Source: Candidatus Moraniibacteriota bacterium
Lineage (GTDB): Bacteria; Patescibacteriota; Minisyncoccia; Moranbacterales; UBA1568
Reading direction: 5' to 3'
DNA: 64,000 nucleotides
NCBI GenBank assembly: GCA_017983435.1
Contig: JAGOBM010000001.1
Location: 111,916 to 175,915 of the forward strand
Part shown: positions 1-64,000 of the stretch, piece by piece
Numbering within the stretch: the stretch's first letter is position 1
Layout of the letters: each line of letters starts with the position of its first letter
Notes under the pieces: model-generated
The model's input: only the letters and a program-made list of their open reading frames with translations
Told to the model about the DNA's origin: nothing
The model's database searches: none
Position numbers and translations under genes: made by a program

Positions 1-1
1 T

Positions 2-283
2 CGGCGGCGCACAATCCAGGCGGAATACAATACGCTCCATGGCATCACGCCGGCGACGGTCAAGAAAAATATCCATGATATCACCGAACATCTCGAGAGC
101 GAGCATGACAAGGCGGTCCAGGCCAATCTCTCGATCGACGAGCGGGTGTTTGCCAAGGATCCGGCGAAGCTGATCCGGGTCAAGGAGAAAGAGATGAAGC
201 GGGCGGTGAAGGCGCTCGATTTTGAGACAGCGGCGATACTGCGCGATGAGATCCGTGAGCTGGAGTCGCGAATGAAGCCATAA
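2..283 (+). CDS. uvrB: UvrB C-terminal fragment (excinuclease ABC subunit B, 3' end; gene starts upstream of window)
   Basis: Frame-2 translation RRRTIQAEYNTLHGITPATVKK...ALDFETAAILRDEIRELESRMKP* shows the UvrB C-terminal region with the UVR domain motif; stop TAA at 281-283. Confidence 0.8.
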   Translation, partial: RRRTIQAEYNTLHGITPATVKKNIHDITEHLESEHDKAVQANLSIDERVFAKDPAKLIRVKEKEMKRAVKALDFETAAILRDEIRELESRMKP

Positions 284-385
284 GGGGGTTATGATATAAT
301 AGAGGACGAATACTCGAAGAGAGGGTCGAAGCTTTTCGAGCTCAGTAACCCGTCTAAAAACGCACAATAAACATACATATATTCT

Positions 386-733
386 ATGGACGCAAAAAAA
401 ATAATCGGTGTGTCGATACTCGTCATCGTCGTGGCGGCTCTTGGTGTCGTCATCGTGAAGCAGATGTTGACCGTGCCGGAGATGCCATCGGACAATACGA
501 TGCCGAAGACGACCGTGCCGGTCAAGCCGGGACTGACTGAGGAAGCTCAGCCGGCAGTGATGGATACGAAGCAACCAGCGACCGTGGATGCGATCGTCAG
601 TGATATCGATGGCGAGATCATGGCTGATGAGGCGGTGATCGCCGGTGAAGCGGCCGGTGAAACTGCGGTCATCGAAGAAGAAGCAGGTGCTCTTAATGAG
701 GTAAGCGAATTCTATGATGAAAACAATCTCTAA
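386..733 (+). CDS. hypothetical protein, N-terminal TM helix then acidic tail
   Basis: ORF track 115 aa; hydrophobic N-terminus IIGVSILVIVVAALGVVIV followed by a Glu/Ala/Asp-rich region; no recognisable family. Confidence 0.35.
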   Translation: MDAKKIIGVSILVIVVAALGVVIVKQMLTVPEMPSDNTMPKTTVPVKPGLTEEAQPAVMDTKQPATVDAIVSDIDGEIMADEAVIAGEAAGETAVIEEEAGALNEVSEFYDENNL

Positions 734-1565
734 AAACACGCTGTTCTTCGCTGGTATCGCGGCGCTCGTGTTGCCGATAGCTGTGTCGGCATCCACATGG
801 GAGGATCGCCAGGCTGAGCGTGGTGAGCGGATGGAAAATCGTCAGGCGGCCATGGAAGACCGTCAGGCTGATCGCCAGGCGAAGATGGAAGAGCGGAAGA
901 CGGACCGGCAGGAGAAGTTCTGTGAGAATTTCACGAGCCGTATGGAGGAGATGCAGGGCAAGCTCGCTGAACGCAAGACGAAGTTTTCCGACCGGAAGGA
1001 GAAGCGCGCCGAGCATTTTGAGGAGAAGCGGGATACCCGCGATAATAAGCTGACTGATACCCGCGAAGAGCAGGATGCTCGCCGCAACGCCTGGTATGAG
1101 AAGCTCGAAGACGCGGCTGATACCGATGAGAAGAAAGCTGCTCTAGTAGCGTTCAAGAAGGCGACCGAAGATGCCGTCGAGGTGCGTCGCACCGCGGTGG
1201 ATGCAGCGATCAAAGCGTTCCGGAGCGGTGTCGATACGGCACTCGCGGGCAAGAAAGACACTCGGTCGACAGCGGCCGATACTTTCTCAGCAGCAGTGAC
1301 CGCAGCGATCGCGGCGGCCAAGGCTGATTGCGCGGACGGTAAAGATATGGCGGCGGTACGGAGTGCCTTCAATGCGGCTCTCAAGGCAGCGCGAGCCGAT
1401 CTCCAAGATGATCGGGAGGAGAGCGCGAAGCTCGGCGATACCATCAAGGCTCTGGCTGAGACCAAGAAAACCGCTCTTCAGGCGGCGATGACAACTTTCA
1501 AGTCGACGATGGATCAGGCGAAGGCCGATCTCAAGAAGGCTTTCGGTGAAGAAGCGGTGGAATAG
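714..1565 (+). CDS. secreted repeat-rich alpha-helical protein (hypothetical)
   Basis: Signal-peptide-like N-terminus MMKTISKNTLFFAGIAALVLPIAVSAS; repeated EDRQA/ENRQA/DRQAK units; Ala/Lys/Asp-rich helical remainder. Confidence 0.5.
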   Translation: MMKTISKNTLFFAGIAALVLPIAVSASTWEDRQAERGERMENRQAAMEDRQADRQAKMEERKTDRQEKFCENFTSRMEEMQGKLAERKTKFSDRKEKRAEHFEEKRDTRDNKLTDTREEQDARRNAWYEKLEDAADTDEKKAALVAFKKATEDAVEVRRTAVDAAIKAFRSGVDTALAGKKDTRSTAADTFSAAVTAAIAAAKADCADGKDMAAVRSAFNAALKAARADLQDDREESAKLGDTIKALAETKKTALQAAMTTFKSTMDQAKADLKKAFGEEAVE

Positions 1566-1598
1566 GAAAAATCCTCGCTTTTTGCTGATATTTCCAAG

Positions 1599-1630
1599 AC
1601 CCTGCTCGAGAGCGGGGTCTTTGGTTTTTC
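1599..1630 (+). terminator. candidate intrinsic terminator
   Basis: GC stem gaccctgctc/gagcggggtc followed by tttggttttt directly after the 714..1565 CDS. Confidence 0.45.
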
Positions 1631-1655
1631 GCTGGCGGATTGCTACAATAGCCAT

Positions 1656-1991
1656 ATGTCTCGACGACTCCAAACACCCGAACACGCTTTCGCTTCCGCA
1701 GTGACGGAAGTCGTACGATCCCTGTCACGAGGGGAGACGGTTTCGTATGCGGAAGTGGCCCGCCGGGCCGGATACTCTGGAGCGGCACGAGCGGTCGGCA
1801 GTCTCATGCGGAAGAATCATGATCCATCAGTGCCGTGTCATCGCGTGATCCGAAGCGATGGGCGCTGCGGCGAGTACAACGGTGGCGGTGAACAGAAGAA
1901 GGCAGAGCGATTGGAACAGGAGGGCATCGCTCTCGGGATGAGGATTGTCGCTGGACAGAAAACATGGTATATCAAACAGTCTATCGTCTGA
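1656..1991 (+). CDS. ogt: methylated-DNA--protein-cysteine methyltransferase, C-terminal DNA-binding/active-site domain only (111 aa)
   Basis: Contains the MGMT signature YSGAARAVGSLMRKNHDPSVPCHRVIRSDG with the PCHRV active-site cysteine motif; extended -10-like tgctacaat upstream. Confidence 0.8.
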   Translation: MSRRLQTPEHAFASAVTEVVRSLSRGETVSYAEVARRAGYSGAARAVGSLMRKNHDPSVPCHRVIRSDGRCGEYNGGGEQKKAERLEQEGIALGMRIVAGQKTWYIKQSIV

Positions 1992-1994
1992 AAT

Positions 1995-2684
1995 ATGGAC
2001 AAACAATTGATTATCGCGGCTGACGATTATGGGATCCGGGATGCCTCGGAGCCGATACTCTCTTTGGCACAGGCTGGCTTGGTCGACCGGGTAGCCGTGC
2101 TCGCGCACTTCGTCTCCCCGGAGGATGCGCAGCGGCTCATAGCGACCGGAGTGTCGATAGATATCCACCTCGAGCTGACACGTCTCTTGGGCCGGGGGGA
2201 ATATGAAGGAGATTCCTTCCTGACCCGGATGGGAAATTTCCTCTGGTGTCTCGTGACGGGCCGACTGTCGCAGTCGAAAGTGGAGCGGGAGTGGCGCGAA
2301 CAGATCGAGATCTTCCGGACCAAATTCGGACGCTTGCCGGACGGTATGAATTCGCATGAGCATATCCATTTCTTCCCGCCGATATTCAAGGACTTCCTGA
2401 ATATCGCCCGGGAATACGGTATCGGGTATGTGCGCTTCGGGTCGCACGATACGATCGGTTGCCTGCGCTGGCACGCGGCCGAGACGGTGGTCTCTCTCTT
2501 GCATCGCGTCGATCGGTATTTCTGGAAACAAGCTCCGCTGCCGACTTCGGAATATCTGGTAAGCGGCGATTGGATTGATGATCCGGAAGACTTTCTCAGG
2601 CGCCTGCCGGCTGGCCGGACCGAGGTAGTTGTACATCCGGAGCGTCCCTGGGAGACGGCGCTGATCCGCTCCTTGCGGAAATGA
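1995..2684 (+). CDS. YdjC/ChbG-family carbohydrate deacetylase-like protein
   Basis: N-terminal LIIAADDYGI (YdjC LIxNADDFG motif) and His-rich metal-site region HLELT...HEHIHFF. Confidence 0.55.
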   Translation: MDKQLIIAADDYGIRDASEPILSLAQAGLVDRVAVLAHFVSPEDAQRLIATGVSIDIHLELTRLLGRGEYEGDSFLTRMGNFLWCLVTGRLSQSKVEREWREQIEIFRTKFGRLPDGMNSHEHIHFFPPIFKDFLNIAREYGIGYVRFGSHDTIGCLRWHAAETVVSLLHRVDRYFWKQAPLPTSEYLVSGDWIDDPEDFLRRLPAGRTEVVVHPERPWETALIRSLRK

Positions 2685-2816
2685 TGACACAGTGCGGGAA
2701 ATGTGGTAGAGTCAGGAGAATTTCTTCGTGCCCTCCCCGATGAGTGAGCCTGAGTGCGAAAGCAGATTTTGAAATTCCTGTATTCCTTGGGGCTTCCTAG
2801 TGACTTTGTGGAGGGG

Positions 2817-2906
2817 TCTCTCTGGGGTGCGAAAGAGATTTTTTCTGATGCCCGAGGCTTCTGAGACGACAGCAAGGAAAAAATTTGCTTTCGTATCCCA
2901 GAGAGA
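2817..2906 (+). repeat. F1 hairpin repeat element copy 1 (core GATGCCCGAGGCTTCTGAG); degenerate partial half-copy immediately upstream (~2745-2816)
   Basis: ctctggggtgcgaaagag-attttttc-[tgatgcccgaggcttctgagacgacagcaagg]-aaaaaatttgctttcgtatcccagagag; imperfect long inverted repeat. Confidence 0.8.
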
Positions 2907-2944
2907 TCTATGTCTAAAATCGTAAACCCCGTTTTTCAATAATC

Positions 2945-5521
2945 ATGGCGACTCAGTCAAAAATCAAGAAAGCGGCTCCAGGCACTCCTTCCGAATGGAT
3001 CGAGGTGCGGGGCGCGCGTACCCACAATCTCAAGAATATCAATGTCGATATGCCGCGCAACGCGATGGTGGCGATCACTGGCTTGTCTGGATCGGGCAAA
3101 TCGTCGCTCGCGTTCGATACGATATTCGCCGAGGGGCAGCGCCGCTATGTCGAGTCGCTCTCGGCTTATGCCCGGCAGTTCTTGAATACAATGCAGAAGC
3201 CGGATGTGGACGAGATCCGCGGACTCTCGCCGGCTATCTCGATCGATCAGAAATCAGCGAGCCGTAATCCGCGCTCGACGGTCGCGACCGTGACGGAGAT
3301 TTATGACTATCTCCGCGTGCTCTTCGCCCGGCTCGGCCGGCCGCACTGTCTCACCTGCGATCGCGAGATCAAGAAGCTCTCATCGGAAGAGATGCTCGAG
3401 CTGGTCCGTGCACGGGTGAAGAAGGCCAAGCAGTCGGGGAGTCTGATCATCACGGCTCCGGTAGTCCGCGGACGCAAGGGCGAATACTATCAGTTGCTCT
3501 ACAATGCTCTCACGCAGGGTTTCTCGGAGATTTTCTTGGATGGTAAGCGGCACAGCCTGCGGGAGCAGATCCTGCTTTCGAAGAACAAGAAGCATGATAT
3601 CGATCTGATTGTCGATGAGATTCCGCTCGCCGAATTCAAGCAGTTCCCGCAGACGTCGGGAGAGCGGCTTTCGGAGGCGGTCGAGCGCACGCTCACGGAG
3701 AGCGAGGGGCTGGTCAAGGTGATGCTCGGCAGCGATGAGACTATTTTGTCAGCGCGCTTCTCATGCCCGTATGACGGTTTCTCGTATCCGGAAGTCGAGC
3801 CGAGACTCTTCTCGTTCAACTCTCCCTACGGCGCGTGCCAGGCGTGCAATGGTCTCGGGACGAAGCACTTCTTCGGCGATGAGGTCTGCGAAGTCTGCCA
3901 TGGGACGCGGCTCCGCGAGGAGGCGCTGCATATCCTAGTGGGCAGCAAGAATATCGTCGAGATCGTCTCGATGACGACCGGCGAGGCGCGCGCCTTCTTC
4001 GAGACGCTCGGTCTGACGAAGCGTGAGCAGGAGATCGCTTCGGTCGTGCTGCGTGAGATCGGAGGGCGTCTACAATTCCTCCTCGATGTCGGACTCAATT
4101 ATCTGACGCTCGATCGGCGGGCCAATACGCTTTCCGGCGGAGAAGCGCAGCGCATCCGTCTCGCTTCGCAGCTCGGCAGTCAGCTCGTCGGCGCGCTCTA
4201 TGTCCTCGATGAACCGACCATCGGTCTGCATAGCCGGGACAATGACCGTCTGATCGAGACACTCAAAAATCTGCAGGCGCTCGGCAATACGATCCTGATC
4301 GTCGAGCATGATGAGGATACGATCTATGCGAGCGACTATATCGTCGATATCGGACCGGGGGCGGGTGTGCACGGCGGCGAAGTGGTCGTCTCGGGCTTCC
4401 TCGAGGATCTCCTGACCGCTGACAAGAATACCTCCGGATCGTTGACACTCGCCTATCTGCGCGGAGAGGAAAAGATACCGGTACCGGAGATCAGACGTCA
4501 CAAAGAGAAAGGTTCGATCAAGGTCCGCGATGCCCGGCTCTTCAATATCAAAGACATGAATGTCGATGTGCCGCTCGGACGGTTCATCTCGGTGACCGGT
4601 GTCTCGGGATCAGGCAAGTCGACCTTCCTCTATGATATCCTCCACAAGAATCTCCAGGCTCGCTTCGATCGCCGCTACAAGTCGAATGAGGTCTTCTATT
4701 GCAAGAGCTTCACGGGGAGCGAATATCTTTCGCGCGCCGTGATGATCGACCAGTCGCCGATCGGCCGGACGCCGCGTTCCAATCCGGCGACTTACACCGG
4801 TGCCTGGACGCATGTCCGCGATCTCTTCGCGTCGACTGAGGAAGCGCGGGTACGCGGGTGGAAGAGCGGCCGCTTCTCGTTCAACCGGCCCGGGGGGCGC
4901 TGCGAGACCTGCGAGGGCAATGGCTTCATCGCGGTCGAGATGCACTTCCTGCCGACGGTCTATGTCTCCTGCGATGTCTGCGATGGCAAGCGCTTCACCA
5001 AGGAGACGCTCGAAGTGAAATACAAGCACAAGACGATCCATGAGGTGCTCGAGATGACGATCGAAGAGGCGTACTCGTTCTTCTATGAGATTCCGGCGAT
5101 CGCTGATCGGCTGAAGACGCTCAACGAGGTCGGTCTCGGCTATCTGAAACTCGGACAGTCAGCGACGACACTCTCGGGCGGCGAGGCACAGCGGGTGAAA
5201 ATCTCGTCCGAACTCTATCGGCCGCATGTCGAACGAACGATCTATCTGCTCGATGAGCCGACGATCGGATTGCACTATGCTGACGTGAAGAAGCTGATCG
5301 AAATCCTGGACCGGCTGGTCGATAAGGGGAATACGGTCATCACCATCGAACACAATCTCGATTTCATCAAATCATCCGATTACGTCATCGATATCGGTCC
5401 GGAAGGCGGATCGGGCGGAGGCAAGATCGTCGCGACCGGTACGCCGGAAGAAGTGGCTCGCGTCGCGGAGTCCTACACGGGACAGTATCTCAAGAAGGCC
5501 TTGCGCGCGGCGGCGAAATAA
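2945..5521 (+). CDS. uvrA: excinuclease ABC subunit A
   Basis: 858 aa; two ABC ATPase modules (GLSGSGKSS Walker A twice, LSGGEAQR signature twice), zinc-finger CxxC pairs, [29 protein letters not shown]. Confidence 0.9.
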
Positions 5522-5575
5522 CCGGTGGCTGAAGGAGTGGTATAATACCGGAAGAAAACAAGAACCAATCACGAC

Positions 5576-6202
5576 ATGGAATACGTATTGGGAATGCTCG
5601 TAGAGGCGCTCGCGGAACACTGGATGCTCGCGACCTTCGTCGGGACGCTGATTGCTGGTGAGAACGCGATACTGGTCGCGCTGGTCTTTGCATCTGGGCA
5701 GCCATCGCTGGTGTATGGCGGTGTGTTGGCAACCGCGTATATCGCAACGCTTTCAGCCGACTTGTTCTGGTATGCAGTCGGACGGTATGGGCTGGCTTCG
5801 ATCAGCCGGAAGGCATCGGTGGACGATATCCCAGCATCTGCCCTGAAGCGGCTGTTTGACGAACATCTTTTTGTATCGCTTCTGCTGATCAAATTTCTTG
5901 TCGGCCTGAGGGTGGCTTTGACTTTCTATCTTTCGATGAAGAAACAGCTGACCCCAGGACGGTATTTTCTTTTGGATTCGCTCGGGATTTTCGTATTTCT
6001 AGCAGTATTGGCAAGTGTCGCCTGGTGGGTGAATACCGGAACCAGTGACGCTTTTGAGACGTATCAGACCATCGTTAGACTAATGACAGTGCTCGCAGCC
6101 ATGATGATCGCGACGCATCTCACGACGTATGCCATCAGGCGGCGTGCTCGTCGTCAGGCGATGCAGGCTGCCGCTACCAGTGTCTCCGCACGAGAAGTAT
6201 GA
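5576..6202 (+). CDS. DedA/VTT-family membrane protein
   Basis: 208 aa polytopic membrane protein with DedA-like core ENAILVALVFASGQPSLVYGGVLATAYIATLSADLFWYAVGRYG; tggtataat extended -10 at ~5539-5547. Confidence 0.55.
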   Translation: MEYVLGMLVEALAEHWMLATFVGTLIAGENAILVALVFASGQPSLVYGGVLATAYIATLSADLFWYAVGRYGLASISRKASVDDIPASALKRLFDEHLFVSLLLIKFLVGLRVALTFYLSMKKQLTPGRYFLLDSLGIFVFLAVLASVAWWVNTGTSDAFETYQTIVRLMTVLAAMMIATHLTTYAIRRRARRQAMQAAATSVSAREV

Positions 6203-6801
6203 GTCGGCAGAAATCGGCGGTCATACTGGAAGATAGCGGCCAGATGATCCGCATACGTCGGCGGCGCGGCCTGAAGACACTCCGTATCGCGGTCGCTTCC
6301 GACGGCCAGGTGACGGTATCGGCGGCCAAGCTCGTACCGATTTTTCTCATCAAACGTTTCATCGTGCGGCAGCGGGATTGGATCAAAGCGGCGCAGGAAC
6401 GTTTCCAATCCACGGGCAGAGTGCCACGGCTTTCGGGAGAAGAACGTCGGCGGCGCTTCGTCCTGCATCGCGATCAGGCGGACCGTCTGGTAGAAGCGCG
6501 GGTGCGCTGGTACAGCGAGCAGCACGGATTCGATCCTGGTCCGATCACGATACGCGATCAGCGGACCCGATGGGGGAGCTGCTCGGCGCGCGGAGCTTTG
6601 TCATTCAATTATCGTATTGTCTTCCTGCCCGAGCGTCTCGCGGACTATATCGTCGTGCATGAGCTCTGCCATCTCCGCGAACTCAATCACGGGTCGCGCT
6701 TCTGGCGGCTGCTTGAGAGTATACTGCCGGACTCTGAACTCCGTCGCGAAGAATTGCGAGCACTCTCGCTTCTCGATGCCGGACGCGGGGATGGGTTGTA
6801 A
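6199..6801 (+). CDS. YgjP-like (DUF45/SprT-like) zinc metallohydrolase
   Basis: C-terminal HELCHLRELNHGSRFWRLLESILPD matches the YgjP/M48-like HExxH...NHxxxFW motif; overlaps upstream gene by 4 nt (ATGA). Confidence 0.65.
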   Translation: MSRQKSAVILEDSGQMIRIRRRRGLKTLRIAVASDGQVTVSAAKLVPIFLIKRFIVRQRDWIKAAQERFQSTGRVPRLSGEERRRRFVLHRDQADRLVEARVRWYSEQHGFDPGPITIRDQRTRWGSCSARGALSFNYRIVFLPERLADYIVVHELCHLRELNHGSRFWRLLESILPDSELRREELRALSLLDAGRGDGL

Positions 6802-6832
6802 ATATATTTGCCATGAAACGTGGTGTTTTCTG

Positions 6833-6916
6833 GGAGGAGCTGCAAGACGATTTTTCCTTCACTATCGCCTCGGAAGTCTCGGGCATCAGGAAAAACCGTC
6901 TTGCAGTTCCTCGGAG
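6833..6916 (-). repeat. F1 hairpin repeat element copy 2 (reverse orientation)
   Basis: gagctgcaagacgatttttcc-[ttcactatcgcctcggaagtctcgggcatca]-ggaaaaaccgtcttgcagttcctc; core is the reverse complement of the copy 1 core. Confidence 0.8.
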
Positions 6917-6956
6917 ACACTTAGAAAAAAAAAGCGTTCAATAGTCGATGTCTCTT

Positions 6957-7040
6957 CTGGGCCACGAAAGCAAATTTTCCTCTCGCTAGCGGTTTAAAGC
7001 ACCCTGGGGCTAAGGAAAACTTCTTTCGCGTCCCAGGAGA
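6957..7040 (-). repeat. F1 hairpin repeat element copy 3 (variant-2 core, reverse orientation)
   Basis: ctgggccacgaaagcaaattttcc-[tctcgctagcggtttaaagcaccctggggct]-aaggaaaacttctttcgcgtcccaggagag. Confidence 0.8.
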
Positions 7041-7119
7041 GTGCGTAGCTTTGAGGATTATAACTAAGGGGTCAAACAAGGTGGTATACTGATGGTGTAT
7101 TATCCTTCATATCAAAACT

Positions 7120-8349
7120 ATGTGGGCATGGCTACGAGGAAAGACGGGTGAGGCTCCGAAGAGCGGGGCGGGGCATGAGGAGATCAGCGAGAAGCGGACG
7201 ACCAAGATCGGTTACCTTTTGCTGTTTTTCATGGGACTCTTCATCGTGATTATCGGGCAGACGATCTTCAGCGATATCGGCCGGATACCGGATCAGCCGG
7301 AAGGACTCTCCTCGTGTTCGCAGGAGTTCGCGCTGCTTTTGGATCGCCGCTGGGTCGACGAGCCGATCACGAATACCGATGTCTATGCGACCGGATACGA
7401 TGAGATGACGGACACTTACCGGATGGATGATTTGACGAAGCAGCAGTGCCAGTTCAGCCGCTATGAAGAAGCCTCGGGTGCTGCTGCGACACTGCGGGCT
7501 GCTTACCTGGATCTCAAGCGATACTACGCGCTCGAGGATCCTATCAATCGCGTGGAAAGGGATCTGAATATTCTTGAGCCGGAGAGGACACTGAAGCAGG
7601 AAACATACGATATCAGTCTGCAGGAGCGTCAGGCTGGCATCACGGCGCCGGTGATGAATCCGGAGCAGGCCGGGAGTTCTCTCAAGACGGATACGCAGGC
7701 TGTCATGAGGCTCGAGTCAGAGAGGAAAGCTTTGCTGTCCGAACGGGCGGCTATATTGGACGCAATCGGCCGCACCGCGAGCCACTTCGAAACACAGCAG
7801 CAGCAGGCGAAAGAGCTCTATCTGTCGGATTACAACTGGTATCGCATCAAGGTCTTCCTGCTTTCATTGCTTTTCATTCTTCCACTGTTCTTGTATTCGC
7901 TCAAGCGGTATTTCGTCTGGAAGCGCGAGGATAGTCCGTACACGATCATTGTTGGTGCGTTGCTCGGCGCTTTCTCGGTCCTCTTGCTCCAGGTTGTCGG
8001 GATGTTTCTCTATGAGATCATTCCGCGCCGGATCATAGAGCTCTTGATCGAGTTCTTCACGCAGTTCGCATTCCTGCGCTACGTGCTGTATTACGGGTCG
8101 GTGCTGCTGGTGATCGCTTTGTTTGGCGGCATCGTGTACTACATCCAGAAGACGGTCTTCAGCAAGGAGGCGGTTGCGCTGCGGTCGCTCAAGGATCGCA
8201 AGTGTCCGACCTGCTCGTTTGCCATCGATCTCTCCATGAAGCACTGTCCAAAATGCGGGCATACGCTGCAGTCCGAGTGTGCGAGTTGCCATGGCCTGCG
8301 TTTCGAAGATCTGCCAGTCTGCCACCAGTGCGGTGCGCGTAGGGGATAG
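7120..8349 (+). CDS. hypothetical membrane protein with C-terminal double zinc-ribbon
   Basis: 409 aa; TM segments near residues 30-50 and 240-330; C-terminal CPTCSFAIDLSMKHCPKCGHTLQSECASCHGLRFEDLPVCHQCG; ggtggtatact extended -10 at ~7080. Confidence 0.5.
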   Translation: MWAWLRGKTGEAPKSGAGHEEISEKRTTKIGYLLLFFMGLFIVIIGQTIFSDIGRIPDQPEGLSSCSQEFALLLDRRWVDEPITNTDVYATGYDEMTDTYRMDDLTKQQCQFSRYEEASGAAATLRAAYLDLKRYYALEDPINRVERDLNILEPERTLKQETYDISLQERQAGITAPVMNPEQAGSSLKTDTQAVMRLESERKALLSERAAILDAIGRTASHFETQQQQAKELYLSDYNWYRIKVFLLSLLFILPLFLYSLKRYFVWKREDSPYTIIVGALLGAFSVLLLQVVGMFLYEIIPRRIIELLIEFFTQFAFLRYVLYYGSVLLVIALFGGIVYYIQKTVFSKEAVALRSLKDRKCPTCSFAIDLSMKHCPKCGHTLQSECASCHGLRFEDLPVCHQCGARRG

Positions 8350-8397
8350 TCTGATTGCCATGACGTTGGTCCTTTCTCCGGGCTGTGATGATATGTG

Positions 8398-8488
8398 CTC
8401 TCCTGGGACGTGAAAGAAGTTTTCCCTGCTGCCCGAGGTGCTTTAAACCGATAGCGAGGGGAAAATTTGCTTTCGTGACCCAGGAGAG
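8398..8488 (+). repeat. F1 hairpin repeat element copy 4 (variant-2 core)
   Basis: ctcctgggacgtgaaagaag-ttttcc-[ctgctgcccgaggtgctttaaaccgatagcgagg]-ggaaaatttgctttcgtgacccaggagag. Confidence 0.8.
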
Positions 8489-8552
8489 ATCTAGATAAAT
8501 AAACAAACAATCTTTTTCGCAGCCCGGGAGATGAGCCGCTCAAGGGGGATAT

Positions 8553-8587
8553 TGAAAAAGAAAAAGGACAACAGTGATGTTGTCCTT
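8553..8587 (-). terminator. intrinsic terminator for minus-strand gene 8606..8956
   Basis: Hairpin aaggacaaca-gtgatg-ttgtcctt preceded on + strand by an A-run (gaaaaagaaaaa), which gives a stem plus U-run on the minus-strand transcript. Confidence 0.5.
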
Positions 8588-8605
8588 GAGTGAGAGGGGT
8601 GGAGA

Positions 8606-8956
8606 CTAGTCGTAGTCTTCCGGTCGTTCGCCGGCCGCCGCCATTTGTCCGATGAAAGCGTGCCGATGGGCAGGGCGTCTATCGGATGGCTTGGGTTCGA
8701 CGGAAGCGAGAGAAGTCTCGTGCCTTAGTTGCTTCTGCGCGTTGGTAGCCCACAGACTCGCATCGGTGCCGAGGGTACGTTTGACGCGTCTCTCGACAGC
8801 CCGATAGAGATAGTTGTAGGTTGCCCGCTGGGCCGGATCAGAGTGGAAGATGCGATGCTGATGAGCAGCATCGGCGAAGGCGGTCTTGAAAGCGAGACCT
8901 TTGGCAAGATCGGTGATGACCTTGTCGCGGAGGGTGCACTCGAGTTCAGAAGACAT
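8606..8956 (-). CDS. hypothetical protein (only clear minus-strand gene in the window)
   Basis: 116-aa ORF with protein-like composition, downstream terminator and an AT-rich divergent promoter region shared with uvrC; competing + strand ORF 8729..9013 looks like junk. Confidence 0.45.
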   Translation of the reverse strand: MSSELECTLRDKVITDLAKGLAFKTAFADAAHQHRIFHSDPAQRATYNYLYRAVERRVKRTLGTDASLWATNAQKQLRHETSLASVEPKPSDRRPAHRHAFIGQMAAAGERPEDYD

Positions 8957-9019
8957 AGACGTTCTCCTTGCGTAATGTACTGTTATATATTATACTACTT
9001 TTTTATGTTTTAGTCAACT

Positions 9020-10276
9020 ATGCCGAAGACACCCTGGACCGAAAAGATGGATATCACAGTCTGGCGCCAGGATACGGCGCTTCTGCCTGAGCTGCCTGGC
9101 GTCTATTTTTTCTTGGACGCGGAGGGAGGGATACTCTATATCGGCAAGGCGACATCGCTCCGGGATCGGGTACGGAGCTATTTCTCGCAGGACATCATGG
9201 AGACGCGCGGGCCGAAAATCAGTCTGATGCTTGAGCGGGCCGAGACGATCGCCTATCGGGTCACCGACTCGGTGCTCGAAGCACTCTTGCTCGAGTCGCG
9301 GCTGATCAAGGAGCATCAGCCGGTCTACAATACCGACGAGAAAGACGATAAGAGCTTCAATCATGTCGTGGTAACAGACGAAGAGTTTCCTCGGATCCTC
9401 ATCGTGCGCGGCCGCGATTTCGCTCAGGGGAAATTCCGCGATCCGGTCCGGAAGATATTCGGACCGTTTCCGGCGGGGACGCAGCTGCGTGAGGTGATGA
9501 AGATCGTCCGGCGCATCTTTCCGTTCCGGGATACGTGCATTCCTGGATCCGGGAAGCCGTGCTTCCAGGCGCAGATCGGATTGTGTCCGGGTGTGTGTGC
9601 GGGGAGTATCGGGGCACCGGAATATCGTAAGCGGATCCGCGACATCGAACTTTTTTTCGAAGGCAAGAAATCATTGCTCAAGAGAGGCATGGAGCGCGCG
9701 ATGAAGGAGGCGGCGAAGGATTTGCGTTTCGAAGAGGCGGATCGGATGAAACGTCAGCTGTTTGCCGTGTCGCATATCCAGGATATGACGCTCGTGAAGG
9801 ATGATCTCCGGGAACTCAGGCTGCACCGCATCGAAGCGTATGATGTCGCACATCTCGGTGGAGAGGAGACGGTCGGGGTGATGACGGTCATCGAGCGCGG
9901 CCGACTGAACAAGGATGAGTATCGGCAGTTCGTCCTGCGCGGCGAGCATGGAGGCAATGATCTCTCCGCTCTGGAAGAAGTGCTGACGCGCCGACTCGGG
10001 CATCCGGAATGGAAGCTACCGGAAATCATCATCGTCGACGGCGCGCTGCTCCAGTACGGTGTGGCAGAGCGCGTGCTGGCACAGGCCGGACTCTCGATAC
10101 CGGTGCTCGGCGTGGTCAAAAATGCCCGGCATCATCCGGACCATCTCATCGGACCGGAGGGGCTGCGGCGGCGTTTCGAAGCGGACGCACTTCTGGTCAA
10201 TGCCGAGGCGCATCGTTTCGCTGTGGCTTTGCACCGGAAGCGGAAGCGAAAGACATTTCTCGAGTCGGGCACCTGA
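9020..10276 (+). CDS. uvrC: excinuclease ABC subunit C, short form lacking the C-terminal (HhH)2 domain
   Basis: 418 aa; N-terminal GIY-YIG (PGVYFFLDAEGGILYIGKATSLRDRVRSYF), central UVR domain, RNase H-like endonuclease domain (RIEAYDVAHLGGEETVGV); nothing after ~residue 418. Confidence 0.8.
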   Translation: MPKTPWTEKMDITVWRQDTALLPELPGVYFFLDAEGGILYIGKATSLRDRVRSYFSQDIMETRGPKISLMLERAETIAYRVTDSVLEALLLESRLIKEHQPVYNTDEKDDKSFNHVVVTDEEFPRILIVRGRDFAQGKFRDPVRKIFGPFPAGTQLREVMKIVRRIFPFRDTCIPGSGKPCFQAQIGLCPGVCAGSIGAPEYRKRIRDIELFFEGKKSLLKRGMERAMKEAAKDLRFEEADRMKRQLFAVSHIQDMTLVKDDLRELRLHRIEAYDVAHLGGEETVGVMTVIERGRLNKDEYRQFVLRGEHGGNDLSALEEVLTRRLGHPEWKLPEIIIVDGALLQYGVAERVLAQAGLSIPVLGVVKNARHHPDHLIGPEGLRRRFEADALLVNAEAHRFAVALHRKRKRKTFLESGT

Positions 10277-10288
10277 CGCCGAGTATTG

Positions 10289-10317
10289 ACTCTATACGAT
10301 ATATATGGTATAGTGGC
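10289..10317 (+). promoter_or_regulatory. sigma70-like promoter (TTGACT-17-TATAGT) upstream of small membrane protein gene
   Basis: ttgact ctatacgatatatatgg tatagt, then aaaggagg SD and ATG at 10357. Confidence 0.4.
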
Positions 10318-10356
10318 ACTTATCATCGGTATCGGATCGTTCAAAAGGAGGAAATC

Positions 10357-10683
10357 ATGAGATGGTTTTTCAGGGGAGTTCTTTGTGGGATAGGCGTCAT
10401 GGCAGTGTGGTACGGATTCGGTTTCGGATTCCTCCATGGTGCTATAGCCCTTTGCTTATCGGTGGCGGCTTTTGGTCTGCTTCTCAAGTGGCAGCGTCGG
10501 GATGCTTTGCTCCGAGAAGCGGTAGAGTGGGCCAATAGACGCCAGAAGACGGCGTTTATCGAGCAGCGAAATCGATGCGAGTCGGAACTCCGGCGTATCT
10601 TCCAGACACTGCGGGATCGCTATGGGATGTCCATCGAGGATGCCCGACAACATATCAGAGAGATGCGCCAAGCGCGTCGCTAG
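10357..10683 (+). CDS. small membrane protein (hypothetical)
   Basis: [43 protein letters not shown], two TM helices then a basic tail; strong SD aaaggagg 8 nt upstream. The longer ORF-track start 10009 overlaps uvrC and was rejected. Confidence 0.45.
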
Positions 10684-10712
10684 CCGGTACTTCAAGTACC
10701 GGCTTTTTCCTT
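10683..10712 (+). terminator. intrinsic terminator
   Basis: agccggtac-ttcaa-gtaccggct followed by tttttcc. Confidence 0.6.
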
Positions 10713-10796
10713 CCGTATTTACAGCGCGTAGGAAAGGCGATACAATGGAAAAACTGTGTATCGATTTTTTTTGTTGAACGTGGCTTTGTAAGGGGT

Positions 10797-13604
10797 ATGC
10801 CAGAAAGAAAACCGGTCATCGAAGTGCGTGGCGCTCGGGTGAACAACCTGAAGAATATCAATGTCGACATACCGCGGGATTCGCTCGTGGTAGTGACTGG
10901 TCTGTCCGGATCAGGCAAGTCATCGCTCGCTTTCGACGTCATCTTCGCAGAAGCGAATCGACGCTATGTCGAATCGCTTTCTTCATACGCGCGCAATTTT
11001 CTTGAAGGGTTCGAGAAGCCGGATGTCGATGCTATCAACAATCTTTCGCCGGCGATTTCCATCGACCAGAAGAGCGTGTCGCGCAGCCCTCGCTCCACGG
11101 TCGGCACGATGACCGAAGTCTATGATTTCCTTCGGGTGCTCTTCGCCAAGGCCGGAGAGCCGCATTGTCCGTCGTGTGGCAAGGCGCTTCTGCGGATGAC
11201 GGTGCGGCAGGTGATGGAAGAATTACTTTTGCTCCCTGATCGGATTGGCATTGTTCTTCTGGCGCACAGCAGCCAGACAGATGGCAAGCCGGAACGGGCA
11301 GCAATCGAGATGATCGATCACTGGGGGTATGTCCGGGTGCGGCGTGACGGCGAGGTGGTGCCGATCGCTGATGCGCTCGCGCTGGCTTCAACGACGGAAG
11401 AGAAACGTATCGATATCGTCATCGACCGCATCGTCATCGACCGGGCCCGTCCCGACAAGGAGCGCATCCTGGATTCTTTGGCGACGGGATTCCAGGTCGG
11501 TCAGGGGACGCTTTCGGTGGCAGTCAATGGGAGCGGAGAGGAGCGTGTCTACAATGACGAGTATCGCTGCGATGACTGTCAGGTCCGCCTTTCGGAGCCG
11601 ACCCCGAGTTTTTTCTCGTTCAATAATCCTGATGGAGCCTGTCCGAAATGCACCGGTCTCGGACGCACGCTTGAATTCGATCCTGACCTGATCATTCCGA
11701 ATCGCAACCTCTCACTGATCGAGGGGGCGATCCGCCCGTGGAGCAAGATGAACGGTGAGCGACAGCGCGAGAGCGGGCCGATGCAGGAGCTGGCCCAGCT
11801 CGCCAAGCGGTCGCATTTTTCCTGTTCAGTCCCGGTCAAGAAGCTGTCGGCCAAGCAGATGAAAGCGGTGCTCTGGGGAGAAGATGGCTGGCAGGAGGAT
11901 TCACGGAAATTCCGCGGCGTCATCGCGCTGCTCTCGGAAAAATACCGGGAGACGAAATCCGATCATCTGCGGCAGGAAATAGAGACGTTTATGCAGTCGC
12001 ATATCTGTCCGGCCTGCCAGGGGAAACGACTCAAGCCGTCATCGCTCTCGGTCAGCGTGCTTGGATATTCGATATTCGATCTGGCTGATATGAGCGCGGA
12101 GCGACTTTCGGCGATCACCAAAGAACTCAAGGCCGGTATCGTCAAGGCCGGTCACGAGAAGACCGTAATCGATACGCTGTTCCGTGAGATGGAGACGCGT
12201 CTTTTGGCGGTCGAGAAGGTCGGTCTCGGATATCTCTCACTCTCGCGGGGTGCTGATACGCTCTCAGGCGGCGAGGCACAGCGTATCCGTCTGTCCGTGC
12301 AGATGAAGTCCGGCCTCTCGGGTATCATCTATGTACTCGATGAGCCGTCAGTCGGATTGCACAGCCGCGATACGGACCGGTTGATCGGCGCATTGCTTGA
12401 TCTCAAGAGTGCCAACAATTCTCTGATCGTCGTCGAGCATGATGTCGCGATCATGCGTCAGGCGGATTACATCATCGACCTCGGACCGGGCGCCGGTACG
12501 GAGGGCGGTGAGGTGATTTTTGCGGGGACACCGGAGAGGCTTCTGAAATCCAAGACGCTGACGGGGGAATATCTTTCGGGTAAGCGGAAAGTGTCCGACA
12601 AGAAGAAGGCACGGCGCTGGAACGGGGAGAGTCTCACGGTGGTCGGCGCGAAGGAGCATAATCTCCGAGATATCGATGTCGAGATCCCTCTCGGTATGCT
12701 CGTGTCCATAGCGGGCGTATCCGGATCAGGCAAGTCATCGCTCGTCCATGACATCCTCTCGCGGGCGCTCTCGAAACATTTCTATCATGCCAAGACCGAG
12801 CCGGGGGCACACAAGAAGATCGTCGGACTCGAGAATATTGATAAGGTGATCACAGTGAATCAGGATCCGATCGGTCGGACACCCCGATCCAACGCGGCGA
12901 CCTACACTGGCGTCTTCAGTCTCATCCGCGATGTCTTCGCGGCGACTTCGGAAGCGGAGAAAGAGCGTTTTTCGGCGACGCACTTCAGCTTCAATATGAA
13001 GGGCGGCCGGTGCGAAGCCTGCCAGGGCGGCGGTTTGCGCAAGATCGAAATGTATCTCTTGCCGGATGTCTATGTACCCTGCGAAGTCTGCGGGGGGACC
13101 CGATACAATATCAAGACGTTGGCCGTCGAATATCGCGGGACGAATATCTCGCAGGTACTCCGGATGACCGTGTCGGAGGCGCGACATTTCTTCCTCGATC
13201 AGCCGCATATCGAAGAGAAGTTGCGGGTGCTCGAAGAAGTCGGTCTCGGCTATCTCGTGCTTGGGCAGAGTGCGACGAATCTCTCGGGCGGCGAGGCACA
13301 GCGTATCAAACTGGCGACCGAGCTGGCGCGCAAGTCGACCGGCAAGACGCTCTATATCCTCGATGAGCCAACTATCGGATTGCACTTCGAGGATGTGCGG
13401 CGATTGCTCGAAGTGCTTGAAGCGCTGGTCGATCGGGGCAATAGTGTGCTGGTCGTGGAGCACAATGTCGATGTCATCCGCGCTTCGGATTGGGTCATCG
13501 AGCTCGGTCCGGATGGCGGCGAGAAGGGCGGCGAACTGATTTTCTCCGGCGAGCCTACCAAACTCAAGGCCTGCAAGCGGAGCGCAACCGCGAAATATCT
13601 GTAA
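10797..13604 (+). CDS. uvrA: second UvrA paralog (excinuclease ABC subunit A family)
   Basis: 935 aa from ATG 10797 ([61 protein letters not shown]...); duplicated ABC modules and Zn fingers; aagggg SD; ORF-track N-terminal extension to 10575 rejected. Confidence 0.85.
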
Positions 13605-13635
13605 GAAATCCATAGTTCAGACGAATAAGAGGGGG

Positions 13636-13722
13636 GCGCTCCGGGAAACGCAAGAGTTTTCCCTGATGCCCGAGACTTCTGAGGCGATAGTGAAGGGAAG
13701 ACTCTTGCGTTTCCCGGAGTGT
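13636..13722 (+). repeat. F1 hairpin repeat element copy 5
   Basis: ctccgggaaacgcaagag-ttttcc-[ctgatgcccgagacttctgaggcgatagtgaagg]-gaag-actcttgcgtttcccggag; perfect 18-bp outer stem. Confidence 0.85.
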
Positions 13723-13778
13723 CCTCAATAGACAAAACATTGCGGTATTTGAAATTTGAGCTTTGATTTTTTACCAGT

Positions 13779-14690
13779 ATGTATCGTCTCTCGAAAGACA
13801 TCCTCGATACGGTCACGTACTATGACGTGTTCGACTACCCGTTGTCCGCGTTTGAGATCTGGAAACATCTTTTGACGTTGCAGGAGGAGGGCGTGCGCCC
13901 GTCTTCCTATCTGGAGGTGTACGCGGCGCTTCGGCATGAGATAGCCCGCGGGACGCTCCTGGAAGATCGGGGCTTCTATGGTCTCCGCGGACGGGAGGGG
14001 CTTTCGGTGCTCCGTATCCGGAAAGAGAAGCTGTCTGCAGCGAAGCTCCGCCGCATCAAGCAACTGGCGCGCTTCATCCGGCTGTTCCCGTATGTGCGCT
14101 TCGCCGGTGCGACTGGCAGTTTGTCGCTCAAGTATGGCGATATCGGGAGCGATTGGGATCTGTTTGTCGTGTTGCGCGCTGGGAAGATCTGGACCGGGCG
14201 GTTCATCATGACTGGCATACTGCTCCTGATGGGAAAATGGCGGCATGGACGCAAAGTGCGCAACCGGGCCTGCCTCAATTATTTCGTCACCGATGAGAGC
14301 CTGGAGATCGGGACACAGGATCTCTTCTCCGCTCATGAGTACCGTTTCATGATTCCGCTGTTCAATTATCCGCTGTTCCAGAAATTCGAGCTGAAGAACC
14401 GATGGATCGCCCGGTTCAAGCCGAACTTCTCGCTGTCGGAAATCCGGCCGATCTGGTGTGTCGGCGAGAGCCGCCAATCATTCCTGATACGCCGTACTCT
14501 CGAATCCGTCGCGGATACTTTTCCGCTCGAAAGACTCTGCGCGCAGTGGCAGAAATCGAAGATCGGCCGCAATCCGAAGACGCGCTGGGAGGGGAGTTAT
14601 ATCGAGGCGACCGATCGGGCGCTTATTTTCCTGCCTCGGCCGCGCGGACCTCGTGTGTACGAGGAGTTCAAGCGTCGCCTGAGCGTATAG
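13779..14690 (+). CDS. hypothetical protein with nucleotidyltransferase-fold-like motif
   Basis: 303 aa; RFAGATGSLSLKYGDIGSDWDLFVV fits the Pol-beta-type NTase signature G[SG]-x9-13-DxD; otherwise unrecognised. Confidence 0.35.
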   Translation: MYRLSKDILDTVTYYDVFDYPLSAFEIWKHLLTLQEEGVRPSSYLEVYAALRHEIARGTLLEDRGFYGLRGREGLSVLRIRKEKLSAAKLRRIKQLARFIRLFPYVRFAGATGSLSLKYGDIGSDWDLFVVLRAGKIWTGRFIMTGILLLMGKWRHGRKVRNRACLNYFVTDESLEIGTQDLFSAHEYRFMIPLFNYPLFQKFELKNRWIARFKPNFSLSEIRPIWCVGESRQSFLIRRTLESVADTFPLERLCAQWQKSKIGRNPKTRWEGSYIEATDRALIFLPRPRGPRVYEEFKRRLSV

Positions 14691-14744
14691 GCCGGCAGGA
14701 TTTCGTGGTATACTGGAGAAGAAATAAAAAACAAAAAGCTTGGT

Positions 14745-15965
14745 ATGCCCAAGTATTATTACACTGCAAAAAACATAGCGACGGGAGAGACGACCGGCGC
14801 TGAGGCTGAAGCGAAAGATGAGCGGGAACTGGCTACCGAGTTGCGGGCCGGCGGTTTTGTCGTGACTTCGGTCAGAGAGGTGAAGGAGCGGGCGCAGGTG
14901 CAGATACAATTCCTGGATCGCTTCATCTCTGTACCTCTCAAGGAGAAGATGATATTCACCCGCAACCTGGCGGTCATGGTGTCGTCTGGCTTGACCGTCT
15001 CGAAGGCGATCATGAACCTTTCGGTGCAGACCCAGAACCAGGCTTTCCAGAAAATCCTCCGCGAAGTGTACGACGAAGTGCAGGGCGGCAAGACGCTCTC
15101 CGAAGGACTGTCGAAATATCCGAAAGTCTTCAACGAGTTGTTCACGAGCATGGTGTATGTCGGCGAGGTCTCGGGAAATCTCGAAGAAGTGCTGGATATC
15201 CTGGCGCTGCAGCTGGAGAAGGAGCACGATATCCTCTCCAAGGTGAAAGGGGCTATGACCTATCCTCTCGTCATTCTGGTCGCGATGCTCGGTATCGGTA
15301 TTCTGATGCTGACCTATATCCTGCCGCGTATTACGGGTGTGTTCAAGGATATGGGTGTGGTCCTGCCAGCTTCGACGCGGGCTATCATGGCAGCGAGCGA
15401 TTTCCTCCGGAATCACGCTTTCATCAGTGTCGGACTCTTTTTCGGCGGCATCGTCGTGCTCAAACTCTTCGCTTCGACGGCGGTCGGCAAGCGGTTTTTC
15501 GATTGGCTCTTCATCCGTATGCCGATCGTGGGCAACATCCTCATCAAGGTGAATTGCGCCCGTTTCTCCCGTATCTACAGTTCTCTGCTCAAGAGCGGCG
15601 TCTCGGTCGTTGATTCTCTAGCTATCGTCAAGAAGACACTGTCGAATTCCTATTATAAGGATGCGATCGATGATGCGATCAGCGAGATACAGAAGGGTGT
15701 CGAGCTGAGCGTCGTTATTCTCCGGTATCCGAAGATTTTCCCGATCCTTGTCCCGCAGATCATCCAGGTTGGCGAGGAGACCGGCAAGACGGAAATGGTG
15801 TTGCGCCGACTGGCTGAATTCTACGAGGAAGAAGTCAATCAAATCACGAAAAACATGTCATCTATCATCGAGCCGGTACTGATGCTGATGATCGGCGGCG
15901 GCGTCGGGTTCTTCGCGGTGGCGATGCTCACCCCGATGTACAGCGTGATGGAGAATATTCAATAG
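14745..15965 (+). CDS. pilC: type IV pilus assembly / type II secretion platform protein PilC (GspF family)
   Basis: 406 aa, duplicated GspF domain architecture with three TM segments; tggtatact extended -10 at 14706-14714. Confidence 0.85.
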   Translation: MPKYYYTAKNIATGETTGAEAEAKDERELATELRAGGFVVTSVREVKERAQVQIQFLDRFISVPLKEKMIFTRNLAVMVSSGLTVSKAIMNLSVQTQNQAFQKILREVYDEVQGGKTLSEGLSKYPKVFNELFTSMVYVGEVSGNLEEVLDILALQLEKEHDILSKVKGAMTYPLVILVAMLGIGILMLTYILPRITGVFKDMGVVLPASTRAIMAASDFLRNHAFISVGLFFGGIVVLKLFASTAVGKRFFDWLFIRMPIVGNILIKVNCARFSRIYSSLLKSGVSVVDSLAIVKKTLSNSYYKDAIDDAISEIQKGVELSVVILRYPKIFPILVPQIIQVGEETGKTEMVLRRLAEFYEEEVNQITKNMSSIIEPVLMLMIGGGVGFFAVAMLTPMYSVMENIQ

Positions 15966-15974
15966 GAGAATGGA

Positions 15975-17360
15975 ATGGCTATGGATTTCCGTAGAAGTAT
16001 GGGATCGGGTCGAGTGGGCGGGTTCACGCTGATTGAGGCCGCTGTATTCCTTTTTATTTTCTCGGTCATTTCTGTCACGTTTTATGAGGCATGGAATCTC
16101 GGGATGCGGCATATCATGAATTCCAAGTATCGCCTGGGAGCGACAGCGGTCGCGACGCAGCAGATGGAAATCATCCGCAGTCTGATATTCGATGATATTG
16201 GGACGACGAGCGGTATCCCGACGGGCACGCTCTCGCAGGATCAGACCATCGTTGCGAATTCGAACCAGTATCAGCTGCATACCGTGGTGCAATTCGTTGA
16301 CGATGCGACGGACGGTACAGCAGGGGCCGGCACCGATATCGCGCCGAATGACTACAAGAAAGTCACACTAACGGTCTCTTGGGGAGGTGCCTCGGCATCC
16401 GAGCAGGTCGGTATGACATCGATTTTCTCTTTGGATGGAGTCGAGTCGGTGGCAGCCGGGACCGGTATCCTTTCGGTCAATATCCTGAATGGAGCCGGCG
16501 TAGGCGTAGCCAATGCCTCGGTGCATATCGTCAATGCTGCGGTTGCGCCAGCCGTAAATCTGACAGCCAGTACCGATGCCAACGGCAACCTGACATTCCC
16601 GGGAGCGCCCGCCTCCGTGCAGGGGTATGAGATTTCGGTGAGCAAGGGAGGGTATTATCCGAATATGACCTATGATCCGTATCCGACATCAGTCTTCAAC
16701 CCGGTCAATACGCATGCCTCTATCGTCGCTGGCAGTCTGACGGCCGCCACTATCGTCGCTGATGAGCAATCGGATATTGAATTGCATTCGAAGGATCCAT
16801 TCGATGTGGATATTCCGGATATTGATTTCTCGATCAGTGGAGGTTTGGTGATCGGTACGGATATCGCCACGAGCGCCCCGGTGTATGATTTCACCCAAAC
16901 AAGCGTCACGGATGGAAGCGGAGCACTCACCTTTCCAGACCGGAGCGCCGGGGTGTATGCGCTCACGCTGGATGCGAGCGAATCCGGCTATGAGTATCTC
17001 CGGCTTGATCCGGAAGAGACGACGTTTGGCACTATCAATCTGACTCCTGGGACGACTGAATCGGTGAAGCTGGTGCTGGCGGACAAGGCCTTGAGTTCGG
17101 CGCTGGTCTCGGCGAAGAATGGAACAGATAACTCTCCGATTGCTGGTGCTTCGGTGAGACTGTTCAATGCCACACTCGGTTATGATACGACGATTGCGGC
17201 GGATATCTATGGTCAGGCATATTTCCCGACGAGCAATACGCCGCTCGTGGCCGGTACCTACGATATCGAAGTGAGCGCTTCCGGGTTTACGACCGCAACC
17301 GATACCATGACTCTCGCAGGCACGGTGCTGACCAAGAAAACCGTGACCCTTTCTCCGTAG
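15975..17360 (+). CDS. large type IV pilin-like protein (prepilin leader + long C-terminal beta-rich domain)
   Basis: MAMDFRRSMGSGRVGG^FTLIEAAVFLFIF class III signal peptide (G/FTLIE); 461 aa Thr/Ser/Gly-rich; aggag SD. Confidence 0.7.
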   Translation: MAMDFRRSMGSGRVGGFTLIEAAVFLFIFSVISVTFYEAWNLGMRHIMNSKYRLGATAVATQQMEIIRSLIFDDIGTTSGIPTGTLSQDQTIVANSNQYQLHTVVQFVDDATDGTAGAGTDIAPNDYKKVTLTVSWGGASASEQVGMTSIFSLDGVESVAAGTGILSVNILNGAGVGVANASVHIVNAAVAPAVNLTASTDANGNLTFPGAPASVQGYEISVSKGGYYPNMTYDPYPTSVFNPVNTHASIVAGSLTAATIVADEQSDIELHSKDPFDVDIPDIDFSISGGLVIGTDIATSAPVYDFTQTSVTDGSGALTFPDRSAGVYALTLDASESGYEYLRLDPEETTFGTINLTPGTTESVKLVLADKALSSALVSAKNGTDNSPIAGASVRLFNATLGYDTTIAADIYGQAYFPTSNTPLVAGTYDIEVSASGFTTATDTMTLAGTVLTKKTVTLSP

Positions 17361-17361
17361 A

Positions 17362-18009
17362 ATGATATCTACTATGGCTATGCGCTGGCAGAAGAAAAAA
17401 TTGAAAGGGATGTCGCTCGTGGAGATGCTCATGGCGATTTTCATCCTGCTCATCGGGATGGAAGGGGTCACGATGCTCCTGATGAATAGCGTCCGGAATA
17501 ACAAATTCATCCTGGAGACGGGCAATGCGTCGCTCATGGCTTCCCGGGGGGTCAACCGGATAGTGAGTGAGATCCGCAAGGTCCGCCAGGCAGACAACGG
17601 CGATTACCCGGTCGAATCAGGCGACCAGTTCGATCTCAAAGTCTATATGGATGTCGATGGCGATGGGACGACCGAGCGGGTGCATTACTATCTCAGTGGT
17701 GGGACGATCTATCGCGGTATCACTGAGCCGACAGCTACGGTTCCGATCACGTATCCGAACGGGGATGAGACGACGGAAGTCTTCGTGAACTATATCTCGA
17801 ATACCAATGCGCAGCCGGTCTTCTCTTATTACAATCGTGATTATCCGAGCGATATCGTCAACAATCCGCTCGCCACGCCGGTAGCCGTGGAGAACGTGCG
17901 TCTGATCAAGATCCATCTCCTGGTGAATATCGATCCGATCAACGCACCGAACAACGTCAATGTGGAATCTTTCGCCGAGCTTCGCAATCTCAATAATTAT
18001 ACGTACTAA
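17362..18009 (+). CDS. type IV (pseudo)pilin-like protein
   Basis: MRWQKKKLKG^MSLVEMLMAIFILLIGMEG prepilin-type N-terminal cleavage/methylation motif. Confidence 0.7.
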   Translation: MISTMAMRWQKKKLKGMSLVEMLMAIFILLIGMEGVTMLLMNSVRNNKFILETGNASLMASRGVNRIVSEIRKVRQADNGDYPVESGDQFDLKVYMDVDGDGTTERVHYYLSGGTIYRGITEPTATVPITYPNGDETTEVFVNYISNTNAQPVFSYYNRDYPSDIVNNPLATPVAVENVRLIKIHLLVNIDPINAPNNVNVESFAELRNLNNYTY

Positions 18010-18014
18010 GGCCT

Positions 18015-19472
18015 ATGCGCTCTGTCAGAAAAGGATCGGCTATCGCGTATGCGCTGATGGTGACGGCGACGGCGGCTATCCTCTTGACCTCCATTGTCGG
18101 GTTTGTGGTTTCGCAGCTGCAGTACAGTATGAAGCAGCATGATCGCGAAGAGGCTCTGCAGATTGCGGAGGCGGGTATTCATTTCTACAAATGGTATCTT
18201 GCTCATCAGCTTGATGGCCGGACTGCGAGCCAGGTACAGGCGTTCTGGTCTGGTGGGACGGCTCTCGGTCAGTCATCAGCTTATGTCGGGACCTATTCCA
18301 ACGGGCAGTACAGCATCGTTGTCACGCCGCCCGCAACTGGATCGACTATCGTCTATATCACCTCAAGCGGGCATACGACGTCGAATCCAGGATTGGAGCG
18401 GACGATCAAAGTGCGTCTGCGCCGGCCATCGTGGAGTGAGAGCGCTGTGGTGGCGAATGACTTCATGCGCTTCGGCGCGGGGACAGAGGTCTACGGGAAA
18501 ATCCATTCCAATTCCGGTATCCGCTTCGACGGCGTAGCGCACAATCTTGTCTCGAGCTCGGTTGATCAGTACAATGATCCGGATCATACCGGAAGTAATG
18601 AATTCGGCGTGCATACGCACGTCAATGTGCCTCCTGCGACTGGAATCAACAGTGCGTATCGTGCCGCTGAGGCACCACCGAGTGCGGTCCCGAGCCGGAC
18701 GGATGTCTTTGAAGCCGGGCGACAATTCCCGGTGGCCACCGTCGATTTCAATGGCATTCTCGGTGATCTCTCGCTCATGAAATCCGAAGCGCAGGCCGGA
18801 CGGGGCCGGTATTTCGATAATACGGGGCAGGGACGGCGCATTATCCTGAAATCCAACGGTACCTATGATGTCTGCACCGTGAACTCTTTCGTCGCATCGA
18901 CCAATGAGATCAATCAGTATAGGCGGAACTCCGGGAGCGGTACCTGTGGCACCTGCTCTGGAGCGTGTCTTTCGAATTATCCGATCATCGACAACGGGGT
19001 TATCTTTGTCGAGAATAATATTTGGATCGAGGGGACGATTGATACCAAGAAGATTTCTGTCGTAGCTGCCAATCTCACTTCGGCTTCGGTGAAGAGCGTC
19101 TATATCAGCCGGGATATCCGCTACGCGCATGCGAACTGCTCGGAGATCATCGGTATCATCGGTCAGCAGGATGTGGAGATCACCCGGGATAGTAACAACT
19201 TTTTGACCATCGACGCAGCGCTGATGGCGCAGAGCGGACGGGTCGGGCGTTCCAATTATACCGGCATAAATGCGATCCGCAATACGATCACGATCAATGG
19301 GGCGCTCGTGAGTAATCAGCGCTACGGGTTCGCCTGGGCGGATAGTATGGGCAATCATGTGTCCGGCTATCAGAATCGGAACCTGTATTACGACAACAAT
19401 CTGTTGTACTGTCCGCCGCCGTATTTTCCGACCGGGACGAATTATCTGGTCGATCTTTGGGAAGAGCTCTAG
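18015..19472 (+). CDS. pilus-associated large protein (PilX/minor-pilin-like N-terminus)
   Basis: N-terminal hydrophobic helix KGSAIAYALMVTATAAILLTSIVGFVVSQL then a 450-aa Gly/Ser/Asn-rich domain; located in the pilin block. Confidence 0.45.
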   Translation: MRSVRKGSAIAYALMVTATAAILLTSIVGFVVSQLQYSMKQHDREEALQIAEAGIHFYKWYLAHQLDGRTASQVQAFWSGGTALGQSSAYVGTYSNGQYSIVVTPPATGSTIVYITSSGHTTSNPGLERTIKVRLRRPSWSESAVVANDFMRFGAGTEVYGKIHSNSGIRFDGVAHNLVSSSVDQYNDPDHTGSNEFGVHTHVNVPPATGINSAYRAAEAPPSAVPSRTDVFEAGRQFPVATVDFNGILGDLSLMKSEAQAGRGRYFDNTGQGRRIILKSNGTYDVCTVNSFVASTNEINQYRRNSGSGTCGTCSGACLSNYPIIDNGVIFVENNIWIEGTIDTKKISVVAANLTSASVKSVYISRDIRYAHANCSEIIGIIGQQDVEITRDSNNFLTIDAALMAQSGRVGRSNYTGINAIRNTITINGALVSNQRYGFAWADSMGNHVSGYQNRNLYYDNNLLYCPPPYFPTGTNYLVDLWEEL

Positions 19473-19538
19473 CTCCGTTTCGTGGGTACGGATGTGGTAT
19501 GATAGAAAGAACAGCGTTGCAGCGAAAATAAAAACAAA

Positions 19539-20633
19539 ATGTCATTCCTCCAGAAGAAAATTTTCGATCTTTTTCCGAGCTCATTCGGTCTCGATCTCTC
19601 TGACCTTTCGATCAAGGTGCTCCGCATGGAAAGCGAAGGGAAACTGCATCGGATCAGCGGATACACCGCGGCGGCACTGCCGGTCGGGAGTGTGATCGAT
19701 GGCGAGATCCTGAAACCGGAAATCGTCATCGACGTGATGCGGAAGCTCATGGAGAACCCGACCATGAAGAAGATGCATACGCGCAAAGTCATGTGCTCGC
19801 TGCCTGAGACCAAAGCGTTCCTGCGAGTCATCTCCCTGCCGAAGATGGATGAAAAGGAAGTTCAGGGGGCTATCCAGTGGGAAATCGAGGCCAATATCCC
19901 GCTGACACTCGATCAGGTCTATTATGATTGGCAGATACTGGATGAGACGCTCTCGGTCGAAGAGGGAAAGATGAATATTCTGGTGGTCGCGGTGGCGCGC
20001 TCGGTCGTGGATCAGTTCGTGGAAGTCCTCGAGGCGGCCGGACTGGAAGTGGTCGGTCTCGAGACAGAATCGATCGCTCAGGCGCGGAGCCTCCTGGCTG
20101 AGACCGAGGAGAAAGCGACGACGCTGATCGTCGATATCGGCGACCGGCGGACGAGTTTCCTGATTTCCGTCGGGAGCACCCCGTGCTTCACTTCGAGTGT
20201 CCCGCTCTCATCGCAGATGATTACGGATTCGATAGCCAAGGACCTCCGTATCTCATTTCAGGAAGCGGAAGATATCAAGATCAAGCAAGGCCTCGGATCA
20301 ATCGCGCTCCGCGGGCCAGTGCTCAAAGCAGCCCTGCCAGTGCTCGAGAGTATCGCTGCCGAGATCGAGAAGTCGATAGATTTCTACCTCGAAAATCTGC
20401 ACTATTCCAAGAACATCGATACAATCGTACTGTGCGGCGGCGGGGCGAACATGAAGGGCCTGCTGCCGTATATGACCCGCCGACTCAATCGTGATGTCGT
20501 CTTCGGAAACCCCTGGGTCAATGTCCATCTCGGAAAACGTCTCCCGCCTATTGATCGCAATCATGCCGTGCAATACTCGACCGCTATCGGTCTAGCATTG
20601 CGCGGACTCGACGAATATGAGGATTTTGCTTAA
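19539..20633 (+). CDS. pilM: type IV pilus assembly protein PilM (actin-like ATPase)
   Basis: 364 aa; FGLDLSDLSIKVLRME N-terminus and FtsA/PilM-like fold; gtggtatgat extended -10 upstream. Confidence 0.8.
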   Translation: MSFLQKKIFDLFPSSFGLDLSDLSIKVLRMESEGKLHRISGYTAAALPVGSVIDGEILKPEIVIDVMRKLMENPTMKKMHTRKVMCSLPETKAFLRVISLPKMDEKEVQGAIQWEIEANIPLTLDQVYYDWQILDETLSVEEGKMNILVVAVARSVVDQFVEVLEAAGLEVVGLETESIAQARSLLAETEEKATTLIVDIGDRRTSFLISVGSTPCFTSSVPLSSQMITDSIAKDLRISFQEAEDIKIKQGLGSIALRGPVLKAALPVLESIAAEIEKSIDFYLENLHYSKNIDTIVLCGGGANMKGLLPYMTRRLNRDVVFGNPWVNVHLGKRLPPIDRNHAVQYSTAIGLALRGLDEYEDFA

Positions 20634-21180
20634 CATTTTGCCGGAAGAGAACAAAACTCTCACGGAGCGGAGAACCCGGTTCCGGTTTTTCGTTTGGCAG
20701 GTCTTCCTGCTGTTCGCGCTCGAGCTGTTCTATCTGGGTATTCTTTTCGGTATGTATCTCGTCTTGGATTTCGAGATGGAACATCAGGCGTCCCTCAGTC
20801 AGAATTTCGAGCAGTACGGTGCCGAAGAGAAGAAGCTCAAGGTGTTCGAAGAGAAGTTCCAATCGACGAATAAGACTGTCGATACGATATTCGCTGTCGA
20901 TCGGAACCGCTTCTATTTCACCAATATCTTTCTGATAGTGGACCGCCATACGGATGGGAAGATCACGCTGGAGCGTGTCGCGACCAAAGAATACCAGCTC
21001 TTCGTGTCCGGTGTCGCCGATACCCGTGACGATCTGTTGGCTTTCCATGAGAAGCTGAAGAATGAAAAGTGTTTTTCCAAAGCGGTCCTGCCGCTCTCGA
21101 ATCTCCTGACGCAGGAAAATGTCCATTTTCAGATCGATCTCACTCTCCAAGAAGCGTGCGTGCACGCAGCCTCGCTATGA
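20617..21180 (+). CDS. pilN: PilN-like pilus assembly protein
   Basis: MRILLNILPEE (INLLP-type motif), single TM, coiled region; overlaps pilM end. Confidence 0.6.
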   Translation: MRILLNILPEENKTLTERRTRFRFFVWQVFLLFALELFYLGILFGMYLVLDFEMEHQASLSQNFEQYGAEEKKLKVFEEKFQSTNKTVDTIFAVDRNRFYFTNIFLIVDRHTDGKITLERVATKEYQLFVSGVADTRDDLLAFHEKLKNEKCFSKAVLPLSNLLTQENVHFQIDLTLQEACVHAASL

Positions 21181-21950
21181 ACGAATACATCACAAAAAAT
21201 CTCGGGTTGATTATGCTTGTCAGCATCATCGTGACTATGGGACTCACGTACTGGTTCGGTATCCGTTCCTTGGATCGGGTCATCGGGACCAAGCAGGAAA
21301 ACATCCAGCAGTCAGTTACCATCCGCGAGAACCGGGAGCGGCAGCTCGGGAAGCTCGGGGAATATGAGAATCAGTACAATAGGATCCTTGAGGAAGAAGA
21401 GAAGCTCGGCGTGTTTACCGAGAAGGGACACATGATCGATTTTATCAAGCAGCTCGAAGCTCTGGCGAAAGAGAAAGGGGTGAAGATCGTCATCGAGGCT
21501 CGAGAAGCGCCGCCAGTAACCAAGGCGCCTGTCAAAGCAGCTGCGACCGATGCTGAGAAGACAGCGGAGACCGGGGGGGCCGAGAAGCCTGATGCGAAGA
21601 AAAAAGACCCGAGCATCATCGGCAACCTGCCGACGCAGGAGTATACCCGACTGGCACTGCGCGTATCCGGGGAGACTGGAAAAGTCATCGAGTATCTTCA
21701 TCTGGTCGAGACGCTACCGGTGGCCCTCGATGTCATCGCGCTCGATGCGGTCCGCAAGGAGCGTGAGCTCTCGTCGGTCGAAACTGTCGCTCAAGATCCT
21801 GTGCCGGTCACTGAAGCCGTGACGCATGAAGATGCCGGTCTGTTTGTCGTCGTCCCGGAACCAGTCATTGTCCCGGTGAAGGCGCCAGAACACTTCTTCG
21901 AGCTCGAGGTAGTCGCGGATACGATCGTCTACCATCATCCTAATCGCTGA
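21178..21950 (+). CDS. PilO-like pilus assembly protein (hypothetical)
   Basis: MNEYITKNLGLIMLVSIIVTMGLTYWF TM anchor then coiled-coil; position after pilN; start chosen at ATG 21178 rather than overlapping ORF-track start 21069. Confidence 0.4.
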
Positions 21951-21953
21951 TCT

Positions 21954-22301
21954 ATGGAATTGTCCTCATTCAAGTCTTTCGCGTTCAAACCGAGCTTTTC
22001 CGTCCGGAAGAGCATGATGTTCTGGTATCAGTCGTACCGGTGGTTTTTCATCTTCTTTTTCGTGGCCGTTATGGCGCTCGGCGGATGGAAATGGTATCAG
22101 AGCCTGTATCGCTATACCTGGACTGAGACACAGAAACAGGAATTTCTGAAATCGTATGCCGAGGCGACTGATTTCCGTTCGAGCCGCTTCGAAACGGTAA
22201 TCAAAGGGCTGGATGAACGGAGCCAGAAGAATGCTGTGGTGCCATCCATAGAGCATGATTTGTTCCGATTGGATGCACCGCCGGAGAAGGATAATCGTTG
22301 A
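21954..22301 (+). CDS. small membrane protein (hypothetical, pilus block)
   Basis: 115 aa, TM WFFIFFFVAVMALGGW. Confidence 0.35.
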   Translation: MELSSFKSFAFKPSFSVRKSMMFWYQSYRWFFIFFFVAVMALGGWKWYQSLYRYTWTETQKQEFLKSYAEATDFRSSRFETVIKGLDERSQKNAVVPSIEHDLFRLDAPPEKDNR

Positions 22302-23380
22302 CGAAAACGCCTAGTGTGATAGGGTGGTGGATGATGCAGATACCAGAAACGAGGCGTGAAGCCTTACAAAGACATTTCCAGGACGTGCCGGCATGGCGGC
22401 TGACTCAGATTGAGCAGGCGCTTTTTTTGCCGTCTGTCCGCTCATTCGCTGATATGACGGCCCTGCCTGCCGCCTGGCGGGAGGCTTTGGATCCGCAGGG
22501 GATCTTTGTCGCCTATCGCGAGACGCGGGTATTCGGGAGTCAGAAGCAGGATACGTTCAAGGCATTGCTCGGTCTGGCTGATGGGAAGCGTATCGAGACG
22601 GTGCTGATGCGCAATGCGCGCGGTTCTTTTACGGTCTGTGTCTCGACGCAGGTCGGTTGCGCTATGGCCTGCACGTTCTGCGCTACCGGCAAGATGGGTT
22701 TCGCTCGTAATCTCTCGAACGATGAGATCGTGGACCAGGTCAGATTCTGGCGGTATTTCCTCGCGGATCATCCCGAGCTGCCGGATCGGATCAGCAATGT
22801 CGTCTATATGGGTATGGGTGAGCCGCTGGCGAATTATGATTTTGTGAAACAATCTCTGCAGACGCTCTTGACACATACGGATATCGGGCCAACGCATATC
22901 ACGGTATCGACGGTCGGCCTGATACCGATGCTCGAGCAGCTGCTCAAGGATCCGGAATGGCCGCCGGTCCGGCTGGCGGTATCGCTCCACAGCGCGGATC
23001 CGAAGACGCGTCAGGAGATCATGCCGACTTCATACCCTGATTTTCTCGAAAAGCTCGCGGCGTGGGCACAGCGGTATTTCGAAGCCTTCGATACCAAACG
23101 GCGGCATCTGACGTTCGAATATATCATGCTGTCGGGTGTGAACGATACGCCGCGGCATGCCAATATGCTGATCGCCTTTGCCCGACGTATCGGGAAAGCG
23201 CGGATCAATCTGATTCCCTATAACTATACGAGTGATATCTTCCAGCAGAGCGTGACGGATGAGATCGACCGGTTCCAGCGAGAGCTCGAGCGGGCCGGGG
23301 TCGACGTGACCCGCCGACGGACCATGGGCGAGGATATCGCCGCCGCCTGCGGACAGCTCGCACTTCGGAACGAGCATTGA
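22298..23380 (+). CDS. rlmN: 23S rRNA (adenine2503-C2)-methyltransferase RlmN (radical SAM)
   Basis: CAMACTFCATGKMG radical-SAM CxxxCxxC motif and RlmN-like layout; TTG at 22298 or ATG at 22331 as start. Confidence 0.85.
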   Translation: MTKTPSVIGWWMMQIPETRREALQRHFQDVPAWRLTQIEQALFLPSVRSFADMTALPAAWREALDPQGIFVAYRETRVFGSQKQDTFKALLGLADGKRIETVLMRNARGSFTVCVSTQVGCAMACTFCATGKMGFARNLSNDEIVDQVRFWRYFLADHPELPDRISNVVYMGMGEPLANYDFVKQSLQTLLTHTDIGPTHITVSTVGLIPMLEQLLKDPEWPPVRLAVSLHSADPKTRQEIMPTSYPDFLEKLAAWAQRYFEAFDTKRRHLTFEYIMLSGVNDTPRHANMLIAFARRIGKARINLIPYNYTSDIFQQSVTDEIDRFQRELERAGVDVTRRRTMGEDIAAACGQLALRNEH

Positions 23381-23413
23381 AAGATGCATGTTTTTCGGGT
23401 ATACTGCCTTTCT

Positions 23414-24583
23414 ATGCCTGAAACCTATTGCATTCATACTTTCGGCTGTCAGCAGAATGAAGCCGATTCGGAACGCATCGCGAGCTTCTACGAGGCCCGC
23501 GGTTTGTCGCCAGCTGCCGATATCCGTACGGCCGATGTGATCGTGCTCAATACCTGTGTCATCCGTGAGCGGGCGGAGGAGAAGGTCTTCGGCTTGATCC
23601 GGAATATCCGGAGTGGTCTCAAGGGGAACAAGGACGCGAGGATCGTCGTGACCGGCTGCCTCATCGGCGCGGCGTCCCGGGTGCCCGGAGGCAAGATGAT
23701 GAAGAAGCTCCGTATGCGATTGCCTGATGTCGATTTTCTGCCGCTGGAGGAAGTCGGGTTCGAATACGCGCCCAAGCGGACGCACGCCAAGCTGGCCTCC
23801 ATACCGATTTCCAATGGCTGCAACAATTACTGCTCATACTGCATCGTGCCATTCTCGCGCGGCAAGGAGCGTTCGCGTTCGTTTGAAGAGATCATGTCAG
23901 AAGCCGAGGAGGCGGTGCGGCAGGGGGCGGAGGAGATCATGCTGCTCGGGCAGAATGTGAATTCTTATGGGGCTGATTTCCTCGCGGAGAAGCTTTCGGC
24001 TGATGCCGGTTTCACGCTGCCAGATGGGCGGAATGTGGCTCCGATCATGGTGAAACATCTGAACCGGCATCGTATTCCGACGTTGTTCCCATATCTGCTT
24101 GAGGCGGTAGCCGAGCTGCCCGGTGTCCGAAAAGTCTCTTTCATTTCTTCGAATCCATGGGATTTTTCCGATCAGCTGATCGACGTGATCGCTTGTCATC
24201 CGAATATCGACCGGCTGATCCATCTGCCGATACAGGCGGGGAGTGATGCGGTGCTCGAGCGCATGAACCGCTGGTATACCCAGGCCGAGTATCTCGATCT
24301 CATCGCCCGGATCCGGGAGCGTGTGCCGGAAGTGAAATTCACAACCGATATCATCGTCGGATTTCCTGGCGAAACAGAGGAGGATTTCGAAGCGACCAAA
24401 GCGGTGGCGCGAGCGGTAGGCTTCGAGAAAGCCTATATCGCTTGGTATTCGCCCCGGCCCGGGACACGCGGGCTAAAAGAGCTGCCGGATGATGTGCCGT
24501 TTCTTGAGAAGAAGCGACGGCATCGGGAGCTCGATGAGTTGGTCCTGACGCTCTCCGGCAACGAATGGGCGATCAAGCATTGA
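23414..24583 (+). CDS. miaB: MiaB-family radical-SAM methylthiotransferase
   Basis: N-terminal MTTase domain CIHTFGCQQNEADSE and radical-SAM CNNYCSYC; cgggtatact extended -10 upstream. Confidence 0.8.
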   Translation: MPETYCIHTFGCQQNEADSERIASFYEARGLSPAADIRTADVIVLNTCVIRERAEEKVFGLIRNIRSGLKGNKDARIVVTGCLIGAASRVPGGKMMKKLRMRLPDVDFLPLEEVGFEYAPKRTHAKLASIPISNGCNNYCSYCIVPFSRGKERSRSFEEIMSEAEEAVRQGAEEIMLLGQNVNSYGADFLAEKLSADAGFTLPDGRNVAPIMVKHLNRHRIPTLFPYLLEAVAELPGVRKVSFISSNPWDFSDQLIDVIACHPNIDRLIHLPIQAGSDAVLERMNRWYTQAEYLDLIARIRERVPEVKFTTDIIVGFPGETEEDFEATKAVARAVGFEKAYIAWYSPRPGTRGLKELPDDVPFLEKKRRHRELDELVLTLSGNEWAIKH

Positions 24584-24654
24584 ACGGGAATATTGAATGT
24601 TGAATAGAGAATAGAGGTTTTAGACCTGACTGGCTGCGAACAATATTTTTCCTA

Positions 24655-24752
24655 GACGTCTCTCGGGGGACGGAAGTAAATTTTTTCCTCACTATCGGCT
24701 TAAAGCGCCTCGGGCATCAGAAAAAATCTCTTTCGCACCCCCGAGAGACAGA
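24655..24752 (-). repeat. F1 hairpin repeat element copy 6 (hybrid core, reverse orientation)
   Basis: gacgtctctcgggggacggaag-taaattttttcc-[tcactatcggcttaaagcgcctcgggcatcag]-aaaaaatctctttcgcacccccgagagac. Confidence 0.8.
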
Positions 24753-24852
24753 CTAAAAACTTCGGCATCATTCTTAAAAAGTGGACTCTCTTCTTATATG
24801 GATATCAGCGGGGGCGTACTGAATATTTTCTTCGTGTAAGGTGAAGGGGGTA

Positions 24853-24930
24853 GCTGGGGTGGAAAGAAGGTTTTCCTTGCCCCAGGGCTTCTGGGACGAT
24901 AGCGAGGGAAAGTCTTCTTTTCACCCCAGC
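24853..24930 (+). repeat. F1 hairpin repeat element copy 7
   Basis: gctggggtggaaagaag-gttttcc-[ttgccccagggcttctgggacgatagcgagg]-gaaag-tcttcttttcaccccagc. Confidence 0.8.
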
Positions 24931-24980
24931 AGAAAATAACATCCTGAGTGATGGGTATTTCGTGTTAGTATGGAGGCATT

Positions 24981-25778
24981 ATGATGAAATCTATGAAAAA
25001 AGCATCTCCGATCTCTATCGTGTCCTGGAACGTGAACGGTATCCGGGCAGCCGAACGGAAAGGGTTCCTCGAATGGTTGGAGCAGCATCGGTATTCGATT
25101 GTCTGTCTCCAGGAAACGAAGATCTCGCATCCGGATCAGCTGTCAGATGCTCTGGTTCAGCCGTCGGGATATTTCACTTATTTCCATTGTGCGACCGAGA
25201 AGAAAGGCTATAGCGGCACGGCGATCTATACGCGCGAAGAGCCGTTCGAGGTGAAGACGTTTTTTGGGGACAATCTGCTTTCGAAAGAGGGCCGTATGAT
25301 GGAGCTCCATTTCAAAGATTTCGTGCTGCTCAATATCTACTTTCCCAATGGCGGGTCGGGGGAAGAGCGGCTCCGTTACAAAATGCGTTTTTATGATGAA
25401 TTTCTCAAGCATATTTCCGGGCTGGTCGAGCAGGGGAAGCACGTCGTGTTTTGTGGCGACGTGAATACCGCGCACCAGGCCATCGACTTGGCTCGCCCGA
25501 AGGAAAACGAAAAGATTTCCGGCTTCCTGCCGATAGAGCGGTCCTGGATGGATCAACTGGTCGAGGCAGGATTCGTCGATACTTTCCGATCGGCAGAACC
25601 GGAGACGGTGAAGTATTCGTGGTGGGATATGAAGACGCGGGCGCGTGAGCGCAATGTCGGTTGGCGCATCGATTATTTCTTCGTGAATCAGGCTTTTTTG
25701 CCGCGGGTGAAAGAGACGGAGTATCTGAATGACGTGCTGGGATCGGACCATTGTCCGGTGCTGCTCACAATCGGATAA
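24981..25778 (+). CDS. xth: exodeoxyribonuclease III (AP endonuclease)
   Basis: IVSWNVNGIRA...VCLQETK EEP-family signature; 265 aa; ggagg SD. Confidence 0.85.
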   Translation: MMKSMKKASPISIVSWNVNGIRAAERKGFLEWLEQHRYSIVCLQETKISHPDQLSDALVQPSGYFTYFHCATEKKGYSGTAIYTREEPFEVKTFFGDNLLSKEGRMMELHFKDFVLLNIYFPNGGSGEERLRYKMRFYDEFLKHISGLVEQGKHVVFCGDVNTAHQAIDLARPKENEKISGFLPIERSWMDQLVEAGFVDTFRSAEPETVKYSWWDMKTRARERNVGWRIDYFFVNQAFLPRVKETEYLNDVLGSDHCPVLLTIG

Positions 25779-25787
25779 CAATCCATT

Positions 25788-27029
25788 ATGCAGAAACAGA
25801 AGAACCTATCCGGAACAGCATCGACGGTCCCATTGGCGGAGCGCATGCGCCCTCAGTCAGCCGATACCTATCTCGGCCAGGAAAAGATTTTTGGCGAGGG
25901 GTCATTCTTGCGCGAGGCGGTACGGAACGGCGCGATTCCTTCGCTCTTGTTCTGGGGGCCTCCGGGGAGCGGCAAGACGACGCTGGCTCGTATCCTCTCG
26001 CGCGAGCTGTTGGCGGAATTCATCCAGCTGTCGGCGGTCGAGAGCGGCAAGAAAGATCTGACCGCCGTACTCGATCGCGCAAAAGCGAATCGGGAGCAGG
26101 GGAAGCGGACGATACTCTTTCTTGATGAGATCCATCGTTGGAACAAGGCACAGCAGGATGCGCTCCTGCCGTTTGTCGAGTCAGGGGTCTTGACCTTGAT
26201 CGGCGCGACGACGGAGAATCCGAGTTTTTCAGTCAACGCAGCGCTCTTGTCTCGGACCAGGGTGCTGGTGCTGTCCGCGCTTCCGCCACAGGCGATAGAA
26301 GCGTTGCTTGAGCGGGCGATCCATGAGGATGAGTTGCTCATTGCAGCCGGTATCGATGTTGAGACGGGGGTGACAGGATTCTTGGCGGAAGCGGCGGGCG
26401 GCGATGCCCGGCAGGCACTCTCAGCTCTCGAGGCCTGTGCACTGCGGACACCGCATATCACGCTTGTGCTGGCAGAGGAAGTCATGCAGCGTTCACACCT
26501 GCTCTATGACAAAGATGGCGAGTGGCACTACGATGTCATTTCCGCGCTGCACAAATCGATGCGGGGCGGCGATGCGGACGGAGCGCTCTATTGGCTGGGC
26601 CGGATGCTCGAGGCAGGGGAGGACCCTCTCTTTGTCGCGCGCCGCCTGATCCGCTTCGCATCGGAAGATGTCGGATTGGCCAATTCATTCGCACTGCCGC
26701 AGGCCGTAGCGGCTTACGAGGCCTGTCAGCGTATCGGGATGCCGGAATGCGAGCTCAATCTGGCACAGGCAGTCGTCTATCTGGCGAAGTCGAAGAAATC
26801 CAATGCTCTCTATGTGGCGTATGGCCGGGTGAAGGAAGATATCCGGAAATTCCCCAATGAACCCGTGCCGCTTCACCTTCGTAACGCACCGACGAAACTC
26901 ATGCAGGGACTCGGGTACGGAACGGATTACAAATATACGCCGGACTATGCGACTCCGGAGGCCGCATGTCAGACCTACCTGCCGGAACGGCTGAAAGACC
27001 GGAAATACCTGGAATTCAAGGGGGATTGA
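25788..27029 (+). CDS. rarA: replication-associated recombination protein A (AAA+ ATPase RarA/MgsA)
   Basis: LLFWGPPGSGKTTLARIL Walker A, LFLDEIHRWNKAQQDALLPFVE Walker B/sensor, MgsA C-terminal domain. Confidence 0.85.
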   Translation: MQKQKNLSGTASTVPLAERMRPQSADTYLGQEKIFGEGSFLREAVRNGAIPSLLFWGPPGSGKTTLARILSRELLAEFIQLSAVESGKKDLTAVLDRAKANREQGKRTILFLDEIHRWNKAQQDALLPFVESGVLTLIGATTENPSFSVNAALLSRTRVLVLSALPPQAIEALLERAIHEDELLIAAGIDVETGVTGFLAEAAGGDARQALSALEACALRTPHITLVLAEEVMQRSHLLYDKDGEWHYDVISALHKSMRGGDADGALYWLGRMLEAGEDPLFVARRLIRFASEDVGLANSFALPQAVAAYEACQRIGMPECELNLAQAVVYLAKSKKSNALYVAYGRVKEDIRKFPNEPVPLHLRNAPTKLMQGLGYGTDYKYTPDYATPEAACQTYLPERLKDRKYLEFKGD

Positions 27030-27161
27030 CGGAAGTATGAAAATACGGTATACTCGTTCGGTGGTGTCATAGGCATCCACGCGGGGCGACCTCACAGCAG
27101 AAGAATCTGAAAGGCCGCTTTTTATTTTCAAAGCTTTTTAACAATCGTAAAGGAGAAAGTC

Positions 27162-27293
27162 TTGATCATCCACGCACGATCCGCTGGCATCCAAGAGGGC
27201 ATGAGCCCCATGCAAGAGCGTATTCTTGTTGTCATTGCTCAATCGGCGCGATATCTCGGTATCTCGCGGGCGAACATCAGCCTGCCGTCCTAA
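27162..27293 (+). CDS. small ORF 1 of 3 (44 aa from TTG; possible HTH-like remnant)
   Basis: aggag SD 6 nt before TTG; LIIHARSAGIQEGMSPMQERILVVIAQSARYLGISRANISLPS*. Confidence 0.2.
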   Translation: MIIHARSAGIQEGMSPMQERILVVIAQSARYLGISRANISLPS

Positions 27294-27305
27294 AGGAGGA
27301 AGACC

Positions 27306-27464
27306 ATGGTCACTTTCGCAGACCTGGAGCATTTCAGCAGTATGTACGATGATGAACCGCCCGAACTGCCGGTGCAATTGCACAATCCGCTGTTCTGGAA
27401 TTATCTCTTCTGCCGTATCGTCGGCGCCGCCTGTCAGGCTGCGCTGTCGCATGCGGAGGAATAG
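27306..27464 (+). CDS. small ORF 2 of 3 (52 aa)
   Basis: Strong SD aaaggaggaagacc-ATG; MVTFADLEHFSSMYDDEPPELPVQLHNPLFWNYLFCRIVGAACQAALSHAEE*; GC3 ~69%. Confidence 0.3.
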   Translation: MVTFADLEHFSSMYDDEPPELPVQLHNPLFWNYLFCRIVGAACQAALSHAEE

Positions 27465-27465
27465 C

Positions 27466-27687
27466 ATGCCTGAACAGTTTCTGATACATGGCCTCCAGGC
27501 GACGCGACGGGGAAATTCTGGTTTCGCGATGGCACATGGATCGCTCCTGGCAGCCCGGATCCAATTCGGACGCCTTCAGCATGAACTCTCGACCCAACAG
27601 AAAAAGAATATCTTGAAAAAGATAGTCCGACTCCAGGGACGAGTGGTCGCAATGCGACACGCAGCCGCTGTCTCATTGACAGCCTAA
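27466..27687 (+). CDS. small ORF 3 of 3 (73 aa)
   Basis: ggagg SD; ATG overlaps ORF2 stop (TAGCATG); MPEQFLIHGLQATRRGNSGF...; followed directly by a strong terminator. Confidence 0.3.
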   Translation: MPEQFLIHGLQATRRGNSGFAMAHGSLLAARIQFGRLQHELSTQQKKNILKKIVRLQGRVVAMRHAAAVSLTA

Positions 27688-27691
27688 AAAT

Positions 27692-27730
27692 GCCCGGTAC
27701 AAAGATTCTTTGTACCGGGCTTTTCTTTTT
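27692..27730 (+). terminator. intrinsic terminator
   Basis: gcccggtacaaag-attc-tttgtaccgggc followed by ttttcttttt. Confidence 0.75.
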
Positions 27731-27773
27731 CGTGTATACTAGGGGCGGATTCATTATCTTTCACCAAAACCCT

Positions 27774-28259
27774 ATGCTGCCCGCTCTCAAAAGAATCGCT
27801 CCGGATTTTTCATTACCCGATCAGTCGGGTGTGGTGCATACGCTCTCCTCGTATCGGGGCCGTCCGGTCGTGCTGTATTTCTATCCGAAGGATGATACGC
27901 CCGGGTGTACGCTGGAGGCCTGTAGTTTCCGTGATGCCTATGCGCGTTTCAAACGGGCGGGTATCGTCGTGCTCGGCGTTTCGGCAGATCCAGTCAGGAA
28001 GCATGCGAGATTCGCAGAGAAGTATGCGCTGCCGTTCACACTCTTGGCGGATGAAGAGAAATCCGTCGTCGAGCGGTATGGTGTCTGGGCGAAAAAGAAA
28101 TTCATGGGCCGCGAATATATGGGCATACTCCGGACGACTTTTCTGATCGATCCGAAAGGGAAGATCGCCAAGATATATGAGAATGTAAAACCGGAGGCGC
28201 ACGCGGATGCCGTATTGGCGGATGTGAAGGCCCTGCTCGCGCTGCAAAAAAATACGTAA
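27774..28259 (+). CDS. bcp: peroxiredoxin Bcp (thiol peroxidase, AhpC/TSA family)
   Basis: VVLYFYPKDDTPGCTLEACSFRD (peroxidatic Cys in TPGC); cgtgtatact -10 upstream. Confidence 0.8.
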   Translation: MLPALKRIAPDFSLPDQSGVVHTLSSYRGRPVVLYFYPKDDTPGCTLEACSFRDAYARFKRAGIVVLGVSADPVRKHARFAEKYALPFTLLADEEKSVVERYGVWAKKKFMGREYMGILRTTFLIDPKGKIAKIYENVKPEAHADAVLADVKALLALQKNT

Positions 28260-28289
28260 AGCGAAATATATCGATGGTTTTTTTATCCT

Positions 28290-28515
28290 CCCTAAAAGCC
28301 CTTTCGTACCGCACTTCCGATCGACCGTTTTCCGGTATCACGCCGACAAAATTTCCTGTGCCACTACGTACACTCGGGAGTCAGGAAATTTTCTTGCGGC
28401 GCTTATACCGGAAACGGTTCCCGATCTGGAAGCGACATGGTCCGAAAAAGCTTTCAGTGGAGGATTTCTTGTAATTCATACTTTTTGAAGTGCGGTTCGA
28501 AAGGGTTTTCCGATA
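28290..28515. repeat. F2 large palindromic repeat element copy a (~225 bp)
   Basis: ccctttcgtaccgcacttc...ccgaccgttttccggtatcacgccgacaaaatttcctgtgcc-[actacgtacactcgggagtca]-ggaaattttcttgcggcgcttataccggaaacgg...gaagtgcggttcgaaaggg; right arm carries a ~55-bp insertion. Confidence 0.75.
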
Positions 28516-28535
28516 GGTTTTTAATATAATCTTTA

Positions 28536-28563
28536 AAATGGCATTATAAAGCCATTTTTTTGT
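28536..28563 (+). terminator. intrinsic terminator
   Basis: aaaatggc-attataaa-gccatttt then tttttg. Confidence 0.6.
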
Positions 28564-28585
28564 TGTTTCGCATGGAAATACCCTG

Positions 28586-28655
28586 TGGTGTTGACCGGGT
28601 ATGTGCTTGTGGAGTAAAATGGGGACACCCTTCATGAAAGTGGTGAAAAGTGGTG
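28586..28655 (+). promoter_or_regulatory. dcw-operon promoter (TTGACC-18-TAAAAT) with four GTGG(T/A)G repeats, candidate MraZ operator
   Basis: TTGACC 28592-28597, TAAAAT 28616-28621; GTGGTG/GTGGAG at 28586, 28610, 28640, 28650 (last two exactly 10 bp apart); MraZ proteins bind spaced GTGG-type direct repeats in their own promoter. Confidence 0.45.
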
Positions 28656-28672
28656 AAAATAAAATCCTGGCT

Positions 28673-29107
28673 ATGTTTATCGGCGAGTATTCTCATTCTA
28701 TCGATCCGAAGAAGCGCTTAGCGCTGCCTTCGAAATTCCGGGGAGAGCTCGGAAGCCGGGTCGTCGTGACGCGTGGACTCGATCATTGTCTCTTCGTCTA
28801 TCCGATGAAGGTATGGGAAGAGATCGCGGCGAAGCTCGGTAGTCTGCCGGTCGGAGAATCAGGGACGCGCAGTTTCATCCGGTTGATGCTTTCGGGTGCG
28901 GTGGATACGGAGCTGGATAGCCAAGGCCGTGTGCTCTTGCCGGAGTATCTCAAGAGCGATGCCGGTCTCAAGAAAGACGTGGCGGTCGTCGGCGTCTACA
29001 ATCGTCTCGAGATCTGGGATGAGGGCGCGTGGAAGAAATACAAGCTGAGCGCGGAGAAGAATACGGGCAAGATCGCGGAGGAGCTCGGTAAGCTCGGCGT
29101 GTACTAG
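28673..29107 (+). CDS. mraZ: transcriptional regulator MraZ
   Basis: MFIGEYSHSIDPKKRLALPSKFR...GRVLLPEYL duplicated MraZ/SpoVT-AbrB motifs; N-terminus aligns with B. subtilis MFMGEYQHTIDAKGR; earlier ATG 28634 rejected as 5' UTR. Confidence 0.85.
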   Translation: MFIGEYSHSIDPKKRLALPSKFRGELGSRVVVTRGLDHCLFVYPMKVWEEIAAKLGSLPVGESGTRSFIRLMLSGAVDTELDSQGRVLLPEYLKSDAGLKKDVAVVGVYNRLEIWDEGAWKKYKLSAEKNTGKIAEELGKLGVY

Positions 29108-29186
29108 GGATACGAAAAGACATTCAAAATTCAAAATATAAATTGAGAGGCAGCGTGCGATTTCTTTTTTGAAGGTTGAATGCATT

Positions 29187-30152
29187 ATGGAAGAGACACA
29201 GCATATTGCGGTATTGGCTCGAGAGGTTCTTGAAGGACTGCACCTTAAGAAAGGCGGAAAAGCGATTGATGCCACGCTCGGCGGCGGCGGTCATACGCTG
29301 CTCATGAAAGCCGCGGTCGGATCGGAGGGAAATATTCTCTCGCTCGATATGGATGTCGAGGCGATCGTTCGTTTCGAAGTGCGAGCAGCAACTGATGCTG
29401 TACTTCAGCAAGAAATGGCAGCCGGCCGGCTCCGAGTCGCTCATGCGAATTTCGCGGAGGTTGCTCGCGTCGCGGAAGAGTCGGATATGACTGCGGTGGA
29501 TGCCGTTTTCGCTGACCTCGGCTACTCTTCGGATCAGATCGACGACGAGTCGAGAGGGTTGTCTTTCATGAAAGACGGTCCGCTCGATATGCGGCTCGAT
29601 CGCCAATCCGAGAAGACAGCGGAGTTTATCGTGAACACTTGGTCTGAGGCGAATCTGACACGACTTTTCTCCGAGGCGGGCGACGAGGAATGTGCGTCGA
29701 GCATCGCGCGGGCGATTGTGAAGCGTCGAGTCGAAAGGACGTTTTCGGGTACGCTCGAGCTCTCGCAGATGATCGAGCGGGCGATACCGGCCCGTATCCG
29801 GGCCAAGCGCAAGACGCATCCCGCGACCAAGGTTTTCCAGGCGCTCCGTATCGCTGTCAACGATGAATTCGGCAGTCTCGAATCGTTCTTGGCGCAGGCG
29901 GTCGCGCTCCTCCATCCGGGCGGAAGGATCGGCATCATCAGTTTCCATTCCGGTGAAGACCGTATCGTGAAGCGGTTTTTCCAAAAAGAGGCCAAAGGCT
30001 GCGAGTGTCCGCCGAATTTCCCGGTCTGTGTCTGCGGAAAAGTGCCGCGGCTCCGGATCATCACCGCTGACCCGGTCGTTCCGGGAGAAACGGAGAAGCT
30101 CGACAATCCTCGGGCCCGGAGCGCGAAGCTCCGTATCGCTGAGAGGATCTGA
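29187..30152 (+). CDS. rsmH: 16S rRNA (cytosine1402-N4)-methyltransferase RsmH
   Basis: IDATLGGGGHT SAM-binding motif and RsmH layout; immediately after mraZ. Confidence 0.85.
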   Translation: MEETQHIAVLAREVLEGLHLKKGGKAIDATLGGGGHTLLMKAAVGSEGNILSLDMDVEAIVRFEVRAATDAVLQQEMAAGRLRVAHANFAEVARVAEESDMTAVDAVFADLGYSSDQIDDESRGLSFMKDGPLDMRLDRQSEKTAEFIVNTWSEANLTRLFSEAGDEECASSIARAIVKRRVERTFSGTLELSQMIERAIPARIRAKRKTHPATKVFQALRIAVNDEFGSLESFLAQAVALLHPGGRIGIISFHSGEDRIVKRFFQKEAKGCECPPNFPVCVCGKVPRLRIITADPVVPGETEKLDNPRARSAKLRIAERI

Positions 30153-30193
30153 AGCCAAAAAGAAGTCAAAACAAAAAAACAAAAATAAATCAT

Positions 30194-30547
30194 ATGCGTA
30201 CTCTCCTCGCGGATTCGCATCACAGGAAAGTCATACCGCTGGCGGTGATCCGTCAGTCTAAGCAGGGATCAATCCGTATCGGGGGGTCCTTCGGTCTGCT
30301 TCTGTTTCTCGTCTTGCTGTCCGGCGGGTATGTCTTTTCGGTGAACAGCAATGCGGTGCAGGGGTATCGGATGCGTCATCTTGAGAAGGAGATAGCGGAA
30401 ATGCAGGAGGAGAATGCTCGATTGCGGATCGTCGAGGCGGATACGAAATCCTTTCGGCGCATTGAGGAAGCGAGCGGGAGTCTTGCACTGGAGCGGGCGG
30501 ATGCCCCCCAATATTTTGAAGAACGTGATATCGTGGCGATACGCTGA
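30194..30547 (+). CDS. ftsL: FtsL-like cell division protein
   Basis: 117 aa bitopic protein with one TM then coiled coil (LEKEIAEMQEENARLRI); position between rsmH and ftsI. Confidence 0.5.
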   Translation: MRTLLADSHHRKVIPLAVIRQSKQGSIRIGGSFGLLLFLVLLSGGYVFSVNSNAVQGYRMRHLEKEIAEMQEENARLRIVEADTKSFRRIEEASGSLALERADAPQYFEERDIVAIR

Positions 30548-30577
30548 TAGTCCGGTGATTACGAGGGAATTTGAATT

Positions 30578-32344
30578 ATGGGACATGCACGGATCCCTCA
30601 GAATCTGAAGCGGAAAGAGGGGCGCGGAGACGAGAAGATCTCACGCGTCGATTTTGTTTTTATCGCTTTCGTGCTCATCAGCATCGTGCTTCTGGTCAAG
30701 CTGTACCGGACTCAGGTGATGCAGCATGCGATGTGGGAGACGCGGGCTGAAGAGCAGCGGCTGGCGACTATCGATATGAAAGCCGAGCGGGGAGAGATAT
30801 TTCTGCACGATACCGATGGTCCTTATCCGCTGGCGGTCAACCGGGAATATCTTCTGGCCTATGTATCGCCGAAGGATGTGACGGAGCCGGAGAAGGTCGC
30901 CCTGGAACTCTCGCGGGCGCTCTCGGTGGATGCGGGGGAGATACTGGCCAAGCTCTCCGATCGCGATGATCCGTTTGAAATAATCAAGCGCAAACTGTCC
31001 GATGATGAGGTGGCGCACGTGCGTGAGCTCAAGCTCGGAGGGGTCGCGCTCTTGTCGGAGAAATATCGCTACTATCCTGCTGATACGCTTGCGTCGCATA
31101 TCGTCGGTTTCTCGAGTCTGAGTGAGCGGGGCGGGGCGGGAGGGTATGGTATCGAAGCGTCTTTCGATGATGCCTTGCGAGGCTTCTCTTCCCGGATGGA
31201 GCAGGAGCGGGATGCTGGTGGACGCTGGATCGCACTCTCCAATACACGCGGCCACGGTCCGAATCATGGTGATAATCTGATCCTGACGATTGATCGGGTG
31301 ATCCAACATGAGACTGAGAAAATCCTCAAGGAAGTGATTGAGAAACACAGCGCAGACTCGGCGACGGCTATCGTTATGGATCCGGAGACCGGCAAGATCC
31401 TCTCGATGGCGACACAACCAGATTTCAACCCGAACGAGTATGCGCAGGCGGAAGATTATAGCGTCTTCCTCAATCCGGCACTGAGTCTGCCGTATGAGCC
31501 GGGCTCGATCATGAAGCCGTTCACGATGGCGATCGGCATCGATGAGAAGAAAGTATCGCCGACCACGGAATATACGGATACGGGAGCCGTGACGGAATCC
31601 GGCTATACGGTGCGGAATTCTGAGGACAAAGTGTATGGTCGGAGCAGTATGACCAAGGTGCTCGAGGATTCTATCAATACGGGCATGATCTTCGTCGAGC
31701 GGCAGGTCGGACACAAAGTGTTCGCGGAGCGGCTGCGGCGTTTCGGCTTCGGAGAGAAGACGGGTATCGATCTGCCGGCGGAGGCAGCGGGCAATCTGCA
31801 TAATCTCGATGATCAGCGTATCGGTATCCAGTTCTATACGGCTGCCTTCGGCCAGGGTATCACGGCGACTCCGCTCCAGATTACGGCGGCGTACGCGGCG
31901 CTGGCCAACGGAGGCATGCTGATGCGGCCGCAGATCGTCGATGCAATCGAATATCCGGATGGGACTCAGGAGGAAGTGAAGCCGGAGGAAGTGCGCCGGG
32001 TCATCAGCAAGGAGACGAGTGCGACGATCGGTCGCATGCTTCGGAGCGTCGTCGTGAACGGGCACGGAAAACGGGCGGATGTGGCCGGGTACGAAGTGGT
32101 CGGCAAGACGGGTACGGCCCAGGTCGCCAAGACCGACGGCAAAGGCTATGAAGAGGGGATAACCATTGGATCGTTTGCGGGGTACGCACCACGAGAGAAC
32201 CCGAAATTCGTCGTGCTAGTCAGGATCGTGAACCCGAAGGATGTGCAGTGGGCCGAATCGAGCGCCGCGCCGGCATTCGGTCAGCTGATGCGGTTTTTGC
32301 TCGAATATGCGAGAATAGAGCCGACAGAGCCGATCAAGCCGTAA
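30578..32344 (+). CDS. ftsI: penicillin-binding protein 2/3 (peptidoglycan D,D-transpeptidase FtsI)
   Basis: 588 aa; N-terminal TM, PBP dimerisation domain, transpeptidase motifs (SxxK in ...PGSIMKPFT, SxN, KTGT in VVGKTGTAQV). Confidence 0.8.
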   Translation: MGHARIPQNLKRKEGRGDEKISRVDFVFIAFVLISIVLLVKLYRTQVMQHAMWETRAEEQRLATIDMKAERGEIFLHDTDGPYPLAVNREYLLAYVSPKDVTEPEKVALELSRALSVDAGEILAKLSDRDDPFEIIKRKLSDDEVAHVRELKLGGVALLSEKYRYYPADTLASHIVGFSSLSERGGAGGYGIEASFDDALRGFSSRMEQERDAGGRWIALSNTRGHGPNHGDNLILTIDRVIQHETEKILKEVIEKHSADSATAIVMDPETGKILSMATQPDFNPNEYAQAEDYSVFLNPALSLPYEPGSIMKPFTMAIGIDEKKVSPTTEYTDTGAVTESGYTVRNSEDKVYGRSSMTKVLEDSINTGMIFVERQVGHKVFAERLRRFGFGEKTGIDLPAEAAGNLHNLDDQRIGIQFYTAAFGQGITATPLQITAAYAALANGGMLMRPQIVDAIEYPDGTQEEVKPEEVRRVISKETSATIGRMLRSVVVNGHGKRADVAGYEVVGKTGTAQVAKTDGKGYEEGITIGSFAGYAPRENPKFVVLVRIVNPKDVQWAESSAAPAFGQLMRFLLEYARIEPTEPIKP

Positions 32345-32357
32345 ACGTACCGAAGAC

Positions 32358-33662
32358 ATGCCGAAACGAATCTTGGAAAACATACTGAAAGCGATGGCGC
32401 AGATACTCCTCCGGAAATACCGGCCTTTGATCGTGGGCATCACCGGATCGGTCGGGAAGAGCTCGACGAAGGAGGCGGTCGGCCTGGTCCTGGCGCGCAA
32501 GTATCGGGTCCGGATGGCGGAAGGGAATTATAACAATGAGATCGGTATTCCCTTGACGATTATCGGCGCGAGAAGCGGCGGGAGATCGATCGTCCGTTGG
32601 GCGGTGGTGTTCTTCCGGTGGTTGTGGGCCGTCGTGTGGCCGTTCCGGTATCCGGAGGTATTGGTACTGGAGATGGGTATCGACCGGCCAGGGGATATGG
32701 AATATTTGCTGTCGTTCGTGCCGGTAGATGTCGGGATATTCACGCAGGTATCTGGTAGTCATACGGCGTATTTCGGTTCGATCGGCAATATCGCCAAGGA
32801 GAAAGGCAGGCTCATCATGAGTTTGCCTGATTCCGGTGTTGCCATCCTGAATGCTGATGATGAACGGGTGATGCGGTATCAGGATAAAACCAAGGCGAAA
32901 GCGGTGACATTTGGTTTCGGGGAAGGAGCCGATGTCCGAGCCGAACATATCGTGCTTGAGCCGGAAGCGAGGCTCGTGAAGGGCATCGCGTTCAAGATGA
33001 ATTATCATGGGAAATCATTGCCGGTCCGCCTCCCGAAAGTCATAGCCCGTCATCATCTGCCGTCCGTCCTCGCGGCTGCCGCTGCGGGCATCGCGCTCAA
33101 GGTGAACCCGGTCGATATCGTCGACGCGCTCGTGGCCTTTGAGCCGCTGCCTGGACGGATGCGTCTTCTGCCGGGAATGCACGGGAGTATCCTGATCGAT
33201 GATACGTACAACGCTTCTCCGCTTTCGACGATGGCGGCACTTGCCGTGCTCGGTGAGTTGGCGGCCAGCAGAAAAGTGGCCGTACTTGGTGATATGTTGG
33301 AGCTGGGTGATGAGGCTCTGGCTCGGCATCGCAGTCTCGCTGACTCGGTGATCAGATCCGGAGCCGAGCAAGTGATTTTGGTCGGTCAGCATATGCGTGC
33401 CCTGTACACGTCTTTGCTCGAACAGGGGAAATCGGTCGAACAGGTATCCTGGTTCGAACGGAGCGATGAGGCAGCGCTGTTCGTAGCCAGCTGTGTTGCG
33501 GAAGGCGATCTGGTACTGGTGAAGGGTTCTCGCGGCATGCGGATGGAATGGGTGTCTGAAAAACTCTTATTCGATCCATCCGAGGCTTCGTCTTTCCTCT
33601 GCTGTCAGTCGCCTGATTGGCGCGGGCGTCCCTTCATTCCGCCGACAGAGTGGATGGATTGA
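32358..33662 (+). CDS. murF: UDP-N-acetylmuramoyl-tripeptide--D-alanyl-D-alanine ligase MurF
   Basis: Mur ligase P-loop ITGSVGKSSTKE and Mur ligase middle/C-terminal domains; 434 aa. Confidence 0.75.
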   Translation: MPKRILENILKAMAQILLRKYRPLIVGITGSVGKSSTKEAVGLVLARKYRVRMAEGNYNNEIGIPLTIIGARSGGRSIVRWAVVFFRWLWAVVWPFRYPEVLVLEMGIDRPGDMEYLLSFVPVDVGIFTQVSGSHTAYFGSIGNIAKEKGRLIMSLPDSGVAILNADDERVMRYQDKTKAKAVTFGFGEGADVRAEHIVLEPEARLVKGIAFKMNYHGKSLPVRLPKVIARHHLPSVLAAAAAGIALKVNPVDIVDALVAFEPLPGRMRLLPGMHGSILIDDTYNASPLSTMAALAVLGELAASRKVAVLGDMLELGDEALARHRSLADSVIRSGAEQVILVGQHMRALYTSLLEQGKSVEQVSWFERSDEAALFVASCVAEGDLVLVKGSRGMRMEWVSEKLLFDPSEASSFLCCQSPDWRGRPFIPPTEWMD

Positions 33663-33717
33663 AAGCAAGCGGAGATGATAGGGAGACTGCGGACGTAATT
33701 TTTTTCGGAATGCTGAT

Positions 33718-34638
33718 ATGGATTTTTTTTCGATAGTGCTTATTGTTGTCGGTCTTTCGCTGTTTGAAGCGGTATCAAGTATCGACAATGCCATTATCAA
33801 TGCCGATGTCCTCTCGACGATGGGAGCGAAGGCGCGGCGATTTTTTATCACGTGGGGAATATTGATCGCGGTCTTCCTGGTCCGGGGTCTGCTGCCCTGG
33901 GTGATCGTGTGGGCGACGGTGCCGAGTCTTGGATTCTTCGGATCATTTACGGCGATGTTCTCCAATGATCCGAATGTACATACGGCGATCGCGGCGGCGG
34001 CACCGGTCCTCCTCATGGGCGGCGGTATATTCCTCTTGTTCCTCTTCCTGCACTGGATTTTCCTGGAAGACAAATGTATCGGATTTCATTGCGAGCGTTT
34101 CGTATCCCGTCACGGGGTCTGGTTCTACGCGGCTGTCTCGGTGATCCTGATGACGATCGTCTGGTACGCGCTCAAGCAGGATCCGATGGTGGCTTTTGGC
34201 GCCGTGGTAGGCTCGACGGCCTTTTTCATCATGCATGGGTTCCGTCTACAAGCGGAGAAAGCCGAAGAAAACCTCAAGGGGTCACATCTATCTGATTGGA
34301 GCAAGGTGCTCTTCCTTGAAGTCATCGACTTATCGTTCTCGATTGATGGCGTGCTCGGAGCCTTTGCATTTACTATGTCGGTCCCATTGATCCTGGTCGG
34401 CAACGGCATCGGCGCTATCGTCGTCCGGCAGCTTACGGTGATGAATATCGAACGGGTGAAGCGCTATGTCTATCTCAAGAACGGAGCCATGTATTCCATC
34501 CTGCTGCTCGGAAGTGTCATGGTTCTGGAAGGATTTAAGATCCATGTCCCCGAGTGGCTGGCTCCGGTGGCGACCATCGCTATCATCTGGTATTTCTTCG
34601 ACCGTTCGAAGCGGAAAATCCGTCTCTCGGCAAATTGA
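33718..34638 (+). CDS. integral membrane protein (TerC/DUF475-like)
   Basis: 306 aa, ~8 TM; N-terminal LFEAVSSIDNAIINA motif. Confidence 0.4.
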   Translation: MDFFSIVLIVVGLSLFEAVSSIDNAIINADVLSTMGAKARRFFITWGILIAVFLVRGLLPWVIVWATVPSLGFFGSFTAMFSNDPNVHTAIAAAAPVLLMGGGIFLLFLFLHWIFLEDKCIGFHCERFVSRHGVWFYAAVSVILMTIVWYALKQDPMVAFGAVVGSTAFFIMHGFRLQAEKAEENLKGSHLSDWSKVLFLEVIDLSFSIDGVLGAFAFTMSVPLILVGNGIGAIVVRQLTVMNIERVKRYVYLKNGAMYSILLLGSVMVLEGFKIHVPEWLAPVATIAIIWYFFDRSKRKIRLSAN

Positions 34639-34715
34639 CAAACCGGGGGCTCGGGGTACAATACGTGAAGGAGGCGATAGCTTTCCGCTAACGGTTAATC
34701 GGTGAGAGTAAGACT

Positions 34716-35075
34716 ATGACGGACAATATGATGGACAAGGAATTCGTCGAGTATGTCGTGAAGATGCTCGTAGACAATCCCGACGATGTGAAAGTGGAGC
34801 GGAAGATCGATGAGATGGGCGTGCTGATTACGCTCGATGTGAATCCTCAGGATATGGGTATGGTGATCGGACGCGAGGGCATGACGGCCAAAGCGCTTCG
34901 GACACTGCTCCGGGTCATCGGCGCACGCAACAGCGCCCGGGTGAACCTCAAGATCAATGAGCCGGAAGGATCGGAACGCGGTCATCGCGAGCCGCGCGAG
35001 GAGAGGCTGGCGCCGGTCGCGGCTGAACCGGTCAAGCGTTCGCTCGACGATGTGATGAATGATATCCAAGCGTAA
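34716..35075 (+). CDS. KH-domain RNA-binding protein (UPF0109/YlqC-like)
   Basis: VKVERKIDEMGVLITLDVNPQDMGMVIGREGMTAKALRTLL: KH_4 GxxG motif. Confidence 0.7.
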   Translation: MTDNMMDKEFVEYVVKMLVDNPDDVKVERKIDEMGVLITLDVNPQDMGMVIGREGMTAKALRTLLRVIGARNSARVNLKINEPEGSERGHREPREERLAPVAAEPVKRSLDDVMNDIQA

Positions 35076-35088
35076 AAAGATTTTCCAG

Positions 35089-35116
35089 AACCGCTCCACA
35101 AGGGGCGGTTTTTTGT
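35089..35116 (+). terminator. intrinsic terminator
   Basis: aaccgctcc-acaa-ggggcggtt then ttttg. Confidence 0.6.
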
Positions 35117-35130
35117 TTATCACGAATAGC

Positions 35131-35225
35131 GAAAAAATCCCAGACTGCGGAAGAGCTTTTTTTGATGTACTACGCTTCCGAGCGTACAGCAAGAAAAAAA
35201 TCTTCCGCAGTCTGGGATTTTTCAC
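35131..35225 (+). repeat. F3 hairpin repeat element copy a
   Basis: gaaaaaatcccagactgcggaagag-cttttttt-[gatgtactacgcttccgagcgtacagcaag]-aaaaaaa-tcttccgcagtctgggatttttcac; perfect 21-bp outer stem, A-run 5' and T-run 3'. Confidence 0.85.
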
Positions 35226-35235
35226 ATGAGGTAAA

Positions 35236-35420
35236 GAAAAGCAAGGATACTTTCATTTCCTGCACCGTGCTTCCCTCCGACCGTTTCACGACGTTACGCC
35301 GAGAAAATTTCCCGTGTCCCGACGTCTGACTCGGGGTCGGGAAATTTTCTTGCAGCGCTCGTGTCGGAAACGGGACGGATGAAAGCATATAGTGCGAGAA
35401 ACAAAAGTATCCTTGCTTTC
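35236..35420. repeat. F2 large palindromic repeat element copy b (~185 bp)
   Basis: aagcaaggatactttcatttc...ccgaccgtttcacgacgttacgccgagaaaatttcccgtgtcccgacg-[tctgactcgggg]-tcgggaaattttcttgcagcgctcgtgtcggaaacgggacgg...gaaacaaaagtatccttgctt; central ~130 bp is ~80% identical to copy a. Confidence 0.75.
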
Positions 35421-35580
35421 TAGTGCCTGTATATTAGCTTAAAGACGCATGAGAGATTCTGACGGCGCACGAGGTGAGTCAGTTGGAGGGGTCGTATAAG
35501 AGTCGCGCGGTATTTCTCTTGGCTTTCCGTGAGCTTCATGCTAGGATGGCCGTACTTTCAACGATTATCAGGAGGAAATT

Positions 35581-36153
35581 ATGGAAGTAAAAACATTCGA
35601 TATACCGGGTCTCGCGCTGGTAATCCCTCGGGCGTTCGATGACGATCGGGGGTATTTCTTCGAGTCATGGAACGACGCCACCTATGCGTCTCTCGGGCTG
35701 TTTGATCCGACAGAACGCTTCGTCCAGGACAATGAGTCGGGATCGAAGCGCGGGGTCGTACGCGGACTGCATTTCCAGCGGCCGCCATTCGCCCAGGCGA
35801 AGCTTGTCCGGGTCGTACGCGGCCGGGTGATGGATGTCGCCGTCGATATCCGTGTCGGATCCCCGACGTTCGGCCGGTATCAGGTCGTCTTACTCTCGGG
35901 TGAGAATCGGCATCAGTTCTTTGTTCCAGTCGGATTCGCTCATGGCTTCATTTCGCTCGAGGAGGGGACGATATTTGCCTACAAGGTGACGGCACCGTAT
36001 GCCAAAGAATGCGATGGGGGCATCCGTTTCGACGATTCGACTCTCGATATACCTTGGCCGACCCATGATCAGCTGATCGTGTCGGAGAAAGATCGGCTCT
36101 TACCGACACTCTCCGAATATCTCGAACAACCGGCATTCCGTTATGGAGAATGA
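35581..36153 (+). CDS. rfbC: dTDP-4-dehydrorhamnose 3,5-epimerase
   Basis: 190 aa cupin; RGLHFQRPPFAQAKLVRVVRGRVMDVAVDIR and HGF motif characteristic of RmlC. Confidence 0.85.
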   Translation: MEVKTFDIPGLALVIPRAFDDDRGYFFESWNDATYASLGLFDPTERFVQDNESGSKRGVVRGLHFQRPPFAQAKLVRVVRGRVMDVAVDIRVGSPTFGRYQVVLLSGENRHQFFVPVGFAHGFISLEEGTIFAYKVTAPYAKECDGGIRFDDSTLDIPWPTHDQLIVSEKDRLLPTLSEYLEQPAFRYGE

Positions 36154-36220
36154 ATGCTGCTGATAGCCTTTGAAGCCCTTTCTGATATACTGGAAGGGCT
36201 TTTTCTTTTGGTGCATATCT

Positions 36221-37204
36221 ATGAACATACTCGTGACGGGCGGATCCGGATTCATCGGTTCCAATTTTATCCGCTTCATCCTGGAGACGTATCCTGAAGA
36301 TACGGTGATCAATCTTGATGTGCTGACCTACGCGGGCAATCCCGACAATCTTTCCGAATACCAGAATGATGTCCGGTACCGGTTCGAGCGGGGAGATATC
36401 TGCGATAGAGAGACGGTCGACCGGCTGGTCGCGGCCTGCGATGCTATCGTACACTTTGCCGCTGAGTCGCATGTGGACCGATCGATACTCGGGCCGGAAG
36501 CTTTTGTGCAGACCAATGTCGTCGGGACCTTTACACTGCTCGAGGCGGCGCGGAAATACGGGAAGCGGTTTCATCATATCTCGACCGATGAGGTCTTCGG
36601 ATCGCTCGGTCCAAATGATGCTCCGTTCCATGAGGGGACGCCATATGATCCGCGGAGTCCGTACAGCGCGTCCAAGGCATCGTCGGACCATCTGGTGCGA
36701 GCGTATTTCCATACCTTCGGTCTGCCGGTCACGCTCTCCAATTGCTCCAACAATTATGGGCCGTATCATTTTCCGGAAAAGCTCATCCCACTCGCGATCA
36801 CGAACCTGCTCGAGGGGAAGAATGTCCCAGTCTACGGGGACGGGAGGCAGGTGCGCGACTGGCTGTATGTCGAGGATCACTGCCGGGCTATCGATATGAT
36901 CCTGCGGCGGGGACGAATCGGAGAAACCTACTGTATCGGCGGCAATGGCGAACGGGAGAATATCTGGATCGTAGAGCGTCTGCTCGCATCACTCGGTCTC
37001 GGTGAAGATCGGATCGAGTACGTGACGGATCGCCTCGGACATGATCGTCGCTATGCTATCGATTTTTCGAAGATCCAGACGGAACTCGGCTGGCAGCCAT
37101 CAGTCGATCTCGAGACCGGTCTCGAGAAGACGGTCGCGTGGTTTCGGGAGCATGAGGCATGGTGGCGGAGGGTCAAGAGCGGTGAATACCGAAATATTGA
37201 CTGA
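36221..37204 (+). CDS. rfbB: dTDP-glucose 4,6-dehydratase
   Basis: MNILVTGGSGFIGSNF Rossmann GxxGxxG, YSASKASSDHL (YxxxK), SDR-extended family. Confidence 0.85.
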   Translation: MNILVTGGSGFIGSNFIRFILETYPEDTVINLDVLTYAGNPDNLSEYQNDVRYRFERGDICDRETVDRLVAACDAIVHFAAESHVDRSILGPEAFVQTNVVGTFTLLEAARKYGKRFHHISTDEVFGSLGPNDAPFHEGTPYDPRSPYSASKASSDHLVRAYFHTFGLPVTLSNCSNNYGPYHFPEKLIPLAITNLLEGKNVPVYGDGRQVRDWLYVEDHCRAIDMILRRGRIGETYCIGGNGERENIWIVERLLASLGLGEDRIEYVTDRLGHDRRYAIDFSKIQTELGWQPSVDLETGLEKTVAWFREHEAWWRRVKSGEYRNID

Positions 37205-37259
37205 TTGAATAAAATAGGGTAGAATATTTTCGGTTCATTGCGAAGAAAAGGGGTATGCC

Positions 37260-37994
37260 ATGGAAATGGGAGTCGTTGGAAAGAAGGTCAAACCGGTTAT
37301 TTCCGAATCAGCCCTCCGTCAGCTCTATGAGGCTTTGGAACGGGCTGGATTCACTCAGGCTGAGATCCAGCTCTTGACGGTGACGCCGCTTCTGCTGATG
37401 CAGATCAAACAGGTCTTGCAAGGGCGGATACCGGAGATACGATCCGTGCCGATCGCAAAGGAATGTCTTGAGCCATATGTGCCGGATGTATTTTGTAGCA
37501 TTTGGAAGTCGCGAGATCCAGTAGCGACGCTCGTAGAGCGCGTGCGTCATCGGGGTATCGATATCCTGGTTCAGGATACAGATGTTTTTGATAAGCCGAA
37601 TGAGTCATTGTCTGACGATGAGGATGTTTATTTCATTCGTCTGGCGGTGAATGATTTCCATCTTCCATCCAGAAGGACATATGCACCGCAGATCTTGAAT
37701 CCGGGTATGTTGCAAGAGTGGAGCAGGCAGTCGTTGTCTCCTGGCTGGGAGGTATCGTTCTGTCGGCCGGATGATGTGCTGTACATTGCGCTTCTGGATG
37801 ATATTGAAATACTCATCCGCAAGCCGATCCGTATAGCTATGTCCCCGGTAGTCATTGATGCGCGTCGAGAAATCTTCCAGCTACAATATATAGGGAAGAG
37901 GCTCACTATAGTTCCGATTCCTGCCGGACAGACGGCTGTATTTCCACGACATTTCCCGATGCTGTTTCGTCTATCGAAAATAGAGTCAGCCTGA
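37260..37994 (+). CDS. hypothetical protein, compositionally atypical (GC ~48-50% vs ~58% in neighbours)
   Basis: 244 aa with no recognisable motifs, inserted between rfbB and rfbD; gggtagaat -10-like upstream; strong terminator downstream. Confidence 0.45.
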   Translation: MEMGVVGKKVKPVISESALRQLYEALERAGFTQAEIQLLTVTPLLLMQIKQVLQGRIPEIRSVPIAKECLEPYVPDVFCSIWKSRDPVATLVERVRHRGIDILVQDTDVFDKPNESLSDDEDVYFIRLAVNDFHLPSRRTYAPQILNPGMLQEWSRQSLSPGWEVSFCRPDDVLYIALLDDIEILIRKPIRIAMSPVVIDARREIFQLQYIGKRLTIVPIPAGQTAVFPRHFPMLFRLSKIESA

Positions 37995-38000
37995 CACAAA

Positions 38001-38040
38001 GGCGTCCGAGAGTACCGAGTACTCGAGGGCGTCTTTTTTT
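38001..38040 (+). terminator. intrinsic terminator
   Basis: GC-rich palindrome ggcgtccgagagtaccgagtactcgagggcgtc followed by ttttttt. Confidence 0.55.
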
Positions 38041-38044
38041 ATTA

Positions 38045-38219
38045 CCAAACCCTGTCTGCCGACAGGCAGGGAAGCGAGCGAAACGAAAGTGTACTTTCGT
38101 TTTCGATCCGCCAGCTGGCGGACGGTAAAATCGGGTTAAATACCCCGTGGCTTGCCACGGAAAGTAAAACAAGCCGAGGCTTGTTTTAGTGTCCGGAGCT
38201 TGCTCCAGGGTAAATACCC
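38045..38219 (+). other. hairpin-dense non-coding segment (8 consecutive short stem-loops), candidate structured RNA
   Basis: ccctgtctgccgacaggcaggg; cgaaacgaaagtgtactttcgttttcg; ccgccagctggcgg; gggttaaataccc; ccgtggcttgccacgg; aaaacaagccgaggcttgtttt; ggagcttgctcc; gggtaaataccc. No ORF present. Confidence 0.25.
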
Positions 38220-38230
38220 GTTATATATCA

Positions 38231-38336
38231 CAGAAAAAAATCCCAGACTGCAGAAGAGCTTTTTTTGATGCACTACGCTTCCGAGCGTACAGCAAGAAAA
38301 AAATCTTCCGCAGTCTGGGATTTTTTGTGGTGTATG
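38231..38336 (+). repeat. F3 hairpin repeat element copy b
   Basis: cagaaaaaaatcccagactgcagaagag-ctttttttgatgcactacgcttccgagcgtacagcaagaaaaaaa-tcttccgcagtctgggattttttgtgg; 1-2 substitutions vs copy a. Confidence 0.85.
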
Positions 38337-38385
38337 ATTTTTTTTGTATAACATCGATGTTTCATTGGTTTTTTTCTTAGCTACG

Positions 38386-38455
38386 AAAGCAGATTTTCCC
38401 CTCACTATCGCCTCGGAAGTCTCGGGTATCATGGAAAACCTCTTCCGCAGCTAAG
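38386..38455 (-). repeat. F1 hairpin repeat element copy 8 (reverse orientation)
   Basis: cttagctacgaaagcagattttcc-[cctcactatcgcctcggaagtctcgggtatcat]-ggaaaacctcttccgcagctaag. Confidence 0.8.
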
Positions 38456-38529
38456 AAAAAGCCGAACATTTTTGGAGCTTTGCCATATCTCTCGTATGAT
38501 AGAGGGGCGGATTTTTTAAATACTTGTGT

Positions 38530-39393
38530 ATGCGGACGGTATTGATACTTGGGGCCAAAGGGATGCTCGGCCAGGCGCTCGTGCGCTGCTATGGCGAAGA
38601 TGAGGGTTATCAGGTGATCGGTTGGGATATCGAGGATATCGATGTGACGGATTTTCCTGAGGCGGAGCGGAAGATCAGAGAGGTCGCTCCCGCCGTGATA
38701 CTCAATGCTATCGCTTACAATGCGGTCGATCAGTGCGAAGAGCATGATGATGAATATCGGAAGGCATCGCTGTTGAACGCGGAAGTTCCGGAGTTTCTGG
38801 CACGTCTGGCTCAGGCCATGGAAGCGGCCTTCGTCCACTATTCGACGGACTATGTGTTTGACGGGGAGAGCGAGAGCGGCTACGCGGAGGATGCTCTGCC
38901 ACACCCGCTGTCCCGGTACGGGCAGAGCAAGCGAGAAGGAGAGGAACGAGTGATAGCTATCGGGGGCGTCTTCTATATCATCCGCCTCTCCAAACTTTTC
39001 GGCAGAGCGGCATCCTCGGCGATAGCCAAGAAAAGCTTCTTCGAGAAGATGCTCGAGGTTGCGGAAGGAAAGACTGAAGTCAGCGTGGTTGATGGAGAGA
39101 AGAGCTGCTTCACTTACGCACCGGATCTGGCACTCGCGACCAAGGTGCTGGAGCAGCATGTGGCGCCCTATGGCATCTATCACCTCGTCAATGCAGGCAC
39201 CGCGACGTGGTATGAGGCGGCACAAGAGCTCTTCCGCTTGGCTGGCGTATCGGTAGCCGTGAAGCCGGTCGCCCCCGAAGCGTTTCCTCGTCCAGCCCGG
39301 CGACCGCGCTGCTCTGAGCTTCTGAATACGAAATTCATTCCGCTCCGCCCATACACGGAAGCGCTCGAGGAATTTCTGAAACAGGAACGATAG
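38530..39393 (+). CDS. rfbD: dTDP-4-dehydrorhamnose reductase
   Basis: MRTVLILGAKGMLGQAL Rossmann, YGQSKREGE (YxxxK), RmlD-like length 288 aa. Confidence 0.8.
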   Translation: MRTVLILGAKGMLGQALVRCYGEDEGYQVIGWDIEDIDVTDFPEAERKIREVAPAVILNAIAYNAVDQCEEHDDEYRKASLLNAEVPEFLARLAQAMEAAFVHYSTDYVFDGESESGYAEDALPHPLSRYGQSKREGEERVIAIGGVFYIIRLSKLFGRAASSAIAKKSFFEKMLEVAEGKTEVSVVDGEKSCFTYAPDLALATKVLEQHVAPYGIYHLVNAGTATWYEAAQELFRLAGVSVAVKPVAPEAFPRPARRPRCSELLNTKFIPLRPYTEALEEFLKQER

Positions 39394-39497
39394 GAATGCG
39401 ATATCGATGGTATGTTTATGGCATTTTTTATGTGTTTGTCAACTATACGGGCAGGCGGTGATTTTGCTAGGATGGAATATATCTTGTTAATGATGGC

Positions 39498-40757
39498 ATG
39501 GCTATGAAGTACGATACTTTAAAGAAGGCGGACAAGCAGGTGTATGCGGCCGTGAGAGGCGAAGGGAAACGGCAGGAGGAAGGACTCGAGATGATCGCGT
39601 CGGAGAACTATGTCTCGGAGGCGGTACTCGAGGCGCTCGGGACGGTATTCACCAACAAATATTCCGAAGGCTACCCGGGCCGCCGCTACTATGGTGGACA
39701 GCAATACACGGATCAGGTCGAGACGCTCGCAATCGATCGGGTCAAGAAGCTGTTCGGTGCCGAGCATGCCAATGTGCAGCCACACTCGGGCGCGCAGGCC
39801 AATCTCGCGGTGTATGCCGCGCTTCTCAATCCGGGTGATACGGTGCTCGGTATGGATCTCTCGCATGGCGGTCATCTGACGCATGGTCATCCGGTGACGC
39901 TGCCGGCGAAGGTGTATGATTTTGTCCGTTACAAGACGGAACCGGATGGGAGCATCGATTATAAGAAGCTCGAAGCGCTCGCGAAGGAAACGAAGCCGAA
40001 GCTCATGCTGGCTGGCTTCTCATCGTATACCCGGCAGATCGATTATGAAAAATTCGTGAAGATCGGGAAGAAAGTCGGGGCACTCACAATGATGGATATG
40101 GCGCACATCGCCGGATTGGTAGCGGGCAAAGCAGTGCCGAATCCGGTCGAATATTTCGATATCGTCACCGCGACCACACACAAGACGCTGCGCGGACCTC
40201 GGGGCGGATTGATCCTTTGTCGGGAAAAATATGCCGCCGCTATCGACAAAGCGGTATTTCCGGGGACGCAGGGCGGACCGCATATGCATGTTATCGCGGC
40301 CAAAGCGGTCGCTTTTGGCGAGGCGCTCCGAGCTGATTTCAAGAAATATGCCAAGCAGACTCTCAAGAACGCGAAGGTGCTCGAGCTGGAACTCGTGAAG
40401 GAAGGCGCGCAGGTGCTGTTCGGCGGGACGGAGAATCATATGATCCTCATCGACACGGTGGCGAGCTATGGCCTCTCAGGCAAGGAGGCAGAGGAGCGGC
40501 TCGATGCGATCGGTATCACGGTGAACAAGAATGTCATCCCGGATGATCCTCGTGGTCCGCTCGATCCGTCAGGTCTGCGCATCGGCGTACCGGCGATTAC
40601 GACGCGCGGGATGAAGGAGGCTGAGACCCGACTGATCGCCCGAGCGATAGCGCGTATGCTGCAGGTCTCAGCGGATGATAAGGGATACCAGCGGATCCGA
40701 GTGGTGCTCCGCAAGGAAATCATGCAGCTCTGCAAAGCATTTCCGTTGTATAAGTGA
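39498..40757 (+). CDS. glyA: serine hydroxymethyltransferase
   Basis: 419 aa; SENYVSEAVLEALGTVFTNKYSEGYPGRRYYGG and PLP-lysine region TTTHKTLRGPRGG. Confidence 0.9.
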   Translation: MAMKYDTLKKADKQVYAAVRGEGKRQEEGLEMIASENYVSEAVLEALGTVFTNKYSEGYPGRRYYGGQQYTDQVETLAIDRVKKLFGAEHANVQPHSGAQANLAVYAALLNPGDTVLGMDLSHGGHLTHGHPVTLPAKVYDFVRYKTEPDGSIDYKKLEALAKETKPKLMLAGFSSYTRQIDYEKFVKIGKKVGALTMMDMAHIAGLVAGKAVPNPVEYFDIVTATTHKTLRGPRGGLILCREKYAAAIDKAVFPGTQGGPHMHVIAAKAVAFGEALRADFKKYAKQTLKNAKVLELELVKEGAQVLFGGTENHMILIDTVASYGLSGKEAEERLDAIGITVNKNVIPDDPRGPLDPSGLRIGVPAITTRGMKEAETRLIARAIARMLQVSADDKGYQRIRVVLRKEIMQLCKAFPLYK

Positions 40758-40773
40758 GCCCATCTTTTTGGTC

Positions 40774-40858
40774 TTTCTGGTTACGAAAGCAAATTTTTTC
40801 CTCGCTATCGGTTTAAAGCACCTCGGGCAGCAGAAAAAATCTCTTTCGTAACCAGAAA
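40774..40858 (-). repeat. F1 hairpin repeat element copy 9 (variant-2 core, reverse orientation); partial right-arm fragment of a further copy at ~40893-40925
   Basis: tttctggttacgaaagcaaattttttcc-[tcgctatcggtttaaagcacctcgggcagcag]-aaaaaatctctttcgtaaccagaaa; nearby ggaaaaatttgcttgcgtatcccgaaacag resembles the copy 1 right arm. Confidence 0.8.
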
Positions 40859-40988
40859 GCGCCCTTTATTGAGCATGAGTTATACATGAAGTGAGGAAAA
40901 ATTTGCTTGCGTATCCCGAAACAGATCACCAAAATCGATGCTTCTCTAGGAAGCTAGGCAGCTAATGAAGCTAATAAGCTATTAAAAT

Positions 40989-41777
40989 ATGAAGGGTATT
41001 ATTCTCGCGGGCGGTACCGGGACGAGGCTCCTGCCGCTCACGTCGATCATCTCGAAGCAGCTCTTGCCGGTGTATGATCGGCAGATGATCTTCTATCCGA
41101 TCAACACGCTCATCACGGCGGGCATCACGGATATCCTCATCGTCGTCTCGCCAGCCAACTCGGGGGATTATCTCAACCTACTCGGTTCGATGTTCCGGAA
41201 GCACGGCATCCAGATTTCCTTCGTCGTCCAGAAGCGGCCCGGGGGATTGCCGGAGGCCTTCATCCTCGGCGAGGATTTTCTGGATGGCGGTCCGGTCACG
41301 CTCGTGCTGGGCGACAATATCTTCGAGGATGATTTTTCTGAAGCGATACGTACCTTCGAATCAGGAGGGCGGATTTTCGCAAAAGAGGTATCTGATCCGG
41401 AGCGTTTCGGTGTGGTCGAATTTGATGCCGATGGGACCGTGCTCTCGATCGAGGAGAAACCGGCTCTCCCGAAAAGCCGCTTCGCTATCCCGGGCGTCTA
41501 TATCTTCGATGGGACCGTGTCGGCTGTCTCCAAGAGTCTGGCTCCATCGGCGCGCGGCGAGCTCGAGATCGTGGATATCCATAAACACTATCTCGGACAG
41601 GGATCGCTCGATGTCCGGCCGATCGACGGAGCCTGGTTCGATACCGGGACGCATGACGCGCTGCTTGAGGCGAGTGTCTACGCCAAAGAGAAAGGCATCG
41701 GACAGAAATTCCATCCGCTCGTGAACGAAGCCATCAAAGAGTTCAGTGCGGAATGGAAGAAACTGGTGTCGTTGTAG
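40989..41777 (+). CDS. rfbA: glucose-1-phosphate thymidylyltransferase
   Basis: MKGIILAGGTGTRLLPLT (GxGTRL nucleotidyltransferase motif), RmlA-like; 262 aa. Confidence 0.85.
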   Translation: MKGIILAGGTGTRLLPLTSIISKQLLPVYDRQMIFYPINTLITAGITDILIVVSPANSGDYLNLLGSMFRKHGIQISFVVQKRPGGLPEAFILGEDFLDGGPVTLVLGDNIFEDDFSEAIRTFESGGRIFAKEVSDPERFGVVEFDADGTVLSIEEKPALPKSRFAIPGVYIFDGTVSAVSKSLAPSARGELEIVDIHKHYLGQGSLDVRPIDGAWFDTGTHDALLEASVYAKEKGIGQKFHPLVNEAIKEFSAEWKKLVSL

Positions 41778-41971
41778 ATCCAGTCTGTTTGGCACAAAAA
41801 AAGAAAAGACCCGGAACAGAATACTGTTACGGGTCTTGCCACTCTACTCTAGCGGCGGATTTTCGGACATATTATTATAGCATATAAGACAATGAGAGTC
41901 AATATATACGAGGGGTGCTCGCGTCTAGTACAATAGGAAACGAGCAGTTTTGTCGTTAATCGGAGAAACCT

Positions 41972-42859
41972 ATGACTGAGGGGAAGCAATGGAAAGTAAA
42001 AAAAGCGATCATACCGGTAGCCGGATTCGGAACCCGTTTTCTTCCGGCGACCAAGGCGCAGCCGAAGGAGATGCTGCCGGTCGTCGATAAGCCGGTCGTC
42101 CAGTATCTGGTCGAGGAGGCCGTGGCGTCCGGGGTCGAGGAAATCATTTTCGTGACGGGCCGTGGCAAGCGGGCGATCGAGGATCATTTCGATGTCTCGT
42201 ATGAGCTCGAGGATACCCTGGTCGAGAAGAACAAGCATGACCTGCTTGCGGTCGTCCAGAAGATCTCGACCCTGGCGAAGTTCTCCTATGTCCGTCAGCC
42301 GATTCCGCTCGGCGATGGGCACGCGATCCTGCAGGCCGCACACCTCGTCGACGATGACGAATCGGTGTTGATCATCTTCGGCGACTGCATCTATGATTCT
42401 GCAGTCCCAGCATCCAAGCAGCTTATCGATGCGTACGAGCAGTTCCGGGCGCCGATCATCGGTCTTTCGGAAGTCGAGCGATCGGAAGTATCGAAATTCG
42501 GCGTAATCGATGGCGACCGGGTCGATGATGCGAATATCCGGGTCAAAGGCATCGTGGAGAAGCCGAAGCCGGAAGAAGCTCCATCGACAGCGGTGGCCGT
42601 CGGTAAATATATCATCACGCGCGAGGTGTTCGATGTGTTGGCCGGCATGGAATCCGGCAAGTCCGGCGAGATTCGATTGGCGGATGCATTTGATATCATG
42701 CTTCAGCAGGGCAAGCCGCTCTATGGGCGGATGCTCGAAGGGGAATGGCTCGATACGGGCGACAAATTCAATTTTCTCAAGACAACTATCCATTTCGGTC
42801 TCAAACATCCGGAAGTCGGAGAGAAGCTCCGAAAATTCCTGAAGGATCTCGCGTTGTAG
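41972..42859 (+). CDS. galU: UTP--glucose-1-phosphate uridylyltransferase
   Basis: KAIIPVAGFGTRFLPATKAQPKEMLPVVDKPVVQYLVEEA: canonical GalU N-terminus. Confidence 0.85.
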   Translation: MTEGKQWKVKKAIIPVAGFGTRFLPATKAQPKEMLPVVDKPVVQYLVEEAVASGVEEIIFVTGRGKRAIEDHFDVSYELEDTLVEKNKHDLLAVVQKISTLAKFSYVRQPIPLGDGHAILQAAHLVDDDESVLIIFGDCIYDSAVPASKQLIDAYEQFRAPIIGLSEVERSEVSKFGVIDGDRVDDANIRVKGIVEKPKPEEAPSTAVAVGKYIITREVFDVLAGMESGKSGEIRLADAFDIMLQQGKPLYGRMLEGEWLDTGDKFNFLKTTIHFGLKHPEVGEKLRKFLKDLAL

Positions 42860-42948
42860 CCGTGCCGGATGAAAACAAACACGTGTCATGCCAGGAGGGG
42901 TGAGGAAGCATCCTTTCTTTCAGCGCAGCGTAGGGCTGGTCTCAAATC

Positions 42949-43660
42949 TATGTACTGGATATACCTCACTTTTTTCATCCTCGCTGTGCTGACACCGCTC
43001 CTGGTAACGCGGGGTCATTTCTTCCTGCCGGAAGAGGAGGCGGAGGGCATCGTCATCATGCTGCTCGGCATGGTCAGCTTTTTCATTTATCTCGCCAAGG
43101 AGCAGACGCTCTTCCGTCTGGTCCGTGAGCGGCTCTCGCTCCAGAAGACGGCCAATACTATCCGGCGCGATCTTTCTGATTCGTATACCTATATCGGCGC
43201 GATGAACCGCAAGCAGGAAATCGTCAAGGAACTCCTGTTTGAATTGGCGGAGGCGACCGCGCGCGACAGCGATCACTGCGATCTCTGGTATCGGAAGATA
43301 CTCGAGACTGTGGCGGCGCTCTCGAAGTCGGAGGCGGTCTCACTGCGTTTCGTCGATACCGCCGCCGGTACGCTCTTGGATCATTACGAATACGGGGTGC
43401 AGGGGAATCGTCCCTTCGTCGGTTTCGTACCGGCTATTCTTCTCGATAAGGACCGGACTTTTTTCGAGCATGATGGATGCTATGTCGTCCGCTCGCCCCG
43501 GATATCGGATCAGACGGCCGCTTTTCTGGTCGTGACCAAGCAAGTCAATCATTTCGAGGACGAAGAGATTTTCAAGATGCTCGTCTCCGAAGCGCTCCTC
43601 TTCTACATCCTTTCCCAGCCGGTCTCATCCGTATCGTCTTCCTATGCGCATCGGCATTGA
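42949..43660 (+). CDS. hypothetical membrane-anchored protein
   Basis: MYWIYLTFFILAVLTPLLV... two N-terminal TM helices then a ~180-aa soluble domain; start at ATG 42949 preferred over ORF-track 42869. Confidence 0.4.
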
Positions 43661-44795
43661 CGCACGCTTCTATGGATCGCTTGGCAAGGGATTGGGGCGC
43701 TATACTGAACGGTTGATCGAATCGCTCGAGGAGCTCGACACGGCGCATGAGTTTTTCGTGTTCCTGCGGCGTGAGAATTTTGATGAATACCAGCCGAAGT
43801 CGGCGCGTTTCCAGAAAGTACTGGCTGATTATCATTGGTATGGCCTGGCGGAGCAGCTGTGCTTCCCATGGCTCCTGATGCGGTACCATCTCGCGCTCGT
43901 CCACTTCCCGCACTTCAATGTCCCGGTGCTCTATCCGGGGCGTTTCGTCGTCACGATCCATGATCTCATCCTGCTCCGCTATCCGACGGTCCGCAATACG
44001 ACCCGTCTCGCACTCGGGTATTGGCTGAAATTCGTTCTGTATCGACTTGTGATCCGGCTGGCCTGCTTCCGCGCGCGAAGCGTCATCACGGTTTCCCGAT
44101 TCACGGAATCCGATCTGCTCCGGGAGTTCCCGTTTCTGCTCGGCAAGACGCGGGTGACACTCGAGGGCGCGAATCGGAGCTGCTTCGTATCTTCTGTTGC
44201 CAAGGAGACGGAGCTGCTCGGGCGCTTCGGATTGATCAGCTCGGATACGGTGACACCGTCTCTGTCGCAGCGTGATATAATACAGCCGTATTTTCTGTAC
44301 GTTGGCAACGCGTATCCGCATAAGCATCTCGAGTCGATCGGTGAGATGGCAGCCCGCTTTCCGGAGTACCGGTTCGTCCTGGTGGGGCGGGAGGATTATT
44401 TCTATCGGCGGCTCAAGCGTTCGTTTGCGCAGCCGAATCTCCGTTTCACCGGATTCCTCTCGGACGCTGAGATATCCGTGCTCTATCGTCATGGACTTGC
44501 CTATATCTTCCCGTCGCTCTATGAAGGATTCGGACTGCCGCCGCTTGAGGCGATGAGCCATGGCCTGCCGGTGATCTCTTCCGATCGGGGATCGCTGCCG
44601 GAAGTGCTCGGCAAGGCGGCGCTCTATTTTGATCCCGAGAATCCCGATCAGTTTGCAGTAGAGATCAGCCGCATCGCGCATGATCCGTCGCTCCGAGAGC
44701 GTCTCAAAGTATCCGGGTATCGGCGCATGAGGATGTTCAGCTGGAAGCGGATGGCTGAGGAGACGCTCGCCGCGTATGAGCAGGCGATCCGATAG
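43644..44795 (+). CDS. glycosyltransferase family 4 (GT-B, GT1 clan)
   Basis: C-terminal [30 protein letters not shown] (E-x7-E GT4 motif). Confidence 0.75.
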
Positions 44796-44826
44796 GCACA
44801 GAGTTCAAAAACACAAACATCTCAGC

Positions 44827-46971
44827 ATGGATAGTCTCCGCAGACAACCACAGAAGCCGATCACCGGAGCGATACGGCTCGGACCGCCACACGTGCCGGT
44901 CCGGCCGGAGCCGGTGGCTTTCACATTGGTACCGGAACGCACCCCGATACCCTCGGTGCCGCGCGGAGCGGCAGATATGCGGACCGAGGGGAGCGCTTCG
45001 CATCCGAACGGTGCCGCGGTCCGCAAGGCCAGATGGGTCATGATCGGACTGTTCATCCTGGTGATAGCGGCCGGGTATGGATGGATGGCGAAAGAGCGGG
45101 CGGAAATCATCCTGCGGGCGGGAAACGCTGGCTATGCACAGGCGCTCTCGGCGGCAGAGGCGTTCAAAGCGAAGCGTTTTGCGGATGCCGAGTTGGGATT
45201 CCGACAAGCCAGTCATGAATTCGCGGATGCGCATGCCGCACTCAATCTTTTTCCAGGATGGATGGTTGATAGTGTCCGGTTTGTGCCGGGGCTCTCGAAG
45301 GCGGCTTCGGGCAGGAATGCGATCCTGGCCGGGGAGCATATCGTCCGGGCTGGTATCTCGGTATCTCAGCTCGCGATCCGCGTGACCGAAGAGCCGGTGC
45401 CGGGGCATCATCCGCCTTCGCTGCTCGAGAAACTTGAGACAGCCCAGGTGCCGCTCGAGACGGCTGGGGGTGAGCTCGCGCTGGCGAGGGATCTCCTGGA
45501 CCGGGTCAATGTCGCTGATATTCCGGAAGAGCGGAGGGAAAAATTCGTGAAGGCGAGAGAACTCTTGCCGGTGGCGGCTGGCGCTCTGGCTGCGTTTGAG
45601 GAACGTGAGAAGATCTTTGTCGAACTGCTCGGGGGCAACGGTCCGAGGAAATACCTGTTCCTGTTTCAGAATAATCATGAGCTGCGGGCGACGGGCGGCT
45701 TCATCGGCAGCTATGCGCTGCTCAATCTGCATGACGGTATCGTCGAGCAGTTTTTCGTCGATGGAATCTTCAATCCGGATGGCCAGCTCAAGGAAAATAT
45801 CGTTCCACCGAAGCCGATACAGAAGATCAGTGCCGGTTGGAGCCTGCATGACAGCAACTGGTATCCGGATTTTCCGGTCTCGGCTGAGAAAGCGATTTTT
45901 TTCTACGAGAAGACCGGTGGTCCGACGGTCGACGGGGTGGTGACGATCACTCCGGTCATACTGGAGCGTCTGCTCGAGGTGCTCGGGCCGATCGATCTGC
46001 CGGAATACGGTGTGACCATCGATGCGAAGAATTTCATCCCGATCGTCCAGGAGCAGGTCGAAGAGAAATATGATCGGCAGGAGAATAAGCCGAAGAAGAT
46101 CCTCTCCGATTTGGCGGTGGCTATGTTTGCCCGCATGAGCGCGCTGGATGATCCGAAGCTTCTGGTCGGCATGGCGGAAGCGCTGGTGCGCGGCCTGAAT
46201 GAGAAGCACGTGCTCCTGTACGCGAGGCATGCCGGGACGGAGGAGCTGATCGATCAGGCAGGGTGGTCAGGCAAGCTGCTGCCCACCGATAAGGATTTCC
46301 TGGCAGTGGTGCACAGCAATATCAATGGCTACAAGACCGACGGGGTGATGGATGAGAGTATCCGGCACCGCTCGGATATCGCTCTCGACGGGTCGGTTGT
46401 CGATACGCTTTCGATCACACGGAAGCATCGCGGCGGCGATACCCCGTATGAGTGGTGGAACAAGGTGAATGCAGATTATCTCCGGGTCTATGTGCCGCTC
46501 GGTGCGGAACTGCTCTCAGTGAAGGGGACGACCTGGGAATTCCCCGCGGACCCGCTCGATTATGCGGCGCTCGGATTCCGTCGGGATGCGGATGTTGTGA
46601 AGGAGGAGGCGGGTCTCTCTATTCATGAGGGAAGCGGCACACGCATCGGACAAGACGGTGGTAAGACGGTGTTCGGCGCTTGGGTGTATGTCAGTCCGGG
46701 GGAGAGCGTGACCGTTGAGATGACCTATCGTCTGCCCTTTCGTCTCCATACGGATCGTCTCCGGAGCGGCCAGGCCGAACGCTTCTCAGTACTCTATCAG
46801 AAGCAGTCGGGATCTCTCGGGAGTCAGCTCCAATCGGAAATCGTCTTTCCTCCGCGCTGGAAAAGCGTTTGGCAGACGGGCGGGGATCTGATACCGTACG
46901 GACGTACAATGACGTTTGAAGGCGATCTGGCAGTCGATCATTTCATCGGCACGGCGCTGGTGCGCGAATAA
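44827..46971 (+). CDS. DUF4012-like large exported protein (cell-envelope polysaccharide associated)
   Basis: ~715 aa; Pro-rich N-terminus, TM at MIGLFILVIAAGYGW, conserved block NNHELRATGGFIGSYALL; start uncertain (44776/44827/45040). Confidence 0.45.
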   Translation: MDSLRRQPQKPITGAIRLGPPHVPVRPEPVAFTLVPERTPIPSVPRGAADMRTEGSASHPNGAAVRKARWVMIGLFILVIAAGYGWMAKERAEIILRAGNAGYAQALSAAEAFKAKRFADAELGFRQASHEFADAHAALNLFPGWMVDSVRFVPGLSKAASGRNAILAGEHIVRAGISVSQLAIRVTEEPVPGHHPPSLLEKLETAQVPLETAGGELALARDLLDRVNVADIPEERREKFVKARELLPVAAGALAAFEEREKIFVELLGGNGPRKYLFLFQNNHELRATGGFIGSYALLNLHDGIVEQFFVDGIFNPDGQLKENIVPPKPIQKISAGWSLHDSNWYPDFPVSAEKAIFFYEKTGGPTVDGVVTITPVILERLLEVLGPIDLPEYGVTIDAKNFIPIVQEQVEEKYDRQENKPKKILSDLAVAMFARMSALDDPKLLVGMAEALVRGLNEKHVLLYARHAGTEELIDQAGWSGKLLPTDKDFLAVVHSNINGYKTDGVMDESIRHRSDIALDGSVVDTLSITRKHRGGDTPYEWWNKVNADYLRVYVPLGAELLSVKGTTWEFPADPLDYAALGFRRDADVVKEEAGLSIHEGSGTRIGQDGGKTVFGAWVYVSPGESVTVEMTYRLPFRLHTDRLRSGQAERFSVLYQKQSGSLGSQLQSEIVFPPRWKSVWQTGGDLIPYGRTMTFEGDLAVDHFIGTALVRE

Positions 46972-47002
46972 TATCAGGGACACCGAAACAGAGCAGACTT
47001 CT

Positions 47003-48664
47003 ATGGTAGAGCGCATGATAGAGCGATGGCGGAGACTCGGTCTCAAGACGACCCAGACGGTGGGGGCGGCAGCTTTTATAATCTCTCTTTCGGGTATCGC
47101 GAGCCGCTTCCTCGGGTTTCTCCGTGATCGCCTGCTAGCCTCGCAGTTCGGAGCGGGTGATACGCTGGATGCCTACTACGCCGCCTTCCGTCTCCCGGAT
47201 CTCTTCTATAGTCTGATCGTGCTCGGGGCTCTGTCGGCGGCGTTCCTGCCGGTCTTCACGGAGCTTCGGACGAAAGAGCGCGAGAAGGAAGCCTGGACGC
47301 TCGCTTCGGATGTCCTCGGCCTCCTGGTGATCACGCTCGGCCTCCTCGGCCTCCTCGGGGCGGTGTATGCCAGCCAGGTCGTGACGCTGATCGCTCCGGG
47401 GTTCTCAGGCGAGAAGCGCGAGCTCGCCATCTCGCTCTCGCGTATCATGCTCTTGTCTCCGATATTCCTAGCGGTGAGCGCCGTGCTCTCCGGAGTGCTG
47501 ATGTCGTTCCGTCGTTTCATCGCCTATTCGCTCGCGCCGCTTTTTTACAATGTCGGCATCATCTTTGGCATTCTCGTGCTGGTACCGATCTGTGGTATCA
47601 GCGGTCTCGGCTGGGGCGTCGTCGTCGGGGCACTGCTCCATATGGCGACTCAGTGGCCGGCGCTCTCCGGGACCGGCATACGCCTCCGCCTCTCTCCGCT
47701 GCGGTCGCTCCGCAATCCGGAGGTGCGCCGGGTCGTCCGTCTCATGCTTCCTCGGTCGCTCAGCATGGGCGTGAGTCAGATCGGTCTCCTGGTGATGACC
47801 ATCTTCGCTTCGCTGCTCGCCTCAGGCAGTCTCGCGGCGTTCACGTTTGCGAACAATATCCAGAGCGTAGCGCTTGGTCTTTTCGGGGTCGCGTTTTCGG
47901 TGGCGGCCTTCCCGGCGCTTTCGGCGTATGCGGCCCAGAAGCAGGGCAAGGAATTCTTTGCGGTGCTCTCCGATGCGGCGCGGCGCATCCTCTTTTTCGT
48001 GCTGCCGATCTCCGCACTCATGATCGTGTTTCGAGCGCAGTTCGTCCGCGTCATTCTCGGCAGCGGGCATTTCAACTGGGAAGATACGATCGTCACCTTC
48101 AATGTGCTGGCGTGGCTTTCGGTGAGTCTGTTTGCCCAGAGCCTGATCCCGTTGTTCGCACGCGCCTTCTTTGCTCTGCAGAATACGAAGACGCCTCTCT
48201 ATATCGCTCTCGGCGCCGAGGTGTTCCATATCGCGCTCCTTCTGTTCCTCAGGCAGTCTGACTTTTTCTCCATCGAGATGCTGGCAGCCGCCTTCTCCTC
48301 TGCGACTATCGTCAATCTCCTCTTCCTCTATCTGGCACTCAAGCGGGAGGCAGTCTATTGGGATGACGCTCGGATGTTTGCTCCGGCTATGAAGATCGCG
48401 CTCGCGGCGGTCCTAGCAGGCCTCTTCGCGCAGGTATCGAAGTATGTCTTCGCACTGACGACCAATGAGCTAGATACATTTGTCGAGGTCTTCCTGCAGT
48501 TGTTCTTCGGTCTCTCGATCGGCGGGTCGGCCTATCTCGCGCTCTGTGTCTGGCTGCGAGTCGAGGAGCTTCAGGTACTCAAGCGCTTCATCTGGTGCCG
48601 CATCCTGCGTCAGCCGGAGACTCTGGCTTCAGCCGAGGACCATCCGGAGAAAGGCGAGTGGTAG
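47003..48664 (+). CDS. murJ: lipid II flippase MurJ (MviN)
   Basis: 553 aa, ~14 TM; N-terminal SRFLGFLRDRLLASQFGAGDTLDAYYAAFRLPDLFY is the MurJ signature. Confidence 0.8.
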   Translation: MVERMIERWRRLGLKTTQTVGAAAFIISLSGIASRFLGFLRDRLLASQFGAGDTLDAYYAAFRLPDLFYSLIVLGALSAAFLPVFTELRTKEREKEAWTLASDVLGLLVITLGLLGLLGAVYASQVVTLIAPGFSGEKRELAISLSRIMLLSPIFLAVSAVLSGVLMSFRRFIAYSLAPLFYNVGIIFGILVLVPICGISGLGWGVVVGALLHMATQWPALSGTGIRLRLSPLRSLRNPEVRRVVRLMLPRSLSMGVSQIGLLVMTIFASLLASGSLAAFTFANNIQSVALGLFGVAFSVAAFPALSAYAAQKQGKEFFAVLSDAARRILFFVLPISALMIVFRAQFVRVILGSGHFNWEDTIVTFNVLAWLSVSLFAQSLIPLFARAFFALQNTKTPLYIALGAEVFHIALLLFLRQSDFFSIEMLAAAFSSATIVNLLFLYLALKREAVYWDDARMFAPAMKIALAAVLAGLFAQVSKYVFALTTNELDTFVEVFLQLFFGLSIGGSAYLALCVWLRVEELQVLKRFIWCRILRQPETLASAEDHPEKGEW

Positions 48665-48724
48665 TCGGCGTTTCTTGCTTCAAATCGGTTTTTTGCGTAG
48701 TGTGAGAGAGTTATATATCAAACT

Positions 48725-50566
48725 ATGCAACAGGATCATATCCGCAATTTCTGCATCATCGCCCATATCGACCACGGGAAGAGTACCCTGGCCGATCGTT
48801 TGATTGAGCTCACACATACGGTCGAGGACCGGAAAATGAAAGAGCAGCTGCTCGATCAGATGGATCTCGAGCGGGAGCGCGGCATCACCATCAAGCTTCA
48901 GCCGGTCCAGATGCGCTACCGCTATGCCTTGCCAGAGCCGGACGGATCGCGGGAGCCGGAGACGGAGTTCTTGCTCAATCTGATCGACACGCCGGGGCAC
49001 GTCGATTTTCATTATGAGGTTTCGCGTTCGCTCGCGGCGGTCGAAGGGGCGATACTCCTGGTCGATGCGACCAAGGGGGTCCAGGCGCAGACGCTGGCCA
49101 ATCTCTACCTAGCGATCGAACAGGGACTGGAGATTATTCCGGTCGTCAACAAGATCGATCTGCCCAATGCCCAGGTCGAGAAGACGAAGAAAGAGATTAT
49201 CCATGTATTGGGGTGTGCCGAAGACGATATCCTCGAGGCGAGCGGCAAGAGCGGCGTCGGTGTGCAGGCGGTGCTCGAGCGCGTCATCGAGCGGGTACCA
49301 GCGCCGGTCGGCGCCGTCGATGGGAAGCTGCGGGCGCTGATCTTCGATTCTGTCTACAATACCTACAAGGGCGTGGTGGCCTATGTGAAAGTAGTCGACG
49401 GCAGCGTGCGACGCGATGATGTGCTCCATATGCTCGGGACGGGTCATGAGAGCGTGACGGTCGAGGTCGGGATGTTCAAGCCGAATCTGGTGGCGACGGA
49501 GGTGCTCGAGGCGGGGACGATCGGTTATATCGCGACCGGACTCAAGGAAGTGGCACACTGCCGGGTCGGCGATACGATCACGTGGAAGCCGAAGGATCGC
49601 GAGCCGATCACGATCGAGATGCTGCCGGGCTATCGAGAGATCAAGCCGGCGGTCTACGCGAGTCTCTATCCGGTGGATGGTGACGAGTATAGTCTCATGC
49701 GTGATGCCCTTGAGAAGCTCAAGCTGAATGATGCCGCTTTCGTCTTCGAACCGGAATCGAACGAAGCGCTCGGCCGCGGATTCCGCTGCGGGTTCCTCGG
49801 ACTCCTCCATCTGGAAATCATCCAGGAGCGGTTGCGGCGCGAATTCGATATGGAGCCGACCATCACGACGCCGTCGGTGGTCTACGAGATCAAGATGATG
49901 GGACGCGAGGAGCGCATCCCGATGTATTCGCCGTCCGCTCTGCCGGACCCGTCCGGTATCGAGATGATCTATGAGCCGTACGTGTCACTGTCGATCGTGA
50001 CCCCGAGCGAGTTTCTCGGCAATGTCATGAATCTCTCGCAGCGGATCCGTTCGGTGTATAAGAATACAGAATATATCGATGAGGAGCGGGTACTGCTTTC
50101 CTTCGAGGCACCGCTTATGGATGTCATCGTCAGTTTCCATGATGATCTCAAGAGCGCCACGCAGGGCTATGCTTCGATGAACTACGAAGGTATCGGCTAT
50201 CGCGAGAGCGATGTCGAACGGCTTGATATCCTGGTAGCCGGAGACCGGATCGATGCGTTTTCCCGTATGGTGCCGAAGCGGCTGGCGTACGACGAAGGCA
50301 AGCGAGTCGTCGAGAAGCTCAAGGAGGTCATCCAGCGGCAGAACTTCGCGGTCGCTATCCAGGCGGCGATCGGCAGCAAAGTCATCGCCCGTGCGACGAT
50401 TTCCGCCTATCGGAAAGACGTGACCGGCTATATGTATGGCGGCGATTTTTCACGCAAGAAGAAGCTTCTCGAGAAGCAGAAGCGCGGCAAGAAGAAGGCC
50501 AAAGAGCTCGGGCAGGGGAAGGTGCCTATTCCGGGAGAGGCGTTTCTCGCGATTCTCAAGAATTAA
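48725..50566 (+). CDS. lepA: elongation factor 4 (LepA)
   Basis: IRNFCIIAHIDHGKSTLADRL G1 motif, DTPGHVDF G3, NKIDL G4, LepA-specific C-terminal domain; 613 aa. Confidence 0.9.
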   Translation: MQQDHIRNFCIIAHIDHGKSTLADRLIELTHTVEDRKMKEQLLDQMDLERERGITIKLQPVQMRYRYALPEPDGSREPETEFLLNLIDTPGHVDFHYEVSRSLAAVEGAILLVDATKGVQAQTLANLYLAIEQGLEIIPVVNKIDLPNAQVEKTKKEIIHVLGCAEDDILEASGKSGVGVQAVLERVIERVPAPVGAVDGKLRALIFDSVYNTYKGVVAYVKVVDGSVRRDDVLHMLGTGHESVTVEVGMFKPNLVATEVLEAGTIGYIATGLKEVAHCRVGDTITWKPKDREPITIEMLPGYREIKPAVYASLYPVDGDEYSLMRDALEKLKLNDAAFVFEPESNEALGRGFRCGFLGLLHLEIIQERLRREFDMEPTITTPSVVYEIKMMGREERIPMYSPSALPDPSGIEMIYEPYVSLSIVTPSEFLGNVMNLSQRIRSVYKNTEYIDEERVLLSFEAPLMDVIVSFHDDLKSATQGYASMNYEGIGYRESDVERLDILVAGDRIDAFSRMVPKRLAYDEGKRVVEKLKEVIQRQNFAVAIQAAIGSKVIARATISAYRKDVTGYMYGGDFSRKKKLLEKQKRGKKKAKELGQGKVPIPGEAFLAILKN

Positions 50567-50595
50567 GCGTTCGATCGGACTATCGGATATGATGA

Positions 50596-50627
50596 GAAAC
50601 CATCCGCTGGATGGTTTCTTTTTTTTG
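50596..50627 (+). terminator. intrinsic terminator after lepA
   Basis: gaaaccatcc-gctg-gatggtttc then tttttttt. Confidence 0.75.
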
Positions 50628-50671
50628 AAAAAACCGGGAAACCGGGGTATACTGGAAGGGTAATCATTGTC

Positions 50672-50995
50672 ATGGAACCTATGGCCATGGAACTGACCGA
50701 ACTTAATTTTGAGACAGAAGTATTGAAGAGCGATAAGCCGGTGCTGGTGGATTTTTGGGCCCCGTGGTGTGGACCGTGCCAGATGATGGGACCGGTGATC
50801 GATGAGTTGACTGCCGAGGTGACGACCGCCAAGATCGCCAAGCTGAACGTGGATGAGCATCCGGCATTGGCACAGAAGTATGGCATCATGTCGATTCCGG
50901 CGCTGAAGATCTTCAAGGGCGGCCAGGTCGTCAAGGAATTCATCGGTGTCCAGCAGAAAGACAAGATGAAGGCCGAGCTCGAAGCCGCAGCCTAG
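50672..50995 (+). CDS. trxA: thioredoxin
   Basis: VLVDFWAPWCGPCQMMGPV: WCGPC active site; 107 aa; gggtatact extended -10 upstream. Confidence 0.85.
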   Translation: MEPMAMELTELNFETEVLKSDKPVLVDFWAPWCGPCQMMGPVIDELTAEVTTAKIAKLNVDEHPALAQKYGIMSIPALKIFKGGQVVKEFIGVQQKDKMKAELEAAA

Positions 50996-51031
50996 TCGGA
51001 GCAGAGGGGAGGATTCACCAAAAAATCAAAT

Positions 51032-51472
51032 ATGAAAATTCATAGGGAGCAGATCGATCTGGAGAGCAAGACGCAGATCCAGTTCATGGATATCACCGAT
51101 CGGGTGCAGGAAATCGTCGATCGTTCAGGCATACGTGAGGGTCAGGTGCTTATCTATGTGCCGCATACGACGATGGGTGTGGCTATCAATCACAACGAGT
51201 CGATGCTCCTGCAGGATTTCATGCGTGTGCTCTACAAAATCGTTCCGGTGGATGACCAGTACTCTCATGATCTGTTCGAACTGAAGCGGGATAGCACTTC
51301 CGATGGGCGCAGCAACGGGCATTCGCATTGCAAGGCGATACTGCTCGGCAACAGCGAAACGCTGCCGATCGAGAAAGGAAAATTGTTTCTGACAGAAAAG
51401 CAGAATATTTTTGCGGTGGAGTTCGACGGGTCGCGCAAGCGCGATGTCTATATCCAGGTCATCGGCGTATAA
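51032..51472 (+). CDS. yjbQ: YjbQ/UPF0047 family protein
   Basis: 146 aa; VPHTTMGVAINHNE and GHSHCKAILLGNSETLPI motifs typical of UPF0047. Confidence 0.7.
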   Translation: MKIHREQIDLESKTQIQFMDITDRVQEIVDRSGIREGQVLIYVPHTTMGVAINHNESMLLQDFMRVLYKIVPVDDQYSHDLFELKRDSTSDGRSNGHSHCKAILLGNSETLPIEKGKLFLTEKQNIFAVEFDGSRKRDVYIQVIGV

Positions 51473-51524
51473 GCGGCCCAGCGAGCGCCCTCTGATGCGG
51501 GGACTCGCGTAAGATCTAGCGGTT

Positions 51525-52148
51525 ATGACCCCTCTGGTCGAAACACTCAAACAAAACGGGTATTTGCGTTCTGATACGCTGGTAGAAGCTTTCGAGTCGG
51601 TGACTCGAGCGGATTTTTTGCCGCCTGAATTCGAGGACGAAGCCGATGCCGATATTCCGCTGCCGATCGGACATGGACAGATGGGCCCGCAGCCGAGTAC
51701 GGTCGCGGTGATGCTCGAGCTGCTTGAGCCGAAGGCGGGGCAGCGTATCCTGACGATCGGGAGCGGTTCCGGATGGGTCACCGGTCTGCTCGCCTACGTC
51801 GTCGGCGATCAGGGGAAAATCGTGGCATTTGAGGGTCTCGATGAGATGCATGCCCGGGGGCAGTCCAATCTGGAGAAGTTCGATTTCATCAAGACCGGCC
51901 GGGTCGAATGTCTGCTCGGAGAGGGGAAGGAAGGATATCCGGATGCAGCACCCTTCGATCGCATACTCGTGACGGCTTCGGCTGAAGATATGCCGCTCTC
52001 GTTCCAGCAACAGCTAGCTCTGTCGGGCAAGATGGTGCTGCCGATACGGAACCATCTCTGCTATTTTGAGAAGCGGAGCGAGGAGGAGCTCTACAAAGAA
52101 GAGTTCCCTGGCTTCATATTCATCCCATTGATTCTGAAATCATTTTAG
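51525..52148 (+). CDS. pcm: protein-L-isoaspartate O-methyltransferase
   Basis: ILTIGSGSGWVTGLLAYVV SAM-binding motif I, PIGHGQMGPQPSTVAVMLELLE pre-motif, PCMT-like C-terminus. Confidence 0.75.
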   Translation: MTPLVETLKQNGYLRSDTLVEAFESVTRADFLPPEFEDEADADIPLPIGHGQMGPQPSTVAVMLELLEPKAGQRILTIGSGSGWVTGLLAYVVGDQGKIVAFEGLDEMHARGQSNLEKFDFIKTGRVECLLGEGKEGYPDAAPFDRILVTASAEDMPLSFQQQLALSGKMVLPIRNHLCYFEKRSEEELYKEEFPGFIFIPLILKSF

Positions 52149-52159
52149 AGCGCGTATCT

Positions 52160-53164
52160 ATGCGAAAATTCTTCCTGATAGTCATTTTCGTCATGACGGT
52201 GTCGTCGGTCGTTGTTATCGCACTTCTGGAGAGCTGGTCGGCACAGCATGGTCCGCAGCCGAAGGAACAGTCTTTCGTGCTCCTGAGAGGCGAGGATGCG
52301 CTGGTCGTTGCGACGCATCTCGAAGAGCAGGGTATCGTCCGGAATCGTTTCGGATTTCTCTATGCGCTCGCCCGTCAGAAGAAGCTCAATAGCCTGGTCG
52401 CAGGTGAATACCGTTTATCGGGGAATCTGGCCGCGCAGGATATCGTCGTCCGACTTTCGACCGGTCAGGTCGTATCGCCGGATATCCAGGTAACTTTCCC
52501 GGAGGGATTCACACTGCAGCAGATGGCAGATAGGCTGACGCAGGTCGGGCTTCCGGGTGATGATTTCCTCGAACAAGGGCTGGCTCCCGCATCCGCTTGG
52601 CGATCGGAGTTCTCATTTCTTAGCCTCCTGCCTCCTGGGGGTAGTCTTGAAGGATTCCTCTTTCCTGACACGTACCGCTTTGACCGGAAGGCCGATGCTT
52701 TGGATATCACGCGCAGTATGCTGGCGACGTTTGAGCGTAAGGCGTGGCCGCTCTTTGCCTCTCGTACATCGAAGGATGCCTATGCGGCGCTGGTGCTGTC
52801 CAGTATCGTAGAGACGGAAGTGCGGAGCGATCAGGACCGCGCTCTGGTGGCTGATCTGTTCCTGCGTCGCTTGGCTCTCGATCATCCGTTGCAGAGTGAT
52901 GCGACCGTGAAATACATCCTCGGGAAGAACAAAGTACAGCATACCTTCGAAGAAACGCGGACAGATTCCCCGTACAATACCTATGTGAACAAGGGATTGC
53001 CGCCGGGGCCGATCGCTAATCCGGGTCTGTCATCGATCAAGGCGGTACTGAACCCCGCCAAGAATTCATATTTCTATTTCTTGAGCGATCCGAAGACGGG
53101 AGAGACTGTATTCTCTGTGACGTTTGAGGAGCATGTGCGGAACAAGGCCGCTCATGGCCTCTAA
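52160..53164 (+). CDS. mltG: endolytic murein transglycosylase MltG (YceG-like)
   Basis: N-terminal TM, YceG domain with LQSDATVKY...LPPGPIANPGLSSIKAVLNP. Confidence 0.75.
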   Translation: MRKFFLIVIFVMTVSSVVVIALLESWSAQHGPQPKEQSFVLLRGEDALVVATHLEEQGIVRNRFGFLYALARQKKLNSLVAGEYRLSGNLAAQDIVVRLSTGQVVSPDIQVTFPEGFTLQQMADRLTQVGLPGDDFLEQGLAPASAWRSEFSFLSLLPPGGSLEGFLFPDTYRFDRKADALDITRSMLATFERKAWPLFASRTSKDAYAALVLSSIVETEVRSDQDRALVADLFLRRLALDHPLQSDATVKYILGKNKVQHTFEETRTDSPYNTYVNKGLPPGPIANPGLSSIKAVLNPAKNSYFYFLSDPKTGETVFSVTFEEHVRNKAAHGL

Positions 53165-53182
53165 GATAGCTATTTAATACAC

Positions 53183-54244
53183 ATGAACGGTATACAGCTG
53201 ACACGACGGCAGCGGCTGGTGATCGGACACCTGATCCTCTTGGGTGGAATTTCTGTGCTCTTTTGGACGCTTTTCCGGGTATCGATCGCTCAGCCGGAGA
53301 GTGTGGCGATCCTGAAAGCGCTCTTGGCCGCATCCGCCCTGTTTTCCTGGGTGCTGGTCGGACTGCTCCTCTGGAGGGAACCGGCGGCTCTGTGGGTCGG
53401 TATCGGATGTATTGTCCTGCCAGTGCTTTTCTGGGGATTCGATGCGCGCGCGTATGCTGGGCTTCTCGTGGCCGTCTTCTGCTGGTGGGCGGCAGCGAGA
53501 GAAGTATCTCGGGAGACGGAGGACCGACTCTCGTTCTCTTCGGGGCGCTCCTTCGCCGTCGCGAAACAGATGGGAGTGCTCGGTTTCTCGATCCTGATTT
53601 CCATCGGGTATTTCCTCTCCATCCGGACGCTGTCGTGGGAGGATCTCGTCTCGCGTTTCGAGCTGCGGGCCGGGACCGTCGAGAAGATGGCGACGCTGGT
53701 CGGATATGTCCAGCCTGAGCTGGCCGAGCTCGGCCAGGATAGCCGAACGGTCGATGAGTATCTCCGATCACTCAGCGGACTTTCTTTTTTGAATACTTCA
53801 GATGAAACACTGCAATTTGAGCAGCTGAACGATCAGGTGGGGCGATTGCGTGAGCAGGGCATCAATATCGAATTTACCGGTGATGCCCTGACACTCGTGC
53901 GCGGAGCAGCGGAGGAGAGCTCTCTTGCATCGGGGCGCCAGCAGCTGGGCGAATTGGCGGGACGTACGGTCAGCGGAGATGAGCAGGTTTCGGCGCTGTT
54001 CGCCGAGGTGCTTGAGAAGAAGATCTTCGCGATCGTCGAAGGGAGCCGGATGCAGGAGCGGATACCGGATCGGACCCTACCGGTGTTCATCGCGCTTCTT
54101 TTTTTCCTGACGGTCTGGCCGCTGGCGCTTATCCTGTTCTCACTCTGGAGCTTCGTGGCGGCGCTCTGTATCGGATTGTTCCGGTCATGGCGTTGGATCG
54201 AGATCAGTCGGCATGCGGCCCTGCAGGATCGGATGGAACGATAG
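53183..54244 (+). CDS. hypothetical polytopic membrane protein
   Basis: 353 aa; 4 TM N-terminal, central soluble region, 2 TM C-terminal; no recognisable family. Confidence 0.4.
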   Translation: MNGIQLTRRQRLVIGHLILLGGISVLFWTLFRVSIAQPESVAILKALLAASALFSWVLVGLLLWREPAALWVGIGCIVLPVLFWGFDARAYAGLLVAVFCWWAAAREVSRETEDRLSFSSGRSFAVAKQMGVLGFSILISIGYFLSIRTLSWEDLVSRFELRAGTVEKMATLVGYVQPELAELGQDSRTVDEYLRSLSGLSFLNTSDETLQFEQLNDQVGRLREQGINIEFTGDALTLVRGAAEESSLASGRQQLGELAGRTVSGDEQVSALFAEVLEKKIFAIVEGSRMQERIPDRTLPVFIALLFFLTVWPLALILFSLWSFVAALCIGLFRSWRWIEISRHAALQDRMER

Positions 54245-54369
54245 CGGCCGAGCGGATTCCGCTCCGTGCGAAACGGATCTGGCTGTCTGGTTAGCACTCA
54301 ATTGTTTTGATTGCTAACTTTTTATTTTTCAGGTATCCTGGAGCGTGTATTTCCAAACATGTATTTCTT

Positions 54370-55467
54370 ATGGCTCAGAATTATTATGATCTCCTTGGCG
54401 TGGGGAAATCGGCATCGCAGGATGATATCAAGAAGGCTTTTCGGAAGCTGGCGCATCAGCATCATCCGGACAAATCAGGAGGGGACGAAGCGAGATTCAA
54501 AGAGATTAATGAGGCCTACAGTGTCCTCTCGGATCCGACGAAGCGTGCGCAGTACGATCAGTTCGGCCGGACAGCCAATGGTTCAGGCGGATTCTCCTCC
54601 CAAGGCGGACCAGCCTCGGGCTGGGATTTCAGCCAGTTTGGTGGAGCGAATGGCAATGTACATTTCGATTTCGGAGGTGGCGGTTTTGAAGATATCTTTT
54701 CAGATATTTTCGGCGGTGCGAGGCAGGGCAGTCGGGCGCGGGCTGGATCAGATATCCAGGTCGATGTTGAGATTTCATTCGAGGAAATGGTGAAGGGGGC
54801 GCACAAGGAAGTGTCGCTCAGGAAGCTGGCGGCCTGCGAACACTGCCGGAGCACCGGAGGAGAGCCTGGATCCAAGGAAGAATCCTGCAAGGCCTGCGGC
54901 GGCCACGGACAGGTCAAGAAACATGTCCGCAGCATCTTCGGAGTCATCGAGCAGGCCGTAGCGTGCGATACGTGTCGCGGCAAAGGAAAGACATATACAG
55001 AAGCGTGCCGTCAGTGTCGGGGCGAAGGCCGGGCGCAGCAGGAAGAGAACATCGGTATCGATATCCCAGCGGGCATCCAGGATGGGCAGGCACTCTCATT
55101 ACCGGGTCATGGTGCTGCGGGGGAATCGGGCGCGCCGGCTGGCGATCTATTCGTCGTGGTACATGTCCGGACTCATGCGCAGTGGATGCGGCGCGGAGAC
55201 GATATCTATTCGACGATAGAGATCAGTTATCCGGAGGCTGTGCTGGGCGATAAGGTTTCGGTCGCAACCATCGATGGTCCGGTTTCCATGAAGGTTCCGG
55301 CGGGTACCCAGCCAGGGGAGGTCTTCCGGATCCGCGGCAAGGGTATCCCACATCTCGGCCGCTACGGACAGGGGGATCATCTGGTCACTGTGAAGCTCGT
55401 CGTGCCGAAAAAACTTTCTCATGCGGAAAAGGCATTGATCAGTCAGCTTAAGAAATCCGCTCGTTAG
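54370..55467 (+). CDS. dnaJ: molecular chaperone DnaJ
   Basis: J-domain with HPD (YYDLLGV...HQHHPDK), G/F-rich linker, four CxxCxGxG zinc-finger repeats (CEHCRSTG, CKACGGHG, CDTCRGKG, CRQCRGEG). Confidence 0.85.
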   Translation: MAQNYYDLLGVGKSASQDDIKKAFRKLAHQHHPDKSGGDEARFKEINEAYSVLSDPTKRAQYDQFGRTANGSGGFSSQGGPASGWDFSQFGGANGNVHFDFGGGGFEDIFSDIFGGARQGSRARAGSDIQVDVEISFEEMVKGAHKEVSLRKLAACEHCRSTGGEPGSKEESCKACGGHGQVKKHVRSIFGVIEQAVACDTCRGKGKTYTEACRQCRGEGRAQQEENIGIDIPAGIQDGQALSLPGHGAAGESGAPAGDLFVVVHVRTHAQWMRRGDDIYSTIEISYPEAVLGDKVSVATIDGPVSMKVPAGTQPGEVFRIRGKGIPHLGRYGQGDHLVTVKLVVPKKLSHAEKALISQLKKSAR

Positions 55468-55553
55468 GGAGGAAGAACGGCCCGCGGTGTGTCTTGGTGA
55501 TATGCTATACTGCTCCTGATATCCGCACAGATAATTTCGTGTTTCCTGACCGT

Positions 55554-56099
55554 ATGACGAATCCAAAAAAAGTGCTGCTCGTAGACGATAATGTGGAAGT
55601 CCGCAGCTTGTACGCCGAGATCTTCCGTCAAGCTGAGTTCGATGTCCGCGAGGCGAATGACGGTCTCGAAGGCCTGGAGATGGCGAATCAGATCGTCCCG
55701 GATATCATCCTGTCCGGCATTATTATGCCGCGTATGGATGGATTTCAGCTCGTGGAGACGCTGCGGAAGAATGTGACGACCGGCAGCGTGCCGATCATCT
55801 TTCTCTCGCATCTCGGTCGGGAAGAGGATGAGTCGCGTGCGCGGGAGCTCAAGGTGGATGATTTCATCGTGCAGGGCATGGTATCGCCGATAGAGGCGCT
55901 GCAGCGAGTCAAGAATATTCTGGAGAACAAGACATACGTTGTGAATATCGATCCGCATAGTCTCGATGCCGAGCGCTTGCTCAAGGACCTGGGACTGGAT
56001 GAGAATTTCAATACGCCGGACGGCGGGCGCTGGGTGCTCTCTCTTCGTCTGCGGAGTCTTGAGAAGAAGCAGTTCGATGCTGAGCTGGCAATCGATTAA
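55554..56099 (+). CDS. orphan response regulator (REC domain only, no DNA-binding output domain recognised)
   Basis: KKVLLVDDNVEVR...DIILSGIIMPRMDGFQL: phospho-acceptor Asp context, conserved T/K; tgctatact -10 upstream; no histidine kinase adjacent. Confidence 0.7.
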   Translation: MTNPKKVLLVDDNVEVRSLYAEIFRQAEFDVREANDGLEGLEMANQIVPDIILSGIIMPRMDGFQLVETLRKNVTTGSVPIIFLSHLGREEDESRARELKVDDFIVQGMVSPIEALQRVKNILENKTYVVNIDPHSLDAERLLKDLGLDENFNTPDGGRWVLSLRLRSLEKKQFDAELAID

Positions 56100-56120
56100 T
56101 TCGGACTGCCTGAGGAAATT

Positions 56121-57824
56121 ATGGCTTTATGGAAATACCGCATCCGTGAGCGCCGGCCGCTTGCGGGGGCAGGTCATCCTGTCATCAAACTGTTGCTGGA
56201 CGCGAGAGGGTATGCCGATGAAAACGATCGGGAGCGTTTTTTTGCTCCTCATTACGGACGTGACCTACATGATCCGTTTTTGTTTTCCCAGATGGATCGG
56301 GCAATCGATCGGATCGGTGCTGCACTCAAAGAGGGAGAAACGATCGGTATTTTCGGTGATTACGATGCCGACGGCGTAACCTCATCGGTCGTGATGCGTG
56401 AGGCACTTGAGGCGCTCGGCTGCCGGGTAGTGGTCTATATACCGAAAAAAGATACTGAGGGACACGGTCTGAATGAACGAGCACTCGATTTTTTTGTCGA
56501 ACAGGGAGTGCGGCTCATGATGACGCTTGATTGCGGCATGATGAATCATGCGGAGATAGATCGGGCGAACGAGCTCGGTCTCGAGGTAATCATCGTCGAC
56601 CATCATCATGTGCCGGAAACATTGCCCGCCGCCGTCGCTATCATCAACCCGAAGCTTCGCGGCGAGACCTACCCTTTTCATGATCTCTGCGGCGCTGGGA
56701 CGGCTTTCAAAGTCGCGCAGGCGCTCTTCCGTCGTTTCGCACCGGAACGCGAAGAAGAACTCAAATGGCTCTTGGATGTCGTAGCGACCGGCACAGTCGC
56801 TGATGTCATGCCGCTCGTCGGGGAGAATCGGGTCTTGGTGAAGTATGGGCTGATCGTTCTGTCGCGGACCCGCCGAGTCGGATTTCAGGAGATGTTTCAG
56901 GTCGGCAAGATGGGTATCGATGAGGAGAAGCAGCCGACCGCGCGCGATATCGGCTTCCAGATCGCACCGCGCATCAATGCCGCGTCGCGTATGGCTCATG
57001 CCATGCTGGCCCACGAGCTGCTCATGGAGCGCGATGCTGTGAAGGCTCGGGTACTCGCGTTGGAACTCGAGGCGCATAACGTCGCTCGTCAGAAGATCTC
57101 TACGGCGGCGACCGATCAGGTCAAGAAGCTGGCGCAGGAGCAATACCAGGATAAGAAATTTATTTTCGCGGTCGGAAAAGAATATCCCTTCGGTATTGTC
57201 GGACTGATTGCTGGCCGGGTCGCGAGTACGTATCGCAAGCCGACCTGCGTTCTCTATCGGGGGGAGACGGAAAGTATGGGATCATTTCGGAGCATCCCCG
57301 AATTCAGTGTCATCGAAGCGATCGAGCAGTGCGCTGATCTTCTGGTCAAATTCGGCGGGCATGCGCAGGCAGCCGGCATGACTATCAAGAATGAGCATCT
57401 AGATGCTTTTTATGAACGTTTCAACACATTGGTAGAAAAAGCGCTTCAGGATACCGTCACGGAGCCGGAACTCTGGATCGACCTATCGCTTGATCCGGCC
57501 GATATCGTGCCTGAGTTGGTGACAGATATCGCGCGCTTCGCTCCCTTCGGAGAAGGTAATCCCGAGCCGGTCTTCCATCTGGCAGATATGCTGGTGAAGC
57601 AGGCTCGCTTTGTCGGAGCAGGTAATAAACACCTCAAATTGGCGCTGGCTTCGGCAGATGGGTCGAAAGTATTTGATGCTATCGGCTTCTCTCTCGGGGA
57701 ACGCTTCCCAGATATCGTTCCCGGGGACCGATTTGACGCGGTTTTCAACTTGGAAGAGAATACGTGGAATGGACGGACATCCATTCAGCTCAAATTGATT
57801 GATCTTTGCAAGAAGGGAGCCTAA
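56121..57824 (+). CDS. recJ: single-stranded-DNA-specific exonuclease RecJ
   Basis: DHH motifs (IGIFGDYDADGVTS, VIIVDHHH) and DHHA1 domain; 567 aa. Confidence 0.85.
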   Translation: MALWKYRIRERRPLAGAGHPVIKLLLDARGYADENDRERFFAPHYGRDLHDPFLFSQMDRAIDRIGAALKEGETIGIFGDYDADGVTSSVVMREALEALGCRVVVYIPKKDTEGHGLNERALDFFVEQGVRLMMTLDCGMMNHAEIDRANELGLEVIIVDHHHVPETLPAAVAIINPKLRGETYPFHDLCGAGTAFKVAQALFRRFAPEREEELKWLLDVVATGTVADVMPLVGENRVLVKYGLIVLSRTRRVGFQEMFQVGKMGIDEEKQPTARDIGFQIAPRINAASRMAHAMLAHELLMERDAVKARVLALELEAHNVARQKISTAATDQVKKLAQEQYQDKKFIFAVGKEYPFGIVGLIAGRVASTYRKPTCVLYRGETESMGSFRSIPEFSVIEAIEQCADLLVKFGGHAQAAGMTIKNEHLDAFYERFNTLVEKALQDTVTEPELWIDLSLDPADIVPELVTDIARFAPFGEGNPEPVFHLADMLVKQARFVGAGNKHLKLALASADGSKVFDAIGFSLGERFPDIVPGDRFDAVFNLEENTWNGRTSIQLKLIDLCKKGA

Positions 57825-57825
57825 C

Positions 57826-58206
57826 ATGCTGTTTCGACCCAAACAGGTGGTCTGCGTCTGTATCGGTGTGCGGATAACCTCGACCTGCTGGAGACTCGGT
57901 ACGGTCGTGAAGGATGTCTCCTCGAGACAGAACACACTGTATAAAGTAGCGGTATCGATGCGTGATCCGGATGGATGGGATGACGGTTCGGAAAGACAGG
58001 GTGAGGAGCACGAATGGTGTAGTAATATCATCCTGCCGGATGATTCGCTCTCGCTTCTGTTCGCTCGAGTATCGAGCCGGAGTTTCCTTATCCGGTTTGC
58101 TTCGAACGAAGTATTGCAGTATCGCGAGCAGTATACCGTGTCTCCGATGCAGCTCTGTGTCGCTGACCCAGGCGTGCTGTGGAAGAAAATCTTCCAGAAG
58201 ACATGA
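57826..58206 (+). CDS. hypothetical small protein
   Basis: 126 aa from ATG 57826 with aggga SD; Cys/Trp-containing, no family; followed by a strong terminator. Confidence 0.3.
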   Translation: MLFRPKQVVCVCIGVRITSTCWRLGTVVKDVSSRQNTLYKVAVSMRDPDGWDDGSERQGEEHEWCSNIILPDDSLSLLFARVSSRSFLIRFASNEVLQYREQYTVSPMQLCVADPGVLWKKIFQKT

Positions 58207-58236
58207 CTGCCCAGAACCTTGGGCAGTCTTTTTTTA
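58205..58236 (+). terminator. intrinsic terminator
   Basis: gactgcccag-aacctt-gggcagtc then ttttttt. Confidence 0.75.
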
Positions 58237-58255
58237 CTGCGGTCGTTATTGTGTC

Positions 58256-58346
58256 GCCGGCCCTCATCCAGCCAGAAGTTTTTCCTGAAGCCCGAGACTT
58301 CTGAGGCGATAGTGAAGGAAAAATTTGCTGGCTGGGCGAGGGCCTC
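58256..58346 (+). repeat. F1 hairpin repeat element copy 10
   Basis: ggccctcatccagccagaag-tttttcc-[tgaagcccgagacttctgaggcgatagtgaagg]-aaaaatttgctggctgggcgagggcc. Confidence 0.8.
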
Positions 58347-58377
58347 TGTGTTATTGATCTTGGAATTATGAATAGCG

Positions 58378-58476
58378 TGAAAAAATCCTGGGGTGCGAGA
58401 AATTTTTTTCTTGCTGTACGCGCTCGGAAGCGTAGTGCATCGAAAAAATCTTTCTCGCACCCCAGGCTTTTTTCGA
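58378..58476 (-). repeat. F3 hairpin repeat element copy c (reverse orientation, different outer stem)
   Basis: gaaaaaatcctggggtgcgagaaa-ttttttt-[cttgctgtacgcgctcggaagcgtagtgcatc]-gaaaaaa-tctttctcgcaccccaggcttttttcg; loop is the reverse complement of the F3 core; outer stem differs from copies a/b but still pairs. Confidence 0.8.
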
Positions 58477-58529
58477 GATACCGATATTTGTTATGAAAAC
58501 CGTGCTGGACATGATAGTATAGGGACATT

Positions 58530-58958
58530 ATGGAAAAGATTATTCTCTATACGGACGGCGGCTCTCGGGGAAATCCCGGACCGTCGGCTCTCGGCGTGTA
58601 TATCGAGACCCTGGATAAGCGGTATGGGGAGTTTTTGGGTACGAAGACCAACAATGAAGCCGAGTATGCGGCTATCGTTTCGGCGCTGAAGAAAGTGAAA
58701 TCTCTCCTCGGCAAAGAGCGGGCCAAAAAGACCGGAGTCGAAGTGCGCATGGATAGCGAGCTGGCCTGCCGGCAGCTCAAGCACGAATACAAGATCGAAA
58801 ACGAGAAGCTGCAGCCGTTGTTCCTCTCGGTATGGAATCTGATGCTCGATTTCGGCAAGGTCGAGTTCGTCCATGTGCCGCGTGAACGCAATCAGGTAGC
58901 GGATGCGGAAGCGAACAAGGCGATGGATGCGGTGATGAAGCAGCCAGGATTGCTCTAA
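58530..58958 (+). CDS. rnhA: ribonuclease HI
   Basis: YTDGGSRGNPGPSALGV, TNNEAEYAAIV, VPRERNQVADAEAN: RNase H catalytic DEDD-type motifs. Confidence 0.8.
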   Translation: MEKIILYTDGGSRGNPGPSALGVYIETLDKRYGEFLGTKTNNEAEYAAIVSALKKVKSLLGKERAKKTGVEVRMDSELACRQLKHEYKIENEKLQPLFLSVWNLMLDFGKVEFVHVPRERNQVADAEANKAMDAVMKQPGLL

Positions 58959-58984
58959 AGGAAGACGAAAATAAGACACACGAT

Positions 58985-59980
58985 ATGTTTTTAGGTAAGA
59001 AAAAATGGCTGCTGGCAGTCCTGGTAGTGGCGGGGATTGGCGGGTGGTACTGGTGGAGTCATCGGACGCCAGCAGCTCTCTGGACGACCGAGACGATCGG
59101 CCGAAGCGACGTATTGGAGACTGTTTCGGTGGTTGGTACGCTTCGTCCGACCACATACGCCGATATCTCCTTCTTGTCTCTGGGAACGATCGAGAAGATT
59201 TTCTTCGAAGAGGGGGAATCGGTGCGGGCTGGCGATGTGATCGCGGTGCTCGATACCGCGGTGCTGCAATCCGAGCTCAGAAAGACTCAGGTGGCACTGT
59301 CTATCGCCGAAGAGAACGAAAAGCTCGCACATCGCAGCTGGGATGATCTCAAACCGGAAGAGCGCGCTGTGAAGAAGCTGACGACGAAGCAGGCACGGGA
59401 GAGCGTGCGGACGGTAGCCGCGCAGATCGACCAGAGCCGGGTCATCGCGCCGATGGATGGCGTGTTGTCGAAGCTTGATGTGCGTGTCGGAGAGACGATA
59501 CTGGCTGGGAAATTGATCGGTCGTATTTCTGGTCCGGGAGCCGCTATTATCGAGGCGGATGTGCCGGAGGCGGATATCGCGTCAGTCGCGGTCGGCAAGC
59601 CGGCCTCGATTACGTTTGATGCTTTGTCGGCTGATGATGTCTTCGAAGCGACGGTCGCATCGATCGATAAGGCGGCCAATGTCATCCAGGACGTCATCTA
59701 CTATACGATTACGTTGTCGCTCGAAAGCCAGGATGACCGTCTCAAAGAAGGAATGAGTGCTGATATCGATATCCGTATCTCCGAGCGCACACAGGTACTC
59801 TCCATACCGTATCGGGCTCTTATCCGGGATGGAAGCCGATCTTTTGTGGAAATCGCCTTGAATGATACCGAATCGGAGCGTCGTCAGGTCACCATCGGGG
59901 TAGAGGGGGATGATGGGACGATCGAGGTGCTCTCGGGGGTAACCGAAGGTGAACGGGTGATTGTCGGTAAGAGTAAATAG
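58985..59980 (+). CDS. efflux transporter periplasmic adaptor subunit (HlyD/MFP family)
   Basis: N-terminal TM/signal anchor, biotinyl-lipoyl-like hairpin (GDVIAVLD...), coiled-coil, beta-barrel (VIAPMDGVLSKLDVRVGETI). Confidence 0.65.
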   Translation: MFLGKKKWLLAVLVVAGIGGWYWWSHRTPAALWTTETIGRSDVLETVSVVGTLRPTTYADISFLSLGTIEKIFFEEGESVRAGDVIAVLDTAVLQSELRKTQVALSIAEENEKLAHRSWDDLKPEERAVKKLTTKQARESVRTVAAQIDQSRVIAPMDGVLSKLDVRVGETILAGKLIGRISGPGAAIIEADVPEADIASVAVGKPASITFDALSADDVFEATVASIDKAANVIQDVIYYTITLSLESQDDRLKEGMSADIDIRISERTQVLSIPYRALIRDGSRSFVEIALNDTESERRQVTIGVEGDDGTIEVLSGVTEGERVIVGKSK

Positions 59981-60005
59981 CGTATTATACGGAACATTTT
60001 GTCTT

Positions 60006-60632
60006 ATGGAATACTTCGGCGTCGATCTCGTTGCGCTCATTCAGACGGTCGGTCTTATCGGACTCTTTCTCATCGTATTTGCTGAGACGGGTTTGTTCTT
60101 GGGATTCTTTTTTCCGGGGGATAGCCTGCTGTTTGTGGCTGGCTTGCTCGCGGCGCAGGGATTCTTTTCTCCTGAAGCCCTGATCGCCACGATTGCGGTA
60201 GCGGCTATCACCGGCAATATGGCCGGTTACTGGTTCGGTGAGAAAGTCGGCCCGAAACTGTTTGACCGTGAAGATTCGCTGCTGTTCAGGAAACAGCACG
60301 TCTATCGGGCACAGGCTTTTTATGAGGAGCACGGCGCCAAGACAATCGCTCTGGCCCGGTTCATCCCGATAGTCCGGACTTTCGCTCCGATTGTGGCGGG
60401 AGTGGCCAAGATGCGCTATCGGACGTTTCTTGCCTACAATATCATCGGCGGACTGGTGTGGACGGTCGGGCTGGTGCTCGGAGGATACCTGTTCGGCAAT
60501 CTGATCAGCGACGTCGATCGGTACTTGTTGCCAGTGATTCTGGCTATTATCGTGGTATCGTTTATGCCCGCCGTGTGGCATGTCATGAAAGAGCGTCGGG
60601 GTGAGAAAGCGCCGAAATCCGGGGGGCAGTAG
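60006..60632 (+). CDS. DedA/VTT-family membrane protein (second paralog)
   Basis: LFLIVFAETGLFLGFFFPGDSLLFVAG DedA signature; 208 aa. Confidence 0.6.
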   Translation: MEYFGVDLVALIQTVGLIGLFLIVFAETGLFLGFFFPGDSLLFVAGLLAAQGFFSPEALIATIAVAAITGNMAGYWFGEKVGPKLFDREDSLLFRKQHVYRAQAFYEEHGAKTIALARFIPIVRTFAPIVAGVAKMRYRTFLAYNIIGGLVWTVGLVLGGYLFGNLISDVDRYLLPVILAIIVVSFMPAVWHVMKERRGEKAPKSGGQ

Positions 60633-60745
60633 GGCTATTTTCGGTCGGTTCGGCATTTTTGACAAAAAAAACGGGAGGTGTAAGATAATCTGGTATCCGA
60701 GAGGGAGATATCGGTCGTTTTTCTTTGTGAATGATTTGGTAGTAG

Positions 60746-61300
60746 ATGCCTATGTTTCAGATGCTGAATAAGATCCGCAAGACCCCACGTCTGGCGATAG
60801 CTCCGGAAGAATTGGATCAGATACCGGTAGAGACCCTCGGCCTCGAAGTATCCTCGTCGGTCAAGAAGCTGTTCCATGGATCGTTTGCGATCCGTTCGGT
60901 CGCGGCCGGATCATCCAATGCCGAGGAACAGGAGTTGACAGCGCTTTCAAACGCCTATTATGATATCGAGCGCTTCGGTATCCGTTTCGTCGCTTCGCCG
61001 CGGCATGCGGATGCTTTGTTCGTGTCTGGTCCGGTATCGCGCAATATGGTACAGGGTCTCCGGCATACGTATGAGGCGATGCCGACACCGCGATTGGTCG
61101 TGGCCCTCGGCGATGGCGCCATCGATGGGAGCGTGTTCAAGGATTCATACGCCGTCATGAACGCTGTGGAAGAAGTCGTACCGGTCGATTGGAAGATTCC
61201 AGGAGATCCTCCGTCTCCTCGGCAGATACTCGCTTCGCTTCTCCGGATGTTTCGGGCGATGGAAGAGGGTCAGATATCCGTTGATAGCGAGAAGCGTTGA
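60746..61300 (+). CDS. NuoB/hydrogenase-small-subunit homolog lacking all four [4Fe-4S]-ligand cysteines (Ehr-type)
   Basis: Aligns to the NuoB core (E. coli SPRQADLMVVAGT...ISMGACANSGG...IPGCPP) but reads SPRHADALFVSGP...VALGDGAIDGS...IPGDPP, and CCxxE is replaced by AGSSNAEE. Confidence 0.6.
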   Translation: MPMFQMLNKIRKTPRLAIAPEELDQIPVETLGLEVSSSVKKLFHGSFAIRSVAAGSSNAEEQELTALSNAYYDIERFGIRFVASPRHADALFVSGPVSRNMVQGLRHTYEAMPTPRLVVALGDGAIDGSVFKDSYAVMNAVEEVVPVDWKIPGDPPSPRQILASLLRMFRAMEEGQISVDSEKR

Positions 61301-61306
61301 TAGCCT

Positions 61307-63370
61307 ATGGAAACTCTTTTTCAGATAGAAACCTTGCAGATCATCATCGCCATCTATCTCGGGTCGGCGGCTTTGTCGCTCTTGGCCGGCTGGCAGCTGC
61401 GCGATGGTGGACGTGGAGCGAATCTTGTGGCGCATGGTGGCGCTTTTCTCGCCTCGGCGCTCCTGGTCGCATTCGCGGCGGGCGTGTTCCTCGACGGTGA
61501 AGGGAAGTCACTTACCTATCCTCTTCCGTTTCCGGGTGTCGAGTTCTCATTCCGCATCGACGGGCTGTCCGCCTTTTTTCTTGGTCTGATCGGTACTATC
61601 GCCGCGCTGGCTTCGCTCTTCGGTATCTCCTATCAGAAGCATTTCATCGGCAAGTACGCGCTCGGTCCTTTCGGTTTTTTCTACAATCTGTTCCTGCTTG
61701 GCATGGTGCTGACTATTTCGGCGAATCACGGATTGTTCTTCCTCTTTGCGTGGGAGCTCATGTCACTCGCCTCGTATTTCTTGGTCGTCTTCGATCGGAA
61801 TGAGACTCGCAATGTACGGGCCGGATTCTTGTATCTGCTCATGACGCAGCTCGGGACGATCTTCGTCGCGCTCGCGCTCTTCCTCGCCTACCAGTCGACC
61901 GGCTCTTTTGATTTCGATATGTGGCGCGCCCAGGGTATGACGCTTTCGGTCTTCTGGCAGAGCGTGATGTATGCCGCGGTGCTTATCGGTTTCGGGACCA
62001 AAGCGGGCATCATCCCGCTGCATATCTGGCTGCCGGAAGCGCATCCGGCCACTCCGTCGCATGTCTCAGCACTCATGTCGGGTGTGATGATTAAGACAGC
62101 GATATTCATGATCATCCGTTTCTTTTTCGATTTTTTCCCAGGCGCGCCGCTTGAGTGGGGGCTGGTCATACTCGTGCTCGGAGCGATCTCATCACTCTTG
62201 GGTGTCCTCTACGCACTTTCTGAAAACGATATTAAACGTCTTTTAGCCTACTCGAGCATCGAAAATATCGGTATCATCCTGCTTGGTGTCGGTTCGGCGC
62301 TGGTCTTCATGAATTACGGCCTGCAGGATTTCTTCGTCTTCGCTCTCGCCGCCGCGCTGTTTCATACCGTCAATCATGCGTTCTTCAAGTCGCTGCTCTT
62401 CTTGGCAGCCGGATCCGTCGTCTCGGCGACCGGCACGCGCAATATGGAGGCCTACGGCGGACTTATCCGTGTGCTCCCGTATTCAGCCTTCTTCTTCTTG
62501 ATCGGTTCGATGGCTATCTCGGCGTTCCCGCCGTTCAACGGATTCGCGAGTGAATGGCTGATTTTCCAGTCGTTGTTCGTCGGTATCGCCGCTTCCAGCC
62601 TGCTCGTGAAACTGACTTTCCTGGCGAGTATCGCCAGCCTGGCGTTTACCGGGGGATTGGCGATGGCGTGTTTCGCCAAGGTTTTCGGTGTGACCTTTCT
62701 CGGCCGCCCGCGCGAGCTCGAAGCGGAGGTACTGGCTCATCGCGAGAAGAAATCCTGGCTGACGCACCTGCCGATGGCCGTGCTCGCCCTACTCACCCTC
62801 GTGCTCGGTATCGGCGCACCGCTCGTCGTGTCCTTCCTGGTCGGTATCATCGCCAGCCTGGTCTTCGGCGGCGGGACCGATCTGGTCTTCCCGTATCTCC
62901 GTTTCATAGGGATGAGCGAGAATTTCTCCGGTATTCTGCCGGTGCATGGGACCGCGATCGCTCTCTTGGTCTTCATCGCGGTGCTCGGTGCGGTCGTCGG
63001 TTGGCTGACTCGCAAGCGTACGGTTGTCATCGCTCCGACCTGGGATTGCGGTATGCCGCTCTCCGGGAAGATGCAGATCACGTCGACGAGCTTCTCTCGT
63101 TCGCTCATGACGATATTCAGCGGCATCCTGCGTCCGACCAAGCAGACGGCTATCGAATACAGCGACGCCGAGACACGATATTTCACTTCGATGCACAGCG
63201 TCAAGACGGATTTCTTCGATGTCTATCGGCACTATATCTTCCAGCCGGTGGCGCGGGCACTCGGATTCCTGTCTGATCGCGCGAAACAAGTCCAGGGCGG
63301 CAATGTGAATGTCTACATGTTCTATGTCTTCGTGACGCTCGTGGTACTGCTTATCCTTACGGCGCGCTAA
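61307..63370 (+). CDS. HyfB/NuoL/MrpA-like proton-translocating antiporter subunit
   Basis: 687 aa, ~16 TM; HIWLPEAHPATPSHVSALMSGVMIKTAIFMIIRF antiporter motif. Confidence 0.75.
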   Translation: METLFQIETLQIIIAIYLGSAALSLLAGWQLRDGGRGANLVAHGGAFLASALLVAFAAGVFLDGEGKSLTYPLPFPGVEFSFRIDGLSAFFLGLIGTIAALASLFGISYQKHFIGKYALGPFGFFYNLFLLGMVLTISANHGLFFLFAWELMSLASYFLVVFDRNETRNVRAGFLYLLMTQLGTIFVALALFLAYQSTGSFDFDMWRAQGMTLSVFWQSVMYAAVLIGFGTKAGIIPLHIWLPEAHPATPSHVSALMSGVMIKTAIFMIIRFFFDFFPGAPLEWGLVILVLGAISSLLGVLYALSENDIKRLLAYSSIENIGIILLGVGSALVFMNYGLQDFFVFALAAALFHTVNHAFFKSLLFLAAGSVVSATGTRNMEAYGGLIRVLPYSAFFFLIGSMAISAFPPFNGFASEWLIFQSLFVGIAASSLLVKLTFLASIASLAFTGGLAMACFAKVFGVTFLGRPRELEAEVLAHREKKSWLTHLPMAVLALLTLVLGIGAPLVVSFLVGIIASLVFGGGTDLVFPYLRFIGMSENFSGILPVHGTAIALLVFIAVLGAVVGWLTRKRTVVIAPTWDCGMPLSGKMQITSTSFSRSLMTIFSGILRPTKQTAIEYSDAETRYFTSMHSVKTDFFDVYRHYIFQPVARALGFLSDRAKQVQGGNVNVYMFYVFVTLVVLLILTAR

Positions 63371-63374
63371 TCCT

Positions 63375-64000
63375 ATGAATACCCTTTTCTTCATTCTCCA
63401 GCTCATAGCGGTCCCGGCGCTCTCACCGCTCCTGATCGGCGTGATCCGCAAGGTCAAAGCGGTCCTGCAGAACCGGGTCGGCGCGGATGTACTGCAGCCG
63501 TATCGGGATCTGTGGAAGCTCTTCCAGAAAGACGAAGTGATCTCGAGCGAGGCTTCGTGGGTGACCCGGTATTTCCCGATCGTCATCTTTTCGATCACCG
63601 TCCTCATCGGGGCTGCCGTGCCGCTCATCACATCGCTCCCGACGGAGATCGCTCTCGGGGAGTGGATCTTCACGCTGGCACCAGTCTCTGATTTCATCGT
63701 CATCGTCTACTTGTTCGCTCTCTCGACCTTTCTCCTCGTCCTCATCGGTATGGACCAGGGGAGCGCGTTTGGCGGATTCGGCTCGAGCCGCGAGATGATG
63801 GTCTCGGCGCTGGCCGAAGGCGGATTGTTCTTCTCGCTCCTCACCGTATCGATCGCCGCGCAGACGGGGAGTGTGACGGAGATGGTCGCCGGGCTGGGCT
63901 CGCTGCCGCTGCCGGTGCTCCTGCCGCTTCTGATCGCTTTCATCGGATTCTTCCTGGTGCTCTTGGCCGAAAACGCCCGTTTCCCGTTTGATAATCCGGC
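63375..64000 (+). CDS. HyfC/HycD/NuoH-like membrane subunit (partial, continues past window end)
   Basis: LLIGVIRKVKAVLQNRVGADVLQPYRDLWKLFQKDEV...: formate-hydrogenlyase subunit 4 / NuoH N-terminal signature. Confidence 0.65.
   Translation, partial: MNTLFFILQLIAVPALSPLLIGVIRKVKAVLQNRVGADVLQPYRDLWKLFQKDEVISSEASWVTRYFPIVIFSITVLIGAAVPLITSLPTEIALGEWIFTLAPVSDFIVIVYLFALSTFLLVLIGMDQGSAFGGFGSSREMMVSALAEGGLFFSLLTVSIAAQTGSVTEMVAGLGSLPLPVLLPLLIAFIGFFLVLLAENARFPFDNP

Follow-up and report, generated by a model that had tools for sequence, protein, structure and literature searches.

The 64-kb window (the whole 64,000-nucleotide stretch analysed here) comes from the chromosome of a member of Candidatus Moranbacteria, uncultured and ultra-small CPR/Patescibacteria, and harbors a real and apparently undescribed family of hairpin repeats of about 90 bases. 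These repeats are most likely a known general kind of small mobile DNA element with an unusual build. Sequence comparison suggests that the family is made up of mobile hairpins that are non-coding, non-autonomous and restricted to one lineage, an interpretation to which we assign a probability of roughly 60%. The family resembles REPINs and MITEs in behavior, but its build is inside out: conservation lies at the apex, and the ends are free. The initial annotation had offered three options: a structured RNA, a MITE-like mobile hairpin, or a protein-binding insulator or terminator module. Turnover and near-identical arms at unrelated loci favor the MITE-like option, whereas termination is not supported; even so, the strict features of MITEs (conserved terminal repeats and target-site duplication) are not seen.

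Members of the family

All ten full copies reported in the initial annotation were found at the positions it gave (Table 1), and a covariance model (R1) derived from the copies gives each of them 65-102 bits (E ≤ 2.5e-15, filters off). The core patterns matched 4 and 3 times, where 100 shuffles gave an expectation of 0.00. The proposed design, comprising a variable complementary outer stem, TTTTCC/GGAAAA, a conserved core and two apex variants with hybrids, is correct. Both degenerate fragments are genuine: one aligns with an arm of a full copy in the relative L078, and the other is a 3' half-copy missing in the relative L005. Every entry of the original copy list thus stands, but the list was incomplete, as it missed three copies of a sister subfamily (sf2) and a third family represented by two hairpins.

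Both of these further families occupy spacers of the same kind as the main family. The sf2 copy at 35133 shares the GA/A internal loop and the UUCCGA loop with the main family, and has a Watson-Crick apical stem (UACGC/GCGUA) with an A-run on its 5' side and a T-run on its 3' side. The composite of sf2 and main-family copies at 38.2-38.5 kb recurs at 58.3 kb and in L060. The third long-hairpin family possibly belongs to the same superfamily as the main family.

Abundance is patchy: the window holds 10 copies versus 4 pattern matches in an entire related MAG, copy density in relatives of 82-86% identity is roughly half that of the window, and slightly more distant relatives lack the family. A search of Rfam returned 0 hits at the gathering threshold and only generic long-hairpin noise below it. 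The earlier statement that the repeats match no described class is consistent with this result, but dispersed palindromic repeats between genes are a well-known general category.

Table 1. Hairpin repeats in the window. A + copy reads CTGATGCCCGAG...CGATAGYGARGG on that strand; hairpin limits are + strand coordinates; L numbers denote relatives.
Feature	Position	Strand	Character	R1 (bits)	Neighbors and counterparts
Decayed relic	2745-2790	-	one arm of an older copy		aligns with left arm of full, oppositely oriented L078 copy at orthologous position
Main copy	2814-2909	+	apex variant 1b, GAGGC-UUCUGA-GACGA	101.6	first uvrA-like gene begins 36 nt downstream; same spacer in L078 holds copy in opposite orientation
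Main copy	6829-6917	-	variant 1	83	begins 28 nt past stop of gene 6199-6801; L028 counterpart has opposite orientation and unrelated arms
Main copy	6952-7041	-	variant 2, apex partly decayed	72	positional orthologue in L028, 90% identity
Main copy	8398-8488	+	variant 2, heptaloop GCUUUAA	95.7	L028 orthologue has variant 1 apex and 4 doubly compensated pairs; inverted copy with unrelated arms at L071 counterpart
Main copy	13632-13726	+	variant 1; MFE -60.6 kcal/mol, z -9.7	87	missing in orthologous L054 spacer
Main copy	24657-24750	-	variant 2b, apical stem GGC/GCC	82	orthologues in L049 and L064 with 6-7 doubly compensated pairs
Main copy	24853-24930	+	divergent apex CCCAG/CUGGG	65.5	missing in L049 and L064
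Third long-hairpin family	28325-28418	-	AAAATTTCC...GGAAATTTT		counterpart spacer ~220 bp shorter in L049 and L064
sf2 copy	35133-35222	+		43	missing in L064 and L005
Third long-hairpin family, copy 2	35282-35372	+	80% identity to L003 3765-3881		missing in L064 and L005
sf2 copy	38235-38326	+		45	head-to-head with main copy 38371-38460
Main copy	38371-38460	-	variant 1	100.4	part of 1.3-kb insertion separating rmlB and rmlD; L005 site only 20 bp
Main copy	40773-40859	-	variant 2	96.2	begins 16 nt past glyA stop; L005 orthologue in same orientation but with variant 1 apex; L083 glyA-rmlA spacer empty, 49 bp
Truncated 3' half-copy	40893-40927	+	matches GGAAAAATTTGCTTKCGTATCCC... of 2814-type right arm		missing in L005
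Main copy	58259-58344	+	variant 1	86.8	canonical terminator ~20 nt upstream; no counterpart in L081 or L083
sf2 copy	58379-58474	-		42	paired with main copy 58259-58344

Turnover among relatives

Relatives of 70-89% identity differ from the window at almost every comparable spacer, with the copy absent, inverted, doubled, decayed or carrying the other apex variant. The presence/absence polymorphism at orthologous spacers that the initial annotation had named as a sign of mobility was thus observed. For example, the spacer that holds a single copy in L078 contains the relic 2745-2790 and a new inverted copy in the window, and the apex variant has been exchanged between positional orthologues of the window and L028 or L005. 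No family copies were found in 22 kb of L081 or in 22 kb of L083. In addition, near-identical arms (92-97% identity) occur at unrelated loci and in different genomes. One copy (40773) has been kept in place between the window and L005, the most distant element-bearing relative. The orthologous spacers of the relatives yielded no clean pair of empty and filled sites because they are too diverged.

Fold, covariation and strand specificity

The repeat unit is the entire hairpin of 78-96 nt. Its roughly 40 stacked pairs are broken up by a 2x1 GA/A loop, a 2x2 loop and tandem G·A pairs, and the terminal loop is UUCYGA or GCUUUAA. Across 34 copies (10 from the window and 24 from related contigs), pairing is kept in 97.4% of 1027 stem cells, versus about 50% when the partners are slid, and 22 of 31 pairs show changes compensated on both sides; none of 500 shuffles reached the observed values. 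The covariation predicted in the initial annotation is real and strong. When copies of a distant MAG are compared with the variant 1 copies of the window, identity falls from 87% in the apex through 56% in the mid stem to 33% in the outer stem. Between copies, the outer stems are 33-43% identical, with complementarity kept and sequence free, whereas the conserved apex spans about 45 nt and includes an apical helix with covarying A·G/G·A/G-C and C-G/U-A pairs.

The forward orientation folds better in 32 of the 34 copies with RNA parameters (mean ddG -8.4 kcal/mol) and in 30 with DNA parameters (mean ddG -3.2). G·U cells outnumber A·C cells by 130 to 12, or by 36 to 11 without the four majority-G·U columns. 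This strand-specific fold and the covariation fit a single-stranded nucleic acid, whether RNA or ssDNA. Orientation relative to genes is close to 50:50, with some 10 sense and 13 antisense copies, and the window copies are split 5:5 on one replichore. Such an even split on a single replichore does not fit an IS608-like lagging-strand mechanism.

Placement and possible roles in transcription

Consistent with the earlier claim that the repeats never lie inside CDSs, the 10 window copies and the 24 in related contigs are all intergenic. An ORF at 58088-58528 (-), which overlaps the copy at 58259-58344, was rejected as spurious, the true upstream gene being 57826-58206. Neighboring genes are unrelated housekeeping genes. 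The further claim that copies always mark operon boundaries is not established, since glyA and rmlA flank the 40773 copy yet lie 49 bp apart in L083; the cluster at 38.2-38.5 kb likewise parts rmlB from rmlD, whereas L005 has only 20 bp between these two genes.

Inspection of the flanks revealed no U-tract at main-family copies, and several have a polarity opposite to that of a terminator (T-run 5', A-run 3'). Canonical terminators lie directly upstream of some copies, and the main-family stem measures about 40 bp versus 5-12 bp for canonical terminators of the same genome. The terminator reading of the main family is not supported, given the missing U-tract, the terminators already present upstream and the relatives without the element at the same sites; the main-family hairpin is not a required terminator.

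A broader alternative is that the copies are host-selected cis-acting RNA hairpins, formed by the long stem in read-through transcripts and kept because they benefit the host through 3'-end protection, insulation of adjacent units, pausing or termination, or RNase III cleavage. REP, ERIC and Correia elements are known to play comparable roles. This alternative is unlikely, although the copies do lie 6-72 nt past stop codons or 36-80 nt ahead of starts, are very stable in either orientation (-23 to -54 kcal/mol) and include the one retained in place in L005. Moreover, pairing in positional orthologues survives 4-7 double changes, which could equally reflect in-situ selection for a host function. 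However, the favored strand is independent of transcription direction, with antisense copies retaining the forward-strand G·U pattern, and a simple protective hairpin would not need the conserved 45-nt apex. The missing U-tract, the terminators upstream and the relatives lacking the element, including at the 49-bp glyA-rmlA spacer, also argue against it.

Other interpretations of the conserved fold

It is improbable that the copies form a family of small structured RNAs (~90 nt), each transcribed on its own, in which a conserved apex with non-canonical pairs binds a protein. The strand-specific fold, the conserved G·U pairs and the covarying non-canonical apical pairs are consistent with such RNAs, as is the 87% conservation of the apex between genomes that share only 75-78% identity in coding DNA. 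However, no promoter-like sequence or upstream flank is conserved ahead of the forward strand, no terminator follows the hairpin, and Rfam contains no relative. Half of the copies would need antisense transcription amid tightly packed co-directional genes, and fast gain, loss and inversion at orthologous sites are atypical of RNA genes.

It is quite improbable that the copies act as DNA-level sites at which a host protein binds a cruciform or a single-strand hairpin in the course of nucleoid organization, replication priming (sso- or primosome-assembly-like) or recombination. Folding is strand-specific with DNA parameters too, CCGAG is repeated within the variant 1 apex, and the apical TAGCGA/TAGTGA resembles TAGCGT, the CS-6 hexamer of ssoA origins; this likeness covers a 6-mer only and lies within chance. 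However, both orientations on one replichore would leave half of the copies on the wrong template strand for priming, relatives lack copies without any replacement, and no match was found in plasmids or phages.

It is very improbable that the copies are functionless palindromes left by an old duplication burst and maintained because template switching or gene conversion corrects one arm from the other. Quasi-palindrome correction does yield compensated changes without selection, and sf2 is a nearly perfect Watson-Crick palindrome without strand bias. Yet correction would erase G·U pairs, whereas most copies retain G·U at four positions, and G·U exceeds A·C by 3:1 even outside them. Conservation is highest in the apex, for which no partner arm can serve as a template, and decaying copies (the 2745 relic, the 40893 half-copy and the 6952 apex) indicate that correction is not automatic.

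A possible mode of spread

If the family consists of mobile hairpins, as we favor, its copies probably spread as a folded single strand of ssDNA or RNA, and are likely to be homogenized by ectopic conversion as well. The apex would be the handle for a protein that acts in trans from a gene elsewhere in the genome, and the ends would need only to pair. Insertion may be tolerated in short AT-rich spacers directly past stop codons or terminators, and effects on transcripts (3'-end protection, RNase III cleavage or pausing), if any, would be secondary. Counting against mobility, no transposase or RAYT-like gene was found in about 250 kb by phmmer with approximate IS200/IS608 TnpA queries or by Pfam analysis of about 50 genes. 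No related insertion sequence was found, and the flanks of the copies show no target-site duplication, conserved ends or conserved motif.

Comparison with known systems

Like intrinsic (Rho-independent) terminators, the repeats form stable hairpins soon after stop codons, and the A-run and T-run of sf2 are arranged as in a bidirectional terminator; the main family differs in U-tract, polarity and stem length. The IS200/IS605 enzyme recognizes an imperfect, strand-specific DNA hairpin, works through a single-stranded intermediate and leaves no target duplication. The repeats share the imperfect strand-specific hairpin and the lack of target duplication with IS200/IS605 elements and their non-autonomous derivatives (PATEs). 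However, the subterminal hairpins of those elements differ between the left and right ends, their cleavage motifs are conserved and their orientation bias is linked to replication. The present repeats consist of one hairpin each, lack a conserved flank motif and are split 5:5 in orientation on one replichore, and no TnpA-like ORF was detected in the ~250 kb searched.

Bacterial MITEs and long palindromes (Correia/NEMIS, ERIC/IRU, RUP, BOX and SMAG) are small, non-coding and variable in copy number, occur in spacers in both orientations and form long hairpins in transcripts. The present repeats are likewise small, dispersed through spacers in both orientations and variable in copy number, and are set apart from the named families by the descriptions of those families. 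By definition, the terminal inverted repeats of MITEs are the same from copy to copy, usually with a target-site duplication such as TA, whereas the outer stems here are divergent and no duplication is present.

REPINs are hairpins of about 89 bp in which compensatory changes are common and for which movement as ssDNA has been proposed; they are exclusively intergenic, number tens to hundreds of copies, are kept at orthologous sites and are lineage-specific, with Pseudomonas, E. coli and Nostoc as named hosts (PMC3116915, PMC3337134). The present family has no GTAG/CGTC-type end tag, no RAYT in the ~250 kb searched and a CPR host. In REPINs, which RAYT tyrosine transposases mobilize, the two REP units near the ends are conserved, each with a short palindrome, and the center is free, whereas here the center is conserved and the ends are free. 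Both are non-coding intergenic hairpins of about 90 nt, lineage-specific and kept at orthologous sites, with compensatory changes and a proposed single-strand (ssDNA or RNA) fold.

A family of dispersed intergenic hairpins

The ten full hairpin copies located by the initial annotation belong to a single family of one shared design, and all score 65-102 bits under R1, a covariance model built from alignment A1 (the ten window copies plus four from one related genome) and run against the window with filters off. The next-best window matches (42-45 bits) are members of sf2, a sister hairpin subfamily. A long stem, TTTTCC, a G+C-rich core, GGAAAA and a complementary arm occur in all ten copies, as originally described, and two core patterns matched the window four and three times with up to three mismatches, against 0.00 expected from 100 dinucleotide-preserving shuffles. 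When each stem was extended down to its base to set its limits, hairpin length ranged from 78 to 96 nt (see table). The two reported fragments are genuine, one corresponding to an arm of the full copy in the related locus L078 and the other to a half-copy. No window copy lies within a credible gene, in line with the earlier statement that the repeats avoid coding sequences; one copy does overlap ORF 58088-58528(-), but this ORF is spurious and 57826-58206 is the genuine upstream gene. All 34 main-family copies in alignment A2, which comprises the copies aligned to R1, are intergenic. The main family makes up about 1.4% of the 64-kb window, or about 2% including the two other hairpin families.

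Members of sf2 have a GA/A loop in common with the main family and carry an A-run 5' and a T-run 3', resembling a bidirectional terminator. Three of the five sf2 copies have an inversely oriented main-family copy 20-60 nt away, a composite that recurs at different loci. A third family (AAAATTTCC...GGAAATTTT; ~95-115 nt) may fall within the same superfamily as the main family.

Coordinates of hairpin elements and of the UvrA/UvrC-like cluster (window positions unless a locus is named)
Feature	Location	Strand	Remark
Main-family hairpin	2814-2909	+	
Main-family hairpin	6829-6917	-	
Main-family hairpin	6952-7041	-	
Main-family hairpin	8398-8488	+	
Main-family hairpin	13632-13726	+	
Main-family hairpin	24657-24750	-	
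Main-family hairpin	24853-24930	+	
Main-family hairpin	38371-38460	-	
Main-family hairpin	40773-40859	-	
Main-family hairpin	58259-58344	+	
Main-family fragment	~2745-2790		Aligns with one arm of the full copy in the same spacer of a relative
Main-family fragment	40893-40927		3' half-copy
sf2 hairpin	35133-35222	+	
sf2 hairpin	38235-38326	+	
sf2 hairpin	58379-58474	-	
sf2 hairpin	L013 5459-5539		Outside window
sf2 hairpin	L060 1578-1668		Outside window
Third-family hairpin	28325-28418	-	
Third-family hairpin	35282-35372	+	
Third-family hairpin	L003 ~3765-3881		
UvrA/UvrC-like cluster	2945-5521, 9020-10276, 10575-13604		

Genome setting and host lineage

The window has a G+C content of 55% and, because its genes lie almost uniformly on the + strand and GC skew is positive throughout, represents one replichore. 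Housekeeping genes include two uvrA paralogues, uvrC, pilC, pilM, mgsA, ahpC, mraZ/rsmH, rmlCBDA, glyA, a GT4 glycosyltransferase gene, DUF4012, murJ, lepA, pcm, mltG, dnaJ, recJ and rnhA, and no transposase is present among the annotated window genes. The window LepA is 86% identical to NCBI proteins named Candidatus Moranbacteria/Moraniibacteriota, which places the host in the CPR/Patescibacteria. Window 22260-24740 is matched at 100% identity by a 2.5-kb contig of JGI metagenome Ga0268298. A cyanobacterial origin was rejected, as the HIP1 motif (GCGATCGC) is not enriched (5 sites versus 6.9 expected). MAG CAZOKB01, the only genome-collection MAG with the repeat and the source of loci L001, L003, L005 and L013, bears the title "uncultured Bdellovibrionales bacterium" and shows synteny with the window (75-78% nucleotide identity); this title is probably wrong, given that synteny and the LepA match of the window to Candidatus Moranbacteria. 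A Bdellovibrionales host, as that title suggested, was rejected on the basis of the LepA match, the synteny of L060 with a Moraniibacteriota MAG and the CPR-like gene content.

Several copies border a cluster in which a UvrC-like gene (GIY-YIG plus RNase H endonuclease domain) is flanked by two UvrA paralogues, one of 858 aa with no match to the UvrA DNA-binding domain and one of 1009 aa that has the domain. Copy 2814-2909 precedes the first uvrA paralogue by 36 nt, the copies in 6829-8488 separate this gene from uvrC, and copy 13632-13726 begins 28 nt past the second paralogue. In the same region, gene 7120-8349 encodes a membrane protein with a double zinc ribbon, and the ~80 nt upstream of it (window 7041-7120 versus L028 978-1052) are ~97% identical, compared with 84-89% for coding DNA of the window and L028. 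This stretch may be a conserved promoter or leader.

Conserved apex and covarying stems

Folding of A1 with RNAalifold yielded a single long hairpin with double changes at 19 of 31 pairs. In A2, 97.4% of 1027 stem cells are standard pairs and two-sided changes affect 22 of 31 pairs (144 cells), bearing out the covarying stems of the initial annotation. None of 500 shuffles reached these pairing measures, and sliding the partner columns by 1-3 positions lowered pairing to 41-54%; A2 was fitted to the model structure and is thus biased toward pairing, but the margin is nonetheless large.

Conservation is concentrated at the centre of the hairpin. Comparison of copies from the MAG that carries the main-family core with window copies of variant 1, one of the two apex types, gives an apex identity of 87% (alignment columns 29-74), falling to 56% for the mid stem and 33% for the outer stem; outer-stem identity is 43% when the MAG copies are compared with all window copies, and values of 33-43% are close to random. 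Mean identity between copies is 64% in the arms and 79% in the apex. As read from A2, the apex comprises a helix (UGC/GYG) above a 2x1 loop with GA opposite A, followed by a 2x2 loop with CC opposite UA and an apical helix of five positions (G·A, A·G, G-C, A·G/G·A/G-C and C-G/U-A), closing a UUCYGA loop in variant 1 and a GCUUUAA loop in variant 2. This apical helix is preferred over the two invariant pairs proposed by RNAalifold, because its final two positions covary and the corresponding sf2 helix is entirely Watson-Crick (UACGC/GCGUA), with a UUCCGA loop as in the main family.

Known motifs were considered and rejected. CUGAUG is present as in a hammerhead core, but the invariant A9 and GAAA are absent and other copies read CUGCUG; the loop beside the tandem G·A pairs is 2x2 rather than the 3+0 of a standard K-turn; and a REP-like mini-palindrome per arm is not supported, as GAAA..TTTC, the sole sub-palindrome in the main-family arms, is weak and missing from several copies.

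The hairpin is maintained on one strand. Folding is better in the CTGATGCCCGAG orientation for 32 of the 34 copies, with a mean forward-strand advantage of -8.4 kcal/mol (RNA parameters) or -3.2 kcal/mol (DNA parameters). Stem cells include 130 G·U versus 12 A·C combinations (36 versus 11 without the four majority-G·U columns), counts that are not independent events. Stem changes therefore pass through G·U rather than A·C, indicating that pairing is maintained on the forward strand only. This asymmetry is absent in sf2 and the third family. The favoured strand is sense to the flanking genes in ~10 copies and antisense in 13, and the window copies are split 5:5 by orientation within the single replichore.

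Restricted distribution

Across 185,579 species genomes, the core was found in only four contigs of one MAG; 19 further loci were chance matches within genes. A metagenome scan recovered 18 true main-family loci, and no match to the core was present in viral contigs, plasmids or phages. Rfam 15 gave no match in the window at the gathering threshold, and matches in its E-value mode were confined to models of microRNA precursors and other long hairpins, whose scores of 20-40 bits fall short of the 60-100 required and amount to noise. Literature searches of limited scope yielded neither an account of such repeats in Bdellovibrio or CPR bacteria nor a report of dispersed repeat families in CPR genomes. 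The main family is a real and apparently undescribed repeat family, and the view that it matches no described class stands at that level; more broadly, it is one of the dispersed palindromic intergenic elements, a general class already known, in which it is set apart by inverted conservation, a strand-specific fold and an unusual host.

Turnover at orthologous spacers

Synteny with several loci, at 75-89% identity, allows the spacers of the window to be compared individually, and copies differ between relatives in presence, orientation or decay. Spacer 2690-2945 holds a relic (-) and a full copy (+) in the window and a single full copy (-) in L078. In spacer 6801-7120, the L028 counterpart of the first copy is inverted and its arms are unrelated, the second has a positional orthologue in L028, and L071 and L054 contain an inverted copy together with 1.7 kb of extra genes. 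This extra segment (L071 2383-4072 = L054 7446-9135) encodes ORFs of 260 and 156 aa, the former of which may be methyltransferase-like as judged by eye. At spacer 8349-8606, the L028 copy agrees with that of the window in position and orientation but differs in apex variant, and four pairs are doubly compensated; the L071 copy is inverted. Spacer 13604-13779 lacks a copy in L054. In spacer 24583-24981, the first copy is orthologous in L049 and L064 with 6-7 double changes and the second is missing from both. The copy in spacer 40757-40989 has an L005 orthologue of identical orientation that carries the other apex variant; in L083 this spacer is empty at 49 bp. The main family varies between relatives that are 82-89% identical.

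Other hairpins show comparable differences. Those of other families at 28.3 kb and 35.1-35.4 kb, the third-family members among them, are missing from the orthologous spacers of L049, L064 and L005, and 37198-38528 holds an ORF without a Pfam match and two hairpins in place of 20 bp in L005. This 1.3-kb insertion separates rmlB from rmlD and also holds a compound palindrome at 38134-38219; its 244-aa ORF has a GC3 of 0.53 versus ~0.67 in neighbours. No copy was found in 22 kb each of the more distant L081 and L083 (70-75% identity), and the window stretch matching them carries three main-family and two sf2 copies. L060 has a spacer of ~330 bp with an sf2 and a main-family copy; the syntenic spacer of L004 (MAG 'Ca. 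Moraniibacteriota' JAYRFE01; 73-78% identity) is ~75-100 bp and hairpin-free, and no copies were found in ~47 kb of L004-related contigs.

Copies from unrelated loci and different genomes share arm identities of 92-97%, indicating that the whole hairpin is the copied unit. A model in which a 67-nt core inserts into host palindromes or terminators already in place was rejected, as element-free orthologous spacers show no such palindrome and the outer stems, with a T-run 5' and an A-run 3', have the reverse polarity of terminators. In non-syntenic loci the neighbouring genes are unrelated housekeeping genes (EF-P, TatC, DedA, SIMPL, VIT1 and a phosphatase). With stems fully extended, no target duplication, direct repeat or common flank motif was seen around the 34 copies.

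Possible identity of the element

The main family is most likely a non-autonomous mobile element, a reading that rests on its intergenic placement, lineage restriction, patchy abundance, turnover, inversion and decay between close relatives, sub-lineages shared across loci and a hairpin kept on one strand. From sequence conservation, with a conserved apex and free ends, a trans-acting protein would recognise the folded apex of a single strand. CPR bacteria have very small, tightly packed genomes. The double changes and apex swaps in positional orthologues could reflect repeated in-situ compensation, but ectopic conversion or replacement by other family members explains them more simply.

The main weaknesses of the mobile-element reading are that no mobilising gene was found in the window or related loci and that orientation is unbiased. 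No cognate autonomous insertion sequence was found in either the 64 kb of the window or the ~190 kb of loci related to it, no TnpA-like gene was matched in ~250 kb by phmmer with approximate IS200/IS608 TnpA queries, and no Y1/HUH transposase was found near copies. A recurring 244-aa ORF was dismissed as a transposase candidate, as the length match is coincidental: those in L026 and L069 are ribosomal protein L1, to which the window ORF is unrelated. A speculative proposal, to which we give roughly one chance in six, is that the family represents a new type of bacterial mobile hairpin. Recognition would be at the conserved, non-canonically paired apex, with its GA/A loop, tandem G·A pairs and fixed hexa- or heptaloop, rather than at the termini; propagation would be in strand-specific single-stranded form, possibly as RNA, through an enzyme not related to the transposases known so far, and the element would be spreading through streamlined CPR (Moranbacteria) genomes. 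If mobile, the element would record how the genome of this uncultured lineage has changed recently, could serve in strain typing, would be a source of assembly breaks and would point to a mobilising activity.

A terminator function, also suggested initially, fares less well. An intrinsic terminator is a G+C-rich stem-loop followed immediately by a U-tract, and no main-family copy has a T-run directly 3' of its stem, a tract that sf2 does carry. Immediately ahead of hairpins, at ~35088-35118 and 58207-58235, are canonical terminators with a short G+C stem and a T-run, so ordinary terminators are in use in this lineage; the former, which the 35.1-kb hairpins directly follow, is kept in L064 and L005 and is thus common to three genomes. 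The missing U-tract, the canonical terminators ahead of some copies and the relatives that lack the element show that the main family is not needed for termination. Secondary effects on read-through RNA are plausible.

Comparison with known systems

REPINs are the closest known system in behaviour. They consist of two inverted REP units near the ends, each with a short palindrome, and a less conserved spacer; REP palindromes bear a GTAG or CGTC tag at one end, and a single-copy RAYT gene is flanked by repeats. REPINs are intergenic hairpins of ~89 bp in which compensatory changes are common, and folding in ssDNA or mRNA and RAYT-driven movement have been proposed (PMC3116915, PMC3337134). The main family is likewise a near-perfect, extragenic hairpin of ~90 nt with compensatory changes. 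However, REPINs are conserved near their ends, whereas the main family is conserved centrally (apex 87%, outer stem 33%). The GTAG/CGTC end tag is also absent; CGTAG occurs inside the 3' arm only in the L001, L003, L037 and window 38371 copies, where it is neither terminal nor conserved. No RAYT was found by the phmmer search of ~250 kb with approximate TnpA queries.

The MITE-like character proposed earlier is retained only in part. MITEs are recognised by terminal inverted repeats alike between copies, a target-site duplication and a cognate autonomous insertion sequence. Turnover in relatives agrees with a mobile hairpin, but the ends of the main family are complementary within a copy yet not conserved between copies (33-43%), and none of the 34 copies shows a target-site duplication. 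Elements derived from IS200/IS605 carry a different subterminal hairpin on the left and on the right, share conserved cleavage tetranucleotides and are oriented with respect to replication. The main family resembles them in its proposed hairpin recognition and the lack of duplication, but has one hairpin, no conserved flank and a 5:5 orientation. Single-strand origins of the ssoA type are long strand-specific hairpins that work in one orientation on rolling-circle replicons and have CS-6 (TAGCGT) in the loop and an RSB site. Resemblances to them are limited to a TAGCGA/TAGTGA hexamer beside the apical helix and to strand specificity; the main family is chromosomal, occurs in both orientations and has no plasmid match.

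The main family, whose apex is conserved, whose ends pair but vary freely, and which favours one strand without any bias in orientation, reverses the build of MITEs and REPINs and therefore offers a concrete test case for hairpin-element recognition, and the alignment supplies a covariance model ready for screening CPR genomes.

Follow-up and report, generated by a model that had tools for sequence, protein, structure and literature searches.

Several kinds of bacterial DNA have features in common with F2, the element described here. The ERIC/IRU and YPAL elements of Enterobacteriaceae are, like F2, imperfect intergenic palindromes of more than 100 bp, often located in 3' UTRs (PMC3184786 for part of these features), and as in F2 they are non-coding, have a conserved centre and size variants from internal insertions, and are patchy among relatives. 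Bacterial MITEs (Correia/NEMIS, RUP, Nezha, Chunjie) resemble F2 in being short, non-autonomous and transposase-less, in forming long hairpins between genes and in their insertion polymorphism between strains. REP and REPIN sequences likewise are extragenic, hairpin-forming palindromes, possibly handled as single-stranded DNA; REPINs, which are hairpins of ~100 nt made of two inverted units, are mobilised by RAYT (TnpA-REP) transposases. Invertons (fim, hin and Bacteroides-type) are comparable to one of the F2 copies, F2-A, as segments of ~150-300 bp with inverted repeats that take two orientations upstream of an operon. In addition, inverted-repeat flip-flop, or quasi-palindrome template switching, inverts an asymmetric centre and copies arm onto arm, giving paired 'compensatory' changes. 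The CPR/Patescibacteria have genomes that are regarded as small and streamlined, and our literature search found no description of intergenic palindromic repeats in them.

The host of F2 is an uncultured, ultra-small member of Candidatus Moranbacteria (CPR), represented by a MAG, from which a stretch of 64 kb was analysed (the window); the homologues of its bcp carry the name Candidatus Moranbacteria. Two copies of F2 are present in the window, and both are palindromes of about 185 bp homologous to each other. F2-A forms a single long imperfect hairpin at 28291-28520 (-95.7 kcal/mol, z -7.7 as RNA; -55.9, z -8.1 as DNA), and F2-B forms another at 35238-35419 (-98.5, z -10.5 as RNA; -56.6, z -9.9 as DNA); none of the shuffled sequences folded as well as either copy. 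BLAST against the intergenic DNA of the window aligns 28308-28449 with 35264-35401 (143 nt, 73% identity, E 6e-20), with six compensatory pairs between the copies, and the sequences GGAAATTTTCTTGCRGCGCT and ACGCCGASAAAATTTCCYGTG occur at the F2-A and F2-B sites only, even when up to 3 mismatches are permitted (chance expectation 0.02 and 0.00). Folds and alignment agree with an earlier note on this DNA, which had located here two palindromes that share a core but not their outer arms. The consensus quoted there needs a slight correction on the left: F2-A reads TCGACCGTTTTCCGG and F2-B reads CCGACCGTTTCACGA.

F2-A, with the whole palindromic region given without strand and the features below on the + strand unless stated, comes after the bcp stop codon (28259) but before the terminator of bcp, with bcp (AhpC-TSA) upstream and mraZ downstream. 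Its interior unit of 151 nt (28299-28449), as delimited by BLAST, nhmmer and a four-lineage alignment, consists of a left arm L, a GATC-bounded core and a right arm RA1, and its ends are the imperfect inverted repeats CCCTTTCGTACC / GGTCCGAAAAA. The core (28319-28426), which is common to F2-A and F2-B, carries an asymmetric apex at 28357-28383. The left arm L (28299-28318, CCCTTTCGTACCGCACTTCC) is an inverted repeat of a solo right arm R (28487-28505), the two matching at 19/20 positions in the window; one partner of the pair is absent in each of the relatives L179, L169 and L201. The diverged right arm RA1 together with CTTTCAGTGGAGGA occupies 28427-28464, where CTTTCAGTGGAGGA is the left flank ATCCTCCCTAAAAG copied in inverted form. 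It is followed by a 22-nt spacer (TTTCTTGTAATTCATACTTTTT, 28465-28486) that is missing from L201 and L169, and then by R with the outer flank TTTTCCGATAGG (28506-28517). In the reversed alleles of L169 and L201, the right junction is collinear with this last segment (28487-28517), which L179 has lost by deletion. The region 28427-28486, described earlier as a ~55-bp insertion in one arm, is more plausibly the element's own diverged right arm plus the spacer, preceding the solo arm. On the 3' side of F2-A there are an intrinsic-terminator-like hairpin (28535-28568), kept in relatives, and the mraZ promoter TTGACC-18-TAAAAT with two GTGGTGAAAA boxes (28591-28659), both kept in all relatives.

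F2-B has the KH_KhpA-B gene upstream and the dTDP-sugar isomerase gene (rfbC) downstream, so the gene contexts given in the earlier note are right for both copies. It lies downstream of the terminator of the KH-protein gene (35087-35120), which is also kept in relatives without F2-B, and has its apex at 35313-35339. The ends of F2-B form a perfect terminal inverted repeat of 16 bp, from AAAGCAAGGATACTTT (35238-35253) to AAAGTATCCTTGCTTT (35404-35419), while the unit ends of F2-A are imperfect. Such inverted termini are trivial since the entire element is a palindrome, and they differ between F2-A and F2-B: the centre is in common, the ends are not. A hairpin copy of a different family, F3 (35132-35222, no strand assigned), which is 98% identical to a copy at 38235-38325 (family D7), is indeed a neighbour of F2-B but does not directly abut it, as it stops 13-15 nt before.

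At orthologous sites, the presence of F2 differs between lineages. F2-A is found in four lineages (the window, L169, L179 and L201) and absent in two (L186 and L181), and its conservation in related genomes sets F2 apart from a mere chance duplicate. Three relatives have no F2-B in their KH-rfbC spacer, which measures 89 nt in L169 and 140 nt in L186, and in L196 half an F3 and an F1 copy stand in place of F2-B. The search for further copies of the core, which the earlier note had proposed, found none beyond these two in ~75 kb of this genome (the 64-kb window and an extension of ~11 kb); neither was any phage, plasmid or viral match found. As for insertion ends, the only flanking direct repeats are TA dinucleotides beside F2-B and the L179 copy, which are weak and come without an alignable empty site, and no target-site duplication or defined insertion end was established at either copy.

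The comparison among relatives also reveals that the F2-A interior has inverted repeatedly. The window and L179/L180 have the unit 28299-28449 in forward orientation, L169 and L201 in reverse. In L169 it matches the opposite strand at 94.8% over 154 nt by BLAST, with nhmmer scores of 192 bits for the opposite strand vs 51; for L201 the scores are 188 vs 44 bits. Per 151 nt, the window differs from L201 at 2 positions, from L179 at 8 and from L169 at 7, and the window and L201 have two derived states in common. The substitutions therefore track the species/gene tree and the orientation does not, which shows that two or more inversions of the interior took place, with identical end points. A clean inversion does not account for all the differences between forward and reverse alleles, as extra rearrangements are present in the flanks. 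The window allele carries inverted copies of both breakpoint flanks, and the L201 allele has a perfect outer stem of 18 bp with three paired double changes relative to the L169 stem. The outer stems thus co-vary between lineages, so every F2-A allele remains a continuous hairpin. Hairpin-specific DNA processes are evident in these inversions and in the arms, which paired changes keep complementary.

Besides its rearrangement, the F2-A interior is far better conserved than expected of neutral DNA. Its identity across lineages is 95-99%, while the flanking genes have just 70-80%; between the window and L169, the interior is 95% identical and third codon positions ~50%. The 3' end of bcp and the spacer are also 91-95% identical between L169 and L179. 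Such conservation of the interior could reflect selection acting on its sequence or, alternatively, recombination between lineages.

The best explanation, to which we give about an even chance, is that F2 is a low-copy, non-autonomous palindromic DNA element, ERIC/MITE-like, that has been rearranged by recombination or template switching between its arms. F2 would then be one of several families of hairpin repeats filling terminator-to-promoter gaps in a Candidatus Moranbacteria clade, a low-copy one made up of long DNA quasi-palindromes (about 165-190 bp), with F2-A and F2-B as old, diverged descendants of a single element. The copies encode nothing and behave as dispensable, non-autonomous DNA, some close relatives having them at the orthologous sites and others not; they probably have no dedicated host function. 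Non-autonomy fits with the absence of any transposase, RAYT (Y1_Tnp) or recombinase domain from the 30 window ORFs searched by Pfam and from the precomputed annotation of locus L166. Repeat behaviour shows in short-k assemblies, whose contigs stop at F1 copies, at F3 copies and at the F2 unit boundary. Their shape may be kept and reworked at the DNA level, where the two arms would interact by intramolecular recombination or replication template switching. Through such arm-to-arm events, as we infer them from the alleles, the asymmetric interior would flip in place and flank sequences would be copied to the opposite side, so that each allele stays one continuous hairpin. New copies would probably arise through a trans-acting enzyme encoded elsewhere, or through recombination. 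Against this reading, the two copies in ~75 kb are only 73% alike and the k=31 contig of the window organism (L168) runs unbranched through F2-A, so there is no sign of recent multiplication; the weak flanking repeats, the conservation of the interior beyond that of neutral DNA and the allele differences other than a clean flip count against it as well.

The window contains about 16 hairpin elements, making up roughly 4% of its 64 kb. The architecture of F2 parallels more than 13 other hairpin repeats of the window, and the earlier note held that F1, F2 and F3 have the same inner module. The architecture (A/T run-CC, apex, GG-A/T run) is indeed common to them, and a short motif CACTA(T)CG..CTCGGGnnTCAGG, seen post hoc, is partly common to the F2 apex and the F1 centres, but homology is not detectable: BLAST of F2 gives no similarity to F1 or F3, and a profile from ten F1 centres scores F2-A at E = 7.9 and F3 at E = 0.93, against E <= 1e-12 for the ten F1 copies. 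The link of F2 to F1 and F3 is architectural only, and one propagating mechanism for the three is a conjecture. A wider form of it would make F1, F2 and F3 a CPR-specific class of palindromic elements, in which an asymmetric module at the apex would be the defining part and the arms would be free and self-templating. These elements might integrate at palindromic flanks or create them, and might flip in place through a hairpin-specific enzyme (HUH-type or another nuclease) encoded elsewhere or, alternatively, through a transposase-independent fold-back and template switch, with the flip of F2-A beside the mraZ promoter being functionally exploited. Taken with all of these parts jointly, this is unlikely.

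The same hairpins could act at the RNA level, as cis-acting structured RNA in a 3' UTR or intergenic region that stabilises the up- or downstream mRNA or targets RNase cleavage, roles established for ERIC and REP. F2-A, which follows the bcp stop codon and precedes the terminator, is probably co-transcribed, and all four lineages and both copies retain the hairpin, with the compensatory pairs and the strong sequence conservation mentioned above; the modulation of mRNA decay by ERIC elements in 3' UTRs (PMC3184786) counts for this possibility as well. However, F2-B follows a terminator and precedes the promoter region of rfbC, and inversion would place the complementary sequence in the transcript. 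G.T-wobble-compatible arm mismatches on the two strands number 5 vs 5 in F2-B and 0 vs 4 in F2-A, with no strand bias in the wobble pairs and no G.U-compatible excess on the sense strand. With L186 and L181 dispensing with F2-A, and with Rfam giving 0 gathering-level matches in the window and only sub-threshold eukaryotic snoRNA/miRNA noise at the F2 loci, we consider a structured RNA quite unlikely.

The inversions raise the question of a programmed switch, in which a recombinase acting at the inverted ends would turn F2-A over between bcp and the mraZ promoter, as in an inverton. At least two independent inversions with identical unit ends, the inverted repeat L/R around the segment in the window allele, the unusual conservation of the interior and its place just upstream of the promoter of a division/cell-wall cluster all speak for it. 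In addition, five Logan contigs from five runs all end at L169 position 10578, which is the unit homology boundary 10549 + 29, meaning that, in those samples, the first 31-mer of the unit occurs in two contexts. Against a switch, every assembly spanning F2-A has one orientation per lineage (five for the window organism, four for the L169 lineage and two for the L179 lineage), and L168, at k=31, is unbranched. No promoter-like site was found inside 28299-28486, and no recombinase domain in the annotated part of the window. The flank rearrangements that accompany the flip, the lack of anything comparable at F2-B and the absence of F2-A from L186 also weigh against it, and a programmed switch therefore seems to us rather improbable, slightly more so than an RNA.

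A palindromic site bound in either orientation by a nucleoid, partition, replication or repressor protein would account for arms and apex being conserved well above the neighbouring genes, for the tolerance of both orientations and for the asymmetric apex motif partly common to F1 centres. It is nevertheless very unlikely, given that F2-A and F2-B are just 73% identical, that the arms contain many bulges and indels, that close relatives lack F2 and that it has no linked candidate for a binding protein; known operator and parS-type sites are far shorter than 150 bp. Finally, a chance or one-off segmental duplication of intergenic DNA, for which there are only the two copies and public pattern scans without a match, is hardly credible in view of the unrelated flanks and different outer arms, the full palindrome in both copies and the architecture paralleled in other repeats, and is contradicted by the L169 inversion and the four-lineage alignment, where F2-A is conserved and rearranged.

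As a palindromic element, F2-A documents the natural evolution of a chromosomal palindrome with unusual clarity, through repeated inversion, flank duplication and arms kept complementary among lineages that are 1-5% apart inside the element. Should the flip turn out to be regulated and to occur at the population level, the cell-division/cell-wall operon would have a switch directly upstream of it, in an organism not yet growable. In practice, hairpin repeats are break points in short-k metagenome assemblies of these organisms.

Among the known systems, ERIC/IRU, of enterobacterial or vibrio hosts, and YPAL differ from F2 in apparently having no sequence similarity to it and in belonging to a different phylum from its CPR host, and the copy number seen for F2 is very low. 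Unlike in ERIC, a TA-flanked terminal inverted repeat plus duplication is not established for F2. We treat F2 as an analogue only; recurrent in-place inversion is, to our knowledge, not a described ERIC property. With MITEs, F2-A and F2-B share presence/absence polymorphism at orthologous sites, but not the many near-identical copies (two at 73% in 64 kb plus about 11 kb), and no parent IS is known; MITE copies have terminal inverted repeats in common and target-site duplications, whereas the F2 copies share the centre and differ at the ends. REPs are 20-40 nt long with conserved stems, a GTAG head, hundreds of copies per genome and a linked RAYT gene, none of which is seen for F2, whose unit is 151-185 nt in two copies within the ~75 kb scanned, with no Y1_Tnp in the annotated window ORFs. 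Flanking inverted repeats like those of invertons are present in the window (L/R 19/20), but there is neither an internal promoter (28299-28486) nor an invertase in the annotated window ORFs, and the whole F2-A segment is itself palindromic. Flip-flop and template switching are a process rather than an element family, and would explain the rearrangements of F2, not its origin or spread. On the whole, F2 has the look of a novel hairpin-repeat DNA family, more than that of any RNA gene or switch already known.

The palindrome between bcp and mraZ (F2-A, 28291-28520) and the related one between the KH-domain gene and rfbC (F2-B, 35238-35419) had been claimed in the earlier note as two long imperfect palindromes, and reading and aligning both loci bears this out. 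Structure prediction, a check suggested there, folds each of them as a long hairpin, a single one in F2-A, with an RNA fold of -95.7 kcal/mol (z = -7.7) and a DNA fold of -55.9 (z = -8.1) for F2-A, and of -98.5 kcal/mol (z = -10.5) and -56.6 (z = -9.9), respectively, for F2-B. The two copies are 73% identical over 143 nt (28308-28449 against 35264-35401, E 6e-20), and at up to 3 mismatches the two best-conserved blocks have window sites only in F2-A and F2-B, with chance expectations of 0.02 and 0.00. The consensus fold of F2-A, its orthologues and F2-B has 59 pairs, 6 of which are preserved via changes on both sides. On the whole, these palindromes are genuine and make up a low-copy family, not described before, of intergenic DNA in a CPR bacterium. 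A generic repeat finder caught just a 41-nt fragment of the F2 likeness (family D14); its direct-repeat families D1-D3 and D6 result from two UvrA-like ABC ATPase paralogues (2945-5521 and 10575-13604) lying 7.6 kb apart; UvrC (9020-10276) separates the two, and UvrB immediately precedes the window (locus L199).

The genes of the window lie almost throughout on the + strand. The longest ORF at 1827-2690 is on the - strand and is probably not a gene; what assemblies call here is a + strand gene of the YdjC family (L199 3986-4675, which is window 1995-2684). F2-A is located downstream of the bcp stop codon (28259), and next come a hairpin resembling a terminator (28535-28568), the conserved promoter of mraZ (28591-28620) and a pair of GTGGTGAAAA boxes. 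F2-B is located downstream of the KH-domain gene's terminator (35087-35120), with a hairpin of the F3 family (35132-35222) between them, and upstream of the rfbC promoter region. Domains of the flanking genes were assigned from Pfam, and no transposase, RAYT or recombinase domain is found in the 30 window ORFs scanned or among the annotations precomputed for locus L166. The best bcp homologues are named Candidatus Moranbacteria or Patescibacteria, and two NCBI MAGs and other assemblies contain contigs identical to the window, which therefore belongs to a CPR bacterium.

Further copies are not met in about 11 kb by which the window's genome was extended (~9.4 kb and ~2 kb), nor in ~200 kb from relatives. 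No F2 is among the at least 118 matches listed in genome contigs for the permissive pattern AAAATTTCCN{22,32}GGAAATTTTCT, which takes in unrelated hairpins and terminators. The metagenome search with the 19-mer GGAAATTTTCTTGCNGCGCT gives 41 chance matches, such as one in coding sequence of L165; this 19-mer is too strict, as a relative's F2 copy reading ...TTTTTTTGC... would escape it, and the negative is thus a weak one. Two pattern scans of viral contigs give chance matches alone, Rfam holds nothing relevant to F2 at the gathering threshold or at E <= 10, and distant BLAST with F2 finds no match in plasmids and phages. The concatenated six-frame translation of F2-A and F2-B, aimed at spurious ORFs called on other copies, has no match in the protein database, and our literature search found no report of such repeats in Patescibacteria.

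Syntenic loci of five further lineages were retrieved via bcp and TerC homologues. The lineage sp1b (L201) has bcp DNA 93.8% identical to the window; sp3 (L179/L180, plus the sp3-like L195/L196) and sp6 (L185-L194) form one clade with the window, with gene DNA identity of 77-93%; sp2 (L169/L170/L176/L177) is the outgroup by gene identity (70-80%, third codon positions being ~50% identical), and sp4 (L181) is more distant. Comparison of the bcp-mraZ and KH-rfbC gaps, also proposed in the earlier note, finds F2-A present in some relatives and missing in others, and F2-B missing in sp2, sp6 and the sp3-like L196. The bcp-mraZ spacer of sp6 is without F2-A, and the mraZ upstream region of sp4 has a terminator and promoter alone. 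In sp4, the stretch of the mraZ 5' leader from the MraZ boxes to the start codon (L181 16780-16885) carries short tandem repeats, GATTGCA x3 as well as ATCTCAAATCTGAA / ATCTCAAATCTAAA. The KH-rfbC spacer is 505 nt long in the window; in sp2 (89 nt) and sp6 (140 nt) it consists of a terminator and promoter region and nothing else, while in the sp3-like L196 (339 nt) half an F3 and a copy of the hairpin family F1 replace F3 and F2-B. Therefore each F2 copy is restricted to certain lineages, and differing hairpin families collect in these gaps. An alignable empty site was sought for F2-A and F2-B among the retrieved relatives and none was found; F2-B and the sp3 F2-A copy can each be bracketed by TA dinucleotides, which is weak evidence for insertion ends or a target-site duplication.

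The interior of F2-A, a 151-nt unit (28299-28449), is found inverted in place. The sp2 locus has a 154-nt segment that matches the window's opposite strand with 94.8% identity, and both its flanks are collinear. The F2 family profile scores the + strand better in the window (201 vs 50 bits) and in sp3 (207 vs 50 bits), and the - strand better in sp2 (192 vs 51 bits) and sp1b (188 vs 44 bits), so that the orientations of the window, sp1b, sp3 and sp2 are forward, reverse, forward and reverse, respectively. Counted after orienting the unit, pairwise differences per 151 nt are 2 between the window and sp1b, 8 between the window and sp3, 7 between the window and sp2, 6 between sp1b and sp3, 5 between sp1b and sp2, and 7 between sp2 and sp3; two derived states are common to the window and sp1b. 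Since substitutions in the interior track species relationships and orientation departs from them, no fewer than two inversions sharing the unit ends are required, one of them very recent.

All alleles fold as a single long hairpin. The reverse alleles (sp1b and sp2) run from the left flank P through Q, the reversed unit and Q' to CTTTTG, with Q complementary to Q'; the outer stem of sp1b, CAAAAGCCTATTTAGAAA / TTTCTAAATAGGCTTTTG, pairs perfectly over 18 bp, and that of sp2 differs from it by three paired double changes. The forward alleles (window and sp3) run from P through the unit to an inverted copy of P. In addition, the window allele retains a solo right arm R (28487-28505) with Q', and this piece (28487-28517) is the reverse allele's right junction, here set behind a 22-nt spacer; it is missing from sp3, with its boundaries falling at short direct repeats, CTTTTTGAA / CTTTAAA, as would be expected for a slippage deletion. 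As read from the aligned alleles, these differences are probably footprints of arm-to-arm events at the DNA level. One route would be recombination between the left arm L (28299-28318) and R, then deletions between the resulting direct repeats; the other would be template switching, or an inversion that duplicated its breakpoints. A simple L/R inversion with deletions covers most of the allele differences, as does a staggered-break inversion, with the 22-nt spacer and the Q segment not exactly covered by either, and neither route accounts for every base of the F2-A alleles.

Across 7.5 kb of synteny, identity between the window and sp2 is mostly 55-80%, and just two islands reach 90%: the F2-A interior, which is more conserved than the adjoining genes and the mraZ promoter, and the region of the TerC end and KH start. 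The high conservation of the interior has two possible readings, namely selection on its sequence, or recombination between lineages, which would be in accordance with other signs of such exchange. These are an identity of 91-95% between sp2 and sp3 across the 3' end of bcp and the spacer, a TerC gene (33718-34638) that is 88% identical between sp2 and sp3 and 79-80% between each and the window, opposite to all other genes, and the confinement of every one of the 33 window-L001 differences to 425 nt of an MgsA/RuvB-like gene (26011-26435). In addition, 34615-34815, including the end of the TerC/DUF475 gene, a 77-nt spacer and the KH-gene start, is 90-99% identical in all lineages and could be a leader or regulatory RNA conserved ahead of the KH gene.

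Assembly breaks bear on the unit as well. Five Logan contigs from five runs all end at L169 coordinate 10578, exactly 29 nt inside the unit, whose homology boundary is at 10549. With the Logan graph taken to have k = 31, this means that the first 31-mer wholly within the unit has two predecessors, and therefore that in those five samples the unit stands in two contexts, be it through a second copy or through a reversed orientation. A k=31 contig of the window's organism, L168, passes through F2-A, showing that there is no second near-identical context in that organism. Short-k contigs also start or end inside F1 and F3 hairpins, at the ends of L168 (window 35198), L199 (window 2853), L195 and L179 and the start of L186; hence these repeats fragment assemblies of this clade.

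The window has at least 10 F1 copies (2816-2902, 6844-6897, 6952-7034, 8412-8504, 13634-13724, 24658-24749, 24850-24930, 38387-38443, 40771-40853 and 58260-58343), in mixed orientations, and 3 F3 copies, the other two being 38235-38325 and 58364-58489. F1, F2 and F3 share a design of variable paired arms, A/T run, CC, asymmetric apex, GG and A/T run, and the F2-A apex contains CACTACG..CTCGGGAGTCAGG, which resembles the F1 centre CACTATCG..CTCGGGCATCAGG. The HMM of the F1 centre does not tie F1 to F2-A (E = 7.9) or to F3 (E = 0.93). Thus, of the suggestion that the inner module of F2 matches F1 and F3, the shared design stands while profile-detectable homology does not, and the common descent of the three families is unproven. 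The F1 pattern is a constant centre with co-varying arms: the centre (~45 nt, ..CC-T-CRCTATCG-N10-CTCGGGCATCAG-G..) is asymmetric and conserved and occurs in both orientations, and the outer arms are copy-specific yet always complementary, for example GGGGTGCG/CGTATCCC vs GGTTACG/CGTAACC. An F1-type solo right arm lies directly 3' of the SHMT stop codon in the window (40885-40919) and in sp6 (L185 ~10070-10095), in the window with a complete F1 ~30 nt upstream; this layout of full element, short spacer and solo arm is that of F2-A and R. Two F3 copies are 98% identical, and the third has its centre inverted and different arms; the half F3 of L196 (1697-1735) is at the site orthologous to 35132. 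A window-specific insert (38040-38230), located between a terminator and the next promoter and missing in sp6, has about six short GC-rich hairpins in a row, including TGTCTGCCGACAGGCAGGG, GAAACGAAAGTGTACTTTCGTTTTC, CCGCCAGCTGGCGG, CCCCGTGGCTTGCCACGG, AAAACAAGCCGAGGCTTGTTTT and GTCCGGAGCTTGCTCCAGGG, and a 98-aa - strand ORF called by assemblies that is probably spurious.

We favour F2 being a DNA-level element rather than an RNA, because G.U-type arm mismatches on the + and - strands number 5 vs 5 in F2-B and 0 vs 4 in F2-A, F2-B is outside any transcription unit, and inversion would alter the transcript. The inversion is preferably read as a by-product of palindrome instability; it might also be a regulated switch, a reading we rank below palindrome instability. 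Less probably, F2-A could act as a 3'-UTR hairpin, a role in which ERIC is known (PMC3184786). An intrinsic terminator was dropped for the separate canonical terminators beside both copies, a small ORF (e.g. 28274-28474) since it is destroyed by inversion and called in no assembly, a tRNA or tmRNA since none is found in the window, and a CRISPR or tandem array since array structure is absent. The most notable trait of F2 is its recurrent in-place inversion together with co-varying arms and a highly conserved 151-nt interior beside the mraZ promoter. Among known systems, hairpin repeats of the ERIC and MITE types are its closest analogues, the likeness being one of behaviour rather than of established membership.

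Follow-up and report, generated by a model that had tools for sequence, protein, structure and literature searches.

A putatively mobile family of ~90-base hairpin repeats with terminator-like members in Candidatus Moranbacteria

The three F3 hairpins of the window (the whole stretch of 64,000 nucleotides analyzed), which comes from a Candidatus Moranbacteria (Patescibacteria/CPR) MAG, belong with the F1 and F2 elements to one family of hairpin repeats. From comparisons of these sequences we infer, with a probability of about 60%, that the family is a REPIN/MITE-like set of non-autonomous mobile elements, of which F3 would be a derivative that resembles a bidirectional terminator. Most elements sit downstream of a stop codon or a terminator and upstream of the promoter that follows, in either orientation.

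Architecture and kinship of the hairpins

A single covariance model (CM) found F1 and F3 and, in addition, F2, whose apical part is of a third type. In the 64 kb of the window it located 13 elements, without exception intergenic and in both orientations, which scored 54 to 101 bits on one strand versus 16 to 37 on the other (Table 1). The coordinates and anatomy that the first-pass annotation had given for the three F3 copies were borne out by the sequence. Each copy consists, in this order, of A5-7, a 16- to 18-nt arm, T6-7, the core, A6-7, the arm complement, and T5-6. The A-run on the 5' side and the T-run on the 3' side are present as described, and flanks of A3-7/T3-7 were seen at all F3 loci. 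The three copies share 30 to 32 nt of core exactly; the core GATGYACTACGCTTCCGAGCG occurs three times in the window versus not once in 100 dinucleotide shuffles. Across species, the central 44 nt of F3 are invariant.

Table 1. Hairpin elements and canonical terminators in the window
Feature	Position	Strand	Remarks
F1-1 (F1)	2817..2906	+	Apical part intermediate (..GACAGCAAGG); CM 101 bits
F1-2 (F1)	6830..6916	-	CM match; L020 orthologue in opposite orientation
F2 copy	6952..7041	-	Apical GGYGCUUUAARCC; G.A motif decayed; CM 65.5 bits
F2 copy	8398..8488	+	CM 86.7 bits
F1-3 (F1)	13636..13722	+	32 nt past stop codon of UvrA-like gene
F2 copy	24658..24749	-	CM match
F1-4 (F1)	24849..24934	+	Decayed: without GATG, AG replaces GA; CM 53.9 bits
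khpA canonical intrinsic terminator	35087..35118	+	Terminator scan; directly upstream of F3-a
F3-a	35132..35222	+	A6, arm TCCCAGACTGCGGAAGAGC, T7, core GATGTACTACGCTTCCGAGCGTACAGCAAG, A7, arm complement, T5; CM 75.8 bits
Canonical terminator of 244-aa gene	38001..38040	+	Read by eye, hairpin then T7; upstream of F3-b
F3-b	38234..38326	+	Stem as in F3-a, with A.C mismatch on + strand; CM 80.5 bits
F1-5 (F1)	38371..38460	-	Convergent with F3-b; CM 94.5 bits
F2 copy	40771..40861	-	14 nt past stop codon of SHMT gene
Canonical terminator	58205..58235	+	Terminator scan; upstream of F1-6 and F3-c; conserved in L044, L046
F1-6 (F1)	58257..58346	+	Convergent with F3-c; CM 73 bits
F3-c	58380..58474	core on -	Core with extra CG; has the more common F3 stem, CCTGGGGTGCGAGAAAGA; CM 76 bits

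The annotation had taken the core for an unusually large loop. There is no such loop: the core is helical and pairs as U7/A7 plus UGY/GCA plus UACGCU-UCCG-AGCGUA, so that each element forms one interrupted hairpin of ~40 bp capped by a UCCG tetraloop. Folding of each copy gave minimum free energies of -49 to -57 kcal/mol (z of -9 to -10) on either strand. Nor is the stem of F3-c unrelated to that of the other two copies, as had been supposed; CCTGGGGTGCGAGAAAGA and CCCAGACTGCGGAAGAGC align column for column, with differences compensated on the other arm, and both also align with the stems of F1 and F2.

The proposal that F1 and F3 form one superfamily stood up well. Their consensus cores are identical at 21 of 31 positions, and the core alignment scored 12 versus -5.0 ± 2.9 for shuffled sequences, none of 5,000 shuffles reaching 12. 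Hybrids (L018, L028) combine a 5' part of F1 type (UGAUGCCC) with a Watson-Crick apical helix of F3 type. What failed was the picture of unrelated stems that had each received a conserved core, because homology spans the whole ~90 nt; judged from the alignment, the outer stems of F1, F2, and F3 are diverged, compensated versions of one stem. Insertion of the core into pre-existing terminators was rejected as well, since these outer stems have a common CGAAAG(A)G / CUUUCG box and can be aligned over their full length. F3 also occurs beyond the window: at further loci and in additional genomes (L022/L024, L025, L033, L030, L048) its core is unchanged but the stems differ, so the F3 copies are not one-off terminators.

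The elements follow a common plan. From the base upward, an outer stem of ~17 bp with a CGAAAG/CUUUCG box is followed by a U-run/A-run helix, a small internal loop with a 3- to 5-bp helix (UGAUG side versus YAGYR side), a C-rich bulge or loop of 2 to 3 nt, and the apical module. In F1 and F2 this module opens with tandem G.A/A.G pairs; F3 has U-A/A-U at the same positions, which makes its hairpin fully Watson-Crick. Paired cells amounted to 91.5%; shuffles gave 74.5%, and slid controls did not exceed 61%. Changes on both sides were observed in 23 of 30 pairs.

Strand preference and RNA-based readings

F1 and F2 fold better on one strand than on the other. The sense strand was the more stable one in 23 of 25 F1, F2, and hybrid copies, on average by ~8.5 kcal/mol (p = 8e-7; per-class means of -9.6, -4.6, and -7.8 kcal/mol), and the arm mismatches over all copies comprised 64 G.U versus 17 A.C (p = 1.4e-7). 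F3, by comparison, folded strand-symmetrically (3 versus 4 copies). Seven elements of the window lie on the + strand and six on the - strand, and the genes run on +, so a mutation bias of the chromosome strand cannot explain the asymmetry.

Stems that covary around invariant loops and bulges are a signature of functional RNA. This pattern, the strand preference with its excess of G.U over A.C, the G.U pairs conserved at fixed columns (22/79, 25/74, 33/66), the x1-x3 pair that alternates among G.A, A.G, and C-G, the fit of F1 and F2 to the k-turn consensus, and a compensated change in one orthologous copy would all suit structured RNAs that serve the host, rather than selfish DNA, either as cis-acting 3'-UTR or intergenic hairpins or as small RNA genes. 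The apical motif, a possible k-turn in F1 and F2, would then recruit an RNA-binding protein or RNase, with F3 as a variant without the kink. We nevertheless consider this reading unlikely. The copies are oriented randomly with respect to the genes beside them (7 versus 6). Unless every copy had a promoter of its own, transcription would therefore give the weaker antisense hairpin at half of them, and F1 and F2 lack conserved upstream sequence. The same sites are vacant in close relatives, and copy number differs more than tenfold between sister species. No Rfam family was matched either: a search of the window against Rfam 15 gave no match at the gathering threshold, and at an E-value threshold only generic miRNA-hairpin matches far under the gathering score. 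A search for tRNA and tmRNA found none.

The k-turn itself can be written in F1 and F2 as a C-stem (UGAUG/YAGYR), a 3-nt bulge (CCC), G.A/A.G, and an NC-stem, in a register that covariation does not separate from an alternative: pairs 33-64, 34-63, 36-61, and 37-60 hold in 23 to 26 of 27 sequences, and the alternative register fits equally. In a k-turn, the G.A and A.G pairs are tandem trans sugar-Hoogsteen pairs. The -1b/-1n pair, different from a k-turn, is mostly G.U, and F3, L018, and L028 have lost the motif. Two other readings of the motif CUGAUG..CUGA..GAA were rejected, namely, a hammerhead, on inspection, since A9 and stem III are missing, and box C/D, since CCGA replaces CUGA in about half of the copies.

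The last point also bears on the suggestion that the elements are units of a guide-RNA type, akin to the stem-loop arrays of TIGR-Tas or to box C/D RNAs described from CPR bacteria. The elements do come from a CPR bacterium, UGAUG is present in F1, with CUGA in some copies and possibly a k-turn, and in TIGR stem-loop units palindromic stems surround C/D motifs (PMC12045711). Such a relationship is scarcely credible here, because CUGA is not conserved, the inner part is constant between copies, the copies are scattered singly or in pairs, and no Nop-domain or tas gene was seen nearby. TIGR-Tas units have dual variable spacers bounded by C and D motifs and form arrays next to a Nop-domain gene (PMC12045711); this reading was rejected, as the elements have no variable spacers and do not occur in arrays.

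Distribution, turnover, and in-place inversion

The family of ~90-base hairpin repeats is apparently undescribed and specific to a narrow clade of uncultured Candidatus Moranbacteria. Its core pattern matched a single MAG among 185,579 species representatives and 16 metagenome contigs, and literature searches turned up no account of repeats like these from Moranbacteria or CPR. A further 17 pattern matches in viral contigs had no hairpin context and were dismissed as chance. Abundance varied largely among relatives: three genomes at 75% identity had no copy in 65 kb, the CAZOKB MAG had 1 copy in about 35 kb, and L048 had 4 copies in 8.3 kb.

Insertion polymorphism between related genomes was observed in L051-L055, L039-L046, and L020. 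This is illustrated by the empty orthologous gaps of L051-L055, which measure 140 versus 506 nt and 99 versus 530 nt; the orthologous gaps are also empty in L039-L046, and the F3-c site is empty in L039, L042, L044, and L046. In L020, the gap corresponding to F1-1 spans 179 nt versus 297 nt in the window and has no BLAST match to F1-1, and the CM scan of L020, this gap included, returned a single match, at 6638. The filled and empty sites are too diverged for a clean target-site duplication to be defined. In L048, T-runs flank the F3 block, but F3 has a T-run of its own.

Five orthologous elements were flipped in place between collinear flanks. Opposite orientations were seen for the F3-a orthologue in L048, which also carries a compensated A>G / T>C change, for the orthologues of F3-b and of F1-5 in both L030 and L048, and for that of F1-2 in L020. 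An assembly artefact was rejected as the cause of these flips: the perfect arm matches, at 22 to 29 nt, fall below the final k-mer length of commonly used assemblers, and independent assemblies of one species agree in orientation (L048, L049, and L050; likewise the window, L057, and L038). Contigs of other assemblies break at the elements. Hairpin-associated minute inversions are known from chloroplast non-coding DNA, where the hairpin centre is inverted between close relatives with collinear flanks. The present flips are likewise in-place inversions between close relatives with collinear flanks; they differ in that the repeat unit is turned around as a whole, together with the asymmetries of its arms, and in that this unit belongs to a dispersed family.

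Inversion might also be the mode of action of sites that work at the DNA level, such as cruciform palindromes that bind protein or absorb supercoils, small invertible switches, or DNA-uptake signals. Besides the five flipped sites, the strand symmetry of F3 and the A-tracts and T-tracts within and outside the hairpin agree with this idea, and the type IV pilus parts (PilC) encoded in the window are compatible with DNA uptake. It is very unlikely all the same, since a function of double-stranded DNA offers no reason for G.T over A.C in F1 and F2, and independent assemblies of one species have one orientation. Moreover, an invertible segment of 30 to 90 bp is far below known recombinase-driven invertons, which are far longer, and elements of 90 nt that are strictly intergenic are unlike uptake signals, which measure about 10 to 12 nt and are found inside genes too.

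The preferred reading, a mobile hairpin family, rests in part on its likeness to known repeats. A REP unit is a 20- to 40-nt imperfect palindrome tagged GTAG/CGTC, and a REPIN comprises two such units inverted around a variable spacer; RAYT is an HUH Y1 transposase encoded by a single-copy gene flanked by repeats. Like the REPIN/REP-BIME repeats mobilised by RAYT (TnpA-REP), which as REPINs are 89-bp hairpins, the Moranbacteria elements are near-perfect hairpins of ~90 nt with many extragenic copies and compensated changes, clustered in alternating orientation, and REPINs, too, are thought to act as single-stranded DNA or RNA; one REPIN class even has conserved A/T-run flanks, read as co-option for termination (PMC3337134). 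They differ from REPINs in having a conserved centre and a variable base, the reverse of the REPIN arrangement, and in arms that are not small palindromes and that end in GTCTCC..GGAGAC or AAAAATCC..GGATTTTT without a GTAG/CGTC tag. The host is a CPR bacterium and that of REPINs a proteobacterium. As in a MITE, the whole element is an inverted repeat of ~90 nt, within the range of 50 to 500 bp, and has no coding capacity. The Correia/NEMIS repeats of Neisseria, ERIC, and RUP are 100- to 150-bp repeats that are co-transcribed with their neighbours and can supply terminators, promoters, or RNase III sites. The Moranbacteria elements share with them an intergenic location, long RNA hairpins, and either orientation, but show no sequence similarity to them and no demonstrable target-site duplication. 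They are set apart further by an apical motif that is non-canonical and highly conserved, and by apical modules of three interchangeable kinds.

The search for a mobilising partner was negative within its scope. In about 85 kb of the host genome we saw neither a transposase nor any other gene for mobilisation, and no RAYT gene among the genes annotated there; no parent autonomous element or insertion sequence with the same termini was seen among the loci examined, and Pfam scans of the window proteins, like the called genes of the loci examined, showed only ordinary housekeeping genes. Also counted against a mobile family is that 5 of 5 orthologous comparisons were flipped, for which random flipping predicts about 3%.

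Gain, loss, replacement, and flipping of copies between close relatives are in keeping with a non-autonomous mobile element of the REPIN/MITE kind. A single-stranded form, RNA or DNA, of one particular strand might serve its propagation or maintenance, and a trans-acting protein could read this form through the invariant apical motif.

Terminator-like properties of F3 and significance of the family

The F3 branch would have acquired its A-run on the 5' side and its T-run on the 3' side. Transcription from either side would then yield a GC-rich hairpin followed by a U-tract, and F3 may act as a bidirectional intrinsic terminator or insulator; the same transcript would be a long duplex that RNase III could cut. 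Terminator behaviour is plausible on these features. Only F3 has a GC-rich hairpin directly followed by a U-tract on both strands, F1 and F2 having no T-run, and in L024, where F1 and F3 lie between convergent genes, only the F3 hairpin has a T-run downstream of the + strand gene. In its A-tract, GC-rich stem, and T-tract on both strands, with equal folding, F3 matches a bidirectional intrinsic terminator. It departs from one in a hairpin of about 40 bp with internal loops, versus 5 to 14 bp, and in an asymmetric core of invariant sequence. A simple terminator scan misses F3 because its stem is long and interrupted.

All three F3 copies of the window lie downstream of another terminator, and F3 is therefore not needed as the primary terminator there. 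The preceding terminators of F3-a and F3-c were called by the scan, whereas that of F3-b, which the scan of the region did not list, was recognized by eye together with its orthologues in relatives (it is conserved in L048, L030, and L051). The khpA terminator is kept in relatives with an empty F3-a site. The conservation of the invariant 44-nt centre, as we read it, exceeds what a terminator requires.

The features just described, and a location between transcription units, would equally be expected if F3 copies were ordinary bidirectional intrinsic terminators, duplicated or converged and unrelated to mobility. This is highly improbable. An identical asymmetric 30-nt core occurs at 6 or more independent loci in several species, F3 is homologous to F1 and F2, which have no T-run, the window copies come after another terminator, and relatives with empty sites retain a canonical one. 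This explanation is largely refuted, and the F1/F3 shuffle test excludes chance sharing of the core. A promoter of its own for an F3 small RNA was considered because five loci share a flank, (G)TTAT..GAATAGCG, that adjoins the A-run. As a -10 element this flank is poor, since the final T is missing, and it lies on either side of the core; the promoter reading was rejected.

The genomes of CPR/Patescibacteria are about 1 Mb in size and are regarded as streamlined. The hairpin family makes up about 1.8% of the 64-kb stretch and is lacking in sister species, which indicates that selfish or recruited repeats can still expand in CPR genomes. It represents a compact natural experiment in which one scaffold carries three apical modules, and F1 and F2, strand-specific and with non-canonical pairs, contrast with F3, strand-symmetric and with terminator flanks. 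The family opens questions as to how a repeat becomes a terminator, which factor recognizes the invariant apical motif, and by what means hairpins are flipped in place. In practice, the repeats break assemblies of their host organisms, and a covariance model would aid the annotation of Moranbacteria MAGs. A bolder version, which we regard as distinctly doubtful, is that F1 and F2 are dispersed k-turn-bearing modules of single-stranded RNA or DNA that a CPR protein reads and copies, replaces, or flips in place, with F3 as a kink-less domesticated bidirectional terminator. If true, it would mean a new hairpin-recognising system of mobility or inversion in ultra-small genomes.

A paired core and one hairpin family of F1, F2 and F3

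The pattern of the 21-nt F3 core has exactly three matches in the window and none in 100 shuffles, and the three copies (F3-a to F3-c, in window order) lie where the first-pass annotation had placed them (see the table). Each copy runs from an A-run through a 16-18-nt arm, T6-7, the core GATGYACTACGCTTCCGAGCG(CG)TACAGCAAG, A6-7 and the arm complement to a T-run; the A-run on the 5' side and the T-run on the 3' side, already described, were seen in all three. The core had been regarded as an unusually large loop; on folding, however, it is base-paired within a single long hairpin consisting of the outer stem, a U7/A7 helix, UGY/GCA, and UACGCU-UCCG-AGCGUA with its tetraloop (MFE of -49 to -57 kcal/mol, z about -9 to -10), and folding is similarly good on the opposite strand. 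Nor is the outer stem of F3-c unrelated to the others, as had been thought: the stems of F3-c (CCTGGGGTGCGAGAAAGA), F3-a/b (CCCAGACTGCGGAAGAGC) and F1/F2 (CYGGGNNRCGAAAGAGR) align position for position, and transitions between them are compensated.

The proposed superfamily of F1 and F3 was borne out. A looser core pattern retrieved six F1 relatives in the window; the consensus cores are identical at 21 of 31 positions, and their similarity is above chance, as the alignment score of 12 (shuffles, -5.0 ± 2.9) was reached by none of 5,000 shuffles. Judged from these alignments, the two types are homologous. A third type, F2, which has the F1 scaffold but carries the apex GGYGCUUUAARCC, emerged from inverted-repeat and BLAST comparisons. 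A structural alignment of 23, later 27, copies from the window and other genomes has the same consensus fold as F3. RNAalifold identified compensatory changes in 22 of 32 pairs, and two-sided changes occur in 23 of the 30 pairs of the named structure, for which paired cells amount to 91.5%, versus 74.5% after column shuffling and no more than 61% with partners slid. The covariance model R1, built from the 27 copies, detects 13 elements in the window; their scores are 54-101 bits on one strand but reach just 16-37 bits on the other. A weak, more distant long hairpin (R1, 21.7 bits; arms ending ..AAAATTTCCTG / CAGGAAATTTT.., apex ACTCCCGAGTGTACGTAGTGGCA) may be a fourth, diverged relative.

The apical helix of F1/F2 starts with 5'-GA..GA-3' (tandem G.A/A.G), and a purine-purine pair toggles between G.A, A.G and C-G. 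The pairs at the site of this tandem are U-A/A-U or otherwise Watson-Crick in F3 and in two hybrid elements of other genomes, L018 (UGAUGCCC-UACGCUUCCGAGCGUA-CAGCAAAG) and L028; both hybrids combine an F1 5' part with a Watson-Crick helix of F3 type. The sequence of F1/F2 would also fit a textbook k-turn (C-stem UGAUG/YAGYR, bulge CCC, G.A/A.G, NC-stem), in a register that covariation in the 27-copy alignment does not separate from an alternative one. That the elements are protein-binding RNAs with a host function is a tentative reading, which we consider unlikely. They were judged not to be TIGR or box C/D units, and guide-like RNAs are the least credible explanation.

Distribution, turnover and inversion

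Two proteins encoded in the window, RecJ and RmlB, match those of a 'Candidatus Moranbacteria bacterium' MAG at 100% identity. Among 185,579 species representatives, the strict core pattern matched one MAG only, GCA_964580285.1 (loci L018-L020, L039 and L056), a GTDB representative titled 'uncultured Bdellovibrionales bacterium'; it is syntenic with the Moranbacteria window at 70-83% nucleotide identity, and its NCBI label is probably wrong. The core pattern also matched 16 metagenome contigs, and viral contigs gave chance matches only. No Rfam family was found for the window hairpins, and no account of such repeats in the literature on Moranbacteria or CPR. Elsewhere in the window, a UvrC-like gene separates two UvrA-like paralogues (858 and 1009 aa) that lie no more than 8 kb apart; uvrB lies just upstream of the window (L062).

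There were no copies in 65 kb of three relatives with 75% RecJ identity, one in about 35 kb of unbiased sequence in the CAZOKB MAG, four in 8.3 kb of a 93% relative (L048) and none in the region covered of 90% relatives (L051-L055). Some orthologous sites are empty in relatives, where the gaps are shorter. From khpA to rmlC, the window has 506 nt, L048 399 nt, L051 140 nt and L056 89 nt; for the gap before rmlD the lengths are 530 nt (window), 328 nt (L048) and 99 nt (L051), and the RNase H gene is preceded by 324 nt in the window versus 62-84 nt in four relatives. The repeats sit between a canonical terminator and a downstream promoter, both conserved across the compared gaps. Between F3-a and rmlC, the window carries a hairpin within a hairpin, some 190 nt in all (outer arms AAAGCAAGGATACTTT / AAAGTATCCTTGCTTT, inner part GAGAAAATTTCCCG..CGGGAAATTTTCTTG), which L048 and L051 lack in the orthologous gap; this nested hairpin has no Rfam match and a weak R1 match (E about 1). 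Between the terminator of a 244-aa gene and F3-b, an insertion of about 180 nt with several small hairpins, among them an 86-nt imperfect palindrome, is missing from L048, L030 and L051.

In all cases compared, elements that two genomes share at one site are inverted relative to each other between collinear flanks: F3-a (+) versus L048 (-), F3-b (+) and the neighboring F1-5 (-) versus L048 and L030 (-, +), and F1-2 (-), the second F1 copy, versus L020 (+). In-place flips are in excess among these orthologous elements. Contig ends in other assemblies fall inside or beside elements. An assembly artefact was rejected for the flips, because independent assemblies of one species agree in orientation and the arm asymmetries flip with the core as one unit. 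A DNA-level site or switch is, in our estimate, improbable. F3-a differs from its L048 orthologue by a compensated change (CCCAGAC/GTCTGGG in the window, CCCGGAC/GTCCGGG in L048), and an F1 orthologue has a largely different yet still paired outer stem, pointing to replacement or to rapid compensated evolution.

Elements are often paired, about 20-50 nt apart and mostly convergent, reminiscent of BIME-like clusters. Two F1 copies with the unusual outer stem CCCTCAYCCAGCCAG, each adjoining F3, occupy different loci, the recJ-rnhA gap (window) and the khpA-rmlC gap (L048), suggesting that F1 and F3 can be moved or copied as a pair. At five different loci, F3 copies have a flank in common (GAATAGCG; (G)TTAT..GAATAG(C/T)G(TG) adjoining the A-run), a poor promoter -10 that lies on the core-5' side at some loci and on the core-3' side at others. 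In many F1/F2 copies, the 3' end is followed immediately by (T)CTA(G/T). A bulged G in the F1/F2 3' arm creates TTGCTT in about half of the copies, potentially giving an outward -35/-10-like pair.

Coordinates of elements and associated features (window positions unless a locus is named)
Feature	Position	Strand	Remark
F3-a	35132-35222	+	
F3-b	38234-38326	+	
F3-c	58380-58474	-	strand of core
F2 copy	6952-7041		
F2 copy	8398-8488		
F2 copy	24658-24749	-	
F2 copy	40771-40861		
F1 with CCCTCAYCCAGCCAG stem	58257-58346; L048 3021-3104		
Distant hairpin	28328-28415	-	
Terminator	35087-35112		before F3-a; terminator scan
Hairpin + T7	38001-38040		before F3-b; read by eye, conserved in relatives
Terminator	58205-58228		before F3-c; terminator scan
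Element pairs	38238/38371; 58257/58383; L033 1581/1696; L022 1086/1193; L025 973/1119; L035 855/986		
Shared F3 flank	35120-35131; 58367-58379; L048 about 2880-2894; L024 about 4788-4808; L033 about 1563-1578		
(T)CTA(G/T)	2907-2912; 8489-8495; 24652-24657		last: 3' flank of the minus-strand F2 copy
Nested hairpin	35238-35421		
Insertion	38041-38220		
Imperfect palindrome	38134-38219		within insertion
UvrA-like genes	2945-5521; 10575-13604		
UvrC-like gene	9020-10276		

Possible termination, strand asymmetry and the probable nature of the family

The observation of the first-pass annotation was confirmed; its interpretation, which included F3 as a bidirectional intrinsic terminator, was supported in part. 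At no fewer than six loci, F3 is preceded (5') by A3-7 and followed (3') by T3-7, and in L024, where two convergent genes enclose an F1+F3 pair, F3 is the sole T-run hairpin downstream of the + strand gene. The flanks, the strand symmetry and this placement would fit a bidirectional terminator or insulator, a role proposed for an A/T-flanked REPIN class (PMC3337134). Counting against termination as the primary role, each window copy comes after another terminator, and the invariance of the 44-nt F3 centre across species exceeds what termination needs. Plain terminators are a very improbable explanation.

When each 5' arm was aligned to the reverse complement of its own 3' arm, mismatches were of the G.U type in 64 cases versus 17 of the A.C type (p = 1.4e-7). 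The core-sense strand of F1, F2 and hybrids folds on average about 8.5 kcal/mol better than its complement (23 of 25 copies, p = 8e-7), whereas the F3 strands are equivalent (three copies versus four, mean difference of +0.2 kcal/mol; G.U 6 versus A.C 10). Since seven window copies are on the + strand and six on the -, with all genes checked on the +, neither a chromosome-strand mutation bias nor selection via co-transcription with neighboring genes can account for the asymmetry. Its simplest reading is selection on the element's own single-stranded form (RNA or ssDNA), either a transposition intermediate or an own transcript.

On the defining features that were tested, membership of REP/REPIN was rejected: F1/F2/F3 are without the GTAG/CGTC tag, their conserved part is, in contrast, the hairpin centre, and no RAYT gene was seen among the annotated genes in ~85 kb of this genome. 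We favor, with a probability of roughly 0.6, the reading that F1/F2/F3 are a lineage-specific, non-autonomous, REPIN/MITE-like family of hairpin repeats, of which F3 would be a derivative that, by full pairing and A/T flanks, took on a terminator-like form.
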